From Escherichia coli (GTDB lineage: Bacteria > Pseudomonadota > Gammaproteobacteria > Enterobacterales > Enterobacteriaceae): 64,000 nucleotides of DNA. Below the pieces are notes generated by a model. It was not told the origin of the DNA and ran no database searches. It saw only the letters and a list, made by a program, of their open reading frames with translations. Below are positions 1 to 64,000 of this stretch, piece by piece; positions within the stretch are counted from its first letter, which is position 1; the number at the start of each line of letters is the position of its first letter. Both the position numbers and the translations under genes were made by a program. The stretch lies in the NCBI RefSeq assembly GCF_029227855.1, contig NZ_CP074356.1; one strand, written 5' to 3'.

Positions 1-300
1 ACGGAGCCGGTGGTGGTGATGGATACCATTCTGGTAGTACGACCACGTCAGGTTCAGTTTAAATGGTCCTTCGACCAGGTGACAGGAACGGTAAGTAACA
101 CTGGCAACACATGGTTTAAGCTACTGATTAAGCCAGGATGTGATTCGACCGAAGAGGAAGGCGATGCCTGGTATCTACGTCCGGGAGAGGTGGTTCATCA
201 GCCTGAGTTACGTCAGCCGGGGAATCATTATCTGGTCTATAACGACAAATTCATTAAGATTAGCGATTCCTGTCCGGCTAAGCCCCCTTCGGCGGACTAA
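1..300 (+). CDS. ecpE: C-terminal part of the last gene of the E. coli common pilus (ecp) operon, EcpE-like; 5' end lies outside the window
   Basis: ORF open to the window edge; assignment rests on the conserved neighbourhood ecp-ykgJ-yagU-pao, not on a recognised motif. Confidence 0.4.
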
Positions 301-612
301 GACTTATCCATCGGTCAAGGGAAGAACTCCACCTCAGAGACTCAAAAATCGTTTAAATAATGTGGAAGCGATCGTCAATGTCACCTGTAACGATGGGCTT
401 TCTCATATGTACACCATAGTGTTCAGGAGACGCGGAAAGGTACCAGGCAGCCTGCTAACGAGTGGTTTATTCACGAATTAGTACGTAAAATCGGTAACGG
501 CTGGAAATCATTCAATACTCACACTATCGAAAGTTCCCCAGCCAACCGCGGTACGTTCTTACATACGATGTACCGCTGTTCTCTTTACGATTTATAGCTG
601 TACTGGTGAATT

Positions 613-942
613 ATGAGCAATCTGAATCCATGCATGACGTGTGGTGCCTGTTGTGCATTTTTCCGCGTCTCTTTTTACTGGGCCGAAGCCGACGATGCTG
701 GCGGTACCATTCCCGCCAGGCTCACTGAACAAATATCCCCTTTTCACCGATGCATGAGCGGTACCAATCAGAAAAACCCCCGATGTATTGCCCTTGCAGG
801 AACACCGGGCAAAAATGCCTGCTGCACGATATATAAAAATCGATCGTCCACGTGCAGAGAATTCGCCATGTCTGGTGAGAACGGAGTCGTCAATGAGGCT
901 TGCAATCGTGCAAGAGCTAAATACGGGCTGACACCGTTATAA
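613..942 (+). CDS. ykgJ: Cys-rich zinc/iron-chelating domain protein YkgJ (UPF0153 family)
   Basis: 109 aa; cysteine cluster [10 protein letters not shown] plus downstream Cys pairs; position between ecp and yagU. Confidence 0.75.
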
Positions 943-1146
943 ATATGCAATAATTAATTGCACTGCCCCGCCAGCTATAATCGCGGGGCTTCGTTTTTCA
1001 GGGATAACAAAACCCGAAACTTCTTCCATCTGCCAGCAACAATGCCTCTTCCTCTATAGTGTTCTCCGGATCTACAGCATCCTGAAGTAGCGCGATGTAC
1101 TCACGGGCTATCTGCTTCAGAAAGTAAAAAGCAATGTTTTTAACCT

Positions 1147-1180
1147 ATAAAAATGGCGCTGCATTTGCGCCATTTTTATT
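1147..1180. terminator. Bidirectional intrinsic terminator between convergent ykgJ and yagU
   Basis: Hairpin AAATGGCGC-loop-GCGCCATTT flanked by A-run and T-run. Confidence 0.5.
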
Positions 1181-1190
1181 ATTCAATGCA

Positions 1191-1805
1191 TTATCTGTTT
1201 GAGCCTAAAGGGATCTCAGGGTCTGGCTCATGAGTAATTCTGTTTCGTAAATCTCTGCGAATAATTTCAATGGACCAGAACCAGACTAAATGTCCAAAAA
1301 TTTCAGAAACATTCTCATACCACGGGAGATCAAACAGAGGTGGCGTCAGTCCCATGAGAGGGAATGAAATCATATGAACAAAAAGTTGGGCTAAAGCACC
1401 TGCCAGTAAGCCCTGCCAGAGTTTAATTTTTGGAAATACTTCAGCGACCACACAATAACCGACAGCAAACACTATCGAAAAGATAATGTGCGTAACACCA
1501 ACCCAGTTAAAGACATGCCCGGCAAAGGTATAAACAGCCGCATTGGGATCTGTCAGCCCCAACCAGTCTCGAAGAAAAATATACGGAGGATTGAGAAAAT
1601 TACGGGAGCAATCAATTTGCCCAGCAGCCCTGATTAATGATTCCGGGCCACACGCTGCATTAAACATATCCACCGGGCTACGTGGCGGCAATGGAACTTC
1701 AGCCCCCCACTTCACAAATGCGGAAACAACGCCAGCAATCAGCCCAATGAATGCAGCAAGACCATAACGTCTGCGGTTCGGTGGAGTTTGTTCAAATATA
1801 TTCAT
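1191..1805 (-). CDS. yagU: Inner membrane protein YagU (DUF1440 family)
   Basis: 204 aa hydrophobic protein; conserved position next to paoA. Confidence 0.75.
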
Positions 1806-2210
1806 ATCTACCCTGCTTGTACCATTATGTTATACACCTCTTCAGGAGTATTCATAAAATAAGACAAATGTAAAGAACTGTATTGTTTTGTATAATGCAA
1901 TGGTGACTAATCGCCAATGAATATAAGCACCATCATTTCTCCCTATTTTTATATTAAAAGTGACAACGATTTACAGGGTGATGCTGAGCTGACAATCACA
2001 GGTTTCCTTATCGGTTTTTGCATCGCACAACTAAAGCAATAAACTAGCTCCCGTCATCGGCGAATATGAATTAATTAGCCGGGCTCATAGCTGCATTCGC
2101 GTTTTAAGAATAATCCTCCTGCTCTCACCGACTATGCTTAACGTTTAAAAAAGCATCAGCACTCTCGCAACGCACTCTTATTTTCCCCTTTAGAATACCG
2201 GAGGCCTGGT

Positions 2211-2900
2211 ATGAGCAACCAAGGCGAATACCCCGAAGATAATCGGGTTGGGAAGCACGAGCCGCACGATTTTAGTTTGACCCGTCGCGATCTGATTAAA
2301 GTCAGCGCCGCAACGGCGGCGACCGCCGTGGTTTATCCTCATTCTACGCTTGCGGCAAGCGTTCCGGCAGCTACACCCGCGCCAGAGATAATGCCCCTGA
2401 CACTTAAGGTGAACGGCAAAACCGAGCAGTTGGACGTTGATACCCGAACCACGCTACTGGACGCTTTGCGTGAAAATCTGCATCTGATCGGTACCAAGAA
2501 AGGTTGCGATCACGGACAGTGCGGAGCCTGTACCGTGCTGGTCAATGGTCGAAGGCTTAATGCCTGCCTGACGCTTGCAGTCATGCATCAGGGGGCCGAG
2601 ATCACCACCATTGAAGGCCTGGGTTCACCAGACCATCTTCATCCTATGCAGGCGGCCTTTATCAGACATGATGGCTTCCAGTGCGGCTACTGCACCTCCG
2701 GGCAAATTTGCTCATCAGTAGCGGTGCTAAAAGAGATTCAGGACGGCATTCCCAGTCACGTCACGGTCGATTTGGTTTCCCCTCCAGAAAGAACTGCCGA
2801 TGAGATCCGTGAACGTATGAGCGGCAACATCTGTCGCTGTGGTGCATACGCTAACATCCTTGCCGCCATTGAAGACGCTGCGGGGGAGATAAAATCATGA
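2211..2900 (+). CDS. paoA: Periplasmic aldehyde oxidoreductase, 2Fe-2S ferredoxin subunit PaoA
   Basis: 229 aa; twin-arginine signal LTRRDLIK; two 2Fe-2S Cys clusters ([16 protein letters not shown]...CRCG). Confidence 0.9.
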
Positions 2901-3853
2901 AGGCGTTTACCTATGAACGTGTGAACACCCCTGCCGAGGCGGCACTTAGTGCTCAGCGCGTACCCGGCGCAAAATTTATCGCGGGCGGGACCAATCTGCT
3001 GGACCTGATGAAGCTGGAAATTGAAACGCCCACCCACCTTATCGATGTGAACGGGCTCGGGCTCGATAAGATTGAAGTGACCGACGCGGGTGGGCTGCGC
3101 ATCGGCGCACTGGTACGGAACACCGACCTGGCGGCTCACGAGCGCGTGCGTCGTGATTATGCGGTACTCTCCCGCGCCCTGCTCGCTGGCGCGTCTGGTC
3201 AGTTACGTAATCAGGCAACCACCGCAGGTAATCTGCTCCAGCGCACGCGCTGCCCCTATTTTTACGACACCAATCAGCCCTGCAATAAGCGCCTGCCCGG
3301 GAGCGGCTGCGCGGCACTTGAAGGCTTTAGCCGTCAGCACGCGGTGGTAGGCGTAAGCGAAGCCTGCATTGCCACCCATCCGAGCGATATGGCGGTCGCA
3401 ATGCGGTTGCTGGATGCGGTAGTGGAAACCATCACGCCGGAGGGAAAGACTCGCAGTATCACACTGGCTGATTTTTATCACCCTCCGGGAAAAACGCCGC
3501 ACATTGAAACCGCCCTGCTTCCCGGTGAGCTTATCGTTGCGGTGGCATTACCTCCGCCGCTCGGCGGAAAACATATCTACCGCAAGGTGCGCGATCGCGC
3601 CTCCTACGCCTTTGCCCTGGTATCGGTCGCGGCGATTATTCAGCCTGACGGCAGCGGGCGCGTCGCGCTGGGCGGAGTAGCACATAAGCCCTGGCGCATT
3701 GAGGCTGCGGATGCTCAGCTATCCCAGGGGGCGCAGGCCGTGTATGACGCGCTGTTCGCCAGCGCCCATCCCACCGCTGAAAACACCTTTAAACTCCTGT
3801 TGGCGAAGCGAACGCTTGCCTCCGTACTGGCTGAAGCGAGGGCACTGGCATGA
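2897..3853 (+). CDS. paoB: Periplasmic aldehyde oxidoreductase, FAD-binding subunit PaoB
   Basis: 318 aa; FAD-binding fold motif [11 protein letters not shown]; 4-nt overlap with paoA. Confidence 0.9.
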
Positions 3854-6048
3854 AATTTGATAAACCCGCAGGGGAAAACCCGATCGATCAGCTGAAGGTT
3901 GTCGGTCGTCCCCATGACCGCATCGACGGACCGCTGAAAACTACCGGCACGGCACGCTACGCCTACGAATGGCATGAAGAAGCCCCCAACGCCGCCTATG
4001 GTTATATCGTCAGTTCCGCCATTGCCAAAGGACGCCTCACCGCCCTTGATACGGACGCCGCGCAAAAAGCGCCGGGCGTACTGGCTGTCATTACCGCCAG
4101 TAACGCTGGGGCACTCGGCAAAGGCGACAAAAACACCGCCAGGCTGTTAGGCGGCCCCACTATTGAGCACTATCATCAGGCCATTGCGCTGGTAGTGGCT
4201 GAGACCTTCGAACAGGCGCGAGCGGCGGCCTCGCTGGTGCAGGCGCACTATCGCCGTAATAAAGGAGCTTACTCCCTGGCGGACGAGAAACAGGCCGTCA
4301 GTCAGCCGCCGGAAGACACGCCCGATAAAAATGTTGGTGACTTTGACGGGGCTTTCACCTCCGCTGCGGTAAAGATTGATGCTACCTACACGACCCCGGA
4401 CCAGAGCCATATGGCGATGGAGCCGCATGCCTCGATGGCCGTCTGGGATGGGAATAAGCTTACCCTCTGGACCTCAAATCAGATGATTGACTGGTGCCGC
4501 ACCGATCTGGCAAAAACGCTGAAAGTGCCCGTGGAGAATGTGCGTATTATCTCCCCGTATATCGGCGGAGGGTTTGGCGGCAAGCTGTTCCTGAGAAGCG
4601 ATGCGCTGCTGGCGGCCCTCGCCGCCCGTGCGGTGAAACGTCCGGTTAAAGTGATGCTCCCCCGCCCCACTATTCCCAATAACACCACGCACCGCCCCGC
4701 CACCCTTCAGCACCTGCGTATCGGTGCCGACCAGAGCGGGAAAATCACCGCTATCTCACATGAAAGCTGGTCCGGAAACCTGCCCGGCGGCACGCCGGAA
4801 ACGGCGGTACAGCAAAGCGAATTACTCTACGCAGGGGCAAACCGTCATACAGGCCTGCGGCTCGCCACGCTTGATTTGCCGGAAGGGAACGCCATGCGTG
4901 CGCCCGGCGAAGCCCCCGGTCTGATGGCGCTCGAAATCGCGATCGATGAACTGGCGGAAAAAGCGGGCATCGATCCCGTCGAGTTTCGCATCCTGAATGA
5001 CACTCAGGTTGACCCCGCCGATCCGACGCGCCGCTTCTCTCGCCGTCAGCTTATCGAGTGCTTGCGCACCGGAGCGGATAAATTTGGCTGGAAGCAGCGC
5101 AACGCCACACCCGGACAGGTGCGCGACGGGGAGTGGCTAGTCGGCCACGGCGTCGCAGCGGGCTTTCGCAATAATCTGCTGGAAAAATCGGGTGCGCGGG
5201 TTCATCTCGAACAAAACAGCACCGTTACCGTGGAAACGGACATGACCGATATTGGCACTGGCAGCTACACCATTCTGGCCCAGACGGCAGCGGAAATGCT
5301 TGGCGTACCGCTGGAGCAGGTTGCGGTTCACCTCGGCGATTCCAGTTTCCCGGTTTCTGCGGGGTCTGGTGGACAATGGGGCGCGAATACCTCCACCTCC
5401 GGCGTTTACGCCGCCTGTGTGAAGCTTCGCGAAATGATTGCCTCGGCAGTCGGGTTTGATCCTGAGCAGTCGCAGTTTGCCGACGGCAAGATTACCAACG
5501 GTACCCGAAGCGCCACGCTACGTGAGGCCACCGCAGGCGGTAGACTGACAGCGGAAGAGAGCATTGAATTCGGAACACTGAGCAAGGAGTACCAGCAATC
5601 GACCTTTGCCGGGCATTTTGTGGAGGTCAGCGTGCATAGCGCGACGGGAGAAGTTCGGGTCCGACGTATGCTCGCCGTGTGCGCAGCGGGGCGCATTCTG
5701 AATCCGAAAACCGCACGCAGCCAGGTCATTGGCGCAATGACTATGGGCATGGGCGCGGCACTGATGGAGGAGCTGGCGGTAGATGACCGTTTGGGCTACT
5801 TCGTTAATCACGATATGGCGGGGTATGAGGTGCCGATTCATGCGGATATCCCAAAACAGGAGGTGATTTTCCTGGATGATACCGACCCCATCTCCTCCCC
5901 GATGAAGGCCAAAGGTGTCGGTGAGCTGGGCCTGTGCGGCGTGAGCGCGGCTATCGCCAACGCGGTGTATAACGCCACCGGTATTCGGGTACGGGATTAT
6001 CCCATCACTCTGGATAAGCTGCTCGATAAACTGCCGGATGTGGTTTAA
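3850..6048 (+). CDS. paoC: Periplasmic aldehyde oxidoreductase, molybdopterin-binding subunit PaoC
   Basis: 732 aa xanthine dehydrogenase-family Mo subunit; coupled to paoB. Confidence 0.9.
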
Positions 6049-6057
6049 GGAGGAACA

Positions 6058-7014
6058 ATGTCATACTCGCTTTTTGACAAAGACGAGCACTGGCATAAGC
6101 CAGAGCAGGCGTTTCTCACCGATGACCACCGGACCATTCTGCGCTTCGCCGTAGAGGCGCTAATGTCCGGTAAAGGAGCGGTGCTGGTGACGCTGGTGGA
6201 GATACGCGGCGGCGCGGCGCGCCCGCTCGGGGCGCAGATGGTGGTGCGCGAAGATGGTCGTTACTGCGGTTTTGTCTCTGGCGGCTGCGTGGAGGCCGCT
6301 GCCGCTTTTGAAGCGCTGGAGATGATGGGCTCAGGCCGCGATCGCGAAATTCGCTATGGTGAAGGTTCGCCGTGGTTTGACATCGTTCTGCCCTGCGGCG
6401 GTGGGATCACGCTGACGCTCCATAAACTACGCTCGGCACAGCCTCTGCTCGCCGTGCTGAACCGCCTGGAACAGAGAAAACCGGCGGGTCTGCGCTACGA
6501 TCCGCAAGCTCAATCGCTGGTGTGCCTGCCCACGCAAACCCGGACGGGCTGGAATCTCAATGGCTTTGAGGTGGGGTTCAGACCATGCGTCAGTCTGATG
6601 ATTTACGGACGTTCTCTTGAGGCGCAGGCAACCGCGAGTCTTGCAGCAGCCACAGGCTATGACAGCCATATCTTCGATCTTTTTCCGGCCTCAGCCAGCG
6701 CTCAGATCGATACCGATACGGCGGTCATTTTGCTGTGCCATGATCTCAACCGGGAGCTGCCAGTGTTGCAGGCCGCGCGAGAGGCAAAACCCTTTTATCT
6801 CGGCGCATTGGGCAGCTATCGAACCCACACTTTACGTCTGCAAAAGCTCCACGAGCTGGGATGGTCCAGGGAGGAGACAGCGCAAATCCGGGCACCCGTC
6901 GGGATATTCCCCAAAGCCCGGGATGCGCATACTCTGGCACTCTCCGTGCTGGCAGAAGTCGCCTCTGTACGTCTCCATCAGGAGGAGGATTCATGCCTGC
7001 CCCCGTCGTCCTGA
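6058..7014 (+). CDS. paoD: Molybdenum cofactor insertion chaperone PaoD (XdhC family)
   Basis: 318 aa XdhC/CoxI-like protein directly after paoC. Confidence 0.85.
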   Translation: MSYSLFDKDEHWHKPEQAFLTDDHRTILRFAVEALMSGKGAVLVTLVEIRGGAARPLGAQMVVREDGRYCGFVSGGCVEAAAAFEALEMMGSGRDREIRYGEGSPWFDIVLPCGGGITLTLHKLRSAQPLLAVLNRLEQRKPAGLRYDPQAQSLVCLPTQTRTGWNLNGFEVGFRPCVSLMIYGRSLEAQATASLAAATGYDSHIFDLFPASASAQIDTDTAVILLCHDLNRELPVLQAAREAKPFYLGALGSYRTHTLRLQKLHELGWSREETAQIRAPVGIFPKARDAHTLALSVLAEVASVRLHQEEDSCLPPSS

Positions 7015-7094
7015 TCCTTGCGGCCGGGCGTGGAGAGCGCTTTCTCGCCTCCGGGGGAAATACCCATAAATTAAGAGAAAAATCTGCAGTAGCC
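7005..7094 (+). pseudogene. 5' remnant of a MobA/MocA-like nucleotidyltransferase gene (about 28 codons), coupled to the paoD stop
   Basis: ATG overlapping the paoD end encodes MPAPVVLILAAGRGERFLASGGNTHKL (ILAAGxGxR NTP-transferase motif); similarity then stops and the frame runs into the 3' end of the opposite-strand transporter gene. Confidence 0.4.
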
Positions 7095-7193
7095 GTTTTA
7101 GAAAATCACCTAAATCGTTTAAAAGAGCACCCAACCCATAGTGGGCGCTCATCGCCTTGTGTAACTTATTCAGCAACGCGCGCCCTCGCCGGA

Positions 7194-8387
7194 CTAAAGC
7201 GCACCGGCCTTCTGGCGTGCGGTAACAAAGGTCAGTACGCCAGCGCAAAGGAGCAGCACGCTACTCATAGCAAACGTGCTCTGCCAGCCAAGGCGGTCAA
7301 ATACGATGCCTCCTGCTGTTGATCCAAGGGCGATGGAGAGCTGAATCACCGCGACCATGAGCCCGCCTCCGGCTTCGGCGTTGTCAGGCAACGTACGCGC
7401 AATCCATGTCCACCATCCGGTTGGCGCGGCGGTGGCCAGCATGCCCCAGAGTCCTAACAGCAGCGAGACCGTCCAGACGTGATGCCCGGTCAGCATCAGA
7501 CCGATAGCAATGACGGCCATCAGTCCGGGTATGGCCATCAGCGTGGGGTAGAATTTTCTGTTGAGAAATGCCGAAACAACCAGCGTGCCAATAAAACCGG
7601 CCACGCCGATAATCAGCAAAATCAACGACAAGCCTAAGGAATTAACCCGTGTCACCGACTCCAGAAACGGGCGCACATAGGTGAATAGTGCAAACTGCCC
7701 CATGAAAAACAGGCAGCAGGCTATCATGCCGACCACAACCATGCGGCGGCTAAATAAGCGGAATACCGCGCCACATGAAGTGTGGCTTTTATTCGCATCC
7801 ATGCTTGGCAGGCTGATGCACTGCCAGATAAAGGCGACAACCGCGATGGGCACCAGGCACAAGAAAGCGCCTCGCCATCCGACCGTAGCCCCCAGATAGC
7901 TTCCCAGCGGTGCGGCCACGACCGTCGCCAGCGCATTACCGGCGTTGAAAATTGCCAGCGCACGCGTGACCTGATGCTGCGGCACCAGACGAATCGCCGT
8001 TGCCGCTGACATCGACCAGAATCCGCCAATAGCCACACCAATCATCGCACGACCGACCATATACATCAGATAACTGGAAGCCAGCGCAATAATAAGCCCC
8101 GATACGGCCATCAGAACCGTCATCCCCAGCAGCAGGAACTTACGATTCATCTTTCCAGCTAGCGTTGAAAGCGTCAGGCTGGTCAGAACCGCCAGCGCGC
8201 CGGAGATAGCAATCCCCTGCCCTGCCAGCCCCTCCGTCACGCCTAAATCGCGGGTAATCGGCGTGAGCAGGCTGACGGGCATAAATTCAGAAGCAATCAG
8301 CACAAACACGCACAGGGTCATGGCAAAAATACCGCCCCAGTATGCGCGCTGATGATGAGGTGATAGTGTTTGGCTTAGTGTCGACAT
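7194..8387 (-). CDS. Major facilitator superfamily transporter (12 predicted TM helices)
   Basis: 397 aa, hydrophobic throughout with MFS-like glycine-rich loops. Confidence 0.7.
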   Translation of the reverse strand: MSTLSQTLSPHHQRAYWGGIFAMTLCVFVLIASEFMPVSLLTPITRDLGVTEGLAGQGIAISGALAVLTSLTLSTLAGKMNRKFLLLGMTVLMAVSGLIIALASSYLMYMVGRAMIGVAIGGFWSMSAATAIRLVPQHQVTRALAIFNAGNALATVVAAPLGSYLGATVGWRGAFLCLVPIAVVAFIWQCISLPSMDANKSHTSCGAVFRLFSRRMVVVGMIACCLFFMGQFALFTYVRPFLESVTRVNSLGLSLILLIIGVAGFIGTLVVSAFLNRKFYPTLMAIPGLMAVIAIGLMLTGHHVWTVSLLLGLWGMLATAAPTGWWTWIARTLPDNAEAGGGLMVAVIQLSIALGSTAGGIVFDRLGWQSTFAMSSVLLLCAGVLTFVTARQKAGAL

Positions 8388-8462
8388 AGTGAAATTTCAC
8401 AAAGATCAGGATAAAAGCCACCAGCCTATGGCCGGTGGCTTTGCATCAATTCAGGAGAGGTT

Positions 8463-9620
8463 TTATTTCAGTTTGGTCTGGAAAAATTGTTCGAACTTCG
8501 CGAAAGGTATTTTTCCGGCCACGTTATCGTACAGGTCCACGTGATTTGCCCCTGGTACCACCACCAACTCTTTGTCTTTACTGCCAACCGCCTTGTAAGC
8601 ATCTTCAGCAAAATAGCGTGAATGTGCTTTCTCACCGGTCACAATCAGCGTCGGAATGGTGATTTCACTGGCGTAGCTCAACAGCGGCATATTCATAAAT
8701 GACAGCGGCATCGTTGCCGTCCACGCCCCGGTAGAGTTAACGGAACGTTCGTGGAAGCCGCGCGGCATGCGATAGTAGTCAAAGAACTCTTTCAGTACCG
8801 GATGAGGATTTGCCGGCAGCGTTTCTGGCAGAATGCGCTCGCCCGCACTGACCTTGCCGTTGCTGTCGACATTAATATCATGACCACCGTGAGCGAACGT
8901 TCCGCTCTGCGCATCCTTCCAGCGCTGTTCATTCAGATATTGCAGAACAGCACGACGGTCGGCGGTAGAATAACGGTCTTTGCCATCCCCCACACCATGG
9001 CCCATCGCCCGGCTCATGTCATACATCACGCTGGTAGCTACCGCTTTAACGCGGGTATCCATCGCCGCGTCGTTCAGCGCCATGCCGCCCCAGCCACAAA
9101 TACCGAGCAGCCCGATACGGTTGCGATCTACCTCTTTTTGCAGCCCTAAGAAATCCACTGCCGCGCTGAAATCTTCAGTGTTGATATCCGGTGAGGCGAC
9201 GTTTCGCGGATAGCCGCCGCTTTCCCCGGTGTAAGAAGGATCGAACGCCAGGGTAACAAACCCTCGTTCCGCCAGCGTCTGCGCATACAGGCCGCTGGAT
9301 TGCTCTTTCACCGCGCCAAATGACCCACTGACCGCAATCGCCGCCAGCTTGCGATCGCCACGGTCTTTAGGCAGGTAAAGATCGCCCACTAAGGTGATGC
9401 CATATCGGTTCGGGAACGAGACTTTACGGTGATCGACTTTCTGGCTCTCGGCGAACGTTTTATCCCATTTATCTGTCATGGACACAGGGGCATTAGGATT
9501 GGTTGAATCAGCATAACTCATTGTCGTGACTCCACTTAATGATGCGAAAAGCAGCATGGTCGGCATCGCGGTTTTTAGCGTGCGGGTGAAGGCTTTCATA
9601 AAAATCCCCATAAAAAACAA
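8463..9620 (-). CDS. Secreted alpha/beta-fold hydrolase; alternative start at 9599 (MKAF...)
   Basis: 385 aa; N-terminal signal peptide; nucleophile-elbow-like motif GICGWGG; upstream of the MFS gene on the same strand. Confidence 0.55.
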   Translation of the reverse strand: MFFMGIFMKAFTRTLKTAMPTMLLFASLSGVTTMSYADSTNPNAPVSMTDKWDKTFAESQKVDHRKVSFPNRYGITLVGDLYLPKDRGDRKLAAIAVSGSFGAVKEQSSGLYAQTLAERGFVTLAFDPSYTGESGGYPRNVASPDINTEDFSAAVDFLGLQKEVDRNRIGLLGICGWGGMALNDAAMDTRVKAVATSVMYDMSRAMGHGVGDGKDRYSTADRRAVLQYLNEQRWKDAQSGTFAHGGHDINVDSNGKVSAGERILPETLPANPHPVLKEFFDYYRMPRGFHERSVNSTGAWTATMPLSFMNMPLLSYASEITIPTLIVTGEKAHSRYFAEDAYKAVGSKDKELVVVPGANHVDLYDNVAGKIPFAKFEQFFQTKLK

Positions 9621-9785
9621 CAGAGAGATACAGGTTTCCGACGGACAACGCTGCGGTGCTTTACTTTGATGGGGTCATTATAGTGAGCAGAATTAGTGCT
9701 GATTAGGGGGCGATTAATGCTAAGATTAATACCATATTGTTATAAATTAATGTGGAGATTGCCGGCATGAAGGGGGGATGTTTCA

Positions 9786-10670
9786 ATGGCGAAAAGGGAG
9801 AACTACAACGAGCTGTACCTGTTTATGCAGGTGGTGCGGGAAGGCAGCTTTACCGCAGCGGCTCAGCGGCTGGGTCTTGCTCAGTCAGGAGTCAGCCGTT
9901 CTGTTCGCGAGCTTGAAGAAAGGCTGGGTGTCCAGCTGCTAGTGCGCACCACGCGTAAACTGTCGCTGACACAAGCAGGCGAGCAGCTCTACCAGAAGAC
10001 GGCATCTGGATTTGAAATGTTAGATCTTGGGCTTGCCACGCTGGCGCATTATCGAGAGACGCCCTCCGGCACGGTGCGTATCAATGCCAGCCAGCACGCG
10101 ATTGATAAATGCCTGCTGCCAAAGCTGGCGGTATTTAAACAGAGATATCCTGATATCCGGCTTGAACTGATAAATGAGAGCCGGTTCGTCGATATCATCG
10201 AGGAAAGATTCGATGCAGGTGTCCGCCTGGGGCCTGAAGTCGGCCAGGGTATGGTCGCGGTACGCATCACGCCCGATATGGAGATGGCAATTGTGGGGAC
10301 TCCGGAACATTTTCGTCGCTATGGTTTTCCGCAAACCCCGGCGGATTTAAAGGCGCATCCCTGTATCGCCTATCAGTTTGCCGACGGCAGCGTATACCAG
10401 TGGGAACTCAATCAGGATGATAAAAAAATCACTCATCGCCCTGAAGGGCAATGGGCCCTATCCGACAGCTATATGGAAGCAGAAGCCGCCCGGCTGGGCC
10501 TCGGATTGGCCTATGTTCCTGTTGAACTGGTCGCGGATGATTTAGAACACGGTAAGCTTATCAGGGTGTTGCAGCGTTACAGCCTGCGAATGGAGGGATT
10601 GTTTCTCTATTACCCTCATCGCAACGTCTCCCCCGCCCTGCGGATGGTCATTGATACATTGAAAATCTGA
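9786..10670 (+). CDS. LysR-family transcriptional regulator
   Basis: 294 aa; N-terminal HTH (FTAAAQRLGLAQSGVSRSVRELEERLGVQLL); divergent from the hydrolase-MFS pair. Confidence 0.85.
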   Translation: MAKRENYNELYLFMQVVREGSFTAAAQRLGLAQSGVSRSVRELEERLGVQLLVRTTRKLSLTQAGEQLYQKTASGFEMLDLGLATLAHYRETPSGTVRINASQHAIDKCLLPKLAVFKQRYPDIRLELINESRFVDIIEERFDAGVRLGPEVGQGMVAVRITPDMEMAIVGTPEHFRRYGFPQTPADLKAHPCIAYQFADGSVYQWELNQDDKKITHRPEGQWALSDSYMEAEAARLGLGLAYVPVELVADDLEHGKLIRVLQRYSLRMEGLFLYYPHRNVSPALRMVIDTLKI

Positions 10671-11103
10671 ACGTTAACAACGACCGACTCTTCACTGTGC
10701 AAAATTGTGTCAGGTAGTCCCTCTGCGTTCAATTCCAGGGTCTGCTTTGAGCGAGAAAGAGGGGACTATCCAGCAATGGAGATCACCCAAAAGAAAAAAC
10801 CACCTGGCTCCCTCGACAACCTTCATCCGGGCATTTAGCCTCAATCAACATTTTTATATCTGTCAGGTTACTTCATTATGAAAACTGATCATCATCGTTG
10901 TTTTTGTTGCAATAGTAGAATACGCGTATTTATTCCTCCATCTCTATTAATAACGGCAATAAACTGTTCACTTCACTGATATTTAAAATATGTATCCTTT
11001 TCAAGCTGTTCAGCGGCGTAAGAAAAAGTATTAATTATGAATTCGATGATTTAACCATATCTGTCTGATTGGTAATCATCCGTGATTAATGCTGGTCTAT
11101 TGA

Positions 11104-12024
11104 TTACGCCAGAACCCTCTCTAGCTTATTCACCGCCGCCACATACTTCGCCGGATTTTTATCTTTAAGCACCGCCAGATTGCGTTGCTTCCAGCGAATA
11201 GCCGGAAGATGCTGAATTTCAGGATAGCGATACCGCGACCAGTCAGGGCTGTTTTGCTTAAAACTGAGCAAGAACTCGCGATCCAGATCCGTAAGATGTG
11301 ACTTCAACGCCTGCGGCAGCAAAGTCGTTACTGACAGAAGCGATTCCAGCGACGTTTCCTGTTGCGTCATCCCTGAAAATTCCTGCGCGTACAACGTGGC
11401 GATCCGCTCTGTATCCCAGTTTGGAGCCAGCAACTCGGCGATGGGGCGGGGATGGCCTGCCAGATAACAAAGAAAACCGTCAAAGATCTCCCGCATCAGT
11501 CCCGGTTTCTCCAGCATATTCAGCACATCAAACAGATCGCGCGGGTGCTGACGATCAAGCGCAGCGCAGATTTTACCGCCATAAAGATCCGCCAGCGAGA
11601 CGACACTCATGGTGGTGAAGCCATACTCCATTTCCACACGTTCGCACACAGGCATTTCTGCCGGAGGCAACAACAGCCCGCGCCAGACCGGGCTAACCTC
11701 GATCTTAATCTTTGCATCAGCGGTATTCACAATGATGCGCTTTTCATCCGCTTTATTTTCCTGCCGAATCGCGGTGATCCCCGGTCTGCCGTTCAGCGAT
11801 GCAGTAATCCTCTTCAAAGCGTCGTTGATAGCCGCCAAATCAGTATCGCGATCCGCAAAGCTCTTGTACGCCAGATCAATATCCACCGACAGACGGGGAA
11901 AATCCTGCACAAACAAATTGATTGCGGTGCCGCCTTTCAACGCGAAACAGGACTCCTTCGCCACATACGGCAGAGCGGCCATCAACAGTTTGACCTGCCG
12001 GGCATAGCTATCACGCAGATCCAT
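11104..12024 (-). CDS. abiEii: AbiEii-type nucleotidyltransferase toxin (DUF1814 family)
   Basis: 306 aa; NTase motif GGTAINLF...RLSVDIDL; 14-nt overlap with upstream partner. Confidence 0.7.
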   Translation of the reverse strand: MDLRDSYARQVKLLMAALPYVAKESCFALKGGTAINLFVQDFPRLSVDIDLAYKSFADRDTDLAAINDALKRITASLNGRPGITAIRQENKADEKRIIVNTADAKIKIEVSPVWRGLLLPPAEMPVCERVEMEYGFTTMSVVSLADLYGGKICAALDRQHPRDLFDVLNMLEKPGLMREIFDGFLCYLAGHPRPIAELLAPNWDTERIATLYAQEFSGMTQQETSLESLLSVTTLLPQALKSHLTDLDREFLLSFKQNSPDWSRYRYPEIQHLPAIRWKQRNLAVLKDKNPAKYVAAVNKLERVLA

Positions 12025-12814
12025 CTTCGACTCCTTCCGGTTTAAATGCGCGTGGAACAGTAATTTGATAATCCGGCTCCAGCCAGCCGCCGGGTATGAT
12101 TTGCCGCTTTCCCGTACCTGTTTCTATACCGCTTTGATCAATATACTGAAAATAAGGGTGTCCATTACGCCGGGCAAGGTAAAGCATCACCCGGTTGGTT
12201 TTAACCGAATGGCTGGCGCGAAGCAGTGCCTGCAATTTGCGTGGGCTGAGAAGATTCAACCCCTGAAACAGAGCATCGGCATGTTCGAACGAGATTAACG
12301 AAGGAACGCCGCAGGCGATCTCATACGCGGCCAGTTCCGGAACACTGCCTGCTAACTGGCGGTCGCCAATTTTCAGTTCCGTAGTAAATGGCGTTACATC
12401 AGCGGTAAGGCCTGACGTATACAGCGTGACAAACGTTGCGGATTGTTCAAAGGCAGAAAACCATCCCGGCAGTTTGACGTAAGCCGGAAGCGCGAGCCAG
12501 ACCTGCGGCTTACCCTGTTCGGTATAGTGCGCATGACCCTGAAGCGCAAGGCTGGTTAGCCCCGCCACCCGAACAGGCTTTTCCCACTGCGATTGCAGGC
12601 AGTAAACCGCATCCACCCAATCCGGTTCACGACCCGTCCGGCAGTATACGCCGTGAGCGATCCGCCTGAGCCAGCCATTCTTCACATAGAGATAAGAGAG
12701 CTTACGATCTATGCCGTTGCGGGTAAGCCATGACTGGAGCAGCACCTGGCCGGGTAGCGTGTGCTGCATCAGCCAGTTTAGATAGTTTGGCAACTGTCGC
12801 CTCTGAATAGACAT
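12011..12814 (-). CDS. abiEi: AbiEi-type antitoxin / transcriptional regulator
   Basis: 267 aa; sits immediately upstream of and overlapping the NTase gene, the usual AbiE arrangement. Confidence 0.6.
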   Translation of the reverse strand: MSIQRRQLPNYLNWLMQHTLPGQVLLQSWLTRNGIDRKLSYLYVKNGWLRRIAHGVYCRTGREPDWVDAVYCLQSQWEKPVRVAGLTSLALQGHAHYTEQGKPQVWLALPAYVKLPGWFSAFEQSATFVTLYTSGLTADVTPFTTELKIGDRQLAGSVPELAAYEIACGVPSLISFEHADALFQGLNLLSPRKLQALLRASHSVKTNRVMLYLARRNGHPYFQYIDQSGIETGTGKRQIIPGGWLEPDYQITVPRAFKPEGVEDGSA

Positions 12815-13108
12815 TAGTACAAATATTTAAACCAGTGTAGATTCAGGGATACGCCACAGCAAGAAATAGTTTACTTATTCCTCATTTTGTCGACTAAAAA
12901 TCGACATTAAACAAAAAATTCAAACTTAATCACTTTCGGGAAAAATGTGACAAATATATGCTCGGACTGGTTGCGGGGAGCGTGTAACATGGATACAAAT
13001 CAAAATTATTGCCAGCCTCACTGATGGATTACTGGTGTCAAGAGCCCCCCTTCGGGCATGAAACGGCTGGCTAATTCTGTACAGACTGTAATCTAAGGAC
13101 GATAACGC

Positions 13109-14884
13109 ATGACATATCAGGCAATTTTCACTGGCTGGGATGATCTGACGATTGAAGACCTTCTGGTCGCTTACCGGAAAGCAAAAGCCGATAGCTTCTT
13201 TGAGAATACATTTCCTGTTGCTATCAAATTTGCCGAGTATGAGCAGGAATTACTTGAAAACCTGCAAAAACTCTTAGATCTTTTGCAGAGCGAAGATGGA
13301 TTCAGTAGCAATAAGAAGTTGATTGGCAAATTTCGTTTGTTACCGAAAAAATTAACCACAAAGAAAAAACATGAATCCCAAAATGGACACGTCCACTTTT
13401 CTAATCCTAAACGAGCAGCCGACCATTTATTTAATAATTTTGATCTGATACCAGAGTTTCGTATTATTGGTGACTTCCCGGTTGATAGTCACATTATCTC
13501 TGCACTATGGATTAACATGGTCGGGCATAAATTTGATGCCAGCTTAGATAACTGTTGCTATGGCGCGCGGCTAAAGCGTATTCGTAATGATGAATTATTT
13601 AGCGATGAGCAGGATAATCCATTCCATATCAGTGCCGTGGGTTCTTTTAGCCCCTACTTCCAGCCCTACCAAAAATGGCGTGGTGATGGCTTAAAAGCTA
13701 TACGTGACGAGTTGGAAAAAGATCGTGACATTATCGCCGCCTCACTGGATTTAAAAAGTTACTATCATTTTATTGATCCACTGGCTATAACCTCTGATGA
13801 TCTCTATAACACACTAAACATAAAACTGACTGAGGATGAAAAAGCGTTTACTGCACAGTTAGCAGTATTCTTAAAGCACTGGTCTGACGGCGCAGCGGCA
13901 TTTGGAAAGAAAATAGCGTACAAAACACCTGTTATTAATGGTGGTCTGGTCATTGGATTAACAGCCAGTCGGATCATTTCAAATATATTGCTACACCATT
14001 GGGATAAATTAGTCATTGAAAAACTATCACCAATTCACTACGGTCGTTATGTCGATGATATGTTCCTTGTAATACGCGATACAGGGACAATTACTAATAA
14101 TCACGAATTTATGTTATTGCTGCAAGATAGGCTTGGCAATGATTGCGTTTATTTGAAAAACGAGCAAAAACAAATATGGCAAATACAGCAGGGCGAGCAT
14201 TTCCAGGGTAAGACCACCATCCAGTTACAATCCGATAAGCAAAAACTTTTCGTGCTTCAAGGGAGGGCTGGAATAGACCTGCTCGACAGTATCGAAAAGG
14301 AGATCTACGAGCTTTCTAGTGAACACCGCTTGATGCCTTCACCGGATCAACTGGAACACTCCACCGCAGCTAAAGTCCTTTCCGCTGCCGGTAGTGTAGG
14401 TGAAAATGCCGATACTCTGCGCCGTGCGGATGGATTAACCATTCGTCGTTTGGGCTGGTCACTGCAATTACGCTACGTTGAAACACTGGCACGAGATCTG
14501 CCTCCAAGTGAATGGAAAGAACAGCGGGAAGAGTTTTATCAGTTTGCCTACAACCATATTCTTAGGGCTGATAATCTATTTGCACATTTTAGTTATCTGC
14601 CAAGGCTGCTTGGCTTTGCTATCAGTATGAATGAATGGCAGCACGCGGAAAAAATTGTACTTAAAGCTTACGAATCCATCAACCTGTTGGCATCGGTGAT
14701 TACTTCAGGTAAGGAAGTGAATATAAATGGTTGCAAAACTCGAGCAGTAAATGATCTTTGGCGCTGTATAAAAGGCACATTAAGCTGGCTATTTGTTGAT
14801 GCAGCGACACGATATTACAGTCCTGACAGATTATTTCTTGATAAACGTTCAAAGAAAGAAGAGTGCCTTGCGGATACATTTTAA
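13109..14884 (+). CDS. Reverse transcriptase (UG/Abi-type defence RT); likely the N-terminal part of an RT-nitrilase fusion interrupted at a T4 tract
   Basis: 591 aa; RT motifs in order: FRLLPKK (motif 1), LDLKSYYHFID (A), GGLVIGLTASRIISNIL (B'), YGRYVDDMFLV (C, YxDD); stop codon TAA begins inside TTTT at 14879-14882. Confidence 0.8.
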   Translation: MTYQAIFTGWDDLTIEDLLVAYRKAKADSFFENTFPVAIKFAEYEQELLENLQKLLDLLQSEDGFSSNKKLIGKFRLLPKKLTTKKKHESQNGHVHFSNPKRAADHLFNNFDLIPEFRIIGDFPVDSHIISALWINMVGHKFDASLDNCCYGARLKRIRNDELFSDEQDNPFHISAVGSFSPYFQPYQKWRGDGLKAIRDELEKDRDIIAASLDLKSYYHFIDPLAITSDDLYNTLNIKLTEDEKAFTAQLAVFLKHWSDGAAAFGKKIAYKTPVINGGLVIGLTASRIISNILLHHWDKLVIEKLSPIHYGRYVDDMFLVIRDTGTITNNHEFMLLLQDRLGNDCVYLKNEQKQIWQIQQGEHFQGKTTIQLQSDKQKLFVLQGRAGIDLLDSIEKEIYELSSEHRLMPSPDQLEHSTAAKVLSAAGSVGENADTLRRADGLTIRRLGWSLQLRYVETLARDLPPSEWKEQREEFYQFAYNHILRADNLFAHFSYLPRLLGFAISMNEWQHAEKIVLKAYESINLLASVITSGKEVNINGCKTRAVNDLWRCIKGTLSWLFVDAATRYYSPDRLFLDKRSKKEECLADTF

Positions 14885-16316
14885 TCATATTTCACAAAGT
14901 CTGACGAATCTAAAGGATTTACTGGATCTTCGCTTTGATTCAGCAGATTTTTATTTAAAAGCGCCATTGGTAGCTCGAGCTGATTTAGCAAAGGAACCTT
15001 ATAAACAGATCGTAAAGAGTCAGTCGGCAGAAAAACTTGTTAATCAGCGTGATAGTAAAAAAGAAGTTAAAATACTGAAATTAATGAGCGACTCATCGCT
15101 TATTGATATTGACGTTATTAAGCTATTTTTGAAATCAACCAAGAATACCCGACTGGAAAAAGTGGCTAAAGGAAATCGTAAGAACGAAAGTTACCTACCT
15201 TACATTTTCCCTACACGTCCTTTAACACCCGCTGAAATATCAGAACTGGCCCCCGAATGTGTTGGATTACCCTCCACATCCGACAAAAAACCAGATGAGA
15301 GACCGTCCACCATTTGGGCAAAATATACTCAAGCATTACGCGGAGTATGGATCAAACCGACGTTGCTAGCATCGGAGCAGGACTCAGATGAAGCGACAAA
15401 AAAAGCTCGGCCTAAGAAATTCATTCATATTGGCACAGACAGGAAACATAAAGTTGTCGTTGCGCTAACCAGCATTAAAACAGAGGAGGACGACTGGGCT
15501 AAAATGGCCTGCAATAAATCTAACTTGTCCCGTTCAAGGTACCAGCGGATTTCTGAACTGGTTAATGCAACATTGAAACTATCTCCTAAACCTGATTATG
15601 TTTTATTCCCTGAGCTTTCAATCCCGTTACGCTGGGTTAACAGTATTGCTGATCGTTTGAGTTCGGCGGGTATCAGTCTAATTGCGGGAACAGAATACCG
15701 CCACTTAGACGATAATCAACTGAAGAGTGAGGCCGTACTTGTCCTTTCAGATAACAGACTCGGCTATCCAGCGAGTGTCAAAATATGGCAACCCAAGCTG
15801 GAACCCGCCGTAGGTGAAGATGAGGCATTATTTTCAACTTATGGTAAGTCTTGGGATTCGACACTTAATGTTAAACAACGTAAGCCGGTATATATTCATC
15901 ACGGCGTCAATTTTGGCGTTATGATTTGCTCTGAACTCCAGAATAGTAAAGCGAGGATCCGTTTTCAGGGCGCACTCGATGCATTAATGGTATTGAGCTG
16001 GAATAAAGATCTAGATACGTTTGCATCGTTGATTGAATCAGCAGCGCTGGATATTCATGCCTATACTATTTTAGTGAATAACCGAAAATACGGCGATAGT
16101 CGCGTACGTTCCCCGGCAAAAGAACCCTTTATGCGTGATATTGCTCGTGTGAAGGGCGGTGATAATGACTTTGTGGTCGCTGCAACGCTGGATATCGACT
16201 CGTTAAGGGCATTTCAGAGCAGGGCAAAACGCTGGCCTAAAGGCGGCGATAAATTCAAACCGTTACCTGAAGGATTCCAGTTGGCAAAGAACCGCAAAAA
16301 GCTACCGCCAAAATAA
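14793..16316 (+). CDS. Nitrilase / CN-hydrolase domain protein; probable C-terminal part of the RT-nitrilase protein (frame +1 relative to the RT ORF)
   Basis: 507 aa as called (TTG start, no convincing RBS); nitrilase-like triad context YVLFPELSIP (Glu), VKIWQPK (Lys), GVMICSELQN (Cys); overlaps RT ORF by 92 nt. Confidence 0.75.
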   Translation: MLMQRHDITVLTDYFLINVQRKKSALRIHFNHISQSLTNLKDLLDLRFDSADFYLKAPLVARADLAKEPYKQIVKSQSAEKLVNQRDSKKEVKILKLMSDSSLIDIDVIKLFLKSTKNTRLEKVAKGNRKNESYLPYIFPTRPLTPAEISELAPECVGLPSTSDKKPDERPSTIWAKYTQALRGVWIKPTLLASEQDSDEATKKARPKKFIHIGTDRKHKVVVALTSIKTEEDDWAKMACNKSNLSRSRYQRISELVNATLKLSPKPDYVLFPELSIPLRWVNSIADRLSSAGISLIAGTEYRHLDDNQLKSEAVLVLSDNRLGYPASVKIWQPKLEPAVGEDEALFSTYGKSWDSTLNVKQRKPVYIHHGVNFGVMICSELQNSKARIRFQGALDALMVLSWNKDLDTFASLIESAALDIHAYTILVNNRKYGDSRVRSPAKEPFMRDIARVKGGDNDFVVAATLDIDSLRAFQSRAKRWPKGGDKFKPLPEGFQLAKNRKKLPPK

Positions 16317-16478
16317 GAAACTGATTTTCGCTATTAATAATCAGGGTATTTTTGCGTGAGATGTCGGTAAACATGATGTAGCCCTTGCCACTCATGACCA
16401 ATCGCAGTATCTTTCTCCCGCGCCTGCAAAATCAGGCGTCGGGATTAGCCTCCTGAAGAAATCTTATCGGCGACACAT

Positions 16479-16500
16479 GACGCGCCAGCGTCTTTTTTTG
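16479..16500 (+). terminator. Possible intrinsic terminator downstream of the nitrilase ORF
   Basis: Short GC hairpin GACGC-GCCA-GCGTC followed by T7. Confidence 0.3.
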
Positions 16501-16662
16501 TGTTGTTCGCACGGTTACATCTCAATGGTGGGCCGGGCGGGGGCGTCGCAAGACGCGCCAGTGTCCGATAAGGCTGGTAAGGCTAACCCTGCCCGGTTCC
16601 ACCACCCGCGAGATTAGCCTCTCCGGTGGTGGCTTGAACACCCACTTATCGGAGGTTGCCCT

Positions 16663-17133
16663 ATGGCTACAATCCTCACCACTGACAGCGATTTACTCGA
16701 TCTATTGACCGTCCCCTTCAATGCCACCACGGATTTCACTGTCCTTGCTGACTACTGCGCCCGCTTTGCCGAAACCCTGATTGAAACCGACGATCCAGCG
16801 CTACGACTGGCGCTCTGCGGGCGGCTTCACGCGGCTCTTGCGCTACTGCAACCCACACTACACGACCCCATCCCACCGCATCTTACCGAAAGCCTGACCG
16901 TGGATACCCTTCCCGCCACACCAGAGCACTTTATTTCCGAACCTGATTCCTTGTGCGAATACTGCCTCGCACTACTCCAGCTTCTGCTGGAACGTCCGGC
17001 GGAACCAAAAATGGAGCAAACCCTGACCGGGCTGCTGTGTGAGCTGGTCTGGTATTTCACGGAAGGACTCAAAGCCCCACGCTGGCTGCGTACCGCCGAC
17101 GGCGTAAAATTTATCAGCGAGGTGGCCGCATGA
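16663..17133 (+). CDS. Hypothetical protein, no recognisable domain
   Basis: 156 aa ORF with a good RBS (GGAGG); stop overlaps the start of the Ner-like fragment. Confidence 0.5.
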
Positions 17134-17270
17134 TGCAACAGGACTGGCATTCCGCCGACATTATTGCGGTGCTGAAAAAGCGGGGAACGCCTCTGGCGGC
17201 ACAGAGAAAAACTCATTGCGGAAGCGCTGTAAATATCGCCAGAAATCATCTGGCCTTCAAGGTACTTTGA
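17130..17270 (+). pseudogene. Ner/Nlp-like DNA-binding protein gene, internally deleted and frameshifted
   Basis: N-terminus [24 protein letters not shown] is Ner/Nlp-like; similarity then breaks, and a second Ner-like stretch (REKLIAEAL) appears in another frame. Confidence 0.5.
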
Positions 17271-17311
17271 TAGCAAAGGCAAGCAGGCTGGTTCAGTCCA
17301 GTGTTTCTCTT

Positions 17312-17410
17312 CTTGCATTTTCAGAAATGGGAGGCTGGGAGTCTATCGAAATGGTTCGTCGATATGCTCACCTCGCGCCTAATCACCTTACCGAACACGC
17401 ACGGCAAATA
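17312..17410 (+). pseudogene. C-terminal remnant of a tyrosine integrase gene
   Basis: Peptide [30 protein letters not shown] matches the conserved C-terminal region around the catalytic Tyr (RYAHL) of phage integrases; no upstream integrase sequence present. Confidence 0.55.
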
Positions 17411-17496
17411 GACTCAGTCCTGAACCCATCGGTCCCAAATTTGTCCCAGTCAAAAAATAAGGAAGGTACTAATGATGTGTAACTTATTGATTTTAA

Positions 17497-17572
17497 TGGT
17501 GCCGATAAGAGGAGTCGAACCTCCGACCTTCGCATTACGAATGCGCTGCTCTACCAACTGAGCTATATCGGC
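17497..17572 (-). tRNA. thrW: tRNA-Thr, anticodon CGU
   Basis: 76-nt cloverleaf GCCGATATAGCTCAGTTGGTAGAGCAGCGCATTCGTAATGCGAAGGTCGGAGGTTCGACTCCTCTTATCGGCACCA with encoded CCA; anticodon loop CATTCGTAATG. Confidence 0.9.
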
Positions 17573-17686
17573 CCTGAAAGGACATGTTCACGAACGTGAA
17601 TCACGGTGGACAAGGTTAAAACTAACCGGGCGATGCGTCAATGGCCTTGTGAATCAAATGGCTACTTTTGCATCACCCGGTTTTAT

Positions 17687-18940
17687 TTACGCACGAATGG
17701 TGTAATCACCAATGCCGATCCACTTGTAAGTGGTCAGTGCTTCCAGCCCCATTGGGCCACGCGCGTGGAGTTTTTGTGTGCTTACCGCCACTTCCGCACC
17801 CAGTCCAAACTGGCCGCCGTCGGTAAAACGCGTAGAGGCGTTAACGTAAACAGCGGACGAATCCACTTCGTTAACAAAACGCTGGGCGTTGCGCATATCG
17901 CGGGTCAGGATCGCATCGGAGTGTTGTGTGCCGTGTTCACGAATATGGGCGATGGCATCGTCAAGATCGCTGACGATTTTGACGTTCAAATCTAATGACA
18001 GAAACTCATCGTCATACTCTTCGGCTTTAACAGCCACCACCTTCGCGGGGCCTGCCTGCAACTGCGCCAGCGCAGCTACATCTGCGTGTAATGTCACGCC
18101 GCTTTCCGCCATTTGCTTGCTTAATGCGGGCAGGAAGCTATCGGCGATGTTTTTATTTACCAGCAACGTTTCTACCGTATTACATGTGCTCGGACGCTGA
18201 GTTTTCGCGTTGACAATTACTTTCAGGGCTTCAGCGATCTCTGCACTTTCATCAACGTAAATATGGCATACGCCTATACCGCCTGTGATCACCGGGATTG
18301 TCGACTGTTCGCGGCACAGCTTATGCAGGCCAGCGCCACCACGCGGGATCAGCATGTCGATGTATTTATCCATACGCAGCATTTCACTGACCAGCGCGCG
18401 GTCAGGATTATCAATCGCCTGTACTGCGCCTGCCGGTAAATCGCAGGATTTCAGGGCGTCCTGAATCACCGCCACCGTTGCAGCGTTAGTGCGACAGGTT
18501 TCTTTGCCACCACGCAGGATCACTGCGTTACCGGTTTTCAGGCACAGCGAAGCGACATCAACCGTCACGTTCGGGCGAGCTTCATAAATCACGCCAATCA
18601 CCCCCAGCGGTACGCGACGACGCTCCAGACGCAGACCGCTGTCCAGCACACCACCATCAATCACCTGCCCCACCGGATCGGCGAGGTTGCACACCTGGCG
18701 CACATCATCGGCAATGCCTTTCAGCCGTGCGGGCGTCAGTGCCAGACGGTCAAGCATCGCTTCGCTAAGGCCATTGGCACGCGCGTCAGCAACATCCTGG
18801 GCGTTAGCGTTGAGGATGATTTCGCTTTGTGCTTCCAGTTCATCGGCGATTTTTTCCAGCACGCGATTTTTTTCGCGACTGGAGAGTTGCGCTAATTTAT
18901 ACGAGGCTTGCTTCGCGGCAATGCCCATTTGTTCCAGCAT
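17687..18940 (-). CDS. proA: Gamma-glutamyl phosphate reductase
   Basis: 417 aa; aldehyde dehydrogenase-family catalytic Cys region; conserved proBA operon. Confidence 0.9.
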
Positions 18941-18951
18941 CGGCCAGCTCC

Positions 18952-20055
18952 TTAACGGGTAATCATGTCATCACGGTGAACGGCAACCGGGCCGTATTCA
19001 TATCCCAGTATTGCATCTATTTCTTGCGAGTGGTGTCCGGCAATACGGCGTAATGCATCGCTGTTGTAACGACTGACGCCGTGGGCGATATCGCGACCTT
19101 CGAGGTTACAAATGCGGATCACTTCACCACGCGAGAAGTTGCCAGTCACGCTTTTAATACCTTTCGGCAACAGGGAGCTGCCGCGTTCAAGAATGGCGGC
19201 GGTTGCCCCTTCATCTACCGTGATTTCACCCGCAGGTGGTGCACCGAAAATCCAGCGTTTACGGTTTTCAAGCGGGGTCGCCTGGGCATGGAACAGCGTA
19301 CCGACGGAAATGCCTTCCATCACGTCACCAATAACGCCCGGCTTGCTGCCCGCGGCAATAATGGTGTCGATACCCGCACGGCAAGCCACGTCCGCGGCCT
19401 GCAATTTGGTACTCATGCCGCCAGTTCCGAGGCCTGAAACGCTGTCGCCAGCAATCGCGCGCAGTGCGTCATCAATGCCGTAAACATCTTTAATCAGTTC
19501 TGCCTGCGGATTGCTGCGCGGGTCAGCGGTATACAAACCTTTTTGATCGGTCAGCAGCAACAGTTTATCGGCACCCGCCAGAATCGCCGCCAGCGCAGAA
19601 AGGTTATCGTTATCGCCGACCTTAATCTCTGCAGTCGCGACAGCATCGTTCTCATTGATTACCGGAACGATATTGTTATCGAGCAACGCACGCAGGGTGT
19701 CGCGGGCGTTCAGGAAGCGTTCACGGTCTTCCATATCAGCACGGGTCAGCAGCATTTGCCCGACGTGAATGCCATAAATAGAAAACAGCTGTTCCCACAG
19801 TTGAATCAGTCGACTCTGCCCTACCGCCGCCAGCAGTTGTTTCGAGGCGATAGTCGCTGGTAGTTCTGGGTAACCCAGGTGCTCACGTCCGGCGGCAATC
19901 GCGCCCGACGTCACAATAACAATCCGATGCCCGGCGGCATGTAACTGCGCGCACTGGCGAACGAGTTCAACAATATGGGCACGGTTCAGGCGGCGCGATC
20001 CGCCTGTTAGCACACTGGTGCCGAGTTTTACCACCAGCGTCTGGCTGTCACTCAT
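18952..20055 (-). CDS. proB: Glutamate 5-kinase
   Basis: 367 aa from [16 protein letters not shown]; the track ORF carries a 29-codon upstream extension that is probably not translated. Confidence 0.9.
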
Positions 20056-20243
20056 GATTCTCTGCCATTCAATTTTAGGAAAAATGATATCAAACGAACG
20101 TTTTAGCAGGACTGTCGTCGGTTGCCAACCATCTGCGAGCAAAGCATGGTGTTTTGTTGCGCGGGATCAGCAAGCGTAGCGGCAGTTGTTTACGCTTTTA
20201 TTACAGATTTAATAAATTACCACATTTTAAGAATATTATTAAT

Positions 20244-20267
20244 CTGTAATATATCTTTAACAATCTC
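20244..20267 (+). promoter_or_regulatory. Pho box (PhoB binding site) of the phoE promoter
   Basis: CTGTAATATATCTTTAACAATCTC about 80 nt upstream of the phoE start, resembling the CTGTCAT-type tandem Pho box. Confidence 0.5.
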
Positions 20268-20342
20268 AGGTTAAAAACTTTCCTGTTTTCAACGGGACTC
20301 TCCCGCTGAATATTCGCGCGTTAATTAAAATCAGGAATGAAA

Positions 20343-21398
20343 ATGAAAAAGAGCACTCTGGCATTAGTGGTGATGGGCATTGTGGCATCTGCATCCGTAC
20401 AGGCCGCAGAAATATATAACAAAGACGGTAATAAACTGGATGTCTATGGCAAAGTTAAAGCCATGCATTATATGAGTGATAACGACAGTAAAGATGGCGA
20501 CCAGAGTTATATCCGTTTTGGTTTTAAAGGCGAAACACAAATTAACGATCAACTGACGGGTTATGGTCGGTGGGAAGCGGAGTTTGCCGGTAATAAAGCG
20601 GAGAGTGATACTGCACAGCAAAAAACGCGTCTCGCTTTTGCCGGGTTGAAATATAAAGATTTGGGTTCTTTCGATTATGGTCGTAACCTGGGCGCGCTGT
20701 ATGACGTGGAAGCCTGGACCGATATGTTCCCGGAATTTGGTGGCGACTCCTCGGCGCAGACCGACAACTTTATGACCAAACGCGCCAGCGGTCTGGCTAC
20801 TTACCGTAACACCGACTTCTTCGGCGTTATCGATGGCCTGAACTTAACCCTGCAATATCAAGGGAAAAACGAAAACCGCGACGTTAAAAAGCAAAACGGC
20901 GATGGCTTCGGTACGTCATTGACATATGACTTTGGTGGCAGCGATTTCGCCATCAGTGGGGCCTATACCAACTCCGATCGCACTAACGAGCAGAACCTGC
21001 AAAGCCGTGGCACAGGCAAGCGTGCAGAAGCATGGGCAACAGGTCTGAAATACGATGCCAATAATATTTATCTGGCAACTTTCTATTCTGAAACACGCAA
21101 AATGACGCCAATAACTGGCGGCTTTGCCAATAAGACACAGAACTTTGAAGCGGTCGCTCAATACCAGTTTGACTTTGGTCTGCGTCCATCCCTGGGTTAT
21201 GTCTTATCGAAAGGGAAAGATATTGAAGGTATCGGTGATGAAGATCTGGTCAATTATATCGACGTCGGTGCTACATATTATTTCAACAAAAATATGTCAG
21301 CGTTTGTTGATTATAAAATCAACCAACTGGATAGCGATAATAAGCTGAACATCAATAATGATGATATTGTCGCGGTTGGCATGACCTATCAGTTTTAA
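20343..21398 (+). CDS. phoE: Phosphate-starvation outer membrane porin PhoE
   Basis: 351 aa from [21 protein letters not shown] (signal peptide); C-terminal porin Phe; the track ORF starts 2 codons earlier. Confidence 0.9.
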
Positions 21399-21405
21399 TG
21401 GATAT

Positions 21406-21428
21406 TGCCGGATGTGATGCATCCGGCA
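21406..21428. terminator. Bidirectional terminator hairpin between convergent phoE and crl
   Basis: Hairpin TGCCGGATG-loop-CATCCGGCA in a 38-nt intergenic gap. Confidence 0.5.
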
Positions 21429-21436
21429 CATTTCAC

Positions 21437-21895
<459 letters not shown>

Positions 21896-23140
21896 TTAAC
21901 ACAATCGTTTTTCAATCCAGTCGGTGATTTCCTGAAGACCTTTGTCAAAATTCCGATACACCGGGTTAAATGGGATCTCTAACAATTTACCGTCAGCAGA
22001 TGATGAGGTGATTAAGCGTGAGTCCTCTTCCGGGCTGAACGGATCGTTCTTCCAGTAGCCTGATAACATTGGCGTTGGGCAGCGACGTCCCAGCAATCCT
22101 TGCACTTTTAATGAATAGCGATTCAGCTCCACGCGCAACGCTTCGTCGGAAGCATCATGCATCCCCAAACGGCTCGCCAGAACGTCAAGATACATTTCCG
22201 GCACCTGTTGCTGGCACTTAAAATCACTCAACAGGGTATGAACTACCGGACCAAGACAGGCAACCGCTTTCAGACGCGGCGATTCAAGGTATGCCAGACG
22301 CACGGCAACGTTAGCGCCGAAACGGAAACCAAAGGCCGCGACGCGAGTGTGATCTACCCACGGTACGTTAGGCAGCGCCTTTAAGACGTGCTGATGCAAC
22401 AGGCTGGAGTCCTGGGTGAGCTTCCATTTTGAAGAAAAGCCCACCGACGGCATATCAATAGTCAGCATCGCAATGCCGCGCGGCGCAAAATAACGTTCAT
22501 ACAGGCTGTAATAGTCCGTCTGCATCGCATCCAGACCACCACACATTAATACTGTCGGGAACGGGCCATCGCCTTTCGGCATATGCAAAAAGCCGGTGAT
22601 GGGCGCACCGCCGGGTACGGTAAACTCCATCTGCCGCATGGTGCCCGGCAGACGCTGAGCGGCCTCTTCATAGGCGCGGTTTGACAAAGCCTGCGCTTGC
22701 TCGGCCAGGTCATCTCCTTTCAGATGAGGATAGGCGGCAATGTTGTACAACGTAGCCGCATGCAGCCAGTGACGACCACTGAGTTGCGGATCTTCTTCCG
22801 CACAGGCTTTTTGTTGCCACACCATCGCCTGGGTGGCCCACTCATAAATCCAGTTGCCACCACGGTAGCCAATCACCGTATCGTATAAATCATCGTCGGT
22901 ACGTTCGGCATCGCTCATCACAATACGTGCCTGGACGTCGAGGATTTCACGTGGGTCAATGCCGCGCCAGATCCACATCAGACGGTTAATCATGCGATAC
23001 CAGTGAGGGATGGTTTTACCATCAAGGGCCGACTGCACAGGCGGTTGTGCGCCGTGATTAAAGCGGCGGACTAGCGTCGAGGTTTCAGGATGTTTAAAGC
23101 GGGGTTTGAACAGGGTTTCGCTCAGGTTTGCCTGTGTCAT
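21896..23140 (-). CDS. frsA: Esterase FrsA
   Basis: 414 aa alpha/beta hydrolase; conserved synteny. Confidence 0.85.
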
Positions 23141-23231
23141 GGATGCAGCCTCCAGAATACTTACTGGAAACTATTGTAACCCGCCTGAAGTTAAAAAGAA
23201 CAACGCCCGGCAGTGCCAGGCGTTGAAAAGA

Positions 23232-23690
23232 TTAGCGACCGGAGATTGGCGGGACGAATACGACGCCCATATCCCACGGCTGTTCGATCCAGGTATCTTG
23301 CGGGATATCAACAACATAATCATCAACCAGCGGGCGACCAGCCGGTTTTGCGAAGATGGTGACAAAGTGCGCTTTTGGATACATTTCACGAATCGCAACC
23401 GCAGTACCACCGGTATCCACCAGGTCATCAATAACGATGAAGCCTTCGCCATCGCCTTCTGCGCGTTTCAGCACTTTAAGCTCGCGCTGGTTGTCGTGAT
23501 CGTAGCTGGAAATACAAACGGTATCGACATGACGAATACCCAGCTCACGCGCCAGTAACGCACCCGGTACCAGACCGCCACGGCTTACGGCAATAATGCC
23601 TTTCCATTGTTCAGAAGGCATCAGTCGGCTTGCGAGTTTACGTGCATGGATCTGCAACATGTCCCAGGTGACGATGTATTTTTCGCTCAT
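23232..23690 (-). CDS. gpt: Xanthine-guanine phosphoribosyltransferase
   Basis: 152 aa; PRPP-binding motif [11 protein letters not shown]. Confidence 0.9.
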
Positions 23691-23950
23691 GTGAAGTGTC
23701 CCAGCCTGTTTATCTACGGCTTAAAAAGTGTTCGAGGGGAAAATAGGTTGCGCGAGATTATAGAGATCTGGCGCACTAAAAACCAGTATTTCACATGAGT
23801 CCGCGTCTTTTTACGCACTGCCTCTCCCTGACGCGGGATAAAGTGGTATTCTCAAACATATCTCGCAAGCCTGTCTTGTGTTGACAACATTTTCTGCTAA
23901 CCCTGTGACCTGCAATACTGTTTTGCGGGTGATCGACAAGGAGACTTAAC

Positions 23951-25408
23951 GTGTCTGAACTGTCTCAATTATCTCCACAGCCGCTGTGGGATATTTTTGC
24001 CAAAATCTGTTCTATTCCTCACCCGTCCTATCATGAAGAGCAACTCGCTGAATACATTGTTGGTTGGGCAAAAGAGAAAGGTTTCCATGTCGAACGCGAT
24101 CAGGTAGGTAATATCCTGATTCGTAAACCTGCTACCGCAGGTATGGAAAATCGTAAACCAGTCGTCTTGCAGGCCCACCTCGATATGGTGCCGCAGAAAA
24201 ATAACGACACCGTGCATGACTTCACTAAAGATCCTATCCAGCCTTATATTGATGGCGAATGGGTTAAAGCGCGCGGCACCACGCTGGGTGCGGATAACGG
24301 CATTGGTATGGCGTCTGCGCTGGCGGTTCTGGCTGACGAAAACGTGGTTCACGGCCCGCTGGAAGTGCTGCTGACCATGACCGAAGAAGCCGGTATGGAT
24401 GGTGCTTTTGGCTTACAGAGCAACTGGTTGCAGGCTGATATTCTGATTAACACCGACTCCGAAGAGGAAGGTGAAATCTACATGGGTTGCGCGGGGGGTA
24501 TCGACTTCACCTCCAACCTGCATTTAGATCGTGAAGCGGTTCCAGCTGGTTTTGAAACCTTCAAGTTAACCTTAAAAGGCCTGAAAGGCGGTCACTCCGG
24601 CGGTGAAATCCACGTTGGCCTGGGTAATGCCAACAAACTGCTGGTGCGCTTCCTGGCGGGTCATGCAGAAGAGCTGGACCTGCGCCTTATCGATTTCAAC
24701 GGTGGCACACTGCGTAACGCCATCCCGCGTGAAGCCTTTGCGACCATTGCTGTCGCAGCTGATAAAGTCGACGCCCTGAAATCTCTGGTGAATACCTATC
24801 AGGAGATCCTGAAAAACGAGCTGGCAGAGAAAGAGAAAAATCTGGCATTGCTGCTGGACTCTGTTGCGAACGATAAAGCTGCCCTGATTGCGAAATCTCG
24901 CGATACCTTTATTCGTCTGCTGAACGCCACCCCGAACGGTGTGATCCGCAATTCCGATGTGGCAAAAGGTGTGGTGGAAACCTCCCTGAACGTCGGTGTG
25001 GTGACCATGACTGACAATAACGTAGAAATTCACTGCCTGATCCGTTCTCTGATCGACAGCGGTAAAGACTACGTGGTGAGCATGCTGGATTCGCTGGGTA
25101 AACTGGCTGGCGCGAAAACCGAAGCGAAAGGCGCATATCCTGGCTGGCAGCCGGACGCTAATTCTCCGGTGATGCATCTGGTACGTGAAACTTATCAGCG
25201 TCTGTTCAACAAGACGCCGAACATCCAGATTATCCACGCGGGCCTGGAATGTGGTCTGTTCAAAAAACCGTATCCGGAAATGGACATGGTTTCTATCGGG
25301 CCAACAATCACCGGTCCACACTCTCCGGATGAGCAAGTTCACATCGAAAGCGTAGGTCATTACTGGACACTGCTGACTGAGCTGCTGAAAGAAATTCCGG
25401 CGAAGTAA
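23951..25408 (+). CDS. pepD: Cytosol non-specific dipeptidase (aminoacyl-histidine dipeptidase)
   Basis: 485 aa M20-family peptidase; GTG start. Confidence 0.9.
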   Translation: MSELSQLSPQPLWDIFAKICSIPHPSYHEEQLAEYIVGWAKEKGFHVERDQVGNILIRKPATAGMENRKPVVLQAHLDMVPQKNNDTVHDFTKDPIQPYIDGEWVKARGTTLGADNGIGMASALAVLADENVVHGPLEVLLTMTEEAGMDGAFGLQSNWLQADILINTDSEEEGEIYMGCAGGIDFTSNLHLDREAVPAGFETFKLTLKGLKGGHSGGEIHVGLGNANKLLVRFLAGHAEELDLRLIDFNGGTLRNAIPREAFATIAVAADKVDALKSLVNTYQEILKNELAEKEKNLALLLDSVANDKAALIAKSRDTFIRLLNATPNGVIRNSDVAKGVVETSLNVGVVTMTDNNVEIHCLIRSLIDSGKDYVVSMLDSLGKLAGAKTEAKGAYPGWQPDANSPVMHLVRETYQRLFNKTPNIQIIHAGLECGLFKKPYPEMDMVSIGPTITGPHSPDEQVHIESVGHYWTLLTELLKEIPAK

Positions 25409-25420
25409 TTATTTGATTTG

Positions 25421-25452
25421 CTGCCGGATGGCGTTTAATCGCCTTCCGGCAG
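25421..25452. terminator. REP-like hairpin, probable pepD terminator
   Basis: CTGCCGGATGGCG...CGCCTTCCGGCAG palindrome immediately after the pepD stop. Confidence 0.45.
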
Positions 25453-25464
25453 TTTCATCCTTCA

Positions 25465-25853
25465 TTATCCTTCGATAAAAGCCATCCCTGTAAATGTCCG
25501 TCTCGGGTTGCCACGTTCAATCTGGTGATGGAACATTCGCCGCCGCGATTTCAGCACCGCGCTATTTTCCTGTTGCTGTTGTTCCAGCGTCCAGGCAATC
25601 AGCAATCGCGCCAGCCGCTTGTTAGCATGCCCAGAAACAAGTTTTTGCGCCCATGATGAGGCCGATACGGACTCGGACAAATCCACTGAATAGTGCCGCA
25701 CCAACTTTCGCTTAATGCCCATGCGTTATCGCCATCCAGAGAAATCAGCGCCGAACGCAGCGTGTCAGAGTAGCGGCCCGTTTCTGTTTCCAGCACCGTT
25801 ACCGCGACGTCTTGCCGGGTAAAAACGACCAACAGAGAATAACGCTGCGCCAA
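25465..25853 (-). pseudogene. prfH: Release-factor-homologue gene prfH, 5'-truncated and frameshifted
   Basis: Two overlapping ORF fragments in different frames, the downstream one ending in a release-factor-like C-terminus; no continuous frame; same location as K-12 prfH. Confidence 0.5.
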
Positions 25854-26019
25854 TCGGGTAGCCGCGTCCGGGGTGTAAATCTGGCATCCCTACTACGCGC
25901 TGCATGTTGGGTAAATTTGCCGTGGTGTGTAATTGTTGAATCGCTAAACTCTCGATCCACAGGTCATCAGATGCGATGGTAAATACCGCATCGGATAAGG
26001 GACGAATATATTTGCCCAT
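25813..26019 (-). pseudogene. ykfJ: RtcB-like RNA ligase gene remnant (N-terminal ~70 codons only)
   Basis: Fragment ...[19 protein letters not shown] resembles the RtcB N-terminal metal-binding region; frame then diverges. Confidence 0.5.
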
Positions 26020-26263
26020 GTATCATTCCATTTATACTCGTCATACTTCAAGTTGCATGTACTGCGACTCGAATTATTTAGAGTATATAAATATAAAAAT
26101 CAGGAAATGGCAGACGAATCCAGGGCAAGAAAAAAGAATTAATCCTGGAAAGGTCTGCAAAGAGTCATTGATAAAGGATTTGTCATGATTTACCTCCTTG
26201 CAGTTTGTGGAATAAGAAAACGCGCACATACCAGGCGGGCGTTATTTTCATTGCAAGCTGGAT

Positions 26264-26716
26264 TTAATGTTGCGGTTTATATCGCATAGAAAAATTAGTA
26301 AACCACGCTCCCCTGCATTCAACGCGCTGCTGCTTAACTGTCTGAAAACCATAACGTTCAAAAAAGGGTTTTGCGGTTATGCTGGCGTCCACTGTAAGTT
26401 CGGATTCAGACTTAATCAAAGGTTTTAACAAAGCGCTGGCAACCCCACGGCGGGTGTATTCAGGGTCAACAAATAACATATCGATATAGTGTTCAACGCA
26501 GGTAATAAAGCCGACCAGTTTTGCATTAATGACTGCAACCCGCACTTGTGATTTCGCGAGTTTCTCCTTCCAGCGAGATTCGTCAATCTGCGCCCAGGCG
26601 GCAATTTGTTGTGGTGAATAATGCTGACTGGCGGTCATCGTAACCGCTCTAATGAAAATAGCGCATAGTTGCTGAAAATCGCAAGGCTGATAATCTCTTA
26701 TTTGTATGTTATTCAT
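26264..26716 (-). CDS. yafP: GNAT-family N-acetyltransferase YafP
   Basis: 150 aa; last gene of the dinB-yafNOP operon. Confidence 0.8.
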   Translation of the reverse strand: MNNIQIRDYQPCDFQQLCAIFIRAVTMTASQHYSPQQIAAWAQIDESRWKEKLAKSQVRVAVINAKLVGFITCVEHYIDMLFVDPEYTRRGVASALLKPLIKSESELTVDASITAKPFFERYGFQTVKQQRVECRGAWFTNFSMRYKPQH

Positions 26717-26725
26717 AATATAAAT

Positions 26726-27124
26726 TCAAAAACGCATGCGAAACGCTTCTGCCATTTTTCCAATTTTATGCATTTGGTTGTTATCTCGAGCCAGTTTATG
26801 AGGTTCAGGCTTCAGAATGGCAATGAGCAACCATGCTTGCTCATCAAACGCCCCCTGACAATATACCAAATGCGCTTCGTCATTCGTTCTGCTGAATTGG
26901 CGCAACTGTGGCGGAAATGGATTATTCACATTTGCCAGATGAATATGAGCAACTCGCTCAAATTTGATTAATGGCCAGGTAAACAAGTCGTCGTAGAGTG
27001 CATCGCGACCAAATATATCTGGCAAAATACCGTCACGCTTATAGGAAATAAAATCCGCCGTTAACGCATCAAGTTCCTCTGCTGTAAGTTGCAGGCGAAT
27101 AAGTTTTGTTTTGAATACCCGCAT
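26726..27124 (-). CDS. yafO: Ribosome-dependent mRNA interferase toxin YafO
   Basis: 132 aa; follows yafN in the dinB operon. Confidence 0.8.
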   Translation of the reverse strand: MRVFKTKLIRLQLTAEELDALTADFISYKRDGILPDIFGRDALYDDLFTWPLIKFERVAHIHLANVNNPFPPQLRQFSRTNDEAHLVYCQGAFDEQAWLLIAILKPEPHKLARDNNQMHKIGKMAEAFRMRF

Positions 27125-27126
27125 CC

Positions 27127-27420
27127 TTATTCCTTAAAGTCATTGAAATCATCATCCGTCATATCATTAAGATATTGTTCAGCGCGGCGTGTAATTTCCT
27201 CTAATCTTGCAGCACTCGGACGGAAGCGCGCCTTTATGGGCTTTTTCTCCTCTTGTTCAGCAAGCATGTCCATTAACGCTTCGAATGCGCTGGCACTTAA
27301 GAGATATCCTGCGGGGCGATTATTAGAAAGAACCGCAACCGGTTGATCAATAAAGTATTTAGCTGGGTTTTTACGTAACTCAGTGATATTGACCGATTTT
27401 TCAGCGAGAATTCGATGCAT
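27127..27420 (-). CDS. yafN: Antitoxin YafN (Phd/YefM-like)
   Basis: 97 aa; immediately upstream of yafO. Confidence 0.8.
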   Translation of the reverse strand: MHRILAEKSVNITELRKNPAKYFIDQPVAVLSNNRPAGYLLSASAFEALMDMLAEQEEKKPIKARFRPSAARLEEITRRAEQYLNDMTDDDFNDFKE

Positions 27421-27471
27421 ACAGTGATCCCCTCATAATAATGCACACCAGAATAGACATAATAGTATACA

Positions 27472-28527
27472 TCATAATCCCAGCACCAGTTGTCTTTCCA
27501 TTTGAGGGTCAAGCAACGTCACATGCAGCCCCACCAGTCGCACACCGCGCCCGCCGCGGCGTTCATCCCAGGTTTTACGCGCGGTGGCGATTAGATCAGC
27601 TTTATTCAGCCGCGGCCAGACGTGCTCCTGAGTAGTTTGCTGAAAATCGTCGAACTTTAATTTCACCCCCTGGCGAGCAATCAGTAAATCAGGTTTTACT
27701 TTTGCCAGACGACGTTCAAGTTCCGGATACAGCCGCTCGATAATCGCTTCACATTCAGACCAGTGATGAATATCTTCCGCCATCGTGCGTTCCACGCCGA
27801 CAGATTTTCGCAACCGTTCGCTGTTAACGTCGCGCTCGTCAATCCCCTGACTACGCTCCCACAAAATGCGGCCAAATTTGCCAAAACGTTTGAGCAGAGT
27901 CACCAGATCACACTTTTGCACATCACCGCAGGTCCGCAGCCCCATCGCTTCCAGTTTTGCCGCCGAGACTTTGCCGACGCCGGGGATTTTTGCCAGCGGT
28001 AAGGTTTGTAAAAATGTCGGAACTTCTGCCGGCGTAATCACAAACTGGCCGTTGGGTTTATTCATGTCGGAGGCGATTTTGGCGAGAAACTTTACTGGTG
28101 CCACGCCCGCAGACGCCGTCAGTTGCAGCTCGTTGAAGATTGTCTGGCGGATTTCCTGGGCGATGAGGGTCGCAGAACCGTGGCAATGGACGCTATCAGT
28201 GACATCGAGATAGGCTTCATCCAGTGACAACGGTTCAATACGCGAGGTGTAGCGCGAGAAGATTTCACGGATATGATTTGAGGCTTCTTTGTAGGCGTCA
28301 AAGCGCCCCGGAAGCAAGGTGAGATGTGGGCATAATTTGAGCGCCATCCCTGTCGGCATAGCGCTACGTACGCCAAATTTACGCGCGGGATAATTGGCGG
28401 TGCTGATCACCCCCCGACGTTCGCGGCTGCCGCCAATAGCAATAGGGATATCGCGCAGGGCGGGATTGTCGCGCATCTCCACCGCTGCGAAAAAGCAGTC
28501 CATATCCACATGAATGATTTTACGCAT
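27472..28527 (-). CDS. dinB: DNA polymerase IV (Y-family translesion polymerase)
   Basis: 351 aa; N-terminal catalytic motif [17 protein letters not shown]. Confidence 0.95.
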
Positions 28528-28541
28528 TGCTCACCTCTCAA

Positions 28542-28561
28542 CACTGGTAAAGTATACAGTG
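28542..28561 (-). promoter_or_regulatory. LexA (SOS) box of the dinB promoter
   Basis: CACTGTATACTTTACCAGTG on the dinB strand (CTG-N10-CAG), 15-35 nt upstream of the dinB ATG. Confidence 0.7.
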
Positions 28562-28597
28562 ATTTCAGGGTTTGAGAAATGCGTAAAGATTCAGCAT

Positions 28598-29521
28598 CTA
28601 GCGCGTTCGCTGTGAAAGCACCTGCTGCTTATCCAGCTTTTGCACCAGCGGCTGCACCACTTTATCCCCATGCTGACCAAAGTATTGATACAGCGTATCG
28701 GACGCACTTTTGGTCAGCACCATAATCTCAATGCGTCGGTTGCCCGCGCTTTGCGGATTTTTCGCGTCCAGCAGCATCTGGTCCGCCATCGCGCTCACCT
28801 GCATCACTTTATCTTCCGGCATTCCGGCCTCTTCCAGCACCCGACGAGCCGAAAGCGCGCGATCGCCCGAAAGGTTCCAGTTGTTGTAGATATTGTTTTT
28901 GTAGGCCATCGCATCGGTATGCCCTGTAATAATAATTTTGTTATCGAGCGAGTCGAACACTGGCGCGAGCTCCACCAGCAAAGTTTTAAAGAACGGCATA
29001 ATCTGTGCGCTGCCGCGTTCAAACATATTGCGGTTCTGGTCATCTTTAATCAGCACGCGCAATCCCTGGGGAACAATCTCCATCTCCAGATTCGCTTCCA
29101 TATGTGCATCACGGGCAATGGTGTTGATACTGGTCGCCAGCTCGCCAAGCTCAGTAGCGGATTTCTTCTTCAGCAGCGCCGTTTTCTCATTGACGTCACG
29201 CGCTTTTTTCTCCGTCTCTTCCGGCACCGCCACGGTGGCAGGTTTTGGCGGATGAGACGGGCTGATTTTATTTAACGGCGACAACCCGCCGCCATTGAAA
29301 ATCGACTGCCCGTGCAGCGCGGCGATAATGCTTTCACGCTCGGATTTACTGACGCTGTTGACAATCCACAGCGTCATAAACAGCGCCATCATTGCCAAAG
29401 TAAAGTCGGCGAACGCCACCTTCCACGCCCCGCCGTGGTGCCCGGCATGATTCTTTTTGATCTGCCGCCGGACGATGGTGGTTTTTGCCCCACGCTCGCG
29501 GCGGTTGCCCGTCTTTCTCAT
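28598..29521 (-). CDS. lafU: Lateral flagellar motor stator protein LafU (MotB-like, OmpA-type C-terminal domain); upstream GTG at 29554 is an alternative start
   Basis: TM helix followed by a peptidoglycan-binding OmpA-like domain; directly downstream of the MotA-like gene. Confidence 0.8.
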   Translation of the reverse strand: MRKTGNRRERGAKTTIVRRQIKKNHAGHHGGAWKVAFADFTLAMMALFMTLWIVNSVSKSERESIIAALHGQSIFNGGGLSPLNKISPSHPPKPATVAVPEETEKKARDVNEKTALLKKKSATELGELATSINTIARDAHMEANLEMEIVPQGLRVLIKDDQNRNMFERGSAQIMPFFKTLLVELAPVFDSLDNKIIITGHTDAMAYKNNIYNNWNLSGDRALSARRVLEEAGMPEDKVMQVSAMADQMLLDAKNPQSAGNRRIEIMVLTKSASDTLYQYFGQHGDKVVQPLVQKLDKQQVLSQRTR

Positions 29522-29523
29522 GC

Positions 29524-30387
29524 TTATTCTTGCTCCAGCATCGCATTCACCCACGCGTCGAGGTTGGCGAAGGTCGGTTTAGATGCCAGATGCAGCAGCT
29601 TACGCCCGGCGTCCACCGCCAGCAGGGTCGGTTTGCCGCCTGCCTGCGCCACCAGCACGGTGCGCACGCATTCCAGCAAAGAATGTTCCGCCCGTGCCTG
29701 TTGTTCCATGGCGTTGGCAAGCGGGTCCATCAGGCAGTAGCAGATAAAGACGCCTAAAAACGTCCCCACCAGAGCCGCCGCCACTTTCAGGCCAATCAGG
29801 GCGATAGATCCATCAATCGACTGCATGGTGATGATGATGCCCAGCACCGCCGCGCAAATACCAAATCCCGGCATCGCTTCGGCAGTACGTTGCAGCGAGC
29901 GCGACGGCGTTAACAGGGACTCTTCCGCGGTGTCCAGTTCCTGATCGAGAGTGCCTTCCAGTTCATGGGCGTCAATCTTGCCCATCGCCATCAGGCGAAA
30001 GTTATCGGCAATAAAGGTCACCAGCCGCTTCTGGGTTAACACCAGCGGGTATTTCTGGAAAACGGTGCTCTCTTCCGGCTGCTCAATATGCTGATCCAGC
30101 ATGCGCAGGCCGCCGTTTTGTACCATTTCAAGCAACTCATACAGGCACATTAATAGCTGACGCTGAAACTCCGGCCCGAGCTGTTTTTTACTGATCACGC
30201 CTTTAATTTGATGGGCAATCTCTTTCAGCACATGTTTCGGGTTACCAATAATCATCGCCCCAAAACCGGCACCCAAAATAATGATCATCTCCGCCGGTTG
30301 CCAGATAGCCACTAATTGCCCGCCCGCTTCAAAATAACCGCCAAATACGCAGCCGAGCACCACCAGTAAACCTAATATTTTTTGCAT
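29524..30387 (-). CDS. lafT: Lateral flagellar motor stator protein LafT (MotA/PomA-like)
   Basis: 287 aa, four TM segments, MotA-like. Confidence 0.85.
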   Translation of the reverse strand: MQKILGLLVVLGCVFGGYFEAGGQLVAIWQPAEMIIILGAGFGAMIIGNPKHVLKEIAHQIKGVISKKQLGPEFQRQLLMCLYELLEMVQNGGLRMLDQHIEQPEESTVFQKYPLVLTQKRLVTFIADNFRLMAMGKIDAHELEGTLDQELDTAEESLLTPSRSLQRTAEAMPGFGICAAVLGIIITMQSIDGSIALIGLKVAAALVGTFLGVFICYCLMDPLANAMEQQARAEHSLLECVRTVLVAQAGGKPTLLAVDAGRKLLHLASKPTFANLDAWVNAMLEQE

Positions 30388-30399
30388 GATTTCTTCACT

Positions 30400-31116
30400 T
30401 TAATTCGGATAGACAAAATCACGAATTTTCTGCGCGATCTGTTTATTCAGTTGACAAATTCGGGCCTCGGTTAGCCCTAATACCAGCGCAATCTCTTTGA
30501 GATTCATCTCATGCTGGTAATACATGGAGAGGATCAGTTGCTCTTTTTCGCTTAATAGTGAAAGCGCGTGTTGCAGCATTTGCTGGGTGACAAACTGATC
30601 TTCCAGTTCCCTGCCAGCAAGTGGAATGCCTGGCCCTTCACCGTTCAGCAGTTCGTCCAGGCTGGCGAGCGTTTCCGCCCCTTCCAGTTGCTGATATTCG
30701 AGATAATCTTCATGCGAAATCCCTTCCACGGCCAGTTCTGACCACTCCGGTTCGTGCCCCAGTTTTTTGCGCGTCTCACGAATCAGATCTTTCATCTGAT
30801 GATATTTCTGTCGCAGCTGGCGCGGTCGCCAGTCGAGAGCGCGCAGCTCATCCAGGATCGCGCCGCGAATCCGGTGCACGGCATAGCCGGCAAAACCTTC
30901 GTCCGGCAGCCCATAGCGACGAATGGCATTAAGCAGCCCCATTAACGCCGTTTGTTCCATATCCTGACGATCAATAATGCAATTACACTGCGGGGCAAGT
31001 TGCCGCACCACTTTACGCACCAGTGGTAAATAGGCCTGCAAGTAGTGGCTCTCCTGCTGCGGGGTTAATACCGGCGTGGCAGCAAATTCTTCTGACTCGA
31101 ATACATCCTGTAGCAT
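30400..31116 (-). CDS. lafS: Lateral flagellar sigma-28-type sigma factor (FliA-like)
   Basis: 238 aa; sigma-70 family regions 2 and 4. Confidence 0.8.
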   Translation of the reverse strand: MLQDVFESEEFAATPVLTPQQESHYLQAYLPLVRKVVRQLAPQCNCIIDRQDMEQTALMGLLNAIRRYGLPDEGFAGYAVHRIRGAILDELRALDWRPRQLRQKYHQMKDLIRETRKKLGHEPEWSELAVEGISHEDYLEYQQLEGAETLASLDELLNGEGPGIPLAGRELEDQFVTQQMLQHALSLLSEKEQLILSMYYQHEMNLKEIALVLGLTEARICQLNKQIAQKIRDFVYPN

Positions 31117-31135
31117 GTTTATATCCGCCTGGTGA

Positions 31136-31603
31136 TTACTGGAAGACCACTTTTTTCACCAGCAAATCCTTATACGGTGCGCTCATTTTGCGACGTTGAA
31201 GATCTTTCTTTAACGCATCCGAAATCAGTTTGCGGATGGCGGATATTTTCATGCCGCGCAAATCTTCAAATTTCATTTCCGTCAGGCATTCAACTGCAAT
31301 ACTTTGATACAGCGGCTCCTGATGTTTTATTTTTTCCGCTTCTTTGTCACTGGCAACCACCATCACTAATTCCGCCGACAAATAATGGTCCGCGCCGTTG
31401 TTGTCATGCAAAGTGACAATGGTTTCCGGCAACGTCACAAACACGCTTTTGCTTTCATCCAGGGTTTCCACCGTTTCCGTCTGCGCGGCGGCAGTCGGTT
31501 TTCCTTTTCCGGCATAATGATGCCAGACACCCCATCCAGCTCCGGCCCCCACCACCAACGCCAGAACGGCGCTGACCACGCCCGCCACCACGATTTTCTT
31601 CAT
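31136..31603 (-). CDS. lafF: FliL-like flagellar basal-body-associated protein
   Basis: 155 aa; N-terminal TM helix plus FliL-like periplasmic domain. Confidence 0.7.
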   Translation of the reverse strand: MKKIVVAGVVSAVLALVVGAGAGWGVWHHYAGKGKPTAAAQTETVETLDESKSVFVTLPETIVTLHDNNGADHYLSAELVMVVASDKEAEKIKHQEPLYQSIAVECLTEMKFEDLRGMKISAIRKLISDALKKDLQRRKMSAPYKDLLVKKVVFQ

Positions 31604-31610
31604 ATTGCCT

Positions 31611-32672
31611 TTACACTTTGATCAAAACGGATTCGTTCTGTTGAAATTGAGGCGCATCATCAAGCTGTAAGGCGGCACTCACCTCTTCCTGCTGATGGCC
31701 CGACTGTTGTTGTTGCTGCGACTGCCCTTCGGAGGAAACCTGTACGTTCACCTCCATAAAATTTTGCGCCGTCAGATGCTGGCGGAGATCGTCGCTAAAC
31801 TGTTGTAACGCGCGGCAAACTTCACTTTGGTTCGCGCCGATGTGCACCATCAGTTTGCCGTTGTCGAGTTGTACGGCGATCTCGAGCTTGCCAAGCGACG
31901 GTGGATCGAGACGGATGGTGGAGATCTGCTGTTGTTTGTTGAGCTGAAAGTGGATCTGATCTTTCAAAAGCGTCGTTAGTTTCTCGCCCAGTTCGTCCAT
32001 CGAAAGCGTGGCTGGTTTGGCGACAATCTCCTGATGTTCGCTGACCAGATCCGGCGTCTTAACCTGCAACACCGCACGCGCAATAACCGGTTCGCTGTCC
32101 GGCACTTTTTCCGTTTTACGCTCGACCTGCGGGCGCGCGTTCACACGGGTTAGTTCAGGTTTCGGGCGAGCTGGCTGTGTTGAGACGCGCGGCTGCGTCG
32201 GTGCAATGGCATGTAAATCTTCACTGGCGTAAGTCGCCAGTCTGGCCTGCTGTTCAGGTTTCGCCTGCGGCAACTGACTGATCAGCTCCTGCAACTGCGG
32301 CGGCAACGGCGTGAGTTCCTGCTGCTGCGTCGGGCGTTGCGCCGCGTTTTGCACCACCGCTTTCGTCAATTGCTGGATAACCGGCGATGTTGCGACGTTT
32401 CGCGGCTGCGGCGTGTCCTGATGCGGCGCGGCAGGTTGCGGAAGTAACAGCGCCATTAGCGCCTGCATCGCCACCGGATCGTTCTCCTGCGGGCGCGTCG
32501 CCTGTTGCTGACTGGTTTTTGCGCTATGAACGCGCTCCGCCACCGCCGCGACCGCCATTTTCGGCAGGGTAAACGCGGGCGCGTTTTCACCGCTCACCGG
32601 CGGTAAAATATCCGCTTTCAGCGACGCTGTTTCCGCAAGCGTTCCGAGCGTGGCAAGCAATGCCGGATTCAT
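31611..32672 (-). CDS. lafE: Flagellar hook-length control protein (FliK-like)
   Basis: 353 aa; Pro/Gln-rich central region and FliK C-terminal domain (IRLDPPSLGKLEIAV...). Confidence 0.75.
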   Translation of the reverse strand: MNPALLATLGTLAETASLKADILPPVSGENAPAFTLPKMAVAAVAERVHSAKTSQQQATRPQENDPVAMQALMALLLPQPAAPHQDTPQPRNVATSPVIQQLTKAVVQNAAQRPTQQQELTPLPPQLQELISQLPQAKPEQQARLATYASEDLHAIAPTQPRVSTQPARPKPELTRVNARPQVERKTEKVPDSEPVIARAVLQVKTPDLVSEHQEIVAKPATLSMDELGEKLTTLLKDQIHFQLNKQQQISTIRLDPPSLGKLEIAVQLDNGKLMVHIGANQSEVCRALQQFSDDLRQHLTAQNFMEVNVQVSSEGQSQQQQQSGHQQEEVSAALQLDDAPQFQQNESVLIKV

Positions 32673-32980
32673 GACTTCTCCGAAAGTAAATTAACAATTG
32701 AGTAGGCGAGCACACCTTCCTGATGCCGCTGATGCTGTTCCATACGCGCTTTCAACACTTCTGCGCGCTGCTCGCGCCGTTTAATCAGGGCATTAAACGC
32801 GCCGTACAGCTGTGCCTTCACCGCATCCAACTGCGCCGCGTCGGTTTCCGCCGCCGCGTAATCGTGAAACTGGCGCATCAACTGCTGATGCAGTGCCGGA
32901 AGGCGTCGCCAGCGTTGCTTGTCGAGGGCTTCATTCATCGCCTCGACCAATGCGAAAAGTTGCCTGCGTTGTTTTTCCAT
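32669..32980 (-). CDS. lafD: FliT-like flagellar export chaperone (small helical protein)
   Basis: 103 aa helical protein between the FliS-like and FliK-like genes. Confidence 0.5.
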   Translation of the reverse strand: MEKQRRQLFALVEAMNEALDKQRWRRLPALHQQLMRQFHDYAAAETDAAQLDAVKAQLYGAFNALIKRREQRAEVLKARMEQHQRHQEGVLAYSIVNLLSEKS

Positions 32981-32984
32981 CGTC

Positions 32985-33377
32985 TTAACCCAGCTTGCCC
33001 GAAAGCCCTTCCCAGCCTTCGCGCAGGTTGCTTAAGATCAGCATCACTTCATCGATTTTCTCTGCCGACAATTCGCCGCTGGCTTCATACAATCGGTAAA
33101 CGCAGTGGTCATAGAGTCGCGAAAGGTTCACCACCAGCTCGCCGCCAGTTTCAAACTCCAGCGAACTGGTGAGCGCATTGAGAATGTCGATGCATTTATT
33201 GATGCTCTGGGCTTTCTTCTCGAAACGCCGCCCTTCAATATGGCTTTTGGCGCGTTCCAGCTCGTCCATCAGGCCAGAAAACAGCACCAGCACCAGTTCC
33301 AGAGGCGATGCCGCCGCAGTACGCGCCGCGAGATCGATCTCTTTATATTGCGAATAGCCGTCCTGTACTTGGTACAT
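32985..33377 (-). CDS. lafC: Flagellin-specific chaperone (FliS-like)
   Basis: 130 aa; FliS-like helical bundle. Confidence 0.75.
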   Translation of the reverse strand: MYQVQDGYSQYKEIDLAARTAAASPLELVLVLFSGLMDELERAKSHIEGRRFEKKAQSINKCIDILNALTSSLEFETGGELVVNLSRLYDHCVYRLYEASGELSAEKIDEVMLILSNLREGWEGLSGKLG

Positions 33378-33399
33378 CTTTAGGGATATTCCTTCTGAG

Positions 33400-34716
33400 T
33401 TACGCGAATGCCGCCATGCTGGCTTTCATGGTGTACACCTCGACCAGCGTGTTGGTGTACTCCTCGAGATAACGGTCGTAGTTGGCGTTATAGGTATCAG
33501 TAAGCTGATCGCCTTCGTCCTGAATTTTGCTCATCTGATCGTCAATGTTCTGCTGGCGCAGGGTGATGATGCCGTTGCTGGAGTCCGTGTAGGTGTTAAT
33601 CAGGTCGTCCATCTGCGCTACCATGCTGTTGTCGCCAACGAAAATAGAGGTCAGACCGTCAGGATTTTTCGCCATTTCGTCGTTGAACTGGTCGGAGTCA
33701 ATCTGTAAGTGGCCGTGAGAATCGAGGGTGATGCCATAGTCAACAATCGACACGCCGTTGTAGCTGACATGGGCGATGTCATCGAGCTGGTTCGCCAGTG
33801 AACTGAGTCCGGCGTCGCCTGCAAATACCCCGGCGCTGGTACTGTCATCACCGTGAGTGGTTAGCGAATCAACCGTATCGATCAGGGTGTTATAGGCATC
33901 GACAAAGGTCTGCACTTTCTCCTGGCTGGCGCTGGAATCTTCGCTAATGTTAAAGGTAGTGAGGTCGCTGTCAGAATCGCTGACTTCGGTGAAAGTCATG
34001 GTGACGCCGGGGATCACATCATCAAACGTATTGCTGCTGTTTGTGATCTCAGGCCCCGTGGCGCTGCCAAGATGAATAATCGCGTCCTGAGCGGAGGAAA
34101 CATCCGTGGCAACGGGCGCGCTGGTGCTATCGTTGCTGCCGTCATGCCCCGTTACGCTCACCGAAAATGCGCTCTGCGCCCCGGTGCTATCGGAGGTGAG
34201 CATAATCGTGGTGGTGCCGTCGGTTTTTACCAGTGCCGCCGACACGCCCGGATTGTCATCAGAGTCGTTAATCGCATTCACCAGCTCGCTGGCGTCGATA
34301 AAACCGTCGCCGTCACCGTTCTGATCTGCCGCCGACAGATCAATATCCATGGTGCTGTCGCCCATCGTCAGTTCAAAAGTGCCGGTGGCGGAAAAGGTGT
34401 CGTCGCCCATACTGAACGTGGTTTGCTGCCCCTGCGCCAGTTGCTCAACGAAAAACGAGTAGCTTCCCGCCTGTGCCTGCGAGTTAGCGGAAACGGTCGC
34501 CGAGTCATTATTGCTGGTGGCGGCAAACGTCACCGGGCCGTCAGTATCGCTGTTCAGCGCGTCAACGGCGCTCTGAAAATCGCTCAACGCTGAGCTGAGC
34601 GAGTCCAGGCCGCTGCTTTCAGCGTCCAGCTCGGTCTGCTTCTCCTGCAAATTTGCCGCCTGGGTGGCGACATCCGCATAAGCAATTTCTTGCGCAATGG
34701 TTCTTGGGTTAATCAT
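33400..34716 (-). CDS. lafB: Flagellar filament cap protein (FliD-like)
   Basis: 438 aa; position between flagellin and the FliS-like gene. Confidence 0.75.
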   Translation of the reverse strand: MINPRTIAQEIAYADVATQAANLQEKQTELDAESSGLDSLSSALSDFQSAVDALNSDTDGPVTFAATSNNDSATVSANSQAQAGSYSFFVEQLAQGQQTTFSMGDDTFSATGTFELTMGDSTMDIDLSAADQNGDGDGFIDASELVNAINDSDDNPGVSAALVKTDGTTTIMLTSDSTGAQSAFSVSVTGHDGSNDSTSAPVATDVSSAQDAIIHLGSATGPEITNSSNTFDDVIPGVTMTFTEVSDSDSDLTTFNISEDSSASQEKVQTFVDAYNTLIDTVDSLTTHGDDSTSAGVFAGDAGLSSLANQLDDIAHVSYNGVSIVDYGITLDSHGHLQIDSDQFNDEMAKNPDGLTSIFVGDNSMVAQMDDLINTYTDSSNGIITLRQQNIDDQMSKIQDEGDQLTDTYNANYDRYLEEYTNTLVEVYTMKASMAAFA

Positions 34717-34851
34717 TGATGACTCCGGGTAACGATGTCAGGTTAATGGCAAAAGGCGTGCCAATATTTTTTATGTGAATAATCAATAGATTGAAAAACA
34801 GGCGGAAATGACGTTTCCGGTCTGGCGGAAAAAAGCCTGCCGCAGAAAGCA

Positions 34852-34875
34852 CAACACCGCCTGCAGGCGGTGTTG
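34852..34875 (-). terminator. Intrinsic terminator downstream of lafA
   Basis: Perfect 10-bp stem CAACACCGCC-TGCA-GGCGGTGTTG, with a T-run on the lafA strand shortly after. Confidence 0.5.
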
Positions 34876-34920
34876 TTCGTGGCCGGGTAAGGCGTTTACG
34901 CCGCATCGGCAAGTCCGCCA

Positions 34921-35835
34921 TTACTGCAGCAGGCTGGAAACCATGCTGGACATGCTGTTGGACTGTTTCAGCATGGTGATGCCGGTCTGCATCAGCACCT
35001 GTTGTTTGGTCATGTTGGACGCTTCCGTCGCGTAGTCGGTATCCATGATGTTACCGATAGCAACTTCGGTGTTGTCCTGCATGCTGGTCAGGTTATTAGC
35101 CGTGTCGTTCAGACGGTTGATAGACGCACCCAGTTTGGACTGGATCTGAGACACGTCATCCATCGCGGTAGAGATGCTGGTGATCATCTGGTTAGCCGAG
35201 CCAGACGCAGTCAGCTCAGTACCGCCAGAAACGCCTGCGGTGCCCGTGGTGTCAGCCTGATCCGCACTAAAGGAGCTGCTGATAGCAGAAAGATCAGTCA
35301 CCAGGGTATTCAGCTGGCTTGAAATATTCACGGTCATGGTGTCGGAAGATTCCGCGCCCACCTGGAAAGTTACCGCGCTCTGGAACAGACCGTCAGTACC
35401 GGTGTTGCTGGTGCCGGAAACACCGAACAGGTTGGTGCCGCCGTAAGTGGTGTTTTGCAGCATGTCAGACATCTGCTGGCCCAGTTCGTCGTATTCGTCC
35501 TGCATCGCCTGCAGGTCGTCGTCGCTGTAGGTGCCGTTCGCTGCCTGAGTTGACAGGTCTTTCATACGACCCAGCACGTCAGACATTTCGTCGAACATGC
35601 TGTCAGCGGTTTGCAGCATCGCGGTGGCATCATTGATGTTGCTCAGCGCCACCCCCATACCGCTGGACTGTGCTGTCAGACGGTTAGCAATTTGTTTGCC
35701 TGCGGCGTCATCGGCAGAAGAGTTAATCCGGTTACCTGTCGCCAGGCGTTCCATAGATGTAGACAGAGAAGAGCTGCTTTTGCTGATTGCATTAACGGCG
35801 GCCATTGAGGCGTTATTGGTGTTAATAGATAACAT
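34921..35835 (-). CDS. lafA: Lateral flagellin
   Basis: Flagellin N-terminus MLSINTNNASMAAVNAI and C-terminal ...SLLQ; RBS AAGGAG; the track ORF has a 22-codon upstream extension. Confidence 0.9.
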   Translation of the reverse strand: MLSINTNNASMAAVNAISKSSSSLSTSMERLATGNRINSSADDAAGKQIANRLTAQSSGMGVALSNINDATAMLQTADSMFDEMSDVLGRMKDLSTQAANGTYSDDDLQAMQDEYDELGQQMSDMLQNTTYGGTNLFGVSGTSNTGTDGLFQSAVTFQVGAESSDTMTVNISSQLNTLVTDLSAISSSFSADQADTTGTAGVSGGTELTASGSANQMITSISTAMDDVSQIQSKLGASINRLNDTANNLTSMQDNTEVAIGNIMDTDYATEASNMTKQQVLMQTGITMLKQSNSMSSMVSSLLQ

Positions 35836-36271
35836 GATACTGCTCCTTGGGATTAATCGTTTTCGTTTCGATACCCTGTAAAAACGACACCTCGGGAGCA
35901 AACTTAAAACCGCCGTTAAAATTTTTTCGCCACGTATTATCCGATGCCACTTTTAGCTAAAAAAAAACAGAGTTTAAATTCAGATAAAAAGATTATTAGC
36001 AATATCTGCCACATGGCCAGGTATCAAAATATGTCTTTATCAATTGCTTGATATAGTTAAGATTATCATCAATTACCGCGTTTTCTTATCAATGTACTGA
36101 TGCCAAAATTTACATTGCGTTGCAAATAGTACACATTTGGCTATTGTACCTGTCCTGTCATTTCGTTACATTTCCACGCTATATAGTGATTAAGAATAAT
36201 CTTATCACCATAAAATTATTAATTATCACGCAGAAAAATCATCTTCTCAGGGACGTATAAGACTGTGCTTT

Positions 36272-37165
36272 ATGCAAAGCACTATCAGGAAACATTTATC
36301 CCTTGCTAAGGTAAACTCAACTATGAGTATTATTATCAACAACTGGCGGATGGACCCGTCGCTTAATGCCTTAATACATTGCGAAACGGGTGAAACACGT
36401 CGTCTCGGCGAATACCATTTTATTTTGCTGGAAACATTAGCAAAAAATGCCGATGTGGTTTTATCGCGATCTTATTTATGTGCCGAAGTATGGAAGAACC
36501 GCATTGTCGGCGGTAACAGCCTGCCGACGGCGATCCACGCTCTGCGCGTTGCCATTGATGATGACGGCAAGCAACAGAACATTATTAAAACTATCCCGAA
36601 AAAAGGGTACCTGTGCAATAAAGAGTATGTGTCTTTGCCGGAGTCATCGCCTGCGGAAGCGCTGATTATTACCGACCAGATACAGGAAACAGTACCAGAA
36701 GAGATATCTTCTACAACACCGCCTGTGCCTGTTAGAAAAAAACATAAAGGACTGATGGGGTTAGCGTTGACCGCGGCTGTTATATTTATTGGCTCGACCG
36801 TGGGGTATTCACACTTGAAAAGTACACCTGACGCCCCGCAACTGGTAAAAGAGTCAATTAACAGTCCAAGAATAAAAATATTTCATCTTAGTTCTGGAAA
36901 AGAAAATAATTCCGCACCGTTACTGTCACAAACCCTCGCACCAGGAAAAGACAAACTCGATAATTTATTGTCAGCGCATAATATGACAATGACAACCTAT
37001 TATAAATATGTTCGTAACCGACTGGAGAGTGATATTGTTCTGCGCAACCAGTGCAATGGTAGCTGGCAATTAACCTTTAATGTGGATGAGTGGCAGAATA
37101 GCGATATTAATAGCGCGATGTATCAGAATTTAGAGAAGTTGTTAAATACTGTGCAGAAATGCTGA
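36272..37165 (+). CDS. lafZ: Membrane-anchored transcriptional regulator with ToxR/CadC-type winged-helix DNA-binding domain; alternative start at 36323
   Basis: N-terminal OmpR/PhoB-type DNA-binding domain, one TM segment, C-terminal periplasmic domain. Confidence 0.65.
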   Translation: MQSTIRKHLSLAKVNSTMSIIINNWRMDPSLNALIHCETGETRRLGEYHFILLETLAKNADVVLSRSYLCAEVWKNRIVGGNSLPTAIHALRVAIDDDGKQQNIIKTIPKKGYLCNKEYVSLPESSPAEALIITDQIQETVPEEISSTTPPVPVRKKHKGLMGLALTAAVIFIGSTVGYSHLKSTPDAPQLVKESINSPRIKIFHLSSGKENNSAPLLSQTLAPGKDKLDNLLSAHNMTMTTYYKYVRNRLESDIVLRNQCNGSWQLTFNVDEWQNSDINSAMYQNLEKLLNTVQKC

Positions 37166-37178
37166 CGAGTGCCAATAT

Positions 37179-37215
37179 CAGCCGGATGCGACGCTAAAGG
37201 CGTCTTATCCGGCTG
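37179..37215. repeat. REP (repetitive extragenic palindrome) element between convergent lafZ and lafW
   Basis: CAGCCGGATGCGACGCTAAAGGCGTCTTATCCGGCTG matches the enterobacterial REP pattern. Confidence 0.6.
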
Positions 37216-37219
37216 ATAA

Positions 37220-38197
37220 TTACCCCAATAAATTCCTCACCGTCTGACTGGAAATTCGCGCCTGACCATTCACCGCCTGCAATAAAACTTGATAGTTATG
37301 ATTGGCGCTATCCAGCACGCCGCCGAGATTTTCCGACGCCTGCACGGCGCTTTCCGTTTGCGGGAAGCGCGACATGCCGTCGATCAACTGCCGCGCCTTT
37401 TCCTGCTGTACCGCCATCTGCACACGCTGCTGATTAATGCTTTCTAACGTCTGAGAAATCCCCGCTCCGCCCTGTTGCAGGCTTTGCACTAAGCGGTCCG
37501 CCTGCGACGGTTCGGCAAAGGTTTTTAGTGGCATAAACGCTGATTTATCACCATCGGTGCGCACGCTTAGGGTGCTTTCAATGTTGGGCCACTGTTTTTC
37601 AGTGGTGGAGAAACTTATACCATCGGCGTTTTGATGCATCTGCACGCCCACGCGGCGCAGGGCGTTGGTCAGCCGCGTCTGGTACTGCCCAGCGCTGTCA
37701 TCCTCAGACAGCATCACCGCCGAAAGCTGAGTCTGCCGCCCGTCAGAGACGCTGAACATGCGCGTTCCCGGCGTGGGATTGTGTACGAGATTCGCCAGAT
37801 CCGGCGAGTGAAAAGTCACCCGCGCTTCCCCCTGCAACACTGGCTGCAACTGGCGGTCCACCGCACCGCCGGAAAGCGCGGTGCGTTTGTCCAGCATCTG
37901 CATCAGCGCCGAACTCTGCGCCTGCCCGCCCTTACGCTGGCTATGACGATAATCGAGCAACTGCTGCTCCAGTTGCCCGAGATAGTGATCCGCCTGCTGC
38001 AACGTGGTGAGCTGGTCGTTAAGCTGCACGCTGTAACGCTGCGGGCGAGTGGTAATCAGCGGCGAGGCCGGATATTCACTCGCCGTCGCCGGGAGTTTTT
38101 GCCGCACCTCCTGAGTGGGCGCAACGGTTGACGACGATACCGCAACGCTATGCGCGCCGCCGGTGGCGAGTGACGAAGATGTAAATCCGACCTGCAT
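37220..38197 (-). CDS. lafW: Flag-2 lateral flagellar protein LafW (function unclear)
   Basis: 325 aa Gln/Ser-rich protein immediately downstream of lfgL on the same strand. Confidence 0.5.
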   Translation of the reverse strand: MQVGFTSSSLATGGAHSVAVSSSTVAPTQEVRQKLPATASEYPASPLITTRPQRYSVQLNDQLTTLQQADHYLGQLEQQLLDYRHSQRKGGQAQSSALMQMLDKRTALSGGAVDRQLQPVLQGEARVTFHSPDLANLVHNPTPGTRMFSVSDGRQTQLSAVMLSEDDSAGQYQTRLTNALRRVGVQMHQNADGISFSTTEKQWPNIESTLSVRTDGDKSAFMPLKTFAEPSQADRLVQSLQQGGAGISQTLESINQQRVQMAVQQEKARQLIDGMSRFPQTESAVQASENLGGVLDSANHNYQVLLQAVNGQARISSQTVRNLLG

Positions 38198-38213
38198 ACT
38201 GTTCCTGAAAGAG

Positions 38214-39167
38214 TTAGAGAACGCTGAACAAATTCAACTCACTCACTTTCGAGTAAGTCTTGAGGGTAGCTTCCATTGCTACTTCCAGTCCGGTAAAGGT
38301 GATCGACGCCGGGCCGTAATCGAGATCCTGTAATGAACCAATCAGCTCATCATTAGAGGTAGAGATATCGGTCTGCGCATCGCTCAACATCGACATGGTG
38401 TTCTGCGTCTCGCCGAGCGACGCAATCGAGGCGTTGAGGTTATCCGAGGCGGTGTCCACCACATCAACGGCGTTCTGAATATCGCTCTGCACCTGCGGAT
38501 CGGCCGGGTCAACGTTTGGGTCTTGCAACTCCTGGGAGAGCGAATTGAGCGTGTTGAGCACATCTAAATTGCTGCCGAAGAAATCGCTCGCCGCCACGTT
38601 GGTATCCACTTCCACGCCGTTCGACACCGTGGTCTGGCGGTGGTCGCTGTTGCCCTGATAGCTGTAGCTATCGGTCACGCCGTCGCCGTCATCGTCCACC
38701 GCCACAATCGGCGGCTGATCGTTGATAGTGCCGCCAAACACGTAGTGCCCGTCTTCGTCCTGATAGTTCAGCGCCGCGACCATTGATTCGGTGAGCGACT
38801 CAATATCCTGCCCGAGACTTGCGAGCGAATCGGCGGTATTGGTGCCATTCGCCGCTTCCAGCAGGTCGTCGCGCACCGCCAGCAGGCTGTTGTTGACGCC
38901 ATCAAGGATTGATTCCTGCTGACTTAACCCCGCCGACGCGGAGTCGATATTGCTCTGATACTGCTCAATCGCCGACTGTTGGCGGTTCAACTGGGTGATG
39001 CGCGTGGCGGCGATCGGGTCATCCGACGGCTGCAAAATCTGCTTGCCGGTTGCCATCTGCTCGACCACATGCGCCAGATCGCCGGAGAGATTATTAAAAC
39101 TTTGCGTCATCGAGACGTAGGTTTGTTGGGTGGTTACTTGCATTTTCGCGCTCCCGCTTAGCTGCAC
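38214..39167 (-). CDS. lfgL: Flagellar hook-associated protein 3 (FlgL-like)
   Basis: 317 aa; flagellin-like terminal helices; follows the FlgK-like gene. Confidence 0.75.
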   Translation of the reverse strand: MQLSGSAKMQVTTQQTYVSMTQSFNNLSGDLAHVVEQMATGKQILQPSDDPIAATRITQLNRQQSAIEQYQSNIDSASAGLSQQESILDGVNNSLLAVRDDLLEAANGTNTADSLASLGQDIESLTESMVAALNYQDEDGHYVFGGTINDQPPIVAVDDDGDGVTDSYSYQGNSDHRQTTVSNGVEVDTNVAASDFFGSNLDVLNTLNSLSQELQDPNVDPADPQVQSDIQNAVDVVDTASDNLNASIASLGETQNTMSMLSDAQTDISTSNDELIGSLQDLDYGPASITFTGLEVAMEATLKTYSKVSELNLFSVL

Positions 39168-40534
39168 ATTTCCAGCACCGAATCGAAAATCTCGGCCCCG
39201 GCGGAAATGACTTTCAGATTGGCTTCATAAATTTGTTGATAGGTGATCAGGTTAACCGCCTCTTCGTCCATGCTGACGCCGCTGACGCTGCTCTGCTGGT
39301 TTTGCGCTGCGGAATAGACATTGGACGCGGCATCGACTTCCGTCTGGTTTTGCTGGCTGTAAATGCCGATATTGCTGATGATTGACGAGCACGCCTGCCC
39401 GACCGTCACGCTGCCGAGGTTGGCTATTTCCAGCGGTTCGGTGGAGATATTGATCAGCGCCTGGAGGTTGTCGCTGTTGCCGCTTTCGTCCGGCGAACTG
39501 GAGAACGCCAGCTCATCGGCGGTGATATCCGGGTTAACGGTCAGCGGGCCATCGGCGTTGCTGGCGTCATAAATAAACAGCGGCTCGCCGGGGTTACCGT
39601 TGAGATCGTAGCCCTGCGCCAGCTGGTTGTTAACCGCATCGGCGAACTGCGACGCCATACTGTTGATGGTGTCGGTCAGCGGCGTCAGCACGTCGTTTTG
39701 ATAATCAAACAGTGCGCCTAATGAACCGCCGGTGTCGGTAGTCATCGTCGAGGTGGTGCCAGCGAAAGTCAGCGACATGGTCGGCGTGCCGTCGGCGTTG
39801 GTTTCCAGCTCGATGGTCGAGCTTTGCTGCCCGCTCACCAGCGGTTGACCGTTTTTCAGGGTAACGTTGTAGTTGCCCTGGTCGTCGATATTGACCTGCA
39901 CATCCATCATGCCGCTCAGTTCTTCCACCATCTGATCGCGGGCGTCGTACAGCGCGGAGGCGTTATCGCCGTTGGCTTCGGCCTGAGCGATTTGCTGGTT
40001 ATAGCTGGCGATGCCGCTGGTGAGCGTGTTGATTTGCGACACCATTGCCTGCTGCTGGCTGATGAGTTCCGTGCTTTGCGAGTCGATGTAATCCAGCGTG
40101 TTGTCGATACGCAGCGACAGCGCCCCGGCTTCGCTGATCACCTGCTCGCGCAGGGCGGAATCATCGGGGCTGGTGGTCGCTTCGTTAAGGGCGGCGAAGA
40201 AGTTATCGAACCCGCCGCTCAGGCTGCTGTTATCGTCGTTCAGTACCGCTTCCAGTTGCGTGAGATACCCCTGCTGGGTGCTGTAATAGCCGTAATCACT
40301 GGCGGCATACCACACCTGATTCACCTGATACTGGTTAGAGACGCGGCGAATGCTGTCGACCTGCACGCCGTTACCGGCGCTGTTCGGCGAACCACCGCTG
40401 GCGCCGATGGTGCTGATCTCCGCCACCTGGCGGGTGTAGCCCGTGGTCATGGCGTTGGCGGTGTTTTGCGCCGTGACGTTCAGCTCCACCTGCGCGGTTG
40501 ATGCGCCGCTGTAGCCGATGTTAATCATATCCAT
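39158..40534 (-). CDS. lfgK: Flagellar hook-associated protein 1 (FlgK-like)
   Basis: 458 aa; conserved N-terminal rod/hook-family motif. Confidence 0.8.
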   Translation of the reverse strand: MDMINIGYSGASTAQVELNVTAQNTANAMTTGYTRQVAEISTIGASGGSPNSAGNGVQVDSIRRVSNQYQVNQVWYAASDYGYYSTQQGYLTQLEAVLNDDNSSLSGGFDNFFAALNEATTSPDDSALREQVISEAGALSLRIDNTLDYIDSQSTELISQQQAMVSQINTLTSGIASYNQQIAQAEANGDNASALYDARDQMVEELSGMMDVQVNIDDQGNYNVTLKNGQPLVSGQQSSTIELETNADGTPTMSLTFAGTTSTMTTDTGGSLGALFDYQNDVLTPLTDTINSMASQFADAVNNQLAQGYDLNGNPGEPLFIYDASNADGPLTVNPDITADELAFSSSPDESGNSDNLQALINISTEPLEIANLGSVTVGQACSSIISNIGIYSQQNQTEVDAASNVYSAAQNQQSSVSGVSMDEEAVNLITYQQIYEANLKVISAGAEIFDSVLEMCS

Positions 40535-40610
40535 GTTGGATCCTTACCGGTAAATCGTGCCGGTTAAAAGCGGCGTTAGGTTGGGGATTCTTAAGTGGGA
40601 GGTGGTGCCC

Positions 40611-40910
40611 TCATTTATGCTTCGGCGACAACTGCTTCACAATCATCGCCGCGATCCCAATCCCGTGCTGCTGCGCCAGGGTGTTACACAACTCATCGTC
40701 ATAAAACCCCTGCATCATGCGCGCCGAATCGCTGTTAAACGGGTTATCTTTTGAATCAAACAACTCGTTGGTTTTACGCATCTCTTTGAGCATATTGCGT
40801 AAAAAAATCGCCTCAAACTGTTCGGCGGCCTGCCTGATATCATTGGCCTGAACCTTCGGCCCCATTAACGCATCGCTGCCGTCAATCCCGCCGCTGCCGT
40901 TAACTTTCAT
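40611..40910 (-). CDS. lfgJ: FlgJ-like rod-binding protein (rod-cap domain only, no muramidase domain)
   Basis: 99 aa; FlgJ N-terminal-like motif EAIFLRNMLKEMR. Confidence 0.65.
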   Translation of the reverse strand: MKVNGSGGIDGSDALMGPKVQANDIRQAAEQFEAIFLRNMLKEMRKTNELFDSKDNPFNSDSARMMQGFYDDELCNTLAQQHGIGIAAMIVKQLSPKHK

Positions 40911-42025
40911 CAGATCACCTCCAGGTCGGCATCCAGCGCGCCCGCCTCATGCAGCGCCTGCAAAATCGACATAATGTCATCCGGCGTCGCGCCTAAACTG
41001 TTCAGCGCATTGACCAGCGTTTTCAGGCTGCTCGACTCCGGCAAACTCACCACGCCCGGACGGGCATGATTCACCGCGATATTGCTCTGCGGCGTTACCG
41101 CCGTGCGCCCGCCCGCAAACGCATTCGGCTGGCTGACGTTGCTGGTTTCGTTAATCGAGACGGTCAAACTGCCGTGCGACACCGCCGCCGCGTGCAGCGC
41201 GACGCCATCGCCCATCACCACCGTGCCGGTACGCGAGTTAAACACCACGCGGGCGTGGATTTTCTCCGCCTGCACCTGTACGTCATCCAGTTGCGACATA
41301 AACGCCACCCGCGCGCCGGGGCTGGTCGGCGCACGCACAGTAACGTTGGTGGAACTCTGCGCCGTGGCAATGCCGCCAAACGAGGCGTTGATCGCCGCCG
41401 CAATGTTGTTGGCGTCTTTAAACGACGGGCGTTTCAGGTTGAGGGTGATGGTATCGCCCATCTGAAAATCGCTGGGGATCTCGCGCTCCACCGTTGCGCC
41501 GTTAGGAATTAACCCGGCGGTTGGTGTATTAACCGTTACGCTCGAGCCGCTTGCCCCGGTGGCATTCATCCCACCCACCACCACGCTGCCCTGCGCCAGG
41601 GCATATACTTCGCCATCCGCGCCGTGCAACTGCGTAAGCAATAAAGTGCCGCCGCGAATACTTTTGGCATCTCCAATCGACGAAACGGTGACATCAATAG
41701 TCTGCCCGCGCGAGTACATCGGCGGCAATGTGGCGCTCACCGCCACTGCGGCGACGTTTTTCACCTTCGGGTCGATTTTATTCGGCAACTGCACGCCAAA
41801 CTGGCGCAGCATATTGGTGATGGTCTGGTTGGTGAATTTGACCTGGTTTTTATCACCGGTACCGTCGAGGCCGACCACCAGGCTGTAGCCGACCAGTTGG
41901 TTTTCACGCACGCCCTGTACGTTAACCAGCGACTCCAGCGATTGCGCCAGCGCCACGCCGGGCAGCGTCAGACTTACGGCGATCGCTGCGGCCTTTATCC
42001 AGTTTTGCATTGCACTCTCCGGCAT
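40910..42025 (-). CDS. lfgI: Flagellar P-ring protein (FlgI-like)
   Basis: 371 aa with signal peptide. Confidence 0.85.
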
Positions 42026-42690
42026 TAAATCGGGAACAGAGGATGGTTAAACAACCGCGTCAGCCAGCCTGCGGCGTTGGCGTCGCTTAACGCGCCGCGT
42101 CCGGCATAGGAGATGCGGGCGTCGGCGATCCGCTGGGAGGAAACCGAGTTATCGTTCTGGATATCATCGGCGCGCACAAGGCCGCTTAAACGGATGTACT
42201 CATCGCCCTGGTTGAGGGTGAGCCATTTTTCGCCGCGAATTTCCAGGATGCCGTTGGGCTGCACCGCATGGACGGAAACAGTGATCTCCCCGCGCAGGCT
42301 GTTCTGCTGCTGGGAAGTGGCGCTGCCGTCAAAGTCGCGGTTCGCGTCGATGGAGCCGGAAAGCTTATCTTTGGTGTGACCAAAAATCGTCGGCGCGCCG
42401 ATGTTGACGGTGTTGTTTTTGCCGAAGTTGGTTTTCGCCTGTTTGCTCGACTGGGTGGATTCTTCGAGGATCACCGTCAGGATATCGCCCACGCGGTAAG
42501 CTCGCCGGTCGGCGGTGAGCGACCAGTTGTAGCCGGTTTCAAACACGCCCCCGGCACGCCCGTCTGCCGGAGGCGGCTCTTCGGTTTTCGGTGGCGCAAA
42601 GTATGCGTCGTCTTTTTTGACCAGAATGGCCTGCGATTCACACCCGCTAAGCAGGGGAAACAGCGCCACCAGCCAGAGATAATTTTTCAC
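42025..42690 (-). CDS. lfgH: Flagellar L-ring lipoprotein (FlgH-like)
   Basis: 221 aa; lipobox LLSGC. Confidence 0.85.
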
Positions 42691-42728
42691 GTTCTGCCTG
42701 TTTTAAATACAGTGAGTTATGCGCTTTT

Positions 42729-42766
42729 GTAGGTCGGATAAGACGCGTCAGCGTCGCATCCGACAT
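42729..42766. repeat. REP element inside the flagellar operon, between lfgG and lfgH
   Basis: GTAGGTCGGATAAGACGCGTCAGCGTCGCATCCGACAT, REP-type palindrome. Confidence 0.6.
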
Positions 42767-42772
42767 TTCGCC

Positions 42773-43558
42773 TTACAGCGTCTGGCTGATGTACTGCAAC
42801 ATATCGTCCGCCGCCGACACCATTTTGGCGTTCATCTCGTACGCGCGTTGCACCGTAATCATCGCCACCATTTCGTTGACGATATCCACGTTCGATCCTT
42901 CCAGCGCGTTGTCCTGCAAGGTGCCAAGCCCATCTTCACCCGGCACCCCTTCGGTCGGCTGGCCGCTGGCGGCGGTTTCCAGATAGAGGTTGTCACCCTC
43001 GGCAGAAAGCCCCGCCGGGTTAGCGAAGTTAACCAGCGTCAGTTGCCCTAACTCGGTCACGTCGCTGTCGCCAGGTAAGATCGCCGTCACCGTGCCGTCC
43101 TCACCAAAAGCAACATTAGTCGCCCCCGCCGGAACGTCGATTTCCGGCTGTAACGGCAAGCCTTGCGAGTTGGTCAGCACGCCGTCGGCGTTCACCTGCA
43201 AGTTGCCGTCGCGGGTATAGGCGATATCGCCGTTGGCCTTTTGCACCTGCAAAAACCCCTGCCCCATAATGGCGACATTCATCGCGTTGTCGGTGGTTTC
43301 AACGTTGCCTTCGGTGAAGGTTTTCTGAGTGCCGACAATGCGCACGCCGCTACCGAATTGCAGCCCGGTCGGCATGATGTTGTTCTGGTCGAGCATCGCG
43401 CCCGGCGCTTCCTGGGTCTGGTAGAACAGATCCTGAAACATCACCCGGTCGCGCTTGAAGCCGGTGGTGTTAACGTTGGCGATGTTGTTGGCAATCGCGC
43501 TCATTTCAGCATCCTGCGCCGAGAGGCCGGTTTTGCTGATCCATAATGCTGCGTTCAT
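42773..43558 (-). CDS. lfgG: Flagellar distal rod protein (FlgG-like)
   Basis: 261 aa; rod-family N-terminal motif and C-terminal ...AYEMNAKM. Confidence 0.85.
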   Translation of the reverse strand: MNAALWISKTGLSAQDAEMSAIANNIANVNTTGFKRDRVMFQDLFYQTQEAPGAMLDQNNIMPTGLQFGSGVRIVGTQKTFTEGNVETTDNAMNVAIMGQGFLQVQKANGDIAYTRDGNLQVNADGVLTNSQGLPLQPEIDVPAGATNVAFGEDGTVTAILPGDSDVTELGQLTLVNFANPAGLSAEGDNLYLETAASGQPTEGVPGEDGLGTLQDNALEGSNVDIVNEMVAMITVQRAYEMNAKMVSAADDMLQYISQTL

Positions 43559-43584
43559 GGTGGTTTATTCCCTGGTGTCTGTTA

Positions 43585-44322
43585 TCACGAGCCGCGCAAT
43601 AAGCGGTTGCCCGCGTCGCTGATATCTTCGGCGGTTTTCATCATCTTGATCTGCGCCTCAAACTGGCGGTTCATGGCGATGGACGACATCATTTCGCTCA
43701 CCGCCGAGACGTTGCTGCCTTCGAGAAAACCGCCACTGACTTTGATATTTTCATCGCGCTGGGCCGGAACGCCGTCGGCAGTTATCAGCATCCCTTCAGG
43801 ATTTTTCGCCAGGTTAGCAACCGGAATATCCACCAGCTTCAGGCGGTCGATATCCATCGTCGCGGTCACGTCGCCGTCATCGGGCGTCACCGACAGCGTG
43901 CCGTCGCTGCCAAACGAGGCGATGGCGTTCGGCGGCAGAATGATCGGCCCGTTATCCCCCAGCACCAGATTGCCGTCGATGGTCAGTTGCCCCTGGTCAT
44001 CCTGCTGAATGTTGCCGTTGCGGGTGTAGACTTCGTTGCCGTTTTTATCCTGCACCGCAATGTAACCCGCGCCCTGAATCGCCACGTCCAGCGGGCGTTC
44101 GGTTTTCTCCGCAACACCGGTGCTGTCGTTCACGCCGCTGGCCCCTTCCTGCGCCATATAGCGCGTGTCGAAGCCGCCGCCTTTCACCTTGTCGTTGGTC
44201 GCCATCGCCATATCGGCACGAAAACCATTGGTGTTGACGTTCGCCAGGTTATTGGCGCTAATTTGCTGCTCGTACAGAGTCTGAGAAGCCCCACTCAGGG
44301 CGGTATAAATCAGGCGATCCAT
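43585..44322 (-). CDS. lfgF: Flagellar proximal rod protein (FlgF-like)
   Basis: 245 aa rod-family protein. Confidence 0.8.
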   Translation of the reverse strand: MDRLIYTALSGASQTLYEQQISANNLANVNTNGFRADMAMATNDKVKGGGFDTRYMAQEGASGVNDSTGVAEKTERPLDVAIQGAGYIAVQDKNGNEVYTRNGNIQQDDQGQLTIDGNLVLGDNGPIILPPNAIASFGSDGTLSVTPDDGDVTATMDIDRLKLVDIPVANLAKNPEGMLITADGVPAQRDENIKVSGGFLEGSNVSAVSEMMSSIAMNRQFEAQIKMMKTAEDISDAGNRLLRGS

Positions 44323-45524
44323 TACATTGCCTGGAACAGCGCGTCATCGAGCTGCGTGCTGGTAGCGATAACTTTGGTGTTGGCCTGATAGTTACGCTGG
44401 GCGGTCATCAGGTTGACCAGTTCGCTGGTGATATCGACGTTAGAGCTTTCGAGCACGCCGGACGACAGCGTGCCGCAGGTGCCGGAGCCGGGAACGCCAA
44501 TCAGCGGGGTGCCGGACTCGCCCGTTTGTACCCACGCGGTGCCGCTCACTGCCTCCAGGCCGTTTTCATTCGGGAAAGTCGCCAGCACCACCTGCCCCTG
44601 CAACATGCGCTCGCCGTTGCTGTAGGTGGCGTAAACTTTGCCATCGTCATCAACCTGCACACCGTTTTGCGTTGCGGAGGCGTAGCCGTTGGCAGCGTTG
44701 GTGGTGACCGAGAAGTCCGAGCCGTATTGCGTACAAGTGGTGTAATCGACGGTTAAGTCGATGGGTGCGGCGGCGTCGGTCTGAAACTCAATGGTCTGTG
44801 GCGTGGTTGGCGAGGTCAGCTTCCCGGTATTCGGGTCGAAAGTTAAGGTCGTCGCCGGAACGCCAGTCTGCTGCTGACCGTCGAAGGTGTACTGCACTTC
44901 CCAGGTGTTTTCGCTGGTTTTGGTGAAATACTGGCATACCGAGTGTTCGTTACCTAATGAGTCATACACCGTGGTGGTGTAGCTGTCGGTGTACGAGCTG
45001 CTGTTGGTGGCGTCGAACGGTACGGTTGTACGGTCGATAGCTTCATCGCTGGCGTTGAAGTTAGCGGTAAAGGTCAGGCTGCTGCTGGCCTGCGCCGGGA
45101 TATTGCCGGTTTTGATCTGGATATCGGTGACCGTACCGGTTTGCAAAGTGCCGCTGTCATCGACCGGATACCCCTGCAAATAAGCGCCCGAGGCGTTGAC
45201 GATATAGCCGTTTTTGTCGGTTTCAAACGATCCGGCGCGGGTATAAGAAATGTTGCCCGCGCTGTCGCAGGTAACAAAAAAGCCATCGTTGTTAATCGCT
45301 AAATCGAGCGCGTTACCGGTGGAGACCAGCGAACCGCCACGCGAAATGCTCTGCGCGGTGCCTGCCACGCTGACGCCCATCGCCTGACTTCCGGCATACA
45401 TGGCGGAAAACTGGGTGGTCATCGACTTATAGCCCACCGTTCCGGCGTTGGCGATGTTGTTACTGATCCCGTCCAGCTGTTCGTTAACGGCATTCAGCCC
45501 CGTTGCGGCAATTTCATAACTCAT
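44322..45524 (-). CDS. lfgE: Flagellar hook protein (FlgE-like)
   Basis: 400 aa; conserved termini. Confidence 0.85.
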   Translation of the reverse strand: MSYEIAATGLNAVNEQLDGISNNIANAGTVGYKSMTTQFSAMYAGSQAMGVSVAGTAQSISRGGSLVSTGNALDLAINNDGFFVTCDSAGNISYTRAGSFETDKNGYIVNASGAYLQGYPVDDSGTLQTGTVTDIQIKTGNIPAQASSSLTFTANFNASDEAIDRTTVPFDATNSSSYTDSYTTTVYDSLGNEHSVCQYFTKTSENTWEVQYTFDGQQQTGVPATTLTFDPNTGKLTSPTTPQTIEFQTDAAAPIDLTVDYTTCTQYGSDFSVTTNAANGYASATQNGVQVDDDGKVYATYSNGERMLQGQVVLATFPNENGLEAVSGTAWVQTGESGTPLIGVPGSGTCGTLSSGVLESSNVDITSELVNLMTAQRNYQANTKVIATSTQLDDALFQAM

Positions 45525-45547
45525 TGTTTCGTCCTGTTAATTGATTC

Positions 45548-46261
45548 TTACGCCACATCACTGTCGGCATCGGGTACGCCAAACTGGCTAATCATGGTGA
45601 ACGGCACTTCGCCCACGCCTGCAACATTGAGCACCGGAGAGCTGCCGTCGAGCGGGATGCGTACATCTTCCACTTCGCCGGAAACTTCAATCGGCACCTC
45701 TTCTTCCCCGGTGTTGGTCACCACCGAGACGTCGTAATCACCCGGCGGGATACCGTAATCCGCCGGATTAATCGAGAAATCCACCTGGCCTGGCCCGACG
45801 GACGAACTGCCTTCCGGGATCAGCGACACCGTATAGTCATCGCCTGCGGCATCGGTAAAGTGGAGATCGGCGGTGGTACAGGCGTCGTCAAGCGTGGCGC
45901 GACCATTAATGGTCTGGTCGCTCACCTGCAAGGCGGTGGTCTGCACCATAATGTCGTCACCCACCAGGTTGCCGAGCGCCATTACCTGAATGTTGCTCAT
46001 CAGCACCGCGTTGGTGTTGGCCTGCACGCTCATCTCTTCCATCATCGCCACCTGCGCCATCGACGAAAGCTGGTCGATGTATTCGGTGGCGTCAGTCGGG
46101 TCGGTCGGGTCCTGGTTTTGGATCTCGGCGACAAACAGCGTCAGGAAGGTATCGACGGGCGAGCTATCGCTGCTGCTTGTCGTGTCGCTGGCCGCCACGT
46201 TGTTGCTTTCCGCCGTGGCGGTCGGCTGCGGCGATTGCGCATTCAGCGCCAGGGTATTCAT
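45548..46261 (-). CDS. lfgD: Flagellar hook-capping / assembly protein (FlgD-like)
   Basis: 237 aa; FlgD N-terminal motif FLTLFVAEIQNQDP. Confidence 0.8.
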   Translation of the reverse strand: MNTLALNAQSPQPTATAESNNVAASDTTSSSDSSPVDTFLTLFVAEIQNQDPTDPTDATEYIDQLSSMAQVAMMEEMSVQANTNAVLMSNIQVMALGNLVGDDIMVQTTALQVSDQTINGRATLDDACTTADLHFTDAAGDDYTVSLIPEGSSSVGPGQVDFSINPADYGIPPGDYDVSVVTNTGEEEVPIEVSGEVEDVRIPLDGSSPVLNVAGVGEVPFTMISQFGVPDADSDVA

Positions 46262-46692
46262 CAGGCTTCTCCCAGTTTCAGCAGGCTTTGCTGCATACTT
46301 TTCACGTTGTTGAGCACATCGACGTTGGTTTCAAAATCGCGCGAGGCCGACATCATGTCCGCCATCTGTTCCACCACGTTGACGTCGGGATACCAGACAT
46401 CTCCGTTAGCATCCGCCAGCGGCGAATGCGGTTCATAGCGTTTCACCGCCCCGCCGGTTTGCAGCACGTCCTGCACCTGCACGCTGGCACCGTCAATGGC
46501 ATGGCGATGTGTACCCGCCAGCAAGCTGTGGTGATACACCGCCGCAAACACCGGGCTGCGCGCTTTATACGCCTGCGCCTCGCTGCTGGCGGGTGCATTG
46601 GCATTCGCCAGGTTACTGGCAACGGTATTCAGACGTAGCGTTTGCGCTGTCATCGCCGAACCGGAAATCTGATAGATATCAGTAAATGACAT
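46261..46692 (-). CDS. lfgC: Flagellar proximal rod protein (FlgC-like)
   Basis: 143 aa rod protein. Confidence 0.85.
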   Translation of the reverse strand: MSFTDIYQISGSAMTAQTLRLNTVASNLANANAPASSEAQAYKARSPVFAAVYHHSLLAGTHRHAIDGASVQVQDVLQTGGAVKRYEPHSPLADANGDVWYPDVNVVEQMADMMSASRDFETNVDVLNNVKSMQQSLLKLGEA

Positions 46693-46694
46693 GC

Positions 46695-47030
46695 TTATTT
46701 CCCTTCAATGGCCTCTCTGATGCCGCTGATTTGCAGATTCAGGAAGGTCAGACTGCTTTGATAATCCATACTATTTTGTGAAAACCGCGCCTGTTCGCTG
46801 TTCAGCTCCACGGTGTTGCCATCTTCCGACGGCTGCATCGGCACGCGGTACTGGACATCCACCGCCGCGTTATTTGCCCGTTGCATCTCCCTGGCAAAAT
46901 CAATATCTTTAGCCTTGAAATTTGGCGTATCGACGTTCGCCAGATTCGCAGTCAGTAGCTCGGTCCTCTCAAGACGTAACTTCACTGCCTGCGGATGTAC
47001 TCCCAATGCCTGTTGAAAACTGATCCCCAT
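46695..47030 (-). CDS. lfgB: Flagellar proximal rod protein (FlgB-like); upstream in-frame ATG at 47060 is probably not used
   Basis: Rod motif LTANLANVDTPNFKAKDIDFA; start at 47030 has an RBS and lies downstream of the sigma-54-type promoter. Confidence 0.8.
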   Translation of the reverse strand: MGISFQQALGVHPQAVKLRLERTELLTANLANVDTPNFKAKDIDFAREMQRANNAAVDVQYRVPMQPSEDGNTVELNSEQARFSQNSMDYQSSLTFLNLQISGIREAIEGK

Positions 47031-47066
47031 TTCCTGCGTCACTCCTGCTTCAATCCGCATACGCTA

Positions 47067-47082
47067 GGCAATTACCGTGCCA
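47067..47082 (-). promoter_or_regulatory. Sigma-54 (-24/-12) promoter of the lfgB rod/hook operon
   Basis: Minus strand reads TGGCACGGTAATTGCC, a near-perfect match to TGGCACG-N4-TTGC, about 35 nt upstream of the proposed lfgB start. Confidence 0.55.
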
Positions 47083-47090
47083 TTTTTTAA

Positions 47091-47849
47091 GTGACTGATG
47101 AGAAAGGGTTTATGAGTTTTCAATTTTGCAGGCGGAAGTTTTATTTCCTCCTGGCGCTGGCCTTACCGGGCTACGCCGCCGTCTACCCCGTGCAACACAG
47201 CGCGCGGGAACAAGTCAACGCCCAGGTGCTGAATGCCGCGAGCCAGCAGATTGAATCGCTGGCGCAGCAGCGGCAGTGGCATGACTATCGCTACACCTTT
47301 AAGGTCTACATTCCCTCGCAGATTGCGACCGCTGCGCCCTGTGCTGCGGCACCCGGCGTCACGCTGACGTCGCCTGTGGACATCGCCCTCAACCGCATGA
47401 ACTTCACCGTCAGTTGCCCGCAAAGCTGGCAGATGAACGTGGCGGTGCGCCCGGATGTGCTGGTGCCGGTGGTGATGACAAAGTCACTGGTTGCCCGCGA
47501 TACGCCGCTCACGGCGAATGATGTGGAGCTGAAGCCCTACAACGTCAGCGCCCAGCGTCGCGATGTGTTGATGGAGCTTGATGACGCAATTGGTTTAAGC
47601 AGTAAGCACGCGCTGCAGCCGGGCAGGCCAATCACCAAAGAAGAGCTGGTCTCTCCGGTACTGATCGAGCGCGATCAGCCGGTGATGATTGTTTACCAGA
47701 ACGCGGGGATCACCGCCTCGATGCCCGGCGTGGCGCTGAAAAATGGCCGCAAAGGCGAGATGGTGAAAGTACGTAACGCAAGCAGCCAGCGGGTCATCAG
47801 CGCGATGGTGGCGGAAAGCGGCGTGGTGACAACGGTAAGCGCGGAGTAA
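47091..47849 (+). CDS. lfgA: Flagellar P-ring assembly chaperone (FlgA-like); alternative start at 47112
   Basis: 252 aa with signal peptide; divergent from lfgB. Confidence 0.75.
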   Translation: MTDEKGFMSFQFCRRKFYFLLALALPGYAAVYPVQHSAREQVNAQVLNAASQQIESLAQQRQWHDYRYTFKVYIPSQIATAAPCAAAPGVTLTSPVDIALNRMNFTVSCPQSWQMNVAVRPDVLVPVVMTKSLVARDTPLTANDVELKPYNVSAQRRDVLMELDDAIGLSSKHALQPGRPITKEELVSPVLIERDQPVMIVYQNAGITASMPGVALKNGRKGEMVKVRNASSQRVISAMVAESGVVTTVSAE

Positions 47850-47863
47850 TTTGCGCAGGCGAT

Positions 47864-47871
47864 TAAAGTTT
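47864..47871 (+). promoter_or_regulatory. Candidate sigma-28-type -35 element upstream of lfgM
   Basis: Exact TAAAGTTT about 60 nt upstream of the lfgM start; no matching GCCGATAA-type -10 found at the standard spacing. Confidence 0.25.
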
Positions 47872-47929
47872 TGCCGCCTGTTAACCGCTTTACCGGAGTA
47901 ACACACCTTCAAACAGAGACGAGGTTGCG

Positions 47930-48205
47930 ATGAAAATCACCCCGACTATGCCAGGCAATCGCCCGACAGCCACAACGGCAGGCTCCAGCCAGCCGAGCAA
48001 AACTACGGCGACCACCACGACGCTGAGCGCCGACGACATTACCCAGGCGGGATTGCAGTCTGCCCAGCAAACGCTGAACGACCAGCAAGAGAGCGATATC
48101 GACAGCGATAAAGTGGCGCAAATGCAGGCGATGCTGGCCTCCGGCAGCCTGCAAGTGGACACCGAACAGTTAGCCAGCGACATGCTGAGTTTTTTCCAGA
48201 ACTAA
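47930..48205 (+). CDS. lfgM: Anti-sigma-28 factor (FlgM-like)
   Basis: 91 aa Ser/Thr/Gln-rich protein immediately before the FlgN-like gene. Confidence 0.7.
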   Translation: MKITPTMPGNRPTATTAGSSQPSKTTATTTTLSADDITQAGLQSAQQTLNDQQESDIDSDKVAQMQAMLASGSLQVDTEQLASDMLSFFQN

Positions 48206-48217
48206 GAGGCCGATGAA

Positions 48218-48646
48218 GTGAGTATCCGGTTACAACAGGTGAAGGCGTTGTTGCAGGGAATTCGTGACGATGACGCGCTGTATGATTCCCTGCGCGAACT
48301 TCTCCAGCGTCAGCGGATCTGCATGATTCGCCGCGCCAGCGAAGAGCTGCTGGCGGTAAACGAGGAGATAACCCATCACTATGAGCAGTTGCATGGGCAT
48401 AGCCATCAGCGGCACAGCCTGCTGAAAATGCTTAATGTCAGTGTAAATCGTGACGGTCTGGCGCAGGTTTTTGCCTGGCTTCCGGCGGTACAAAAAGCGG
48501 CAGCACAACAGTTGTGGCAACGCCTTGAGCAAAAAGCGGAACGCTGCAAAGCCTACAACGACAAAAACGGCGAGCTGTTGATTCGCCAGTATGAATTTAT
48601 TCAGTCTTTTTTAGGTAGCGAAGCTGATTTTCTCTATCAGGAATAA
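48218..48646 (+). CDS. lfgN: Flagellar export chaperone (FlgN-like)
   Basis: 142 aa helical protein after the FlgM-like gene. Confidence 0.65.
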   Translation: MSIRLQQVKALLQGIRDDDALYDSLRELLQRQRICMIRRASEELLAVNEEITHHYEQLHGHSHQRHSLLKMLNVSVNRDGLAQVFAWLPAVQKAAAQQLWQRLEQKAERCKAYNDKNGELLIRQYEFIQSFLGSEADFLYQE

Positions 48647-48773
48647 CGCGAATACCTTCCCCCATCGCGGAAATGGATTTTCCGCCTGATTCACAATCCT
48701 TTGTTTTTGATTATAAAAATTCCCGGCACGCTTATTGCACATTCCGCAAAGTAATAAAGACTGGAAGCCACCT

Positions 48774-49703
48774 ATGAGTTTTATTGAATGTTACGAACCG
48801 GAATACGTGCGCAATTTTATGACGCAATATCCCGATTCGCCTTTGTACATCCGCAAGGTGTGGAAAAACGAGATTCGCCAGAGCCTGATGCTGACAGAGC
48901 CAGAAAGCTGCGAAGCGGTGCTCAACGATGCCAGGGCCTTTGATTTACAGCTCACCTACCGCCCGGCGGAAGATAATGCCGCAGAACTCTCCGCGCGCGA
49001 TGCGATAGTAAACCAGGTCATTTTGAGCACCCTTACGCTCCCCGATTTACCCCCGGAGCTTTCACTGTACGCCGTCGGGATTTTGCTCTCCCGCGCCAGC
49101 AAAATGCCGGGCAGAGACGGAGATATTCTTGCCCGCTTGACGACGCTGCCACAGGCGCTGGCCGCTCATGCACAAAAAGGCACGCTACAGGCACAGTTCG
49201 CCCAGTTGCCGCCTGTACCACAGCTGGCGCGCCAACTGGTGACGCTGCTCGGCAGTTGTGCGTTTGACTGGTCGATTCTGCCGGAAAGCCCGCGCAAAAC
49301 TTCCCTGCCGTTGCAGATGCCTTTGCTGGCGCTACATGACGCCAACAGCGAAGCCCTGTTGCAACAGCAGCTTCAGGCACAGTGGCAAACCACCTGGCAA
49401 CAGCATTTTGCCACCGCGCCCTGGATGATGTGTAACTGGCTGATTTACCGCGTTTACCATGAGGTGATTGGACAGGCAGACGGAGCAGATTATTGCCCGC
49501 TGGTGTGCGATTTTTATTTTATCCGCACGTTAATCAGTTTATGGACGCTGGATGGTTCTCCGCTGCGGAAGGAGGATATTTTCGCCCTTTTTGCGGTGTT
49601 TGAACGCTGGCGAGAGAGTGAAAATGCGCTGTTTATTCGCCAGCAAATTCAGTCGTTATGTGCCGCCGACCCGCTGCTTTCAGCGTTTTCGCTGCTGACG
49701 TGA
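48774..49703 (+). CDS. Flag-2-associated hypothetical protein
   Basis: 309 aa from MSFIECYEPE with RBS GGAAG; no recognisable domain; track ORF starts at 48735. Confidence 0.5.
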   Translation: MSFIECYEPEYVRNFMTQYPDSPLYIRKVWKNEIRQSLMLTEPESCEAVLNDARAFDLQLTYRPAEDNAAELSARDAIVNQVILSTLTLPDLPPELSLYAVGILLSRASKMPGRDGDILARLTTLPQALAAHAQKGTLQAQFAQLPPVPQLARQLVTLLGSCAFDWSILPESPRKTSLPLQMPLLALHDANSEALLQQQLQAQWQTTWQQHFATAPWMMCNWLIYRVYHEVIGQADGADYCPLVCDFYFIRTLISLWTLDGSPLRKEDIFALFAVFERWRESENALFIRQQIQSLCAADPLLSAFSLLT

Positions 49704-49720
49704 AGCCGCTCTCGATCGGT

Positions 49721-49751
49721 CCCCTCGCCCCTTCGGGGAGAGGGTGAGGGG
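49721..49751. repeat. GC-rich imperfect palindrome (CCCCTCGCCCC..GGGGAGAGGGTGAGGGG)
   Basis: Shares the GGGGAGAGGGT..GAGGGG motif, in inverted orientation, with the element at 59434-59472. Confidence 0.4.
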
Positions 49752-49809
49752 CAAAGCACGCACAGCCCTCCTTACCCATCAAATTAACCCCTTAACTCAC
49801 CTAAACACC

Positions 49810-52281
49810 ATGCCAACACCAACCCTCATCAAAACACTCGCCACTCACCGCGAAAAACCGTTCGTCAGCGTCGTCACGCCCACATGGAACCGTAGCGCAT
49901 TCCTGCCGTACCTGCTCTATATGTACCGCTATCAGGATTACCCGGCAGACCGCCGCGAACTGGTCATCCTCGACGACTCGCCGCAAAGCCATCAACACAT
50001 CATCGACCGCCTGACCAATGGCACACCGGAAGCCTTTAACATCCGCTATATTCATCACCCGGAAAAACTGCCACTGGGCAAAAAACGCAACATGCTCAAC
50101 GAACTGGCGAGCGGCGAATACATCCTCTGCATGGACGATGACGACTACTACCCGGCAGATAAAATCTCTTACGCCATCGCCATGATGCAAAAACACCGGG
50201 CGCTCATCTCCGGTTCCGACCAGATCCCCATCTGGTACAGCCACATCAATCGCATCTTCCAAAGCCGCAGCTTTGGCTCACATAACATCCTCAACGGCAC
50301 CTTTTGCTATCACCGTAACTACCTGAAAAAGCACCGTTACGACGATGATTGTAATTTAGGCGAAGAGAAAAGTTTCACCAACAATTTCAGCGTTAACCCG
50401 CTACAACTGCCCGGCGAGCGCACGATTCTGTGTATCTCGCACAGTCACAACACCTTTGATAAAGATTTTATTCTCGGGGCTAGCACGCCAGTAAACGCGG
50501 CGCTTACGGATATCGTCCGCGATCCGCTGCTGCGCAATGCTTATCTGAGTCTGCATAACGCCACTCATCACCAGGCGATCGATCAGGTCGTACTGATCAA
50601 TCTGGATAAACGCCCGGATCGCTTACAGCAGATCCGTGAAGAACTCACATTGCTGTATATTCCGCCTGAGAAGATCACCCGCCTTGCCGCCAGTGAAAAT
50701 GAAAACGGTCAACGGGGTCGCCGCCAGTCACACTTGCAGGCGCTGCGCCTGGCGCAACAGCACGGCTGGCAAAACTACCTGCTGCTGGAAGATGACGCAG
50801 TTATTCTCAAGCAGGAGAAACATATTCAGGTACTGAACACGCTGCTCGCGAGCCTGGCGAAAATTCCCTGGCAGGTGATGATCCTTGGCGGCGAAATTTC
50901 GCAGGGAACGATGCTAAAAAGTTTGCCGGGGCTGGTGCACGCGCGGGACTGCCGCAAAGTGTGCGCTTATCTGGTGAACAGTCGCTACTACCCGCAACTG
51001 GCGCAGCAGATGAGCCACAATGAACACTCGCTGGAAGACGGCTGGCAGCCGCTGCTACGCGCCGACAAATGGCTGGCCTGTTACCCGAGCCTTAGTTATC
51101 AGCGACCGGGCTTTAGTGATATCGAGAAAAAAGTGACCGACAACATTGCTCACTATTTCAATAAGTTACCCGTTATCACAAAGCCATCCGCATTACCCAT
51201 CGCCGACACCATCGGCTTTTTTATGGAAACCTCCTTCCACTACGCGCTCTACCGCCCAATCATCACTGCTCTACAGGTGCAGGGGCAGAGCTGCACGCTG
51301 GTGATCAATGACCGCGTGTTTAAACCGTTTCTTGATGAGATGCTGGAAACACTGAAAAACATCGACGATCCGCAGCTTAAAGGAATGCGCTTATCTGAAA
51401 TGCAGGCACACGGTCAGCGGGTGAAATGCCTGGTCAGCCCCTACCACACGCCCGCGCTCAATGGCCTGGCAGCGGTGAACGTTCGCGCCATGTACGGCTT
51501 AGCCAAAGAGACGTGGAACCACGCCGACTGGAACCGTTTTTATCAACGCATTTTGTGTTACAGCCACTACAGCCAGCGGGCGCTGGCGCATTTCGGCAAT
51601 GCAAAAGCAGTCGGCAACCCGCGCTTCGACGCCTGGCATAACGGCACGTTTGCCCGCACTCTGCCGGAAAATATTCAACCCGATTCCCGTAAACCTACGG
51701 TGCTCTATGCCCCCACGTTTGGCGCATTAAGCTCCCTGCCCCACTGGGCAGAAAAATTAGGCCGCTTAAGTGGCAATGTGAATCTGATTTGCAAACTGCA
51801 CCACGGCACCTGCTCGCGCCCGGAAGAAGCGGCATCGCTGGCCCTGGCGCGCAGGCATTTAAAACAGCGCACCGACTCCGCCCGCCACACGCTGGCGCTG
51901 CTGGCAAAGGCCGATTACGTGCTGACCGATAACAGCGGCTTTATTTTCGATGCTATTCACGTTGATAAGCGGGTGATCCTGCTCGACTTTCCGGGCATGG
52001 CAGCGTTGCTCGACGGTGAGAAAAGTTACTCCACGCCGGAGAGCGCCGATCAGCAAATCCGCGAAATATTGCCGGTGGCTCATGATATGGCAGAGTTGCG
52101 TTACTTGTTGTCAGAGGCGTTTGACTGGGGGGCGGTGCAGGCGCGGCTTACGAAGATTCGCCATCACTATTGCGATGCGTTTATGGATGGCAAAGCGGGA
52201 GAACGGGCGGCGATGGTGATTGTGGAGGCGCTGGCGGACAAGGAATCGTCAGGGATATGTCGATATAATTCGATTTTTTAA
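49810..52281 (+). CDS. Multidomain glycosyltransferase: GT2 domain, GT25-like domain, and C-terminal CDP-glycerol glycerophosphotransferase (TagB/TagF-like) domain
   Basis: GT-A signature VSVVTPTWNR...ILDDSP with a DDDDYY acidic motif; middle LINLDKRPDRL; C-terminal VLYAPTFG (TagF-type YAPT motif); track ORF starts at 49744 inside the GC-rich repeat. Confidence 0.65.
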   Translation: MPTPTLIKTLATHREKPFVSVVTPTWNRSAFLPYLLYMYRYQDYPADRRELVILDDSPQSHQHIIDRLTNGTPEAFNIRYIHHPEKLPLGKKRNMLNELASGEYILCMDDDDYYPADKISYAIAMMQKHRALISGSDQIPIWYSHINRIFQSRSFGSHNILNGTFCYHRNYLKKHRYDDDCNLGEEKSFTNNFSVNPLQLPGERTILCISHSHNTFDKDFILGASTPVNAALTDIVRDPLLRNAYLSLHNATHHQAIDQVVLINLDKRPDRLQQIREELTLLYIPPEKITRLAASENENGQRGRRQSHLQALRLAQQHGWQNYLLLEDDAVILKQEKHIQVLNTLLASLAKIPWQVMILGGEISQGTMLKSLPGLVHARDCRKVCAYLVNSRYYPQLAQQMSHNEHSLEDGWQPLLRADKWLACYPSLSYQRPGFSDIEKKVTDNIAHYFNKLPVITKPSALPIADTIGFFMETSFHYALYRPIITALQVQGQSCTLVINDRVFKPFLDEMLETLKNIDDPQLKGMRLSEMQAHGQRVKCLVSPYHTPALNGLAAVNVRAMYGLAKETWNHADWNRFYQRILCYSHYSQRALAHFGNAKAVGNPRFDAWHNGTFARTLPENIQPDSRKPTVLYAPTFGALSSLPHWAEKLGRLSGNVNLICKLHHGTCSRPEEAASLALARRHLKQRTDSARHTLALLAKADYVLTDNSGFIFDAIHVDKRVILLDFPGMAALLDGEKSYSTPESADQQIREILPVAHDMAELRYLLSEAFDWGAVQARLTKIRHHYCDAFMDGKAGERAAMVIVEALADKESSGICRYNSIF

Positions 52282-52355
52282 ACATGTCGTTGGAATACGT
52301 TTATGCCATCGACATGTTTTAGGGATATGTCGAAAAAACGCGATTTTTTAAACAT
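52251..52355. repeat. Two 35-nt direct repeats flanking a hairpin at the 3' end of the glycosyltransferase gene
   Basis: AGGGATATGTCGA...CGATTTTTTAAACAT at 52251-52285 and 52321-52355; between them the inverted repeat AAACATGTCG...CGACATGTTT. Confidence 0.5.
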
Positions 52356-52410
52356 ATTTAACATAGCCAAACGGCAGACGGCATCATCTTCTCTCACCGC
52401 GGGAATTAAA

Positions 52411-52815
52411 TCAGTAGGTGGCTGATTTACCCCTAATCACCTCAATGATCCCCGTCGTCGATACCGATGGCGTACGGGGAAAATAGACCACCTCACAGAC
52501 ACACGAGAAATCGTCAAACTTCCCCGCCCAGTCATCGCCCATCACCAAAATATCCGCACCGTACCCCCGCAAATACTCCGCTTTCTGCTCCAGCGATTCC
52601 TCCAGAAATACGCCCTCCACGCACGCCAGCCCGGCGATAATCGCCATGCGGTCATCCTGATGGTAAACCGGTGCCCTGCCCTTTTTGGCGATGTTCAAGG
52701 CATCGGACGATACGCCGACCAGCAACCGTTCGCCCAGCGTGCGGGCGCGTTGTAAAAGGCGCAGATGACCGACGTGAAACACATCAAAGGTGCCGAAGGT
52801 GATGACCGTTTTCAT
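52411..52815 (-). CDS. Glycerol-3-phosphate cytidylyltransferase-like protein (TagD family)
   Basis: 134 aa; HxGH nucleotidyltransferase motif FGTFDVFHVGH; directly downstream of lfiJ on the same strand. Confidence 0.7.
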   Translation of the reverse strand: MKTVITFGTFDVFHVGHLRLLQRARTLGERLLVGVSSDALNIAKKGRAPVYHQDDRMAIIAGLACVEGVFLEESLEQKAEYLRGYGADILVMGDDWAGKFDDFSCVCEVVYFPRTPSVSTTGIIEVIRGKSATY

Positions 52816-52817
52816 CG

Positions 52818-53252
52818 CTACTCCGCTAATTTATGCCGTAGCCAGCACTGAACGGCAATGTCATCCACCGCTTTTTGCGCTTTCGCCGTGGCGCTTTCCT
52901 GCTGCTCGCGGCGTTTGTCGTCCAGCGTCAGGACCACCACTTTCTCTTCGCACGCCGCCGCCGTCAGGTTTTTCTGCATTCGCGTGGCTTTGATGTTAGC
53001 CAGCGTTTTTTCCTGTTCCTGCCAGGCGATCACCTTGCGCAGGGTGCCTTTGTAGCCGCTGACGTTTTTCAGTGATTCCACCGACGCCGCCGCGCCCGCA
53101 GACGTTTTCTCTACCAGGTAGCCTAACGCCTTGATATTGTTGTCATAGCCCGCGCAGATCTGTTTTTGCTTTGCCAGCTCGACAGTTTTGTCTTTGACCG
53201 ATTTATCCCGCAGGCGCTGCAACTGCGCCAGGGTGTCGATGATTTGTCGCAT
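52818..53252 (-). CDS. lfiJ: Flagellar export protein (FliJ-like)
   Basis: 144 aa coiled-coil protein after the FliI-like ATPase. Confidence 0.7.
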   Translation of the reverse strand: MRQIIDTLAQLQRLRDKSVKDKTVELAKQKQICAGYDNNIKALGYLVEKTSAGAAASVESLKNVSGYKGTLRKVIAWQEQEKTLANIKATRMQKNLTAAACEEKVVVLTLDDKRREQQESATAKAQKAVDDIAVQCWLRHKLAE

Positions 53253-53254
53253 GG

Positions 53255-54592
53255 TTACTGTTCTGCCTTTTTGGCACCAGGAAAGAGGATTTGCAGGCGG
53301 CTTTGCACCAGTTCCAGGGAGGCGGGTTCGCGCATCTCCTGGCGCAAAAATCGCTCGATAGCCGGGAACATTTTTACCGCTTTGTCGACGCTGGCGTCGG
53401 CACCTGCCACGTAGCCGCCGAGCGGGATCAGCGGTTTGATCTCCATATACGCGGCGTAGTTTTGCTTTAACGCACGGGCGGATTGCTGATGTTCCAGGCT
53501 GGTCACCTGATTCATGCAGCGGCTGATCGACTGGCCGATATCAATGGCCGGATAGTGCCCCGCTTCCGCCAGTTTGCGGGTTAATACGATATGCCCGTCC
53601 AGCACCGCACGGGCGCAGTCGACAATCGGATCTTGCTGGTCGTCGCCTTCCGCCAGCACGGTGTAGATTGCGGTCATCGATCCCGTGCTTTCGTTGTTGC
53701 CTGCGCTTTCGACCAGCTTGGGGATCATGCCGAATGCCGATGGCGGATAACCTTTGGTGGCGGGCGGTTCGCCGAGCGAGAGGGCAATTTCCCGCTGCGC
53801 CATCGCGTAGCGGGTCAGGGAATCCACCAGCAGTAAAACGTGATGCCCACGGTCGCGAAACCAGGCGGCGATGGAGTGGCACAGTTCGGTGGCTTTCAGG
53901 CGCATCAGCGGCGATTCATCGGCGGGCGCGACAACAACGATAGACTTTGCCAGCCCGTCCGCGCCCAGCGAGTGGTCGATAAACTCTTTCACTTCGCGCC
54001 CGCGTTCGCCAATCAGCCCGACCACCACAATGCCGGCTTTGGTCTGGCGGGTGATCATCCCCAGCAGCACGCTTTTCCCGACGCCACTGCCCGCCATCAG
54101 CCCGACGCGCTGGCCTTTGCCGATGGTCAGTAGGCCGTTGATCGCTTTCACGCCCACGTCCAGCGGTTCGTCCACTGAACGGCGGGTTAAGGGATTAACC
54201 GAGGGCGGTAGCGGCGGCAGAAGGTCGTTGCCGTTCAGGCGGCCTTTGCCATCCAGCGGTTCGCCGAGGCCATTCACCACGCGGCCTAACCAGCTTTCGC
54301 CAATCAGGATGTCGTGGGCTTTTTCTTCCGGGAAGACGCGCGCCCCCGCCATCAGGCCGACCGGCTGTTTAAAGGGCATTAAGTAGGTGATATCGCGATT
54401 AAAGCCCACGGCCTGCGCGTCGATAAGCGTGTGATTGGCGCTTTCGATGCGGCACAGCTGCCCGGTCATTAGCGGGCAGCCGACACTCTCCAGCAGGATG
54501 CCGTTTAGGCGCACCAGCCGCCCGGCGACGCGGGCCAGCGGGATCGACTCCAGCGAGCGCAGCGCGTTATCGAAAGCGGAAAAATCACTCAC
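53255..54592 (-). CDS. lfiI: Flagellum-specific ATPase (FliI-like)
   Basis: 445 aa; Walker A GSGVGKS; F1-ATPase-like fold. Confidence 0.9.
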   Translation of the reverse strand: MSDFSAFDNALRSLESIPLARVAGRLVRLNGILLESVGCPLMTGQLCRIESANHTLIDAQAVGFNRDITYLMPFKQPVGLMAGARVFPEEKAHDILIGESWLGRVVNGLGEPLDGKGRLNGNDLLPPLPPSVNPLTRRSVDEPLDVGVKAINGLLTIGKGQRVGLMAGSGVGKSVLLGMITRQTKAGIVVVGLIGERGREVKEFIDHSLGADGLAKSIVVVAPADESPLMRLKATELCHSIAAWFRDRGHHVLLLVDSLTRYAMAQREIALSLGEPPATKGYPPSAFGMIPKLVESAGNNESTGSMTAIYTVLAEGDDQQDPIVDCARAVLDGHIVLTRKLAEAGHYPAIDIGQSISRCMNQVTSLEHQQSARALKQNYAAYMEIKPLIPLGGYVAGADASVDKAVKMFPAIERFLRQEMREPASLELVQSRLQILFPGAKKAEQ

Positions 54593-55295
54593 CCTGAGAC
54601 TCCGGCGTTAGGGTTTCTTTCAGTGCGGTCATGCACTGTTCCAGGCGATGCTCGCAGCCGATATCCAGTTCTGATTTATCAGTGATCACCCGGCATTCCC
54701 CCGGCGGCAGATCCGGCGAAGGCGTCAGCCCCCATTCACTGACCTTTTCCGGCACCGCGTCGCGCAGGCGGTTAAATTCTTCCGTGCTCAGCATTACTTG
54801 CAGGGTCTCCGGCATCGCCGGGAAGGCCGCCAGTGCCTCTTCCACCAGCGCCAGCAACTGCGTCGGTTGCAGCGCCAGTTCGCAGCGGATCACCTGGCGG
54901 GTGACTTTTTCCACCAGTTGCAACAAATCTTCCCGCTGTTTACGTTCGATATGGGCGAGGAAGTCGTTCACTTTTCCGGTGATGGCTTCCAGCGGCTGCG
55001 CCGCCTCAACAAACTGTTTGCGCCCTTCATGCTGCCCGGCGAGGCTGCCTTCGGTGTAACCCTGGCGTCGCCCCTCGGCAAAACCTTGCTGATGACCTTC
55101 GCTAAAGCCCTGCTCCTGACCTTCGGTCATTCCCTGAGCAAAGCCTTTTTGCAGCCCTTCCTGAAAACCGTCCATCAACTGGCGCTGGTAATCGGCGGCG
55201 CTGATGCTGGCGGTGAGCGGTTCTCCGGTCACCGCACGCTGGCGCGGCGGGAAACGATGCAGGCGATAGCGCCCGCGCAGTGTTTCAATGGTCAT
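54585..55295 (-). CDS. lfiH: Flagellar assembly protein (FliH-like)
   Basis: 236 aa; overlaps the lfiI start. Confidence 0.7.
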   Translation of the reverse strand: MTIETLRGRYRLHRFPPRQRAVTGEPLTASISAADYQRQLMDGFQEGLQKGFAQGMTEGQEQGFSEGHQQGFAEGRRQGYTEGSLAGQHEGRKQFVEAAQPLEAITGKVNDFLAHIERKQREDLLQLVEKVTRQVIRCELALQPTQLLALVEEALAAFPAMPETLQVMLSTEEFNRLRDAVPEKVSEWGLTPSPDLPPGECRVITDKSELDIGCEHRLEQCMTALKETLTPESQGE

Positions 55296-55298
55296 GGG

Positions 55299-56309
55299 TT
55301 ACTCCGCCGTCTGTTCCGCAAAGAGCTGTAGCTGAATTTCGCCCGCCTCTTCCAGTTCACGGGCGATGCCCATGATTTCGCGGCGGATCTGTTCGATACG
55401 GCTGACCGGTACCGGCCCCAGACGCGCGGTAATGGCTTCCAGTTGCTGCGCCTGACGTTTTGGCATTACCGCGTAAATCGAGCGGCGCAGCAGGGCTTCG
55501 GTGCCTTTCAGCGCCACCGCCCAGTCTTCCATCGGCACTTCGTCAAGCAGACGTCGACGCACCTCTTCGTTCTGGCGGCTGAGGATAAAGAAGTCGTACA
55601 TCTCATCCTGAAGCTGCTCCAGCACCTCTTCGTCGCGCTCGCGCATCTGGTCGAGGATCACCTGCTGGTTGCCCTGGAAGCGGTTGACGATATCCGCCGC
55701 CTGTTTGATGCCTTTCACCTTCGAGCCGTGTTCCGAAAGCACCGACAGGCCGCGTTCGATCAGCCTGTCCAGTTCATCCACCACGTCGCGGTTGACGTCG
55801 TTGAGTTTCGCCACCCGATAGAGAATTTCGTTTTGCACCGATTCATTGAGATACGAGAGCACCGCCGCCGAGATTTCCGGCGTCAGAAACGCGAGGAACA
55901 CCGCCTGCAATTGCAGATGCTCTTCGGAAATCAGCATCGCTAACTGGCGCGGTTCCACCCATTGCAGGCGCGCCATCCGCGAGCGGATCTCATCGCCGTA
56001 GATGCCATTGATCACGCTGCTGGCGATCTCGGTGCCGAGGGCTTTGTTAAGAATGCCCTGCAACATGGATCGCGATGCGCCGTTGATCCCGCTCTGTTCG
56101 CGGAACTCGTCAAAGAAGTTATTGATCACTTTGCGCGCCATGCTGGTTTTAACGCCGGAAAGCCGCGCCATGTTTTCGCTCAGGCGCACCACTTCTTCGC
56201 GGCTGAGTTTTTGCATCACCGTCGCCGCCGCTTCTTCGCCAAGGCACAGCAGCAGGATCGCCGCCTGTTCCAGGTAGCTGTTGCTCTTATTTGTTGTCAA
56301 TTCGCTCAT
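55299..56309 (-). CDS. lfiG: Flagellar motor switch protein (FliG-like)
   Basis: 336 aa; FliG middle and C-terminal domains. Confidence 0.85.
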   Translation of the reverse strand: MSELTTNKSNSYLEQAAILLLCLGEEAAATVMQKLSREEVVRLSENMARLSGVKTSMARKVINNFFDEFREQSGINGASRSMLQGILNKALGTEIASSVINGIYGDEIRSRMARLQWVEPRQLAMLISEEHLQLQAVFLAFLTPEISAAVLSYLNESVQNEILYRVAKLNDVNRDVVDELDRLIERGLSVLSEHGSKVKGIKQAADIVNRFQGNQQVILDQMRERDEEVLEQLQDEMYDFFILSRQNEEVRRRLLDEVPMEDWAVALKGTEALLRRSIYAVMPKRQAQQLEAITARLGPVPVSRIEQIRREIMGIARELEEAGEIQLQLFAEQTAE

Positions 56310-57933
56310 TGCTGGTGATCCATTGTCTGAGAACTTCGGCTACGCGATCGGTGTCGCTCATGGCCAGTTTTTGCAGGAACTCGAGTTTCACTTCGAGGCC
56401 GGAACTCTGGGACGGCAGGCTGTCATCGCCGGGCAGCGACGGCAGGTCGACGTTTTTGCGCTCCTCTTCCGGCATGGCAATCCACGGTTCGCTGACAGCT
56501 TCCGGTTCTGGTGTGATAACCGGCGCACGCACCGCCGTCAGGCGTTTCATTACCGGGCGCACCACAAAGAACAGCAACAACAGCGCCAGCAGGCCGCAGC
56601 CAATCAGGCGTACCCAGGCCAGCACGCTGTCATCTTTCCACAGCGGAATAATTGGTTCGACCGGCACCGCCTGCGGGACAAAGTTAAGCAGCGATAAGGT
56701 GAGATTGTCACCGCGCTGGACGTCGATCCCGGCGGCATTGTTCAGCAACGCGGTCAGTTGCGCAGTCTGCTCCGGCTTCCAGTTTTTCAGCGCCGGGGCG
56801 TTTTGATTGAGCACCACCGCCACGTTGAGGCGTTTCACCGCAAAACCAGGATGCTGAATATGCTGGACGCTGCGGTCGTAAGAGTAATCGCGCTTGCTTT
56901 CGCTGTGTTTGGATAACGCTTCCGGTGAGCGGTTTTCTTCCGTACCGTTGGTCATCTGATTCGCCGCAACTGGCGGACGGTTGCTGAGTGAACCGGGCAC
57001 GCCCATCGCCACCTGATTGGTGTCGCTGTCCAGCACGCTCTCTTCGCGGTTGATTTTCGGCGCGTCGCCGTAGTGTTCCTGGGTTTCGTCGATGGTACTG
57101 AGGTCGAGATCCGGCATCACGCTGACGCGGTAATTCCCCGTACCAACCAGCGAATCCAGCACGTTCGCCACGCTGGCGCGGGTTTTGTCCTGAATATCTT
57201 TGAGGATCTGATCGCGTTTACGGGTTGCGGCAGAAACCGCCTCGCCTGCGCCAATGCCGTCGGTCAGCAGATTTCCCGCCTGATCGACGACGCTGACTTT
57301 GCTGGCCTGTAGCCCCGGAATACTGCCGGACACCAGATGCATAATGGCGTTGACCTGGTCCATATTCAGCTTCGCGCCATAGTGCAGGCGCACCACTACC
57401 GAGGCGCTGTTTTGTGGCTCATCGCTGACCACAAACGAGCTTTCTTCGTTGAGCGCCAGATGCACCCGTGCGCTCTCCACCGCGTCCAGCGACATAATGC
57501 TCTGCGCCAGCTCCCCTTCGAGGCTGCGTTTGTAGCGCACGTTCTGCACGAACTGGCTGCTGCCGAGCACTTCGTCTTTGTCCATCAGCTCGTAGCCGCT
57601 GGGCAATATCGCCTGCACACCTTTGGCGGCAAGGGTCATGCGCGTTTTCGACAGTTCACCTTCCGGCACCAGTATCTGCCCGCTCTGCGGGTCGATGCGA
57701 TAGCTGAGCTTTTCGCCGTCCAGCACGGTGACAATCTGCGACACGGGCAGATTTTCCTGGCGTCCGTAGAGCGAGACGTAGCCGCGATTACCGGTCCACA
57801 GCACACTAACGATAATCGCCGTTGCCGCCACGGCAAGCCCCACTCCCGCCATCAACGCCCAGCGTTTGTTATCTGCGAGGCGCAGTCGAAACGCCGGAAA
57901 CGCCTGGGTTAACTTCTTTATTTGTGCATTCAT
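56287..57933 (-). CDS. lfiF: Flagellar MS-ring protein (FliF-like)
   Basis: 548 aa; two TM segments flanking a large periplasmic region. Confidence 0.85.
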   Translation of the reverse strand: MNAQIKKLTQAFPAFRLRLADNKRWALMAGVGLAVAATAIIVSVLWTGNRGYVSLYGRQENLPVSQIVTVLDGEKLSYRIDPQSGQILVPEGELSKTRMTLAAKGVQAILPSGYELMDKDEVLGSSQFVQNVRYKRSLEGELAQSIMSLDAVESARVHLALNEESSFVVSDEPQNSASVVVRLHYGAKLNMDQVNAIMHLVSGSIPGLQASKVSVVDQAGNLLTDGIGAGEAVSAATRKRDQILKDIQDKTRASVANVLDSLVGTGNYRVSVMPDLDLSTIDETQEHYGDAPKINREESVLDSDTNQVAMGVPGSLSNRPPVAANQMTNGTEENRSPEALSKHSESKRDYSYDRSVQHIQHPGFAVKRLNVAVVLNQNAPALKNWKPEQTAQLTALLNNAAGIDVQRGDNLTLSLLNFVPQAVPVEPIIPLWKDDSVLAWVRLIGCGLLALLLLFFVVRPVMKRLTAVRAPVITPEPEAVSEPWIAMPEEERKNVDLPSLPGDDSLPSQSSGLEVKLEFLQKLAMSDTDRVAEVLRQWITSNERIDNK

Positions 57934-57937
57934 AGGG

Positions 57938-58279
57938 TTAGATCGACATACTCATCAGATCGTTAAATCCGGTGGCGATTTTGTTGCGCACCTGCACCAG
58001 CGCGGAGAACGAGAGCGACGCCTGCTGGCTGGCGATCATCGCACCTGCCAGGTCATCACTTTTGCCCGTGTCGACAGCCGTTTGCTGCTGCTCTGCCACC
58101 TGCTGGAACTGGTCTACGTGACCGAGCGCGCCACTCATAATGCGGTTAAACGAAACGTCAGGATTGGTGGAACTGAAGGTCATGGCGGGCAGCACCGGCG
58201 CCTGGGCGTTGGCCTGCATCCGCTGCACGTCCTGCATGATTTGCGCCTGCATGGTGCTGTTGATTGTGGTAATGCTCAT
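57938..58279 (-). CDS. lfiE: Flagellar hook-basal body protein (FliE-like)
   Basis: 113 aa; first gene after the regulator. Confidence 0.75.
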   Translation of the reverse strand: MSITTINSTMQAQIMQDVQRMQANAQAPVLPAMTFSSTNPDVSFNRIMSGALGHVDQFQQVAEQQQTAVDTGKSDDLAGAMIASQQASLSFSALVQVRNKIATGFNDLMSMSI

Positions 58280-58293
58280 TTTTAACTTCCGGG

Positions 58294-59280
58294 TCAGGAG
58301 AAAACTTCGATACCTTGCTTGCGCATGGAGGCCAGTCGATAGCGCAGTGCGCGCGGGGTAATGCCTAACAGGTTGGCGATTTTGCTGCGGTTGCCCTGAT
58401 ATTTACGCATCAGGTCGGCGATATATTGATATTGCGCGCTTCGTCCGTGCTGGCCTAAATCGCAGGTTTCAGCAATGTGGACGGCGGGCTGAACAGGCCA
58501 TTGCAGTTCGCTGCGGTCGGCAACGTCCGTTTCCGGCAGGCCTAAGGCGTCCGGGTAAATTACGCCGTCGCGGTTTAAAATCATTCCCCGCTGAATGGCG
58601 TTCTCCAGCTGGCGCACGTTGCCGGGCCAGCGGTAATTGAGCAGCGCCCGGCGGGTAGATTCTGAAAGGGTGATATTTTTCACCAGCACCGTGGAGTATT
58701 TTTTAATAAATGACTCTGCCAGCGGAATAATATCGTTCAGACGTTCACGCAGCGGCGGCATGGTAATAGGGATTACCGCAAGACGATAATAGAGATCTTC
58801 ACGAAAACGCCCTTCGGCGACTTCCTGCTCAAGGTTTTTATTGGTACAGGCAATCAGGCGAAAATTGAGTTTAATTTGTCGGTTGCTGCCTAATCGCTCA
58901 ACCTGCTGTTCCTGCAATACGCGTAATATTTTGACCTGTAGCGCCAGCGGCATATCGCCAATTTCATCGAGCAATAAGGAGCCGTTATTCGCCAGTTCCA
59001 TTTTTCCTGGCACGCTGGCAATTGCGCCGGTAAATGCACCTTTGTCGTAGCCAAATAAGGTAGATTCCAGCATATTTTCCGGGATCGCCGCGCAGTTCAC
59101 GCCGACATAGGGTGCGCTTTCATTTTCACCAAAGGCTACGGTGTGAATATATTTTGCCACGCACTCTTTGCCCGCGCCGGTTTCGCCCTGAATGAGCACC
59201 GGCACGTTAAAGGCGGCGACACGCTTTGCCAGAGTAAAAGCGTTAATGCTGGAAGCGGCAGTTGCAATAAGTTCAGACAT
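58294..59280 (-). CDS. lafK: Sigma-54-dependent transcriptional activator (AAA+ domain plus C-terminal HTH; no receiver domain in the called ORF)
   Basis: Walker A GETGAGKE, GAFTGA motif, C-terminal Fis-type HTH; the ORF starts directly at the AAA+ domain. Confidence 0.8.
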   Translation of the reverse strand: MSELIATAASSINAFTLAKRVAAFNVPVLIQGETGAGKECVAKYIHTVAFGENESAPYVGVNCAAIPENMLESTLFGYDKGAFTGAIASVPGKMELANNGSLLLDEIGDMPLALQVKILRVLQEQQVERLGSNRQIKLNFRLIACTNKNLEQEVAEGRFREDLYYRLAVIPITMPPLRERLNDIIPLAESFIKKYSTVLVKNITLSESTRRALLNYRWPGNVRQLENAIQRGMILNRDGVIYPDALGLPETDVADRSELQWPVQPAVHIAETCDLGQHGRSAQYQYIADLMRKYQGNRSKIANLLGITPRALRYRLASMRKQGIEVFS

Positions 59281-59433
59281 AGGGTGAACGATATAAGTAG
59301 CGACAGAAAACAGGATGTTCTGAAGCGTATCACCGGCGGGATTAACAAGTTCGAATTAAACGATAATAAAAATATTATTTGATGGTAAACAATGAGTTAG
59401 ATATTAATACTGTTAATTGCGACATCTGTGATG

Positions 59434-59472
59434 CCCCCTCACCCTAACCCTCTCCCCGGATGGGGCTAGGGG
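59434..59472. repeat. GC-rich imperfect palindrome (CCCCCTCACCCTAACCCTCTCCCC..GGGGCTAGGGG)
   Basis: Inverted copy of the motif at 49721-49751, in the lafK-lfiM divergent intergenic region. Confidence 0.4.
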
Positions 59473-59652
59473 ACAGACCGCAGACTGATTGGCGAAAATC
59501 ACTCCCATTAAGCAATTAATCGATTAATTATTTTTTCATCCTATTAATAATTTGCCCCTTTCACTCCCCCTCTATTTAATACCTCACCTTGTGTCACTGC
59601 CGGATTTGCGTGCACAAAATCGCCCATACCATTACAGCAGAGAAAGTAAGCC

Positions 59653-60504
59653 ATGCTGAAGTACAGTAAAACGCCAGGCATCTTTAAATTAGAAGGTAAT
59701 CGGCTCGGACGCCCCTACCATCGCCTGCCGACCCTGTTTACGGGGAATTTTGACGTGATTGATTCGCATCTGGGCAGCTACTTTCTCAAAAAGCATCGCA
59801 GCAATATCACCTTAAAAAAGATTGGCTGCGAAATGGATATTATTAATAAAAACGCCGAACTGATGGTTTCCCAGGTCGGGCATCTGGCGTTTGATATTGA
59901 TCGCTCCTTGCTGTTAATGCTGCTGGGCAATTTTTATGGTCTGGAGTCGTCTCTTGAAGAGGCGAAAGCCCATAACGGGTTGCCGACCAAAACCGAAACG
60001 CGTTTAAAAAACCGTCTGGCGCTGGATATCTGCACGCTGATATTTAATCTGCAAACCTCCGGTATTGCGCTGAAATTAAAACTGGACAGCAGCACGGTGA
60101 TTACCCACTGGGCGTATCAATTAACCTTTACCCTTGCGGACGATGAAGAGAGCAGTTTTCGTATTTTGCTCGACGACGCCCACACCGATTTTATTTTGAA
60201 TCTGATCCGCCACAGCGAGCACAGTAAACCGCAGCAGGTGGCGAAATCCGTTAATAAACCGGCCCTGATTAAAGAAATCATCCGCTCCCTGCCGCTGACC
60301 CTGAACGTCAAAATCGCCGAACTGTCGCTGAATGTCGCGGATCTCACGCAGATAAAAGCCGGGGATATTTTACCCATCTCGCTGGGAGAAACGTTCCCGG
60401 TGGCGATTGGGCAATCTGAATTATTTAGCGCCCTGATTGTGGAAGACAAAGACAAACTGTTTTTGTCGGAGCTGGCGGGCAAAAATGAGAATAGCCATGA
60501 GTAA
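59653..60504 (+). CDS. lfiM: Flagellar motor switch protein (FliM-like, short form)
   Basis: 283 aa; first gene of the fliMNPQR-flhBA-type operon. Confidence 0.75.
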   Translation: MLKYSKTPGIFKLEGNRLGRPYHRLPTLFTGNFDVIDSHLGSYFLKKHRSNITLKKIGCEMDIINKNAELMVSQVGHLAFDIDRSLLLMLLGNFYGLESSLEEAKAHNGLPTKTETRLKNRLALDICTLIFNLQTSGIALKLKLDSSTVITHWAYQLTFTLADDEESSFRILLDDAHTDFILNLIRHSEHSKPQQVAKSVNKPALIKEIIRSLPLTLNVKIAELSLNVADLTQIKAGDILPISLGETFPVAIGQSELFSALIVEDKDKLFLSELAGKNENSHE

Positions 60505-60868
60505 GCAAGAAGATATTTTAGCCGGGGATTTTGGCCTCACCGATGAAGTTGCGCCTGTCGCGAAATCCGCCGACGCTGAAACGCTGGTCACCCGCCTGGA
60601 AGACCGCTTTTCCGACTCGATGACGCTGTTGAAACGCATTCCGGTGACCTTAACGCTGGAAGTGTCGTCGGTGGAAATTATGTTAGCCGACCTGCTAAAC
60701 ATCGACGACGACACGGTGATTGAGCTGGATAAACTCGCCGGGGAGCCGCTGGATATTAAAGTGAACAATATCCTGCTGGGCAAAGCAGAAGTGGTGGTGG
60801 TCAACGAGAAGTACGGCCTGCGCGTGCTGGAGTTTAACACCCGCGATATCAACGACCTGGCACCATGA
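60497..60868 (+). CDS. lfiN: Flagellar motor switch protein (FliN-like)
   Basis: 123 aa from MSKQEDIL; SpoA-type C-terminal domain; start overlaps the lfiM stop; track ORF starts at 60437. Confidence 0.75.
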   Translation: MSKQEDILAGDFGLTDEVAPVAKSADAETLVTRLEDRFSDSMTLLKRIPVTLTLEVSSVEIMLADLLNIDDDTVIELDKLAGEPLDIKVNNILLGKAEVVVVNEKYGLRVLEFNTRDINDLAP

Positions 60869-61617
60869 AACGCCGCACTCAACTGACGCTCGGCCTTGGG
60901 CTGCTGGCGCTTGCGCCGCTGGCGTTAGCCCAGGGTGGCGATATTGCGCTGCTTAACGTGGTCACCCACGGCAACACTCAGGAGTACAGCGTCAAAATCC
61001 AGGTGCTGATTCTGATGACCCTCGTCGGTTTGCTGCCGACGATGGTGCTGATGATGACCTGCTTTACGCGCTTTATTATCGTGCTGTCGCTGCTGCGCCA
61101 GGCGCTGGGGCTGCAACAAACGCCGCCAAACCGCATTCTGATTGGTATTGCGCTCTCCCTCACCATGCTGGTGATGCGCCCTATTTGGCTCAATATTTAC
61201 GACCACGCGGTGGTGCCGTTTGAAAACGATCAGATTACCCTAACCGATGCGTTAAACACCGCCGCGACGCCGCTGAAACGCTTTATGCTGGCGCAGACCG
61301 ACAAAAAAGCGATGGCGCAAATCATGACCATCGGCGGCGCGAAGGGCAATGCCGCCGACCAGGATCTCACGATTGTGGTGCCTGCCTATGTGTTGAGCGA
61401 ACTGAAAACCGCTTTCCAGATTGGCTTTATGATTTACATCCCGTTTCTGGTTATCGACCTGATTGTCGCCAGCGTACTGATGGCGATGGGGATGATGATG
61501 CTGTCGCCGCTGATTGTTTCGCTGCCCTTTAAACTGATGCTGTTTGTGCTGATCGACGGCTGGTCGCTGACCATCGGCACGCTCACCACCAGCATTCGCG
61601 GGCTGGGGCTGGGCTGA
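60865..61617 (+). CDS. lfiP: Flagellar export apparatus protein (FliP-like)
   Basis: 250 aa membrane protein with signal sequence. Confidence 0.9.
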   Translation: MKRRTQLTLGLGLLALAPLALAQGGDIALLNVVTHGNTQEYSVKIQVLILMTLVGLLPTMVLMMTCFTRFIIVLSLLRQALGLQQTPPNRILIGIALSLTMLVMRPIWLNIYDHAVVPFENDQITLTDALNTAATPLKRFMLAQTDKKAMAQIMTIGGAKGNAADQDLTIVVPAYVLSELKTAFQIGFMIYIPFLVIDLIVASVLMAMGMMMLSPLIVSLPFKLMLFVLIDGWSLTIGTLTTSIRGLGLG

Positions 61618-61619
61618 TT

Positions 61620-61892
61620 ATGTTGACCGTAGACGTAGCCGCCGACATTGTCGCCAGCGGCATTAAAGTAGTGATTTTGCTGGTTTCGGTACTGGTAGTG
61701 CCAAGCTTGCTGGTTGGCCTGCTGGTGAGCGTGTTCCAGGCGGTGACGCAGATTAACGAACAGACCCTGAGTTTTTTGCCGAGGCTGATTGTCACGCTGG
61801 TGGTGCTGGGCGTGTGCGGTAAATGGATGATTATCCAGTTGCATGATCTGTGCATTCATCTGTTTACCCAGGCCGCCCTGCTGGTGCATTAA
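61620..61892 (+). CDS. lfiQ: Flagellar export apparatus protein (FliQ-like)
   Basis: 90 aa, two TM helices. Confidence 0.85.
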   Translation: MLTVDVAADIVASGIKVVILLVSVLVVPSLLVGLLVSVFQAVTQINEQTLSFLPRLIVTLVVLGVCGKWMIIQLHDLCIHLFTQAALLVH

Positions 61893-61893
61893 G

Positions 61894-62676
61894 ATGCGCA
61901 CAAGCGACGTTACGCAACTGATGGATCTGGCGCTGGGGCTGTGGTTTCCCTTCGTGCGCATTATGGCGTTTCTGCGCTATGTGCCGGTGCTGGATAACAG
62001 CGCCCTGACCGTGCGCGTGCGGATTATTTTGTCGCTGGCGCTGGCAATCATCATCACGCCGTTGATCCCCCATCCCATTCCCCACGATCTGCTTTCACTC
62101 AACAGCCTGATCCTGACGGTGGAGCAAATTTTATGGGGCATGTTGTTCGGGCTGATGTTTCAGTTTCTGTTTCTCGCGCTACAACTGGCCGGACAAATTC
62201 TCTCGTTCAATATGGGGATGAGCATGGCGGTGATGAACGACCCGAGCAGCGGCGCATCGACCACCGTGCTGGCGGAGTTAATCAACGTCTATGCGATCCT
62301 GCTGTTTTTTGCCATGGACGGGCATCTGCTGCTGGTAAGCGTGCTGTATAAGGGCTTCACCTACTGGCCGATTGGTAACGCGCTGCATCCGCAAACCCTG
62401 CGCACCATCGCGCTGGCCTTTAGCTGGGTGCTGGCGTCCGCATCACTGCTGGCGCTGCCGACCACCTTCATCATGCTGATTGTGCAGGGCTGCTTTGGCC
62501 TGCTCAACCGCATCGCGCCGCCGCTGAACCTCTTTTCGCTCGGCTTTCCCATCAACATGCTGGCGGGGCTGGTTTGCTTTGCCACCCTGCTCTACAACCT
62601 GCCGGATCACTATCTGCATCTGGCGAATTTTGTGTTGCAGCAACTCGACGCGCTGAAAGGTCACTATGGCGGATAG
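61894..62676 (+). CDS. lfiR: Flagellar export apparatus protein (FliR-like)
   Basis: 260 aa multi-TM protein from MRTSDVTQL; track ORF starts at 61843. Confidence 0.8.
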   Translation: MRTSDVTQLMDLALGLWFPFVRIMAFLRYVPVLDNSALTVRVRIILSLALAIIITPLIPHPIPHDLLSLNSLILTVEQILWGMLFGLMFQFLFLALQLAGQILSFNMGMSMAVMNDPSSGASTTVLAELINVYAILLFFAMDGHLLLVSVLYKGFTYWPIGNALHPQTLRTIALAFSWVLASASLLALPTTFIMLIVQGCFGLLNRIAPPLNLFSLGFPINMLAGLVCFATLLYNLPDHYLHLANFVLQQLDALKGHYGG

Positions 62677-63805
62677 CAGCAGCGAAGAAAAAACAGAGAA
62701 ACCCTCGGCGCAAAAGCTGCGTAAAGCGCGTGAAGAGGGGCAACTGCCGCGCTCGAAGGATATGGGGCTGGCAGCGAGCCTGTTTGCAGCGTTTGTGGTG
62801 ATCTCCAGCAGTTTTCCGTGGTATGCCGATTTTGTGCGCGAGAGTTTTATCAGCGTGCATCAGTACGCGCAGGAGATTAATAACCCGCAGGTGATCGGTC
62901 AGTTTCTGCGCCACCACCTGTTAATTCTCGGCAAGTTTATCCTTACGTTGCTGCCGATGCCCGCCGCCGCGCTGCTCTCTTCGCTGGTGCCGGGCGGCTG
63001 GCTGTTTCTGCCGAAAAAAATCCTCCCGGATTTCAGCAAAATTAGCCCGTTAAAAGGCATTGGGCGTCTGTTTTCCAGTGAACATCTGGCGGAAACGGGA
63101 AAGATGACGGTGAAGTCTGCCGTGGTGCTGGTGATGCTGTGGGTAAGCCTGCGCAATAACTTTGCCGCCTTTCTCGGCCTGCAGGCGCTGCCGTTCAAAC
63201 TGGCGATGAATGACGGTTTGTCGCTCTACGCCAGCGTGATGCGCAACTTTGTCATCCTGTTTATTTTCTTTGCGCTTCTCGACGTGCCGCTGGCGAAAGC
63301 CCTGTTCACCAAAGGGCTGAAGATGACCAAACAAGAACTGAAAGAAGAGTACAAAAATCAGGAAGGCAAGCCGGAAGTGAAGGCGCGCGTGCGGCGGCTG
63401 CAACGGCAGCTGGCGATGGGGCAAATTCGCAAAGTGGTGCCAAAGGCCAACGTGGTGATCACCAACCCGACCCACTACGCCGTGGCGTTGCAGTATGACC
63501 AGTCGCGTGCCGCCGCGCCGTTTGTGGTGGCGAAAGGCACCGATGAAATCGCCCTCTATATTCGCCAGGTCGCTGCTGAAAGTCAGGTGGAAGTGGTCGA
63601 GTTCCCGCGGCTGGCGCGCTCGGTTTACTATACCACTCAGGTGAATCAGCAAATTCCTTTTCAGCTTTACCGGGCTATCGCCCACGTTCTGACCTACGTC
63701 CTGCAAATGAAACACTGGCGCGAGGGCGCACAGCCGCGCCCGGCCCTGAACAGACATATTTCCATTCCCAAAGAGGTGCTTAAACTGGATGGCGAAAACA
63801 ACTAA
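62666..63805 (+). CDS. lfhB: Flagellar export apparatus switch protein (FlhB-like)
   Basis: 379 aa; NPTH autocleavage motif (VVITNPTHYAVAL). Confidence 0.9.
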   Translation: MADSSSEEKTEKPSAQKLRKAREEGQLPRSKDMGLAASLFAAFVVISSSFPWYADFVRESFISVHQYAQEINNPQVIGQFLRHHLLILGKFILTLLPMPAAALLSSLVPGGWLFLPKKILPDFSKISPLKGIGRLFSSEHLAETGKMTVKSAVVLVMLWVSLRNNFAAFLGLQALPFKLAMNDGLSLYASVMRNFVILFIFFALLDVPLAKALFTKGLKMTKQELKEEYKNQEGKPEVKARVRRLQRQLAMGQIRKVVPKANVVITNPTHYAVALQYDQSRAAAPFVVAKGTDEIALYIRQVAAESQVEVVEFPRLARSVYYTTQVNQQIPFQLYRAIAHVLTYVLQMKHWREGAQPRPALNRHISIPKEVLKLDGENN

Positions 63806-64000
63806 ATCGTTCCTCGCGCTGCTGCGCGGCGGCAATCTCGGCGTGCCGCTGGTCATTCTATGCATTCTGGCAATGGTTATTCTGCCGCTGCCGCCTGCGC
63901 TGCTGGATATTCTGTTCACCTTCAACATTGTGCTGGCGGTGATGGTGCTGCTGGTGGCGGTGTCAGCGAAAAGGCCGCTGGAATTCAGCCTGTTCCCGAC
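63789..64000 (+). CDS. lfhA: Flagellar export gate protein (FlhA-like), N-terminal part; 3' end outside window
   Basis: MAKTTKSFLALLRGGNLGVPLVILCILAMVILPLPP..., FlhA-like N-terminal TM region; start overlaps the lfhB end. Confidence 0.85.
   Translation, partial: MAKTTKSFLALLRGGNLGVPLVILCILAMVILPLPPALLDILFTFNIVLAVMVLLVAVSAKRPLEFSLFP

Follow-up and report, generated by a model that had tools for sequence, protein, structure and literature searches.

We found that the pepD-yafP interval of a 64-kb stretch of Escherichia coli DNA (the whole stretch is called the window here) almost certainly holds a non-functional remnant of the chromosomal rtcB2-prfH ribosome rescue/repair operon, destroyed in two deletion steps. 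What is left on the minus strand, at 25465-26019, is an rtcB2 remnant plus two out-of-frame pieces of prfH (Table 1), and these bounds are exact: the rtcB2 ATG has its A at 26019 and the prfH stop codon ends at 25465 (both minus strand). The gene order around it is frsA, gpt, pepD, rtcB2-prfH remnant, yafP, yafO, yafN, dinB and lafU.

A preliminary description of this DNA had proposed a decayed rtcB-prfH module between pepD and yafP, and alignment to intact loci bore this out. In agreement, the PGAP annotation of strain 7/2 and of JNEC-KY178 has each of the two remnants as a pseudogene ("frameshifted; incomplete"), and its label for prfH in genomes with the window-type allele reads "frameshifted; incomplete; missing N-terminus". 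JNEC-KY178 (NZ_AP045174.1) is 99.96% identical to the window across 64 kb; strain 7/2 is 100% identical over 25300-26350, and its match to the window spans 1-29366 only (99.2% identity).

Table 1. Features of the rtcB2-prfH remnant and its surroundings (window coordinates)
Feature	Position	Strand	Description
pepD	23951-25408	+	flank of the rtcB2-prfH remnant
GC-rich palindrome	25420-25453	.	pepD/prfH convergent intergenic spacer
prfH 3' fragment	25465-25626	-	prfH nt ~450-615, residues 151-204, TAA stop 25465-25467
Delta2 junction	25627-25630	-	retained 4-bp GCAT microhomology, gene orientation
prfH middle fragment	25631-25812	-	prfH nt 92-280, PrfH residues ~32-93
Out-of-frame tail of the 84-aa ORF	25765-25814	-	prfH DNA in the wrong frame until TGA 25765-25767
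Delta1 junction	25813-25821	-	retained copy of a 9-bp imperfect direct repeat, TACCCGGCA in gene orientation
rtcB2 5' remnant	25815-26019	-	start codon 26019-26017, codons 1-68
yafP-rtcB2 intergenic region	26020-26263	-	former operon leader or promoter region, without the 72-bp ERIC-like insert
yafP	26264-26716	-	flank of the rtcB2-prfH remnant

Retained pieces of rtcB2 and prfH

The preliminary description had counted about 70 surviving rtcB codons, and we found the first 66-69 codons of rtcB2 to be retained. They lie in an ORF of 84 aa at 25765-26019(-), which encodes RtcB2 residues 1-69 followed by 15-16 out-of-frame codons. By BLASTP against intact RtcB2, 67 of 69 residues were identical over residues 1-69 (E 6e-48), and the match ends at residue 69. 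Consistently, the RtcB-family model NF007153 (NCBIfam) matched at positions 1-69 of 379 (E 1.7e-30). Its score of 106.2 bits lies below the cutoff of 407, as do those for TIGR03073 (99.6 vs 271.8) and for the N-terminal match to Pfam PF01139 (23.4 vs 27). At the nucleotide level, the remnant differs from three intact alleles at 1-7 of 200 positions, with the single difference being to UPEC132. Given this protein identity, these few nucleotide differences and the pepD/yafP flanks in common with intact alleles, the remnant is, on its sequence and position, orthologous to rtcB2. It retains 18% of the length of RtcB2 and none of the active site; the catalytic H294, present in intact EC38 RtcB2, falls within a 1027-bp deletion.

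Two further observations concern this remnant. At window 26023, a G-to-A change that is specific to the window-type allele turns an upstream in-frame ATG-GAA-TGG (the annotated ykfJ start of K-12) into ATG-GAA-TGA, so that the remnant ORF can be opened only from the ATG at 26019, where rtcB2 truly starts in intact alleles. Also, the PGAP note on the RtcB pseudogene (bounds 25813-26019; loci L001 and L009) says that mutations compromise drug-inducible mexXY expression; this wording appears to come from a Pseudomonas aeruginosa model and is unlikely to be meaningful for E. coli.

For prfH, the middle fragment has no start codon, is in the +1 frame relative to the rtcB remnant and is carried by the ORF at 25599-25853(-). 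The 3' fragment is carried by the ORF at 25465-25722(-), whose protein ends in GMAFIEG before the stop, and is frame-shifted relative to the middle fragment. The PrfH model TIGR03072 identified the two pieces at positions 31-94 (E 2.1e-24, 86.2 bits) and 143-200 (E 1.7e-15, 57.1 bits) of its 200 positions; both scores are below the cutoff of 166.65, and intact EC38 PrfH scores 328.8 bits. Pfam gave no match to either prfH fragment, and the identification came from NCBIfam. Hence, the frameshifted prfH fragments previously described are present as two pieces in different frames.

In total, PrfH has lost its start codon, residues 1-31 and residues 94-150, including the GGQ motif (Q122). PGGQ corresponds to residues 119-122 of intact PrfH, and the GGQ motif is missing from the window allele. 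The remnant has also changed beyond the deletions (W91L, K to T and Q to R). On re-inspection, no continuous reading frame was found across 25465-26019(-), which is divided into three ORF pieces in different frames.

Two deletions separate the window from intact alleles

We compared the window to the intact alleles of EC38 (RtcB2 of 379 aa, PrfH of 204 aa), UPEC132 and CFSAN061770, and to K-12-type alleles. Relative to the intact alleles, the window has two clean gaps, of 1027 bp and 169 bp, and its retained parts are 95-99% identical in nucleotide sequence. In the alignment with an intact allele, identity outside the gaps was 95-98%. The alignment to an intact rtcB-prfH locus that had been suggested earlier thus places both losses exactly.

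The first deletion (Delta1) corresponds to EC38 locus 2190-3216 and reaches from rtcB2 codon ~69 to prfH codon ~31; missing are the remainder of rtcB2 from about nt 201-208 onward and prfH nt 1-91. About 82% of RtcB2 is gone, and rtcB2 codon ~68 is fused out of frame to prfH codon ~31. The ATGA stop/start overlap of rtcB2 and prfH (EC38 locus 2277-2280) lies inside Delta1 and is therefore lost in the window. The truncation junction was said to be visible in the sequence, and it is, as the retained copy of the 9-bp imperfect direct repeat; in intact alleles, this repeat reads TA(C/T)CCGGCA on the left and T(A/G)CCCGACA on the right. As the alignment reads, a single deletion across the rtcB2/prfH boundary explains both the truncated rtcB and the missing prfH 5' end.

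The second deletion (Delta2) corresponds to EC38 locus 1832-2000, that is, prfH nt 281-449 or PrfH codons 94-150, and shifts the frame since 169 mod 3 = 1. Hence, the internal frame change that had been reported for prfH is real, and its cause is this 169-bp deletion rather than a small indel. By alignment, Delta2 is absent from K-12-type alleles, and we found no published description of it.

Since prfH is a release-factor homologue and prfB uses a programmed frameshift, we considered whether the prfH discontinuity is instead programmed recoding (by analogy to the +1 frameshift of prfB), with the full-length protein still being made; ARFA is mentioned in PMC1586002. This idea has virtually no chance of being right. 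The frame change coincides with the 169-bp gap that removes GGQ, each intact prfH allele has one unbroken 204-aa ORF, and the start codon and first 31 codons of prfH are missing as well. Programmed frameshifting in prfH was ruled out by the alignment with intact alleles.

Both junctions lie in short direct repeats, which is the classical signature of replication slippage or illegitimate recombination; hence, we infer that the deletions arose by one of these two mechanisms at short repeats. In the order that we propose, the 1027-bp deletion between the 9-bp imperfect direct repeats would have come first and would have fused rtcB2 to prfH out of frame, with loss of the catalytic His294, the prfH start and the translational-coupling overlap. 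The 169-bp deletion at the 4-bp microhomology would have followed in a subset of Delta1 lineages, taking the GGQ loop and shifting the frame.

Neighbourhood of the remnant

The sole structured element in the pepD-yafP interval is the palindrome at 25420-25453, with fold energies of -27.1 kcal/mol (+) and -25.1 kcal/mol (-) and z-scores of -7.2 and -6.5, respectively. It is invariant across the aligned alleles (intact and K-12-type) and is probably a bidirectional terminator or a REP-like element. A promoter scan of window 25300-26400 found no sigma-70 consensus site, and a terminator scan of the same range gave two terminator-like hits that were not above shuffled sequence. Across the whole window, the Rfam scan placed no family in or beside the rtcB2-prfH remnant.

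On the other side of yafP, the window, K-12 and 7/2 have a yafN-yafO toxin-antitoxin pair ahead of dinB (window 26726-27420). The pair is missing from EC38, CV839-06 and UPEC132, in which yafP abuts and overlaps dinB. The yafO of CFSAN061770 has an internal stop. Hence, yafN-yafO is a second presence/absence polymorphism adjoining the rtcB2-prfH remnant.

Frequency of the deleted alleles in E. coli

We measured how often each allele occurs in 5,426 complete E. coli genomes, which are a biased collection and not a natural population. The locus is present in 5418 of the 5426. As a proxy for alleles intact across Delta1, we used the segment over the rtcB2/prfH overlap (EC38 locus 2137-2305, mostly inside Delta1), which was at least 80% covered in 2713/5426 genomes. 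The Delta2 segment was at least 80% covered in 4723/5426 genomes and had any match in 4756; it is missing from about 660 complete genomes. The shares in this collection are therefore ~50% intact, ~37% Delta1 only and ~12% Delta1+Delta2. Junction-spanning queries were unusable for these counts because pieces less than ~500 bp apart are joined, so that intact and deleted alleles both score full coverage. The overlap segment occurs at most at 2 places per genome, with total matches about the size of the intact class, and second rtcB2-prfH copies are rare.

A check sample of 60 records, drawn at regular intervals from the ranked list, was in line with the genome-wide shares: 30 intact, 23 Delta1-only, 6 Delta1+Delta2 and 1 without the locus. 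The intact records had interval spans of 2248, 2192 and ~3014 bp, plus one partial match. Delta1-only alleles were split between those with a 72-bp ERIC-like insert, as in K-12 and O157:H7 (13 records, span 1293-1294 bp), and those without it, such as the B strain T7Express (10 records, 1221-1224 bp). Likewise, Delta1+Delta2 alleles occurred without the insert (the window type; 3 records, 1051-1052 bp) and with it (3 records, 1125 bp). None of the 60 sampled records was of a Delta2-only class.

In K-12- and O157:H7-type alleles, the ERIC-like element (which contains GAGTGAATCGCCAGGAGCTTACATAAGTAAGTGACTGGGGTGAACG) is found in the spacer that separates yafP from the rtcB remnant (locus L003, 2440-2511). 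Its insertion point corresponds to window 26069|26070, and neither the window nor the examined intact alleles have the element. All four combinations of ERIC presence or absence with Delta2 presence or absence exist, which indicates recombination or repeated gain and loss.

Some intact alleles (span ~3014 bp; locus L005, 1618-2425) have two extra genes between prfH and pepD, for a metal-dependent hydrolase (169 aa) and a 93-aa hypothetical protein. These may be accessory to the rtcB2-prfH operon in those lineages.

These counts also bear on whether the deletions are assembly or sequencing artefacts, a reading that we consider to have a negligible probability. The window-type allele occurs at at least 99% identity in 275 independent complete-genome records, which excludes an artefact; the Delta2 segment is missing from the hundreds of genomes counted above, and strains from Sweden, Japan and China that were sequenced independently have the same junctions.

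Origin of the deletions

Three variants of the Delta1 junction 9-mer were found: TACCCGGCA in the window and K-12, TATCCGGCA in CV839-06, and TACCCGACA in most Delta1-only alleles, O157:H7 and the B strain. This diversity raises the possibility that repeated slippage at the junction repeats produced Delta1 and/or Delta2 several times (parallel loss). Such repeated origin, if true, would account for the three junction variants and for the finding of Delta2, with one and the same junction, in two backgrounds separated by differences at 18-19 of 778 sites. It would also fit the rtcB remnant, which up to 6 bp from the junction is UPEC132-like in the window and EC38-like in CV839-06, and the CV839-type right flank, which is identical to that of Delta1-only alleles.

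Nevertheless, we regard repeated origin as unlikely. All 11 of the 11 aligned Delta1 alleles have one yafP-rtcB intergenic haplotype (0-5 differences), which differs from each of the three intact alleles at 7-10 positions. The sampled Delta1 alleles are 97.2-100% identical to the window, compared to 95.3-96.8% for the sampled intact alleles. The window departs from UPEC132 in its right flank (8-9 differences in ~185 bp); hence, the window allele is a mosaic rather than the product of a fresh deletion in the UPEC132 haplotype. For Delta2, it is a priori unlikely that exactly the same 169 bp would be lost again at a 4-bp microhomology, and the check sample held no Delta2-only allele.

The simplest reading would be that Delta1 arose once and that short tracts from intact or other donors were later recombined in, with the heterology boundary as their limit. 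That recurrent Delta1 or Delta2 reflects a parallel, possibly selected loss of an anti-colicin ribosome-repair module is a shade more doubtful than repeated origin itself. If the loss were selected, the module may be costly, or a truncated PrfH with GGQ may be mildly harmful.

Function of the remnant

Whereas the intact ATCC 25922 operon shields cells from colicin E3, the truncated operon of BW25113 gives no such protection (Maviza et al. 2022, PMC9223846). Because the window allele is more degraded than the K-12 truncation, which is itself non-functional (PMC9223846), the locus is read as dead, and we infer loss of function in the doubly deleted allele. By analogy, a window-type strain would be expected to be sensitive to colicin E3 like K-12/BW25113.

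The 84-aa ORF still begins with its ATG and is uninterrupted in every Delta1 allele examined, so on its reading frame a small product may be made. We therefore weighed whether the remnants have been co-opted, with the 84-aa ORF (K-12 ykfJ) or the prfH fragments acting as new small proteins or RNA; the persistence of remnant DNA in about half of sequenced genomes fits this idea too. Co-option is nonetheless very improbable, given that the 84-aa fragment spans just 69 of the 379 positions of the RtcB model, that neither a sigma-70-like promoter nor an Rfam family was found in the region, and that decay of the remnant is continuing (Delta2, W91L, K to T, Q to R). In addition, knockouts of the truncated BW25113 genes had no effect, with colicin E3 exposure as the sole condition tested (PMC9223846).

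With the locus taken as a dead remnant, the expected sensitivity to colicin-E3-type ribotoxins of a strain that lacks chromosomal RtcB2-PrfH defence bears on bacterial competition in the gut. With neither GGQ nor a ligase domain, the window allele is a cleaner negative control than the K-12 truncation. The intact, Delta1 and Delta1+Delta2 classes are usable as a genotyping marker. Practical consequences are limited, and knowledge of the RtcB2-PrfH system is unchanged.

Other features of the window

Window 28598-64000 has a complete Flag-2 (lateral flagella) cluster, with lafU, motA/lafT, lafA, fliE-J, fliM-R, flhB and flhA. Flag-2 is lost in K-12 and in strain 7/2, from which the window departs at 29366; in JNEC-KY178, flhB is annotated as frameshifted. 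Hence, the window strain keeps Flag-2 alongside the most decayed rtcB2-prfH allele.

A small island lies at 11104-17572, beside a tRNA-Thr gene (17500-17572). It contains an AbiEi/AbiEii toxin-antitoxin pair (11104-12814), a reverse transcriptase-nitrilase gene, an ash-family ORF and an integrase remnant, with Rfam matches to isrK and C4 antisense RNAs at 16420-16498 and 16521-16609, and it looks like a degraded P4-like integrative element with defence genes. The reverse transcriptase, at 13109-16316, is of the defence type and fused to a nitrilase (PADLOC RT_UG5-nitrilase, DRT). In strain 7/2, this protein has 1069 aa (1034 bits); in the window, it is split into ORFs of 591 aa and 507 aa, with 2 T lost from a T-run at about 14879. 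The split is probably another pseudogene or else a homopolymer sequencing error.

At 985-1185(-), between ykgJ and yagU, there is an Rfam match to the sRNA family IS009 (187.8 bits).

Comparison with known systems

PrfH enters the A site of the damaged ribosome, where its GGQ motif hydrolyses peptidyl-tRNA; it frees the nascent peptide when the decoding centre of the ribosome has been cleaved by ColE3-CT or CdiA-CT(ECL) (PMC9304027). RtcB2 then religates the cleaved 16S rRNA (Tian et al. 2022, PMC9304027). The catalytic residues mutated in that functional study were PrfH Q122 and RtcB2 H294. The intact RtcB2-PrfH operon (ATCC 25922, CFT073, EC38) is orthologous to the remnant and has its locus in common with the window; in comparison, the window lost RtcB2 residues ~69-379, PrfH residues 1-31 and 94-150, and the ATGA overlap.

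The canonical RtcB (RtcB1, of the rtcBA/rtcR RNA-repair operon) has its superfamily in common with the remnant (PF01139). However, it is a different paralogue at a different locus, and the remnant matches the PrfH-coupled models NF007153 and TIGR03073. RtcB2 clusters apart from most RtcBs and may be functionally distinct (PMC9304027).

For K-12 and O157:H7, a deletion of ~1000 nt was described previously, with the genes of CFT073, 042 and UTI89 intact (Baranov et al. 2006, PMC1586002). Tian et al. (2022, PMC9304027) presume that neither K-12 gene is active, and the MG1655 annotation gives ykfJ (b0235) and prfH (b0236) as pseudogenes. These K-12 genes have the position yafP, ykfJ, prfH, pepD in common with the window, as well as the 1027-bp gap, the TACCCGGCA junction and rtcB2 codons 1-68. 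In contrast, K-12 retains the GGQ region, which the window lost through the additional 169-bp deletion; K-12 has the 72-bp ERIC-like insert upstream of the rtcB remnant and the window does not; and the Flag-2 cluster next door is kept by the window but not by K-12. The two alleles differ at 17 of 778 comparable sites. Hence, Delta1 is the K-12 ykfJ/prfH deletion, which is already known and whose pseudogene pair is already annotated, and Delta2 is a modest lineage variant that is found in about one in eight complete genomes.

Follow-up and report, generated by a model that had tools for sequence, protein, structure and literature searches.

The question raised by this locus is whether the Escherichia coli DNA downstream of dinB carries a second flagellar system that is complete in its genes, and whether that system may work. 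Directly downstream of dinB, the window (the whole stretch of 64,000 nucleotides analysed) is occupied by a contiguous cluster, 28598-64000, which is with high confidence the known E. coli Flag-2 (second, lateral-type, laf) flagellar gene cluster, with its 41 visible genes intact. It is likewise very probable that Flag-2 is the ancestral second flagellar cluster, here at its usual chromosomal site beside dinB. Sequence match, gene order and family models agree on the identification made in the original prediction, and all the components listed there (stator, sigma-28, flagellin, chaperone, hook/rod/ring, export apparatus and sigma-54 activator genes) were found. The locus is an ordinary intact allele of something already known, with little new in it.

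The Flag-2 of enteroaggregative E. coli 042 reportedly goes back to Ren et al. in 2005. Gene order and strands in the window are those of 042 and of the published layout, lfhAB-lfiRQPNM-lafK-lfiEFGHIJ / lfgNMABCDEFGHIJKL / lafWZABCDEFSTU, with variable region 1 between lfiJ and lfgN (48774-52815) and variable region 2 empty; the three-cluster layout and the set of 39 conserved core genes are those of De Maayer 2020. The 41 complete ORFs comprise 38 of the 39 core genes and the three flagellin-modification genes of variable region 1. In the lists of flagellar genes that follow, assignments are from annotation and a full-length match to the 042 protein, except where brackets give another basis. 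The dinB-proximal part contains the stator, sigma factor and filament genes:

27472-28527, minus strand: dinB, flanking the end of lafU (lafU stop at 28598)
28598-29521, minus strand: lafU, MotB-like stator subunit, 307 aa, ATG start (full-length 99.3% match to 042 LafU)
29524-30387, minus strand: lafT, MotA-like stator subunit, 287 aa (TIGR03818 MotA1, 374 bits, cut-off 303.8; full-length 042 match)
30400-31116, minus strand: lafS, sigma-28 (FliA-type) factor, 238 aa (NF009091, 444.9 bits, cut-off 339; full-length 042 match)
31136-31603, minus strand: lafF, FliL family, 155 aa (100% identical to the 042 protein; annotation of a near-identical strain)
31611-32672, minus strand: lafE, FliK-type hook-length control protein, 353 aa
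32669-32980, minus strand: lafD, 103 aa, small protein occupying the position of FliT (matches 042 at 95% over its whole length)
32985-33377, minus strand: lafC, FliS flagellin chaperone, 130 aa (100% identical to 042; annotation)
33400-34716, minus strand: lafB, FliD filament cap, 438 aa
34921-35835, minus strand: lafA, lateral flagellin, 304 aa (99.7% identical to 042 LafA)
36323-37165, plus strand: lafZ, ToxR/CadC-like membrane-anchored winged-helix regulator, 280 aa (full-length 042 match)
37220-38197, minus strand: lafW, 325 aa, putative hook-associated protein specific to Flag-2 (matches 042 at 98.8% over its whole length)

LafA, LafU, LafT and LafS all score above curated NCBIfam cut-offs, LafU with 579.6 bits against NF005273 (cut-off 383) and LafA with 664.4 bits against NF033376 lat_flg_LafA_1 (cut-off 440); the LafA score against NF038071 (LafA_2), 280.6 bits, is below the cut-off of 365. 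In LafU the conserved MotB-type Asp is residue 39, within the motif AFADF, and the C-terminus is OmpA-like. LafZ gives weak matches to CadC and to the OmpR-family DNA-binding domain over residues 24-127, followed by a hydrophobic segment at about 153-171, and a terminator-like hairpin (34819-34803) lies downstream of lafA. Neither lafD nor lafW matched an NCBIfam family; their FliT and hook-associated roles are those given by De Maayer 2020. Rod, hook and ring genes come next:

38214-39143, minus strand: lfgL, hook-filament junction protein, 309 aa
39158-40534, minus strand: lfgK, hook-filament junction protein, 458 aa
40611-40910, minus strand: lfgJ, rod-binding domain only, 99 aa
40910-42010, minus strand: lfgI, P-ring, 366 aa
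42025-42690, minus strand: lfgH, L-ring, 221 aa, GTG start
42773-43558, minus strand: lfgG
43585-44322, minus strand: lfgF
44322-45524, minus strand: lfgE, hook
45548-46261, minus strand: lfgD, hook cap
46261-46692, minus strand: lfgC, 143 aa, one clean ORF (annotation; alignment to 042)
46695-47030, minus strand: lfgB
47112-47849, plus strand: lfgA, P-ring chaperone
47930-48205, plus strand: lfgM, anti-sigma-28, 91 aa (FlgM annotated in a near-identical strain; full-length 042 match)
48218-48646, plus strand: lfgN, chaperone, GTG start

The predicted sigma-28/anti-sigma-28 pair LafS/LfgM and the predicted stator LafT/LafU mark the cluster as laf-type. Variable region 1 holds three putative flagellin-modification genes:

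48774-49703, plus strand: lafV, FliB-like flagellin lysine-N-methylase, 309 aa (annotation; weak NF038110 match, 43 bits, cut-off 85)
49810-52281, plus strand: large glycosyltransferase, 823 aa, with an N-terminal GT2 domain and a weak TagB/F-like glycerophosphotransferase region (Pfam PF00535, GT2, 4.8e-17; PF04464, Glyphos_transf, 0.0066)
52411-52815, minus strand: TagD-like glycerol-3-phosphate cytidylyltransferase, 134 aa (TIGR01518, 1.5e-32, 112 bits, below the cut-off of 165)

The large glycosyltransferase is the gene most divergent from 042 (94%). The TagD-like gene, counted among the modification genes of this region by De Maayer 2020, is the last of the lafK-lfiE..J transcription unit. 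The remainder of the window is taken up by the export and basal body genes and lafK:

52818-53252, minus strand: lfiJ
53255-54592, minus strand: lfiI, export ATPase, GTG start
54585-55295, minus strand: lfiH
55299-56309, minus strand: lfiG
56287-57933, minus strand: lfiF, MS-ring
57938-58279, minus strand: lfiE
58294-59280, minus strand: lafK, sigma-54 enhancer-binding activator, 328 aa (Pfam domains, motifs)
59653-60504, plus strand: lfiM
60497-60868, plus strand: lfiN
60865-61617, plus strand: lfiP
61620-61892, plus strand: lfiQ
61894-62676, plus strand: lfiR
62666-63805, plus strand: lfhB, 379 aa
63789-64000, plus strand: lfhA (FlhA export gate), first 70 codons (translation identical to residues 1-70 of JNEC-KY178 FlhA, which has 697 aa)

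LfiI has a Walker A (AGSGVGKS) and a Walker B (LLLVDS) motif, and LfhB the autocleavage motif NPTH at residue 267. LafK consists of a Sigma54_activat domain (residues 6-172), an AAA lid and HTH_8 (284-317), with GAFTGA and Walker A present; it has no N-terminal receiver domain, and its alignment with NtrC-type families begins at their central domain.

All 41 genes start with ATG or GTG and align end to end in a single frame with the 042 proteins (identities 93.5-100%), with no frameshift, internal stop, truncation or IS disruption, so that the intactness originally claimed for the called ORFs is borne out. The dN/dS ratio relative to 042 is 0.075 (40 genes), which, at the level of the sequence, shows sustained purifying selection on the Flag-2 genes. 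The description of the cluster as apparently complete stands for these ORFs but not for the cluster as a whole: as seen within the window it stops short of complete, because lfhA, the 39th core gene, starts at 63789, crosses the window end and is cut after 70 of its 697 codons. With 90% of this essential gene beyond base 64000, completeness is not provable within the window.

How easily such a cluster is damaged can be judged from other strains. The nearest sequenced relative, JNEC-KY178 (NZ_AP045174.1), matches the window at 99.964% identity across all 64 kb; the flanking genes, among them the thrW island, are the same. Among its 9 differences from the window are a stop in place of Trp33 of lafU (T there, C at window base 29423), a -1 frameshift in lfhB (loss of the C of window base 63531), an in-frame indel of 15 nt at 50571, within the glycosyltransferase gene, a 1-nt intergenic indel at 36216 in the lafA-lafZ control region, and one LafW substitution. 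Four of the eight comparison strains are fully intact and the other four, JNEC-KY178 included, each have a different disrupted gene or genes; these independent disruptions show that the locus is readily lost. It was found in 1264 of 5426 complete E. coli genomes, in line with the published frequency of 24% (De Maayer 2020), and is deleted in about 77%. MG1655 (K-12) matches only window positions 28000-29366, where what is left of lafU runs directly into an FlhA pseudogene that lacks its 5' end: this is the scar expected from the earlier statement that K-12 keeps only lafU and lfhA remnants.

Two sites that resemble sigma-54 promoters were recognized:

34749-34763, minus strand: TGGCACGCCTTTTGC, perfect TGGCAC-N5-TTGC, 33 nt before lafB begins
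47068-47082, minus strand: TGGCACGGTAATTGC, perfect TGGCAC-N5-TTGC, 38 nt before lfgB begins

These are the only perfect matches in the 64 kb (0.4 expected), and both are correctly oriented. The TGGCAC and TTGC blocks of the lafB site are unchanged in 8 other strains, and the GG and GC core elements of the lfgB site are kept in 8 of 8 comparison strains. In V. parahaemolyticus, lafB has a predicted RpoN site at the same position and the lateral flgB promoter is bound by RpoN (PMC9817140). The putative activator LafK and the matching predicted sigma-54 promoters on flagellar operons are again laf-type features. A 9/10 sigma-54-like site occurs at 48724-48738, by lafV; the lfiM and lafK operons yielded no sigma-54 site, and upstream of lafA there is no convincing sigma-28 promoter: a TAAGTTT element resembling a -35 is present, but the -10 is degenerate.

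The lateral flagellar regulatory hierarchy is reportedly the work of the McCarter laboratory. By homology with the Vibrio and Aeromonas lateral systems we infer the cascade, the modification chemistry, and expression and assembly in the window strain as follows. LafK, acting as a receiver-less sigma-54 activator, would fire the promoter before lfgB (rod, hook, rings) and that before lafB (cap, chaperones, FliK, FliL, LafS and the stator LafT/LafU); the export gate (LfhA/B, LfiP/Q/R) and ATPase complex (LfiH/I/J) would then be assembled, and the MS and C rings (LfiF/G/M/N) and rod-hook put together at the same stage. On completion of the hook-basal body the anti-sigma factor LfgM would be exported, and LafS would transcribe the flagellin gene lafA. 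LafA would probably be lysine-methylated by LafV; the GT2/TagF-like enzyme and the TagD-like cytidylyltransferase would, also probably, add to it a glycan that contains glycerol phosphate; and the MotA/MotB-type stator LafT/LafU would turn the filament.

In ST131 strain EC958, which has an intact Flag-2, neither LafA protein nor Flag-2-dependent motility was detected, whether in broth or in soft agar and whether at 28 or at 37 C (PMC4637896). We found no other published experiment that tests an intact E. coli Flag-2 for function, and a working system has yet to be demonstrated in this species. The suggestion that the system may be functional is thus favoured by the intact ORFs, the motifs, the candidate sigma-54 promoters and the low dN/dS, but opposed by EC958; we regard a functional Flag-2 in the window strain as a possibility. 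A silent locus has a real, if less than even, chance of being the correct reading: the cluster would be coding-intact but cryptic, transcriptionally silent in the window strain under natural conditions, and a recent survivor heading for the mutational decay or deletion that has struck other lineages. The EC958 result fits this, as do the two Flag-2 genes already inactivated in JNEC-KY178, only 9 differences away, the disruptions in half of the strains compared, and the large majority of genomes that are without the locus. AT-rich DNA is of the kind silenced by H-NS, and the lafA-lafZ and lafK-lfiM control regions, which are AT-rich, might be so silenced. However, the dN/dS over 40 genes is hard to square with permanent silence, the sigma-54 promoter cores are conserved, and Flag-2 is, from citations at second hand, expressed at low temperature in Yersinia enterocolitica and a driver of Plesiomonas swarming.

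We consider it unlikely that the system is inactivated by a defect outside the visible ORF breaks, such as an lfhA lesion beyond 64000, a harmful missense mutation or a fault in regulation. Single-gene lesions are frequent, strain by strain, lfhA is cut by the window end, and the indels relative to JNEC-KY178 at 36216 and in the glycosyltransferase gene are candidates; against this, protein identities to other strains are 93.5-100%, all motifs checked are present, and an intact lfhA is present in JNEC-KY178 and each of the 7 further strains inspected, although JNEC-KY178 is not a safe guide to the lfhA of the window because two of its other Flag-2 genes have inactivating changes. Flagellar type III export need not be confined to flagellar substrates. 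A use mainly for purposes other than locomotion, for example protein secretion or adhesion, as raised for Enterobacterales Flag-2 by De Maayer et al., is nevertheless very improbable here, because the stator with its proton-channel Asp, the switch complex, filament, cap and modification genes, unneeded for secretion alone, are kept under purifying selection, and the window allele has no cargo or effector genes and an empty variable region 2.

These results can be placed beside the known systems. In 042 the cluster occupies the same site by dinB with the same gene order and orientation (96.6% nucleotide identity over 24 kb) and the same variable region 1 (lafV, large GT2 glycosyltransferase, TagD-like enzyme). 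The differences are an lfgC that is frameshifted in 042, as published (PMC2808357) and as we see in its sequence, but intact in the window; a RelE/HTH toxin-antitoxin pair between lafZ and lafW and extra intergenic inserts of 60-150 nt in the lfg operon, both absent from the window; and small changes in length (in the window LfgD is longer by 3 residues and LafK by 2, and LfgM shorter by 1). With the primary, peritrichous Flag-1 of E. coli, Flag-2 has in common the structural and export set (homologues of FlhA/B, FliE-R, FlgA-N); Flag-1, however, lies in dispersed regions and uses the FlhDC master regulator, while Flag-2 is a single locus with LafK and sigma-54 in place of FlhDC, a short flagellin (304 aa), no FliO, and an LfgJ of 99 aa that, unlike its Flag-1 counterpart, is the rod-binding part without a muramidase domain.

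The likeness to the laf systems of Vibrio parahaemolyticus and Aeromonas hydrophila, which is drawn from the literature and family models rather than from direct sequence or synteny comparison, lies in a dedicated second gene set with its own LafK and sigma-28/anti-sigma pair, a short flagellin LafA, a MotA/MotB-type stator LafT/LafU, (candidate) sigma-54 sites at the flgB and lafB positions, and the absence of FliO and of chemotaxis genes; no motY-like gene was seen in the window cluster. Swarming and surface-induced expression have been shown in Vibrio and Aeromonas, not in E. coli, and the enterobacterial LafA falls under another NCBIfam model (LafA_1 above cut-off, LafA_2 below). Compared with those systems, the E. 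coli locus is one contiguous cluster that has in addition lafW, lafZ and the modification genes of variable region 1.

JNEC-KY178 (NZ_AP045174.1), the nearest sequenced relative, aligns with the whole 64-kb window in a single block at 99.964% identity (6 substitutions and 3 indels), and the entire window is E. coli chromosome. The gene order before the cluster is ecpE-pao-...-thrW-proAB-phoE-crl-frsA-gpt-pepD-(prfH/rtcB remnants)-yafPON-dinB, after which flagellar genes are tightly packed from 28598 to the window end. The G+C content of this region is ~55% on average, in line with the positive G+C deviation published for Flag-2 loci of Escherichia (De Maayer 2020).

The DNA identity of the region to Flag-2 of 042, the enteroaggregative reference strain, is 96.6%. 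Scores against curated family models exceed the cut-offs for the flagellin LafA (664 bits with the 'lateral flagellin LafA' model, cut-off 440), the stator proteins LafU (580 bits with its own model, cut-off 383) and LafT (374 bits with MotA, cut-off 304), and the sigma-28 factor LafS (445 bits with the FliA-family model, cut-off 339). In the sigma-54 activator LafK, a sigma-54 interaction AAA+ domain begins at residue 6 and is accompanied by an AAA lid and an HTH of the Fis type; there is no N-terminal receiver. The DNA match and the family models agree, and the original prediction of a lateral-type Flag-2 system was right. There is nothing new in this identity: Flag-2, reportedly described by Ren et al. 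in 2005, is a textbook-known, common accessory locus. It has already been surveyed across Enterobacterales (De Maayer 2020). A separate observation concerns LafW (37220-38197, - strand), a conserved, Flag-2-specific protein of 325 aa with zero NCBIfam family matches, for which RefSeq names are inconsistent across near-identical sequences ('hook-associated protein', 'hypothetical protein', even 'FlhF').

Gene integrity was checked by translating the 43 annotated genes of the 042 Flag-2 region and searching the products against the window. Full-length matches were recovered for 41 of them, at 93.5-100% identity and with zero premature stops; the remaining two queries, which encode a RelE/HTH toxin-antitoxin pair and are cargo of 042 in the lafZ-lafW gap, have no match in the window. 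The match lies in a single frame in 40 of the 41 cases, the exception being lfgC: here the 042 query carries a frameshift of its own, so that the match splits in two; the lfgC of the window is one clean ORF of 143 codons. Starts fall at homologous positions (ATG in 38 genes, GTG in 3), and every ORF reaches its stop at the expected length. The tally is 38 whole core genes, 3 flagellin-modification genes and one core gene cut by the window end: lfhA, the FlhA export gate, starts at 63789, and the window ends within it after 70 codons that are identical to those of the 697-codon FlhA of JNEC-KY178. As far as the window reaches, the allele is compact, with no frameshift, IS element or cargo insertion. 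The count of more than 40 flagellar genes is thus borne out by 41 complete genes and the start of lfhA; the claim of a complete cluster of intact ORFs holds for the 41 visible genes, lfhA being seen only to codon 70, and neither frameshifts or truncations nor a K-12-like deletion is present within the window.

Intact Flag-2 alleles are common, as 4 of the 8 strains sampled have a fully intact locus.

State of Flag-2 in the eight other Flag-2-positive genomes sampled for disruption
AHB5: no disrupted gene
no107: no disrupted gene; IS621 inside an intergenic spacer
A41: no disrupted gene
S103EC: no disrupted gene
042: lfgC frameshift
JNEC-KY178: lafU nonsense mutation and lfhB frameshift
TUM14759: frameshifts in lafU and lafK
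2013C-4081: lfgK internal stop

The lesions differ in each lineage, and are therefore recent and independent. Nine positions in 64 kb differ between the window and JNEC-KY178; two of them inactivate Flag-2 genes of JNEC-KY178 (a stop at Trp33 of lafU, window 29423, and a -1 frameshift in lfhB, window 63531) and none those of the window. Barring errors of assembly, two such losses among nine differences suggest very recent decay of the system or selection against it. The 259-aa annotation in JNEC-KY178 raised the possibility that lafU is short or damaged in the window too, a reading that was rejected: the ORF has its full 307 codons with an ATG, and JNEC-KY178 carries the nonsense SNP there. 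We also observed that the lfg spacers at 40535-40610, 42691-42772, 43559-43584 and 45525-45547 (76, 82, 26 and 23 nt) are the shortest among the inspected strains, the others having 60-250 nt extra or an IS621 copy at the same junctions; small repeats or IS elements seem to insert preferentially at these spacers.

When a carrier is defined as a genome holding at least 80% of window 28000-52000, Flag-2 is present in 1264 of 5426 complete E. coli genomes (23%), close to the published frequency of 24% (De Maayer 2020). Nearly all other genomes, including MG1655, O157:H7 and UTI89, match only from window 28000 to ~29366, and at the deletion scar what is left of lafU adjoins an FlhA pseudogene that lacks its 5' end. 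The earlier statement that K-12 retains only lafU and lfhA remnants is confirmed by the match of MG1655, which ends at ~29366 at the scar.

Upstream of the cluster the window holds a small low-G+C island (42-46% G+C).

Features of the upstream island
11104-12793 (-): AbiEii/AbiEi toxin-antitoxin (abortive infection) pair
13109-14884 (+): 591-aa ORF, matching the N-terminal half, positions 9-515, of the PADLOC profile RT_UG5-nitrilase
14799-16316 (+): 505-aa ORF overlapping the preceding one (together 13109-16316), matching the C-terminal half, positions 502-901, of the same profile
17497-17572: tRNA-Thr(CGT), at which the island is inserted

The profile is that of a defence-associated reverse transcriptase, and the ORF pair is either a gene split by a frameshift or a two-ORF form; the annotation of JNEC-KY178 shows the same two ORFs. 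According to the annotation of this near-identical strain, only a remnant of the island integrase is left. At ~25465-26019 (-), prfH and rtcB are reduced to short remnants, as in K-12, whereas in 042 both genes are intact and accompanied by two extra genes.

With regard to control regions, the sigma-54 core TGGCAC-N5-TTGC has two perfect matches in the whole window (0.4 expected), both correctly oriented: one at 34749-34763, 33 nt upstream of lafB, the other at 47068-47082, 38 nt upstream of lfgB. The GG and GC elements of both sites are kept in all eight other strains, and the lateral system of V. parahaemolyticus has predicted or demonstrated RpoN sites at the same two positions (PMC9817140). 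The divergent lafK/lfiM region contains no sigma-54 site at 8 or more of 10 matches; at 59430-59480, within AT-rich surroundings, it includes a repeat-like element of high G+C that is palindromic in part (…CACCCTAACCCTCTCCCCGGATGGGGCTAGGGGAC…). A scan for sigma-28 sites (TAAAG-N13-16-GCCGATAA, threshold 11 of 13 matches) returned four hits, all intragenic; neither lafA nor the motor genes have one in front of them. Inspection by eye upstream of lafA revealed no more than a -35-like element, TAAGTTT, followed by a poor -10, and so neither approach found a convincing sigma-28 promoter there. Generic sigma-70 promoter and terminator scans gave counts near shuffle expectation or modestly above it, with one hairpin noted downstream of lafA.

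By homology, LafK with sigma-54 would most likely activate two operons, that of lfgB and that of lafB, the second of which presumably carries lafS and the stator genes. LafS would be kept inactive by the anti-sigma factor LfgM until the hook-basal body exports it, and the freed LafS would then drive lafA. Since LafK lacks a receiver domain, its control is probably exerted on synthesis rather than phosphorylation. A candidate for the input regulator is LafZ, which resembles CadC/ToxR and is predicted to span the membrane once. LafA is probably modified by LafV (a weak match to the FliB lysine methylase family), as well as by an enzyme of 823 aa that combines a GT2 domain with a region weakly similar to TagB/F, for which a TagD-like cytidylyltransferase would supply CDP-glycerol. 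The glycosyltransferase is the most divergent gene of the locus (94% protein identity to 042), with dN/dS of 0.142 versus 042, as computed after alignment, since the two proteins are of equal length but have offset indels. At 50571 this gene shows a 15-nt in-frame length difference from JNEC-KY178 and 042, corresponding to one versus two copies of a CAGGCGATC...-type direct repeat.

Key residues are present: the MotB-type channel Asp of LafU (AFADF), the NPTH autocleavage site of LfhB, Walker A and B of the LfiI ATPase, and Walker A and GAFTGA of LafK. Over 40 genes, divergence from 042 is 0.115 at synonymous and 0.0086 at non-synonymous sites; the resulting dN/dS of 0.075 (individual genes all at or below ~0.3) indicates sustained purifying selection. 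This strong long-term selection, together with frequent independent recent knock-outs and recurrent deletion of the whole locus, suggests a costly, conditionally useful organelle. The one functional test published for an intact Flag-2 from E. coli used the ST131 strain EC958 and detected neither LafA protein nor Flag-2-dependent motility at 28 or 37 C (PMC4637896). This result, like the lack of a convincing sigma-28 promoter at lafA and of sigma-54 sites for the lafK and lfiM operons, speaks against taking function for granted.

A single allele is of little importance alone, the locus being known and common; strains without a visibly broken gene are the right material for asking whether and why E. 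coli expresses Flag-2, and the allele in the window is a clean candidate for testing its function. We consider it possible, if rather doubtful, that this allele may build proton-driven, glycerol-phosphate-decorated lateral flagella under some untried condition; if true, E. coli would for the first time be shown to have a second flagellar system that works. The triggers could be low temperature, growth on a viscous surface, or induced LafK, which has no receiver domain. Flag-2 is not known to function in E. coli, but it is reported to drive swarming in Plesiomonas and to be expressed at low temperature in Yersinia enterocolitica (cited in De Maayer 2020).

Follow-up and report, generated by a model that had tools for sequence, protein, structure and literature searches.

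The lfgJ gene of the Flag-2 (lateral-type) flagellar locus of Escherichia coli encodes the N-terminal rod-binding domain of FlgJ alone, without a fused or adjacent lytic domain. Analysis of the window, the whole 64,000-nucleotide stretch of DNA studied here, and of related genomes indicated that LfgJ probably acts as the scaffold-only FlgJ of Flag-2 and that the wall is opened for this system by a separately encoded enzyme, with the peptidase YafL as the leading candidate; we assign a probability of about 0.7 to this reading. A FlgJ with the scaffold domain only is a well-known situation and not an anomaly, precedents being Rhodobacter SltF and Borrelia BB0259; the pattern has been known since the early 2000s, and its occurrence in the Flag-2 locus is likewise already known and ordinary. 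RefSeq already annotates a rod-binding-only FlgJ of a secondary flagellar system, and the finding itself is routine. The question that it raises is which enzyme takes lateral and Flag-2 flagella across the wall, and no published answer was found in the literature searched. The gene-neighbourhood results described below supply a concrete and cheaply testable candidate and propose both a function and an origin for the product of an orphan E. coli K-12 gene, YafL.

The N-terminal domain of FlgJ serves as rod cap and scaffold, and the C-terminal glucosaminidase opens the peptidoglycan hole (PMC8517470, PMC7277832). FlgJ is exported via its own rod and acts at the tip of that rod (PMC8517470). When the glucosaminidase is missing, a separate Sec-exported lytic transglycosylase binds FlgJ and cuts the wall, as has been described for the single-domain FlgJ partners SltF in Rhodobacter and BB0259 in Borrelia (PMC8517470, PMC7277832).

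The lfgJ reading frame (positions 40611 to 40910, minus strand) has an ATG start and encodes 99 aa. We take this gene product to be LfgJ as defined in the naming of Flag-2 genes by Ren et al. 2005 (J Bacteriol 187:1430), which PMC4637896 and PMC6993521 cite. The assignment was based on the ORF, on a Pfam result restricted to PF10135, on the PGAP designation of "rod-binding protein," which is the call (WP_275877393.1) at the same coordinates in strain JNEC-KY178, and on likeness to E. coli FlgJ. A domain search, which had been proposed as a check in a first-pass annotation of this DNA, detected Rod-binding (PF10135) as the sole Pfam domain of LfgJ, at residues 42 to 93 with an E value of 3.2e-14. 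The score of 53.6 bits exceeded the gathering score of 25.1, and the full profile (positions 1 to 51) was covered. The score against TIGR02541, the equivalog model for dual-domain FlgJ, was 68 bits versus a cut-off of 193, and the match was confined to N-terminal model positions 21 to 91, placing LfgJ outside this family; a PF01832 Glucosaminidase domain with its catalytic glutamates was not found in LfgJ by Pfam. The PF10135-only result and the low TIGR02541 score confirmed the claim of the first-pass annotation that this 99-aa FlgJ-like protein has the rod-binding domain only. Residues 22 to 98 of LfgJ aligned in BLASTP with residues 30 to 102 of E. coli FlgJ at 35% identity, and the C-terminal end of LfgJ coincided in the alignment with the beginning of the E. 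coli FlgJ linker. The latter protein has 313 aa and contains Rod-binding at 50 to 97 and PF01832 Glucosaminidase at 160 to 295 by Pfam. This homology to the N-terminal domain of FlgJ identifies LfgJ as the scaffold half.

LfgJ scored 87.8 and 87.6 bits against the NCBIfam PRK12708 models NF009349 and NF009351, missing the respective cut-offs of 141 and 183 bits, and is a relative but not an equivalog. The two models (97 to 140 positions) are named "peptidoglycan hydrolase" yet span the rod-binding region only; the name is a misnomer, and misleading annotation could spread from it. A hydrophobic (Sec) signal sequence was not detected in LfgJ, and its first ~20 residues were variable in the alignment and predicted to be disordered (low-confidence helical model). 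The AF2 model of the protein had a pLDDT of 55.6, a low confidence that was too poor for a fold search. A search of PDB sequences with the LfgJ profile gave no match, which indicates that no structure of a rod-binding domain has been solved.

The gene lies in a rod/ring operon between flgI and flgK, a position common to five syntenic loci. Directly upstream and in the same operon is lfgI (40910 to 42025, minus strand) for the P-ring protein (Pfam FlgI, E = 9e-134), and directly downstream is lfgK (39158 to 40534, minus strand) for hook-associated protein 1 (Pfam FlgK_D1, E = 2e-64). Direct reading of the sequence revealed a stop/start overlap, TGATG (40908 to 40912, minus strand), in which the flgI stop and the lfgJ ATG share 1 base, with a Shine-Dalgarno motif (GGAGG) just 5' of the lfgJ start. 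In the K-12 Flag-1 operon, flgI and flgJ are joined by an identical 1-nt overlap. This arrangement suggests translational coupling of lfgJ to flgI. At the other end of the gene, the lfgJ-lfgK spacer (40535 to 40610) measures only 76 bp. The 1-nt overlap with flgI and this short spacer before flgK exclude a muramidase that is fused, frameshifted or located in an adjacent ORF; the first-pass annotation had named such a domain, recovered by frameshift correction or in a neighbouring ORF, as the observation that would overturn its reading, and a search for one gave nothing, as none of the frames contains GH73-like sequence. Compared to the 76 bp of this window, the spacer measures 188 to 421 bp in most other E. 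coli strains, in which one to three more REP/BIME palindromic units are present (GCCGGATGCGGCG...CGCATCAGGC). The additional spacer DNA was considered as a potential domain remnant and rejected, as it consists of REP/BIME repeats with no coding remnants.

The Flag-2 locus, from lafU to flhA, was mapped from the PGAP table to positions 28598 to 64000, with flhA running off the end of the window. It is bordered by dinB at one end and by hicB, yafL and dpaA at the opposite end, and PGAP annotation together with these flanks places lafK, lafA, lafS, lafT, lafU, lafW and lafZ at the dinB/yafL site, as is characteristic of Flag-2. The architecture seen here matches the description of the enterobacterial Flag-2 locus in PMC6993521. 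Over positions 17999 to 63986, the window is 99.96% identical to the chromosome of E. coli strain JNEC-KY178. Each of the Flag-2 genes inspected in the window is a full-length ORF (e.g., flgC, 143 aa). The flhB gene (62666 to 63805) is intact, with 379 aa, whereas JNEC-KY178 lacks one C at 63531 and has an flhB that is marked as frameshifted by PGAP. Elsewhere in the locus, comparison with JNEC-KY178 revealed an in-frame 15-bp deletion at 50572 in the gene for an 845-aa glycosyltransferase (49744 to 52281); the deletion is located at a short direct repeat (CAGGCGATCAACCAT). Flag-2 has been deleted from most E. coli, with lfhA'/lafU' scars remaining, and is frameshifted in strain 042 (PMC6993521, PMC4637896); the system is not expressed in the E. 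coli ST131 strain EC958 under laboratory conditions (PMC4637896).

Conservation of the short protein was examined within and beyond the species. Among 5426 complete E. coli genomes, 1275 contained lfgJ, which had the same length in 1273 genomes, and the protein was 95 to 97% identical to other E. coli alleles. Homologues of LfgJ formed 104 clusters of 55 to 134 aa from the genera Escherichia, Citrobacter, Leclercia, Scandinavium, Dryocola, Buttiauxella and Pseudescherichia; PF10135 was the only recurrent precomputed domain in these clusters, and a lytic domain was present in none. About 100 clusters were in the range of 90 to 134 aa and rod-binding only. An alignment of 18 homologues, extending down to 51% identity, contained 25 invariant columns. 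With this conservation and its frequency in E. coli, lfgJ greatly exceeds what chance would produce. Rod-binding-only proteins were also detected between flgI and flgK in syntenic lateral-type loci of Tatumella (124 aa) and of a metagenome-assembled genome (118 aa) and in the lateral loci of Photobacterium aphoticum (173 aa) and Vibrio campbellii (182 aa). A search of 1.84 billion representatives with the LfgJ profile produced 5137 matches. Among the best 140 matches outside the LfgJ family, 72 were of 200 aa or less, 54 had a GH73 domain and 6 had an SLT domain; the proportion of short proteins among these 140 indicates that the single-domain form of FlgJ is common. The six SLT-containing representatives exhibit a third FlgJ architecture, in which Rod-binding is fused to an SLT lytic-transglycosylase domain that replaces GH73. 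The absence of the GH73 glucosaminidase (muramidase) domain of enteric FlgJ, noted in the first-pass annotation, was thus upheld as a native and conserved architecture and not a frameshift, and the short LfgJ is not a truncation.

Comparison with characterised systems placed LfgJ among several forms of FlgJ. The LfgJ of E. coli Flag-2 is this very gene, with the same dinB-yafL site and the same gene order. The dual-domain FlgJ of Salmonella and of E. coli Flag-1 has a homologous rod-binding domain, with 35% identity, and occupies the same place between flgI and flgK, but LfgJ lacks both the Pro-rich linker and the entire GH73 domain of these proteins. The lateral LfgJ proteins of Vibrio and Photobacterium are rod-binding only and have the same flgI-J-K position as the Flag-2 protein; at 173 to 182 aa, however, they carry a C-terminal extension of ~70 aa without a Pfam match, unlike the 99-aa Flag-2 LfgJ. 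The lateral locus of Plesiomonas shigelloides, which is syntenic (PMC4481668), is the exception, with a 328-aa protein of Rod-binding plus Glucosaminidase at the flgI-flgK position, so that the lytic domain is retained. Among the representative FlgJ proteins compared, this lateral protein was closest to the polar FlgJ of the same organism (58% for the C-terminal and 42% for the N-terminal domain), which suggests that it was replaced or converted by the polar paralogue. The FlgJ/SltF pair of Rhodobacter sphaeroides and the FlgJ/BB0259 pair of Borrelia burgdorferi each consist of a scaffold-only FlgJ and a separate Sec-exported wall enzyme (PMC7277832, PMC8517470). LfgJ shares the scaffold-only form of FlgJ with SltF-type systems, but the Flag-2 locus is without an SLT gene and its only locus-linked wall enzyme is a candidate NlpC/P60 peptidase, which differs from SltF and BB0259 in enzyme class and in the bond attacked.

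The window was searched for a separate lytic enzyme. [quoted passage not shown] Custom GH73 and SLT HMMs, which detected the positive controls FlgJ and MltD with E values of 1e-82 and 5e-11, respectively, were run against all six-frame stop-to-stop segments of the window. The best E value for GH73 was 0.035, antisense to proA, and that for SLT was 0.8. An SltF-type SLT-domain gene inside the flagellar cluster was sought in the locus and its flanks with the six-frame HMM, PGAP and Pfam, and none was found. Pfam detected no lytic domain in the unnamed Flag-2 ORFs, which encode a winged-helix regulator, a lysine methylase, a glycosyltransferase, a cytidylyltransferase, FliK, a FliT-like protein and LafU, a MotB-like stator protein with an OmpA peptidoglycan-binding domain (28598 to 29554, minus strand; Pfam MotB_plug and OmpA). 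In the rest of the window, wall-lytic genes were absent among the pao genes, the AbiE pair, the reverse transcriptase with its nitrilase-family gene, and proAB, phoE, crl, frsA, gpt, pepD, yafNOP and dinB. The first-pass annotation had stated that a separate peptidoglycan-lytic gene was not evident in the window, and the tblastn, HMM and ORF domain analyses were all negative and in agreement with that statement. A lytic gene was also not detected within 10 kb of lfgJ in the syntenic loci.

Two potential sources of lytic activity were examined and rejected. LafW (37220 to 38197, minus strand) is a conserved protein of 325 aa without a Pfam or NCBIfam match that is annotated as a Flag-2-specific "hook-associated protein." An AF2 model with a pLDDT of 73 displayed long terminal helices and a central alpha/beta domain, and the best Foldseek matches in the PDB were flagellins (E = 3e-7). 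LafW was rejected as a hidden lytic enzyme on account of this flagellin-like fold, and the model indicates that it is an axial-family protein and not an enzyme. The core gene mltD, situated ~44 kb beyond flhA and not linked to Flag-2, was rejected as a lytic transglycosylase close to the locus.

The locus-linked candidate, yafL, encodes a C40 (NlpC/P60) peptidase and lies outside the window, ~2.4 to 3.1 kb past position 64000 (NZ_AP045174.1, 3992217 to 3992966, minus strand); in JNEC-KY178 it is 0.5 to 1.2 kb beyond flhA. The NlpC/P60 domain (PF00877) of YafL was detected at residues 131 to 241 with an E value of 3e-33. In 26 orthologues the catalytic Cys (DCSGL) and His (DH[MV]GVY) motifs were invariant, and all had a hydrophobic, signal-like N terminus and a conserved region of ~90 residues ahead of the catalytic domain. 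The genomic context of yafL was determined in an alignment scan of one genome per species. The best 80 loci comprised 29 full-length orthologues and 51 paralogues of the MepS/MepH type, whose match was to the catalytic domain only; two orthologue loci were not evaluable, being on short contigs that ended at the match. Flag-2 genes were present within ~4 kb in 27 of 27 evaluable orthologue loci compared to 0 of 51 paralogue loci. The neighbouring genes were lafA, lafS, lafT, lafU and/or flhA and flhB, or an flhA'-lafU' deletion scar. Orthologues were detected in Escherichia, including E. albertii, in Citrobacter, Pseudocitrobacter, Kluyvera, Phytobacter, Cedecea, Pseudescherichia, Ewingella and Mangrovibacter, and in several Enterobacter species.

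Three arrangements of the locus were observed. In E. coli and Citrobacter, dpaA is followed by yafL and then by a convergent flhA, and the other two consist of lafT-lafU-yafL either followed by a convergent flhA or standing alone. Elsewhere in Enterobacterales yafL is the last gene of a lafT-lafU operon, and in 14 loci its first in-frame start was located -4 to +17 nt from a lafU-like stop on the same strand. The lafU gene of the present locus is followed by dinB, whereas a yafL orthologue comes directly after lafU in other genera. In Pseudescherichia an NlpC/P60 gene whose product is 56% identical to E. coli YafL lies between lafU and flhA and overlaps the end of lafU, and in the Tatumella-type locus the start of the NlpC/P60 gene is the last base of lafU. 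A match in T. ptyseos ATCC 33301 was rejected as a lafU-linked copy, being a mepH-type paralogue adjoining anmK-nemA-gloA-rnt; the copy linked to lafU was that of the Tatumella-type locus. For the Hafnia locus the flhA end was examined, and metF follows there. An NlpC/P60 gene was absent after lafU in the Plesiomonas lateral locus, which has the dual-domain FlgJ, and absent from the Photobacterium lateral locus, which has a single-domain LfgJ and no yafL-like gene after motB. By position, yafL looks like an unrecognised component of Flag-2. Co-mention of yafL with Flag-2, lfhA or lafU was not found in the literature searched, outside which Ren et al. 2005 falls, and the linkage of YafL to Flag-2 represents a specific, testable lead that is apparently unreported.

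By analogy with FlgJ, LfgJ would be translated along with the P-ring protein and would use the Flag-2 type III apparatus for its export, after which it would cap and scaffold the growing rod. Type III export would be consistent with the lack of a signal sequence and with the variable, predicted disordered first ~20 residues. A Sec-exported enzyme with a gene of its own would make the peptidoglycan hole, in keeping with the Rhodobacter SltF and Borrelia BB0259 systems and with the need for a separate enzyme that the first-pass annotation had inferred. YafL is the leading candidate for this enzyme on the basis of gene position, a tentative assignment to which we give somewhat less than even odds; it would act on peptide stems or cross-links, and not on glycan strands, to open the mesh. 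To our knowledge, the flagellar partners described for single-domain FlgJ are all lytic transglycosylases and not endopeptidases. If the assignment is true, Flag-2 would be the first case of a flagellum that crosses peptidoglycan by means of a separate endopeptidase instead of a glycan-cleaving enzyme, and confirmation would add an NlpC/P60 endopeptidase of a Gram-negative flagellum to the lytic transglycosylases known as specialised wall enzymes of envelope-spanning machines. A fuller version of this proposal, in which YafL is an ancestral Flag-2 component and a dedicated wall-opening enzyme that replaces the missing muramidase of LfgJ, with yafL and lafU separated by a rearrangement in Escherichia/Citrobacter, is possible and is put forward with more reserve. 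As a result of such a rearrangement yafL would lie next to flhA, away from lafU, and it would outlast deletion of Flag-2.

The wall could also be breached without a dedicated enzyme, by housekeeping lytic transglycosylases and endopeptidases that make the holes and are possibly recruited by LfgJ or rod proteins, with YafL linked to the locus for another reason such as stator anchoring. The absence of a lytic gene from the window and from within 10 kb of lfgJ in syntenic loci fits this explanation, as does the capacity of E. coli to encode several lytic transglycosylases, with mltD ~44 kb beyond flhA. Photobacterium has a single-domain LfgJ and a lateral locus without an NlpC/P60 gene, and YafL can therefore not be a general solution. 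Furthermore, the coupling of yafL is to a stator gene, lafU, and not to rod genes, so that a role in stator anchoring or wall remodelling fits equally well. Conversely, YafL orthologues are exclusively linked to Flag-2 across the three locus arrangements, and the lateral locus that has kept a fused glucosaminidase, that of Plesiomonas, is without a yafL-type gene. We regard this explanation as a substantial minority possibility, and housekeeping lytic transglycosylases would be the next most likely source of the hole if YafL is not responsible. Provision of the activity in trans by the muramidase of Flag-1 FlgJ appears highly improbable. All but one of the 5426 complete E. coli genomes (5425) have a dual-domain flgJ, as do, in consequence, essentially all carriers of lfgJ, but FlgJ is exported through the rod to which it belongs and acts at the tip of that rod (PMC8517470). 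Motility has been described for Tatumella ptyseos, Budvicia and Pragia, which have flag-2 but not flag-1 (PMC6993521), and the existence of such flag-1-less, motile flag-2 species indicates that the hole is probably not derived from Flag-1 FlgJ. As the Tatumella LfgJ is rod-binding only and T. ptyseos is motile without flag-1, Flag-2 would by this analogy work without a FlgJ muramidase.

The remaining alternatives treat the short protein as a product of decay or error. Loss of Flag-2 from most E. coli (lfhA'/lafU' scars), its frameshift in 042 and its lack of expression in EC958 (PMC6993521, PMC4637896), together with the frameshifted flhB of the closest relative, JNEC-KY178, are compatible with a cryptic locus that no longer functions, of which LfgJ would be a remnant in decay and for which wall penetration is not required. 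The short architecture is, however, maintained across genera with 25 invariant columns and is present in functional lateral systems, and the inspected Flag-2 genes of the window, including flhB, are full length; decay is accordingly an improbable explanation. Removal of a fused muramidase domain by a frameshift or an assembly error has already been refuted by the sequence, given the 76-bp gap between lfgJ and flgK, the absence of GH73-like sequence from all frames, the same length of the gene in 1273 E. coli genomes and in many genera, and the REP/BIME nature of the extra spacer DNA elsewhere. The preferred reading remains that of a scaffold-only LfgJ and a separately encoded wall enzyme.

Analysis of yafL in E. 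coli genomes provided further observations. The gene is kept in 5405 of 5426 genomes, most of which are without Flag-2, which makes a different function, or the status of a relic, possible for YafL. No sigma-28-type promoter was obvious by eye in the region ahead of yafL in E. coli. The yafL alleles fell into two bands of identity to that of this strain, at least 95% in ~1144 genomes and 90 to 95% in 4241 genomes; the number in the former band is close to the 1275 Flag-2-positive genomes, as expected if the allele is linked to the presence of Flag-2. In strain EN-1077 a fragment of a C40 peptidase is annotated adjoining fliS. Outside the Flag-2 locus, the window contains a small defence-like island (13109 to 16316 and 11104 to 12814) that adjoins tRNA-Thr and an integrase remnant. 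In this island the gene for an RNA-directed DNA polymerase (591 aa) overlaps a carbon-nitrogen hydrolase (nitrilase-family) gene (507 aa), and an AbiEi/AbiEii toxin-antitoxin pair is also present.

What the first reader, a model, noticed from the sequence alone, without database searches (positions are those of the whole stretch)
47030..47090. Near-consensus sigma-54 promoter and probable mis-called start of lfgB
TGGCACGGTAATTGCC on the lfgB strand matches the -24/-12 consensus. Its predicted start site lies downstream of the first in-frame ATG at 47060, so the second ATG at 47030 (with RBS, and aligning with the FlgB N-terminus) is the likelier start. This fits LafK/RpoN control of the rod-hook operon, as in lateral flagellar systems.
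Basis: partly seen in the sequence, partly recalled or inferred. Interest (0 to 1): 0.4.

Follow-up and report, generated by a model that had tools for sequence, protein, structure and literature searches.

The report
Sigma-54 promoter of lateral-flagellar lfgB operon
The motif is a real, deeply conserved sigma-54 promoter for the rod-hook operon of E. coli's second (Flag-2, lateral-type) flagellar system, lfgB starts at the second ATG as public annotation already says, and the promoter sits a fixed distance from a conserved palindrome that is probably the activator's docking site.

Summary
The window is an E. coli Flag-2 (lateral-type flagellar) locus. TGGCACGGTAATTGC lies at 47082..47068 (- strand), 38 nt from its -12 C to the ATG at 47030. 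The ATG at 47060 lies 4 nt upstream of the predicted start site (~47056).

An equivalent sigma-54 element sits upstream of lfgB in 78 of 80 related loci from many genera, against 0.8% of control windows.

The 47030 start is supported by several results:
- RefSeq aa in five E. coli genomes.
- Orthologues begin MGISF.
- Residue 1 of a solved FlgB aligns with this Met.
- The GGAG ribosome-binding site is conserved.
- The 47060 ATG is absent in Citrobacter and Phytobacter and out of frame in one Escherichia.

So "mis-called" applies only to longest-ORF calls and some metagenome calls.

New here is a palindrome, GGAAA-N5-(T/C)TTCC (47148..47134, inside lfgA codons). It lies 51-54 nt upstream of the promoter in about 70 Enterobacterales loci. 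It recurs in non-coding DNA 40-41 nt upstream of two more sigma-54 promoters in the window (lafB, lysine-N-methylase) and in a Vibrio lateral flgB promoter. It is most likely the enhancer site of LafK, which here is an AAA+/HTH protein with no sensor domain.

The promoter is ordinary and expected by analogy with Vibrio parahaemolyticus. The palindrome is a modest new lead. Nothing was tested experimentally.

The parts
47068..47082 (-). Sigma-54 -24/-12 promoter element TGGCACGGTAATTGC (GG at 47081-47080, GC at 47069-47068) of the lfgB operon
   Evidence: It is conserved upstream of lfgB in 78 of 80 loci and is invariant (TGGCA...ATTGC) in the alignment of 13 Escherichia, Pseudocitrobacter, Citrobacter and Phytobacter sequences.
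47054..47058 (-). Predicted transcription start (+1 at about 47056). This is an inference from the -12 position and has not been mapped.
   Evidence: Follows from the definition of -24/-12 promoters, with the C of GC at 47068. No sigma-70-like promoter was found in 46800-47300 on either strand.
47058..47060 (-). Upstream in-frame ATG that opens the longest ORF (121 aa). It is most likely not a start codon.
   Evidence: It lies at -4 to -2 relative to the predicted start site. It has no Shine-Dalgarno sequence (-3.0 kcal/mol). It is absent in Citrobacter and Phytobacter and out of frame in L002. Orthologue alignments cover only residues 11-121 of the 121-aa query.
47042..47046 (-). Shine-Dalgarno sequence AGGAG, 11 nt before the lfgB ATG
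   Evidence: GGAG is invariant in alignment A3. Duplex energy with the anti-SD is -6.9 kcal/mol, about the 5th percentile of random 20-mers.
46695..47030 (-). lfgB coding sequence (111 aa, proximal rod protein of the Flag-2 system), first gene of the lfgBCDEFGHIJKL operon
   Evidence: The RefSeq product is WP_000512950.1. Pfam Flg_bb_rod matches. PDB FlgB alignments agree.
47134..47148 (.). Palindrome GGAAATAAAACTTCC (followed by GCCTG to 47129), centred about 85 nt upstream of the predicted start. It is the candidate LafK enhancer (upstream activating) site and lies in lfgA codons 8-13.
   Evidence: It lies at a gap of 51-54 nt from TGGCAC in 69 of 72 Enterobacterales loci (three more at 48, 49 and 55), and the core GGAA-N7-TTC is invariant in the 68 counted. 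There are 59 hits in the promoter zone of 71 loci against about 1.6 expected. That LafK binds it is inferred.
47112..47849 (+). lfgA (P-ring chaperone), transcribed divergently. Its first 37 nt overlap the enhancer site, and its 5' untranslated region must cross the lfgB promoter.
   Evidence: ChapFlgA domain.
58294..59280 (-). lafK, the sigma-54 activator encoded in the locus. It has an AAA+ sigma-54 interaction domain (6-172), an AAA lid and a Fis-type HTH (284-317), and no N-terminal sensor domain.
34749..34818 (-). Second promoter of the same build, for lafB (fliD-like) and downstream genes. Palindrome GGAAACGTCATTTCC at 34818..34804, TGGCACGCCTTTTGC at 34763..34749, lafB ATG at 34716.
   Evidence: The same build, with a gap of 40-41 nt, occurs in two Citrobacter species and Phytobacter.
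48669..48738 (+). Third promoter of the same build, for the lysine-N-methylase and glycosyltransferase genes. Palindrome GCGGAAATGGATTTTCCGC (core 48669..48683), CGGCACGCTTATTGC at 48724..48738, ATG at 48774.
   Evidence: A palindrome-plus-promoter pair lies at the equivalent position upstream of lfgN in 14 other loci. In at least the Escherichia, Pseudocitrobacter and Citrobacter loci the downstream ORF resembles the window's methylase gene. The gap is 40-41 nt in 12 and 49-51 nt in 2.

Best explanation
This is the RpoN (sigma-54)-dependent promoter of the Flag-2 rod-hook operon lfgBCDEFGHIJKL.

**Proposed mechanism.**
- Sigma-54 RNA polymerase binds the -24/-12 element at 47082..47068 as a closed complex (inferred from sequence and conservation).
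- LafK, the activator encoded in the locus, binds as a dimer or oligomer to the palindrome GGAAA-N5-YTTCC centred near -85, inside the first codons of the divergent lfgA gene. This LafK-palindrome link is the least certain step; I put it at about 0.6. LafK has an AAA+ domain and a Fis-type HTH but no sensor domain.
- LafK would then contact the polymerase by looping across an A/T-rich spacer and use ATP to open the promoter (inferred).
- Transcription starts near 47056. The mRNA therefore lacks the ATG at 47060.
- After a leader of about 26 nt carrying AGGAG, translation starts at the ATG at 47030 and gives the 111-aa LfgB.

**Wider circuit.** The same promoter build drives lafB and downstream genes (which include the sigma-28 gene lafS) and the flagellin-modification genes. 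lafA and lfgM carry sigma-28-like promoters. The locus therefore appears to keep the LafK -> sigma-54 -> LafS -> sigma-28 cascade described for Vibrio parahaemolyticus.
For: **Motif and geometry.**
- Sequence and coordinates.
- No sigma-70-like promoter nearby.

**Conservation of the sigma-54 element.**
- It is upstream of lfgB in 78 of 80 loci from Escherichia, Citrobacter, Yersinia, Enterobacter, Pantoea, Serratia, Mangrovibacter, Methylomonas and others, against 0.8% of control windows.
- The distance from the -12 C to the conserved start codon is never below 31 nt.

**Start codon.**
- RefSeq annotation.
- Orthologue and PDB alignments.
- Non-conservation of the extension.
- Ribosome-binding-site energies.

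**Palindrome.**
- The 14-base pattern GGAAA-N6-TTCCGCCTG matches exactly three times in the window, each upstream of one of the three best sigma-54 sites.
- It keeps a fixed spacing to the promoter in about 70 Enterobacterales loci. Positions that are synonymous in lfgA are invariant: the codon is NGG while the residue varies R/G, and Phe is always TTC, never TTT.
- The same palindrome occurs in non-coding DNA, with a variable 5-nt centre, upstream of the methylase gene or at the equivalent position (14 loci) and upstream of lafB (3 other genera).
- It is present (GGAAG-N5-CTTCC, gap 41) in the Vibrio campbellii lateral flgB promoter. It is absent from an Aeromonas polar flgB sigma-54 promoter.

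**Activator and literature.**
- LafK domains.
- RpoN binds the V. parahaemolyticus lateral flgB promoter (PMC9817140).
- LafK with sigma-54 drives the class-2 lateral genes (PMC4481668; PMC3658858). LafK activates the lateral genes, but the fliM-L operon does not depend on it (PMC3930126). This matches the absence of a composite site in the lafK-lfiM spacer.
Against: - There is no experimental datum for E. coli: no mapped start site, no rpoN or lafK genetics, no LafK-DNA binding.
- The motif count in the window alone is not significant.
- The AGGAG-to-ATG spacing of 11 nt is longer than optimal.
- Spacing between palindrome and promoter varies by up to 4 bp within the lfgB class (51-55), so strict helical phasing is not shown.
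- In about 20 non-Escherichia loci the same palindrome also lies next to a sigma-28-like lfgM promoter with no sigma-54 site within 90 nt. Its binding factor may therefore do more than activate sigma-54 promoters, or it may not be LafK.
- Inside lfgA the palindrome encodes part of the signal-peptide n-region (R/G-K-x-x-F), so some of its conservation there could be protein-level.
- Flag-2 is often mutated in E. coli and generally regarded as cryptic, so the promoter may rarely fire.
Confidence: 0.8

Rival explanations
1. The sigma-54-like motif is a chance match. Under this reading lfgB is transcribed from another (sigma-70 or read-through) promoter further upstream, and the 121-aa ORF from 47060 is the real protein.
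For: The count of exact matches in the window is only marginally above shuffles (2 against 0.40, with 6 of 100 shuffles reaching 2). Some public gene calls do use longer N-termini.
Against: - The sigma-54 element is conserved in 78 of 80 loci whose flanks cannot be aligned.
- There is no sigma-70-like site in 46800-47300.
- There is no Shine-Dalgarno sequence before 47060.
- The extension is absent, interrupted or frameshifted in relatives.
- Solved FlgB proteins and orthologues begin at the 47030 Met.
Confidence: 0.03
2. The promoter is sigma-54-dependent, but the GGAAA-N5-TTTCC palindrome is not the LafK site. It would be bound by another regulator (for example the ToxR-like LafZ or a host factor), or at lfgB it would be conserved mainly because it encodes the LfgA signal-peptide n-region.
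For: - No binding data exist.
- Inside lfgA the palindrome keeps a constant reading phase and encodes R/G-K-x-x-F.
- In about 20 loci a copy sits beside a sigma-28-like lfgM promoter with no sigma-54 site nearby.
Against: - The same palindrome, with a variable centre, occurs in non-coding DNA at a fixed 40-41 nt from sigma-54 promoters of two other operons and in other genera.
- Synonymous positions are invariant while the encoded residue varies.
- Dyad symmetry with half-sites 10 bp apart suits a Fis-type HTH dimer such as LafK better than a winged-helix ToxR-like protein. That last point rests on general knowledge and was not tested.
- Constant phase is expected for any element inherited inside an ORF, so it does not discriminate between the readings.
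Confidence: 0.25
3. The promoter and its enhancer are intact in sequence but are a silent relic in E. coli. Flag-2 would be cryptic, and the element would be conserved only by recent common descent within Escherichia. This rival concerns activity rather than identity, so it is not exclusive of the main explanation.
For: - Flag-2 is present in only 1279 of 5426 complete E. coli genomes.
- lfhB is frameshifted in the closest genome.
- The literature calls E. coli Flag-2 non-functional or of unknown function (PMC4481668; PMC11420993).
Against: - All Flag-2 genes I inspected in the window have intact ORFs, including lfhB (379 aa) and lfgC.
- The cis-elements are invariant among E. coli alleles that differ by about 4%.
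- The architecture is maintained over much deeper divergence.
Confidence: 0.3

Closest known systems
Vibrio parahaemolyticus lateral flagellar flgB (flgB2, VPA0264) promoter, a LafK/sigma-54 class-2 promoter
   Same: - It is the orthologous gene: the first gene of the lateral rod-hook operon.
- It has a near-identical -24 region (ATGGCACG...).
- RpoN binding has been shown by gel shift (PMC9817140).
- lafB also carries a predicted sigma-54 site there, as it does here.
- A close relative, V. campbellii, has the GGAAG-N5-CTTCC palindrome 41 nt upstream.
   Different: - The E. coli -12 element is consensus TTGC, whereas the Vibrio element is TTGT.
- The palindrome-to-promoter gap is 51 nt here and 41 nt in Vibrio.
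- The LafK of this window has no N-terminal domain. A review describes V. parahaemolyticus LafK as similar to FlrA and FleQ (PMC3658858). I did not compare the two proteins.
- Nothing has been tested in E. coli.
Polar-flagellum flgB sigma-54 promoters of Vibrio, Aeromonas and Pseudomonas (FlrC/FleR-dependent)
   Same: A sigma-54 -24/-12 element sits directly upstream of flgB (V. parahaemolyticus VP0775 TTGGCACGCTAATTGC; Aeromonas caviae TTGGCACACCTCTTGC).
   Different: These promoters use a different activator. The one polar example I examined has no GGAAA-N5-TTTCC palindrome.
Enhancer sites of NtrC-family activators (for example NtrC sites at glnAp2, TGCACC-N5-GGTGCA). This comparison is from general knowledge.
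   Same: A dyad-symmetric site with a 5-nt centre, read by a C-terminal Fis-type HTH and located upstream of a -24/-12 promoter.
   Different: - The half-site sequence differs (GGAAA).
- The site is closer to the promoter (centre about -74 to -87) than the classical -100 to -140.
- One copy is embedded in a coding sequence.
- Binding has not been demonstrated.
Sensor-less sigma-54 activators such as PspF and HrpR/HrpS. This comparison is from general knowledge.
   Same: E. coli LafK begins directly with the AAA+ domain (Sigma54_activat, residues 6-172) and ends with an HTH_8 domain. Its activity is therefore probably set by its own expression or by a partner protein rather than by phosphorylation.
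   Different: No negative regulator equivalent to PspA has been identified. This is a resemblance in domain make-up only.

Membership tests
Sigma-54 (RpoN) -24/-12 promoter | GG and GC dinucleotides exactly 10 nt apart within a TGGCAC-N5-TTGC-like sequence | tested here: met
   TGGCACGGTAATTGC at 47082..47068 matches all 12 specified core positions.
Sigma-54 (RpoN) -24/-12 promoter | Placed upstream of, and oriented towards, a gene, so that the start site precedes the ribosome-binding site and start codon | tested here: met
   The -12 C is 38 nt from the ATG at 47030, giving a predicted leader of about 26 nt that contains AGGAG. The same holds in 80 loci, with distances of 31-85 nt.
Sigma-54 (RpoN) -24/-12 promoter | A cognate enhancer-binding AAA+ activator is available | tested here: met
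   LafK (58294..59280) carries Sigma54_activat (E = 6.9e-64), AAA_lid_14 and HTH_8 domains.
Sigma-54 (RpoN) -24/-12 promoter | Conserved in orthologous loci beyond the background level | tested here: met
   78 of 80 loci score at least 20, against 0.8% of 7,389 control windows.
Sigma-54 (RpoN) -24/-12 promoter | Transcription depends on rpoN and starts about 12 nt downstream of the GC | not testable with these tools
   This needs 5'-RACE or dRNA-seq and rpoN genetics. The only support is by analogy: RpoN gel shift on the V. parahaemolyticus orthologue (PMC9817140).
LafK-dependent class-2 lateral flagellar promoter (V. parahaemolyticus model) | Drives an orthologous lateral-flagellar operon in a locus that encodes LafK and LafS | tested here: met
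   The Flag-2 gene order includes lafK, the lfgB-L genes, lafB and a FliA-family sigma factor.
LafK-dependent class-2 lateral flagellar promoter (V. parahaemolyticus model) | Expression requires LafK, and LafK binds an upstream site | not testable with these tools
   A candidate site was found.
Enhancer (upstream activating) site of a sigma-54 activator | Dyad symmetry, location upstream of the -24 element, and recurrence at several promoters of the regulon | tested here: met
   GGAAA-N5-YTTCC occurs at three sigma-54 promoters in the window, with gaps of 51, 40 and 40 nt. It also occurs across genera.
Enhancer (upstream activating) site of a sigma-54 activator | Occurs only in association with sigma-54 promoters | tested here: not met
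   About 20 loci have a copy in the lfgA-lfgM spacer beside a sigma-28-like promoter, with no sigma-54 site within 90 nt. It could act at a distance or as an operator.
FlgB rod protein (Pfam Flg_bb_rod, PF00460) | N-terminal rod-protein motif at the usual distance from residue 1 | tested here: met
   PF00460 matches residues 27-49 of the 121-aa ORF, which are residues 17-39 of the 111-aa protein. Residue 11 of the long ORF aligns to residue 1 of PDB chain 8z5s_b, and Salmonella FlgB (7bin) aligns with an offset of 10.

The most novel reading that the evidence does not exclude
GGAAA-N5-YTTCC (extended form GCGGAAA-N5-TTTCCGC) would be the previously undescribed DNA recognition site of the lateral-flagellar master activator LafK. 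It is conserved from Vibrio to Enterobacterales (and, at a gap of 107 nt, in Pseudomonas flexibilis and Serpens). At lfgB it is written into the signal-peptide codons of the divergent gene lfgA, so the same 15 nt serve as enhancer and as coding sequence. Copies next to the sigma-28-type lfgM promoter in many genera would give LafK a second, non-activating role on the anti-sigma-factor gene.
Probability: 0.55. Interest if true: 0.5.

Novelty: new member of a known kind. Interest (0 to 1): 0.35.

Why it matters
It fixes the lfgB start codon and the promoter of the main structural operon of Flag-2. About a quarter of complete E. coli genomes (1279 of 5426) carry this system, and its expression conditions are unknown.

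Together with the two sister promoters and the sigma-28-like sites at lafA and lfgM, it gives a concrete, testable wiring diagram for the locus: LafK/sigma-54 -> lfgB-L, lafB-U including lafS, and the flagellin-modification genes; LafS/sigma-28 -> lafA, lfgMN.

The conserved palindrome offers a defined target for LafK binding studies. It is also a simple marker for LafK-regulated genes, including cargo genes in the variable regions.

Finally, the case shows that gene callers repeatedly run ORFs through sigma-54 promoters. The ATG inside TGGCATGG is used as a false start in some public calls.

Tried and rejected
- **Key papers not available.** Ren et al. 2005 (Flag-2 description) and Stewart & McCarter 2003 are not held. 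I could not check whether they already list this promoter.
- **Bidirectional sigma-54 site for lfgA.** The window's -12 allele TTGCC creates a reverse GG-N10-GC (score 17). Other E. coli alleles have TTGCT, so I rejected this.
- **A promoter for lfgA.** I found no sigma-70-like site and no match to the E. coli FliA consensus. It remains unexplained.
- **Sigma-28 -10-like GCCGATAA hits on the lfgA strand inside lfgB.** These hits in several genera are the reverse complement of the conserved LSANLANVDTP codons, which is a coding coincidence.
- **Reading-phase test of the palindrome in lfgA.** The phase is constant in 71 of 72 loci. This is uninformative, because an element inherited inside an ORF cannot change phase.
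- **IHF site.** CATCAGTCACTTA (47100-47088) resembles WATCAANNNNTTR, and ATCA...CTTAA is invariant in the close clade. It lies only at -44 to -32 and was not tested, so I make no claim.
- **Composite site in the lafK-lfiM spacer.** None was found.
- **Vibrio breoganii plasmid locus (L088).** It has a different gene order and no clear sigma-54 site.
- The PDB search replaces it as evidence.
- **Scoring scheme.** My sigma-54 scoring uses my own weights on the published consensus. It is not a calibrated matrix.
Full report
**What the window is.** The 801 bases around the finding match 1279 of 5426 complete E. coli genomes. One match (strain JNEC-KY178) is 100% identical and the rest are 95-99%. 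The annotation of that genome shows the complete Flag-2 (lateral-type) flagellar locus. It holds lfhAB-lfiRQPNM, lafK-lfiEFGHIJ, a lysine-N-methylase and a glycosyltransferase, lfgNMA, lfgBCDEFGHIJKL, and lafA, lafB and downstream genes including a FliA-family sigma factor and motor genes. The finding lies in the 81-nt spacer between the divergent genes lfgA (ATG at 47112, + strand) and lfgB (- strand).

**The observation.** Read on the - strand, the region is aTGGCACGGTAATTGCCtagcgtATGcggattgaagcAGGAGtgacgcaggaaATGggg.
- TGGCAC-N5-TTGC occupies 47082..47068.
- The first in-frame ATG is at 47060, just after an in-frame TAG.
- AGGAG is at 47046-47042.
- The second ATG is at 47030.

The exact pattern occurs twice in the window against 0.40 expected, and 6 of 100 shuffles reach two. 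With one mismatch it is at background, 9 against 7.4. The count alone proves little. The second exact match, at 34763..34749, lies 33 nt from its -12 C to the lafB start. The third-best site by a weighted consensus scan of my own, CGGCACGCTTATTGC at 48724..48738, lies 36 nt before the methylase gene. So the three best sites in 64 kb all sit in front of Flag-2 operons in the right orientation.

**Conservation of the promoter.** I aligned LfgB orthologues and used the alignment to fetch 80 related loci, one per species, from a genome collection.
- A sigma-54 element scoring at least 20 of 23 is present in the 130 nt upstream of lfgB in 78 of the 80 loci. Only 0.8% of 7,389 control windows from the same loci reach that score.
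- The loci span Escherichia, Pseudocitrobacter, Citrobacter, Phytobacter, Yersinia, Enterobacter, Pantoea, Serratia, Cedecea, Mangrovibacter, Pseudomonas flexibilis, Methylomonas and others. Their flanking sequence is mostly unalignable.
- The distance from the -12 C to the conserved start codon ranges from 31 to 85 nt, so the predicted start site always precedes that codon.
- In V. parahaemolyticus the orthologous lateral flgB promoter (ATGGCACGTATCTTGT) binds RpoN in gel shifts. lafB has a predicted site there too (PMC9817140).
- No sigma-70-like promoter is found in 46800-47300 on either strand.

**The start codon.** With the C of GC at -12 (47068), the start site falls near 47056, so the ATG at 47060 is not on the transcript. 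Independent evidence agrees:
- RefSeq/PGAP annotates a 111-aa product starting at the position equivalent to 47030 in all five E. coli genomes I inspected.
- The dominant protein cluster is 111 aa with 629 member sequences. Orthologues from other genera cover only residues 11-121 of the long ORF and begin M-G/S-I-S-F at the aligned Met.
- The few longer database entries have unrelated extensions, with Val (a read-through GTG start) at the aligned position.
- Residue 11 of the long ORF aligns to residue 1 of the solved FlgB chain 8z5s_b. Salmonella FlgB (7bin and others) aligns with an offset of exactly 10.
- In a 13-sequence DNA alignment, GGAG and ATGGG are invariant. The 47060 ATG is missing in Citrobacter and Phytobacter. 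Two Citrobacter sequences carry in-frame TAA or TGA in the "extension". Escherichia sp. MOD1-EC7003 has a 4-nt deletion that puts the upstream ATG out of frame.
- Predicted pairing with the anti-Shine-Dalgarno sequence is -6.9 kcal/mol before 47030 (about the 5th percentile of random 20-mers) and -3.0 before 47060, which is about the median.

Over-extension does occur in some ENA, Logan and JGI gene calls. Some of these begin at the ATG inside the promoter's own TGGCATGG.

**A conserved palindrome upstream.** Comparing the three promoters in the window showed a shared element, GGAAA-N5-(T/C)TTCC followed by GCCTG.
- The 14-base pattern GGAAA-N6-TTCCGCCTG has exactly three perfect matches in 64 kb: 47148..47129 (-), 34818..34799 (-) and 48669..48688 (+). 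Each lies upstream of one of the three sigma-54 sites.
- The gap between the palindrome and the T of TGGCAC is 51, 40 and 40 nt. That puts its centre near -85, -74 and -74.
- In the Enterobacterales lfgB loci the palindrome is present at a gap of 51-54 nt in 69 of 72 (mode 53), and three more lie at 48, 49 and 55. Mismatch counts are 0-1 in 59 loci, 2 in 9 and 3 in 4.
- There are 59 hits with at most one mismatch in the promoter zone of 71 loci, against about 1.6 expected from the rest of the same loci.

At lfgB the element lies inside lfgA, in codons 8-13 of the signal-peptide n-region. Part of its conservation there could therefore be protein-level. Two observations argue for a DNA-level constraint.
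- Synonymous positions are invariant while the amino acid varies. The first codon is always NGG (CGG, GGG or AGG, giving R or G). Phe is TTC in 68 of 68 loci and never TTT. The next codon almost always starts with C, whatever it encodes.
- The same palindrome, with a freely varying 5-nt centre, occurs in non-coding DNA. It lies a fixed 40-41 nt from sigma-54 promoters upstream of the methylase gene or the equivalent position in 12 loci, with two more at 49-51 nt. It also lies upstream of lafB in two Citrobacter species and Phytobacter.

The lateral flgB promoter of Vibrio campbellii has GGAAG-N5-CTTCC at a gap of 41 nt and a second dyad about 41 nt further up. An Aeromonas polar flgB promoter has a sigma-54 site but no palindrome. 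P. flexibilis and Serpens have the palindrome at a gap of 107 nt.

**Who binds it.** LafK (58294..59280, 328 aa) consists of a sigma-54 interaction AAA+ domain starting at residue 6, an AAA lid and a C-terminal Fis-type HTH. It has no N-terminal sensor domain. A dyad with half-sites 10 bp apart, repeated at every sigma-54 promoter of the locus, is what an enhancer site for such a protein should look like. This step is inferred, and I put it at about 0.6. I found no published LafK site in the searchable library, but the two key older papers are not held.

There is one complication. In about 20 non-Escherichia loci a further copy lies in the lfgA-lfgM spacer. It sits beside or overlaps a sigma-28-like promoter (TTAAAGTTT-N12-GTCGCTTTA), and no sigma-54 site lies within 90 nt. 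The factor may therefore also act as an operator on the anti-sigma gene, or from a distance, or it may not be LafK.

**The circuit in the window.**
- The lafK-lfiM spacer has no composite site. This matches the report that fliM-L is LafK-independent in V. parahaemolyticus (PMC3930126).
- lfgM and lafA carry sigma-28-like elements. These are TAAAGTTT at 47864-47871 with CCGCTTTA at 47885-47892, and TTAAGTTT at 35907-35900 with GTCGTTTTTA at 35888-35879.
- The locus thus looks wired like the Vibrio lateral system: LafK/sigma-54 for rod-hook genes, lafB and downstream genes (including the sigma-28 gene) and the modification genes; sigma-28 for flagellin and lfgMN.

**What remains open.** No start site, genetics or binding has been measured for E. 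coli. How lfgA is transcribed is unexplained. Its ribosome-binding site begins 17 nt from the -24 element, so its mRNA must cross the lfgB promoter on the other strand, and I found no promoter for it. Whether Flag-2 is ever expressed in E. coli is unknown.

**Verdict.** The promoter is an expected member of a known class, and the start-codon point is already reflected in RefSeq. The added value is the conserved palindrome and the three-promoter architecture, which are a modest, testable new lead.

Noticed in passing
window 34749-34875 (- strand): After lafA there is a terminator-like hairpin (caacaccgcc-tgca-ggcggtgttg, 34875..34852, then a T-rich run). It is followed by the palindrome (34818..34804) and a consensus sigma-54 promoter (34763..34749) for lafB. 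A weaker second dyad lies at 34841..34827. The same order of elements is seen in Citrobacter and Phytobacter.
   Followed up: yes
window 48669-48774 (+ strand): The lysine-N-methylase and glycosyltransferase (flagellin-modification) genes have their own promoter built from the palindrome and a sigma-54 site (CGGCAC instead of TGGCAC). A promoter of this build lies at the equivalent position in 14 other loci. These cargo genes therefore appear to belong to the same regulon.
   Followed up: yes
window 47864-47892 (+) and 35907-35879 (-): Sigma-28-like promoters lie upstream of lfgM (TAAAGTTT-N13-CCGCTTTA) and lafA (TTAAGTTT-N11-GTCGTTTTTA). Their -10 part differs from the E. coli FliA consensus GCCGATAA, so my consensus scan missed them.
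   Followed up: partly
loci L018-L071, about 680-1014 nt upstream of lfgB (lfgA-lfgM spacer): In about 20 genera other than Escherichia, a GGAAA-N5-TTTCC palindrome sits just downstream of, or overlaps (GGAATTTAAGTTTCC), the sigma-28-like lfgM promoter. No sigma-54 site is nearby. Its role is unexplained. It could be repression of the anti-sigma gene or action at a distance.
   Followed up: partly
window 47031-47111: No promoter could be found for lfgA. Its ribosome-binding site (gagaaaggg, 47099-47107) is 17 nt from the -24 element of lfgB, so the lfgA mRNA must start inside the lfgB leader or coding region and cross the lfgB promoter head-on.
   Followed up: partly
proteins P0001-P0004, P0007, P0009 (LfgB) and P0148 (Phytobacter LafB, 486 aa): Public automatic gene calls extend these ORFs upstream through the sigma-54 promoter. 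In several the false start is the ATG inside TGGCATGG.
   Followed up: yes
window 46600-47400 compared with E. coli genomes; loci L002, L004, L006: The window's Flag-2 allele is 100% identical to one E. coli genome only and about 96% identical to 1277 others. Its promoter allele (GGTAATTGCC) is shared with E. whittamii and unnamed Escherichia species, which suggests a divergent or exchanged allele. lfhB is intact in the window (62666..63805, 379 aa) but annotated as frameshifted in the otherwise identical strain JNEC-KY178.
   Followed up: partly
window 59430-59480: A GC-rich dyad (ccctcaccctaaccctctccccgg...ggggctagggga) in the 372-nt lafK-lfiM spacer resembles an E. coli intergenic repeat. 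The spacer has no sigma-54 or palindrome composite.
   Followed up: no
window 43126-43150: A near-palindromic copy (GGAAATCGACGTTCC, one mismatch) lies inside lfgG. Only a poor sigma-54-like site (score 17.5) follows it, so it is probably chance.
   Followed up: partly
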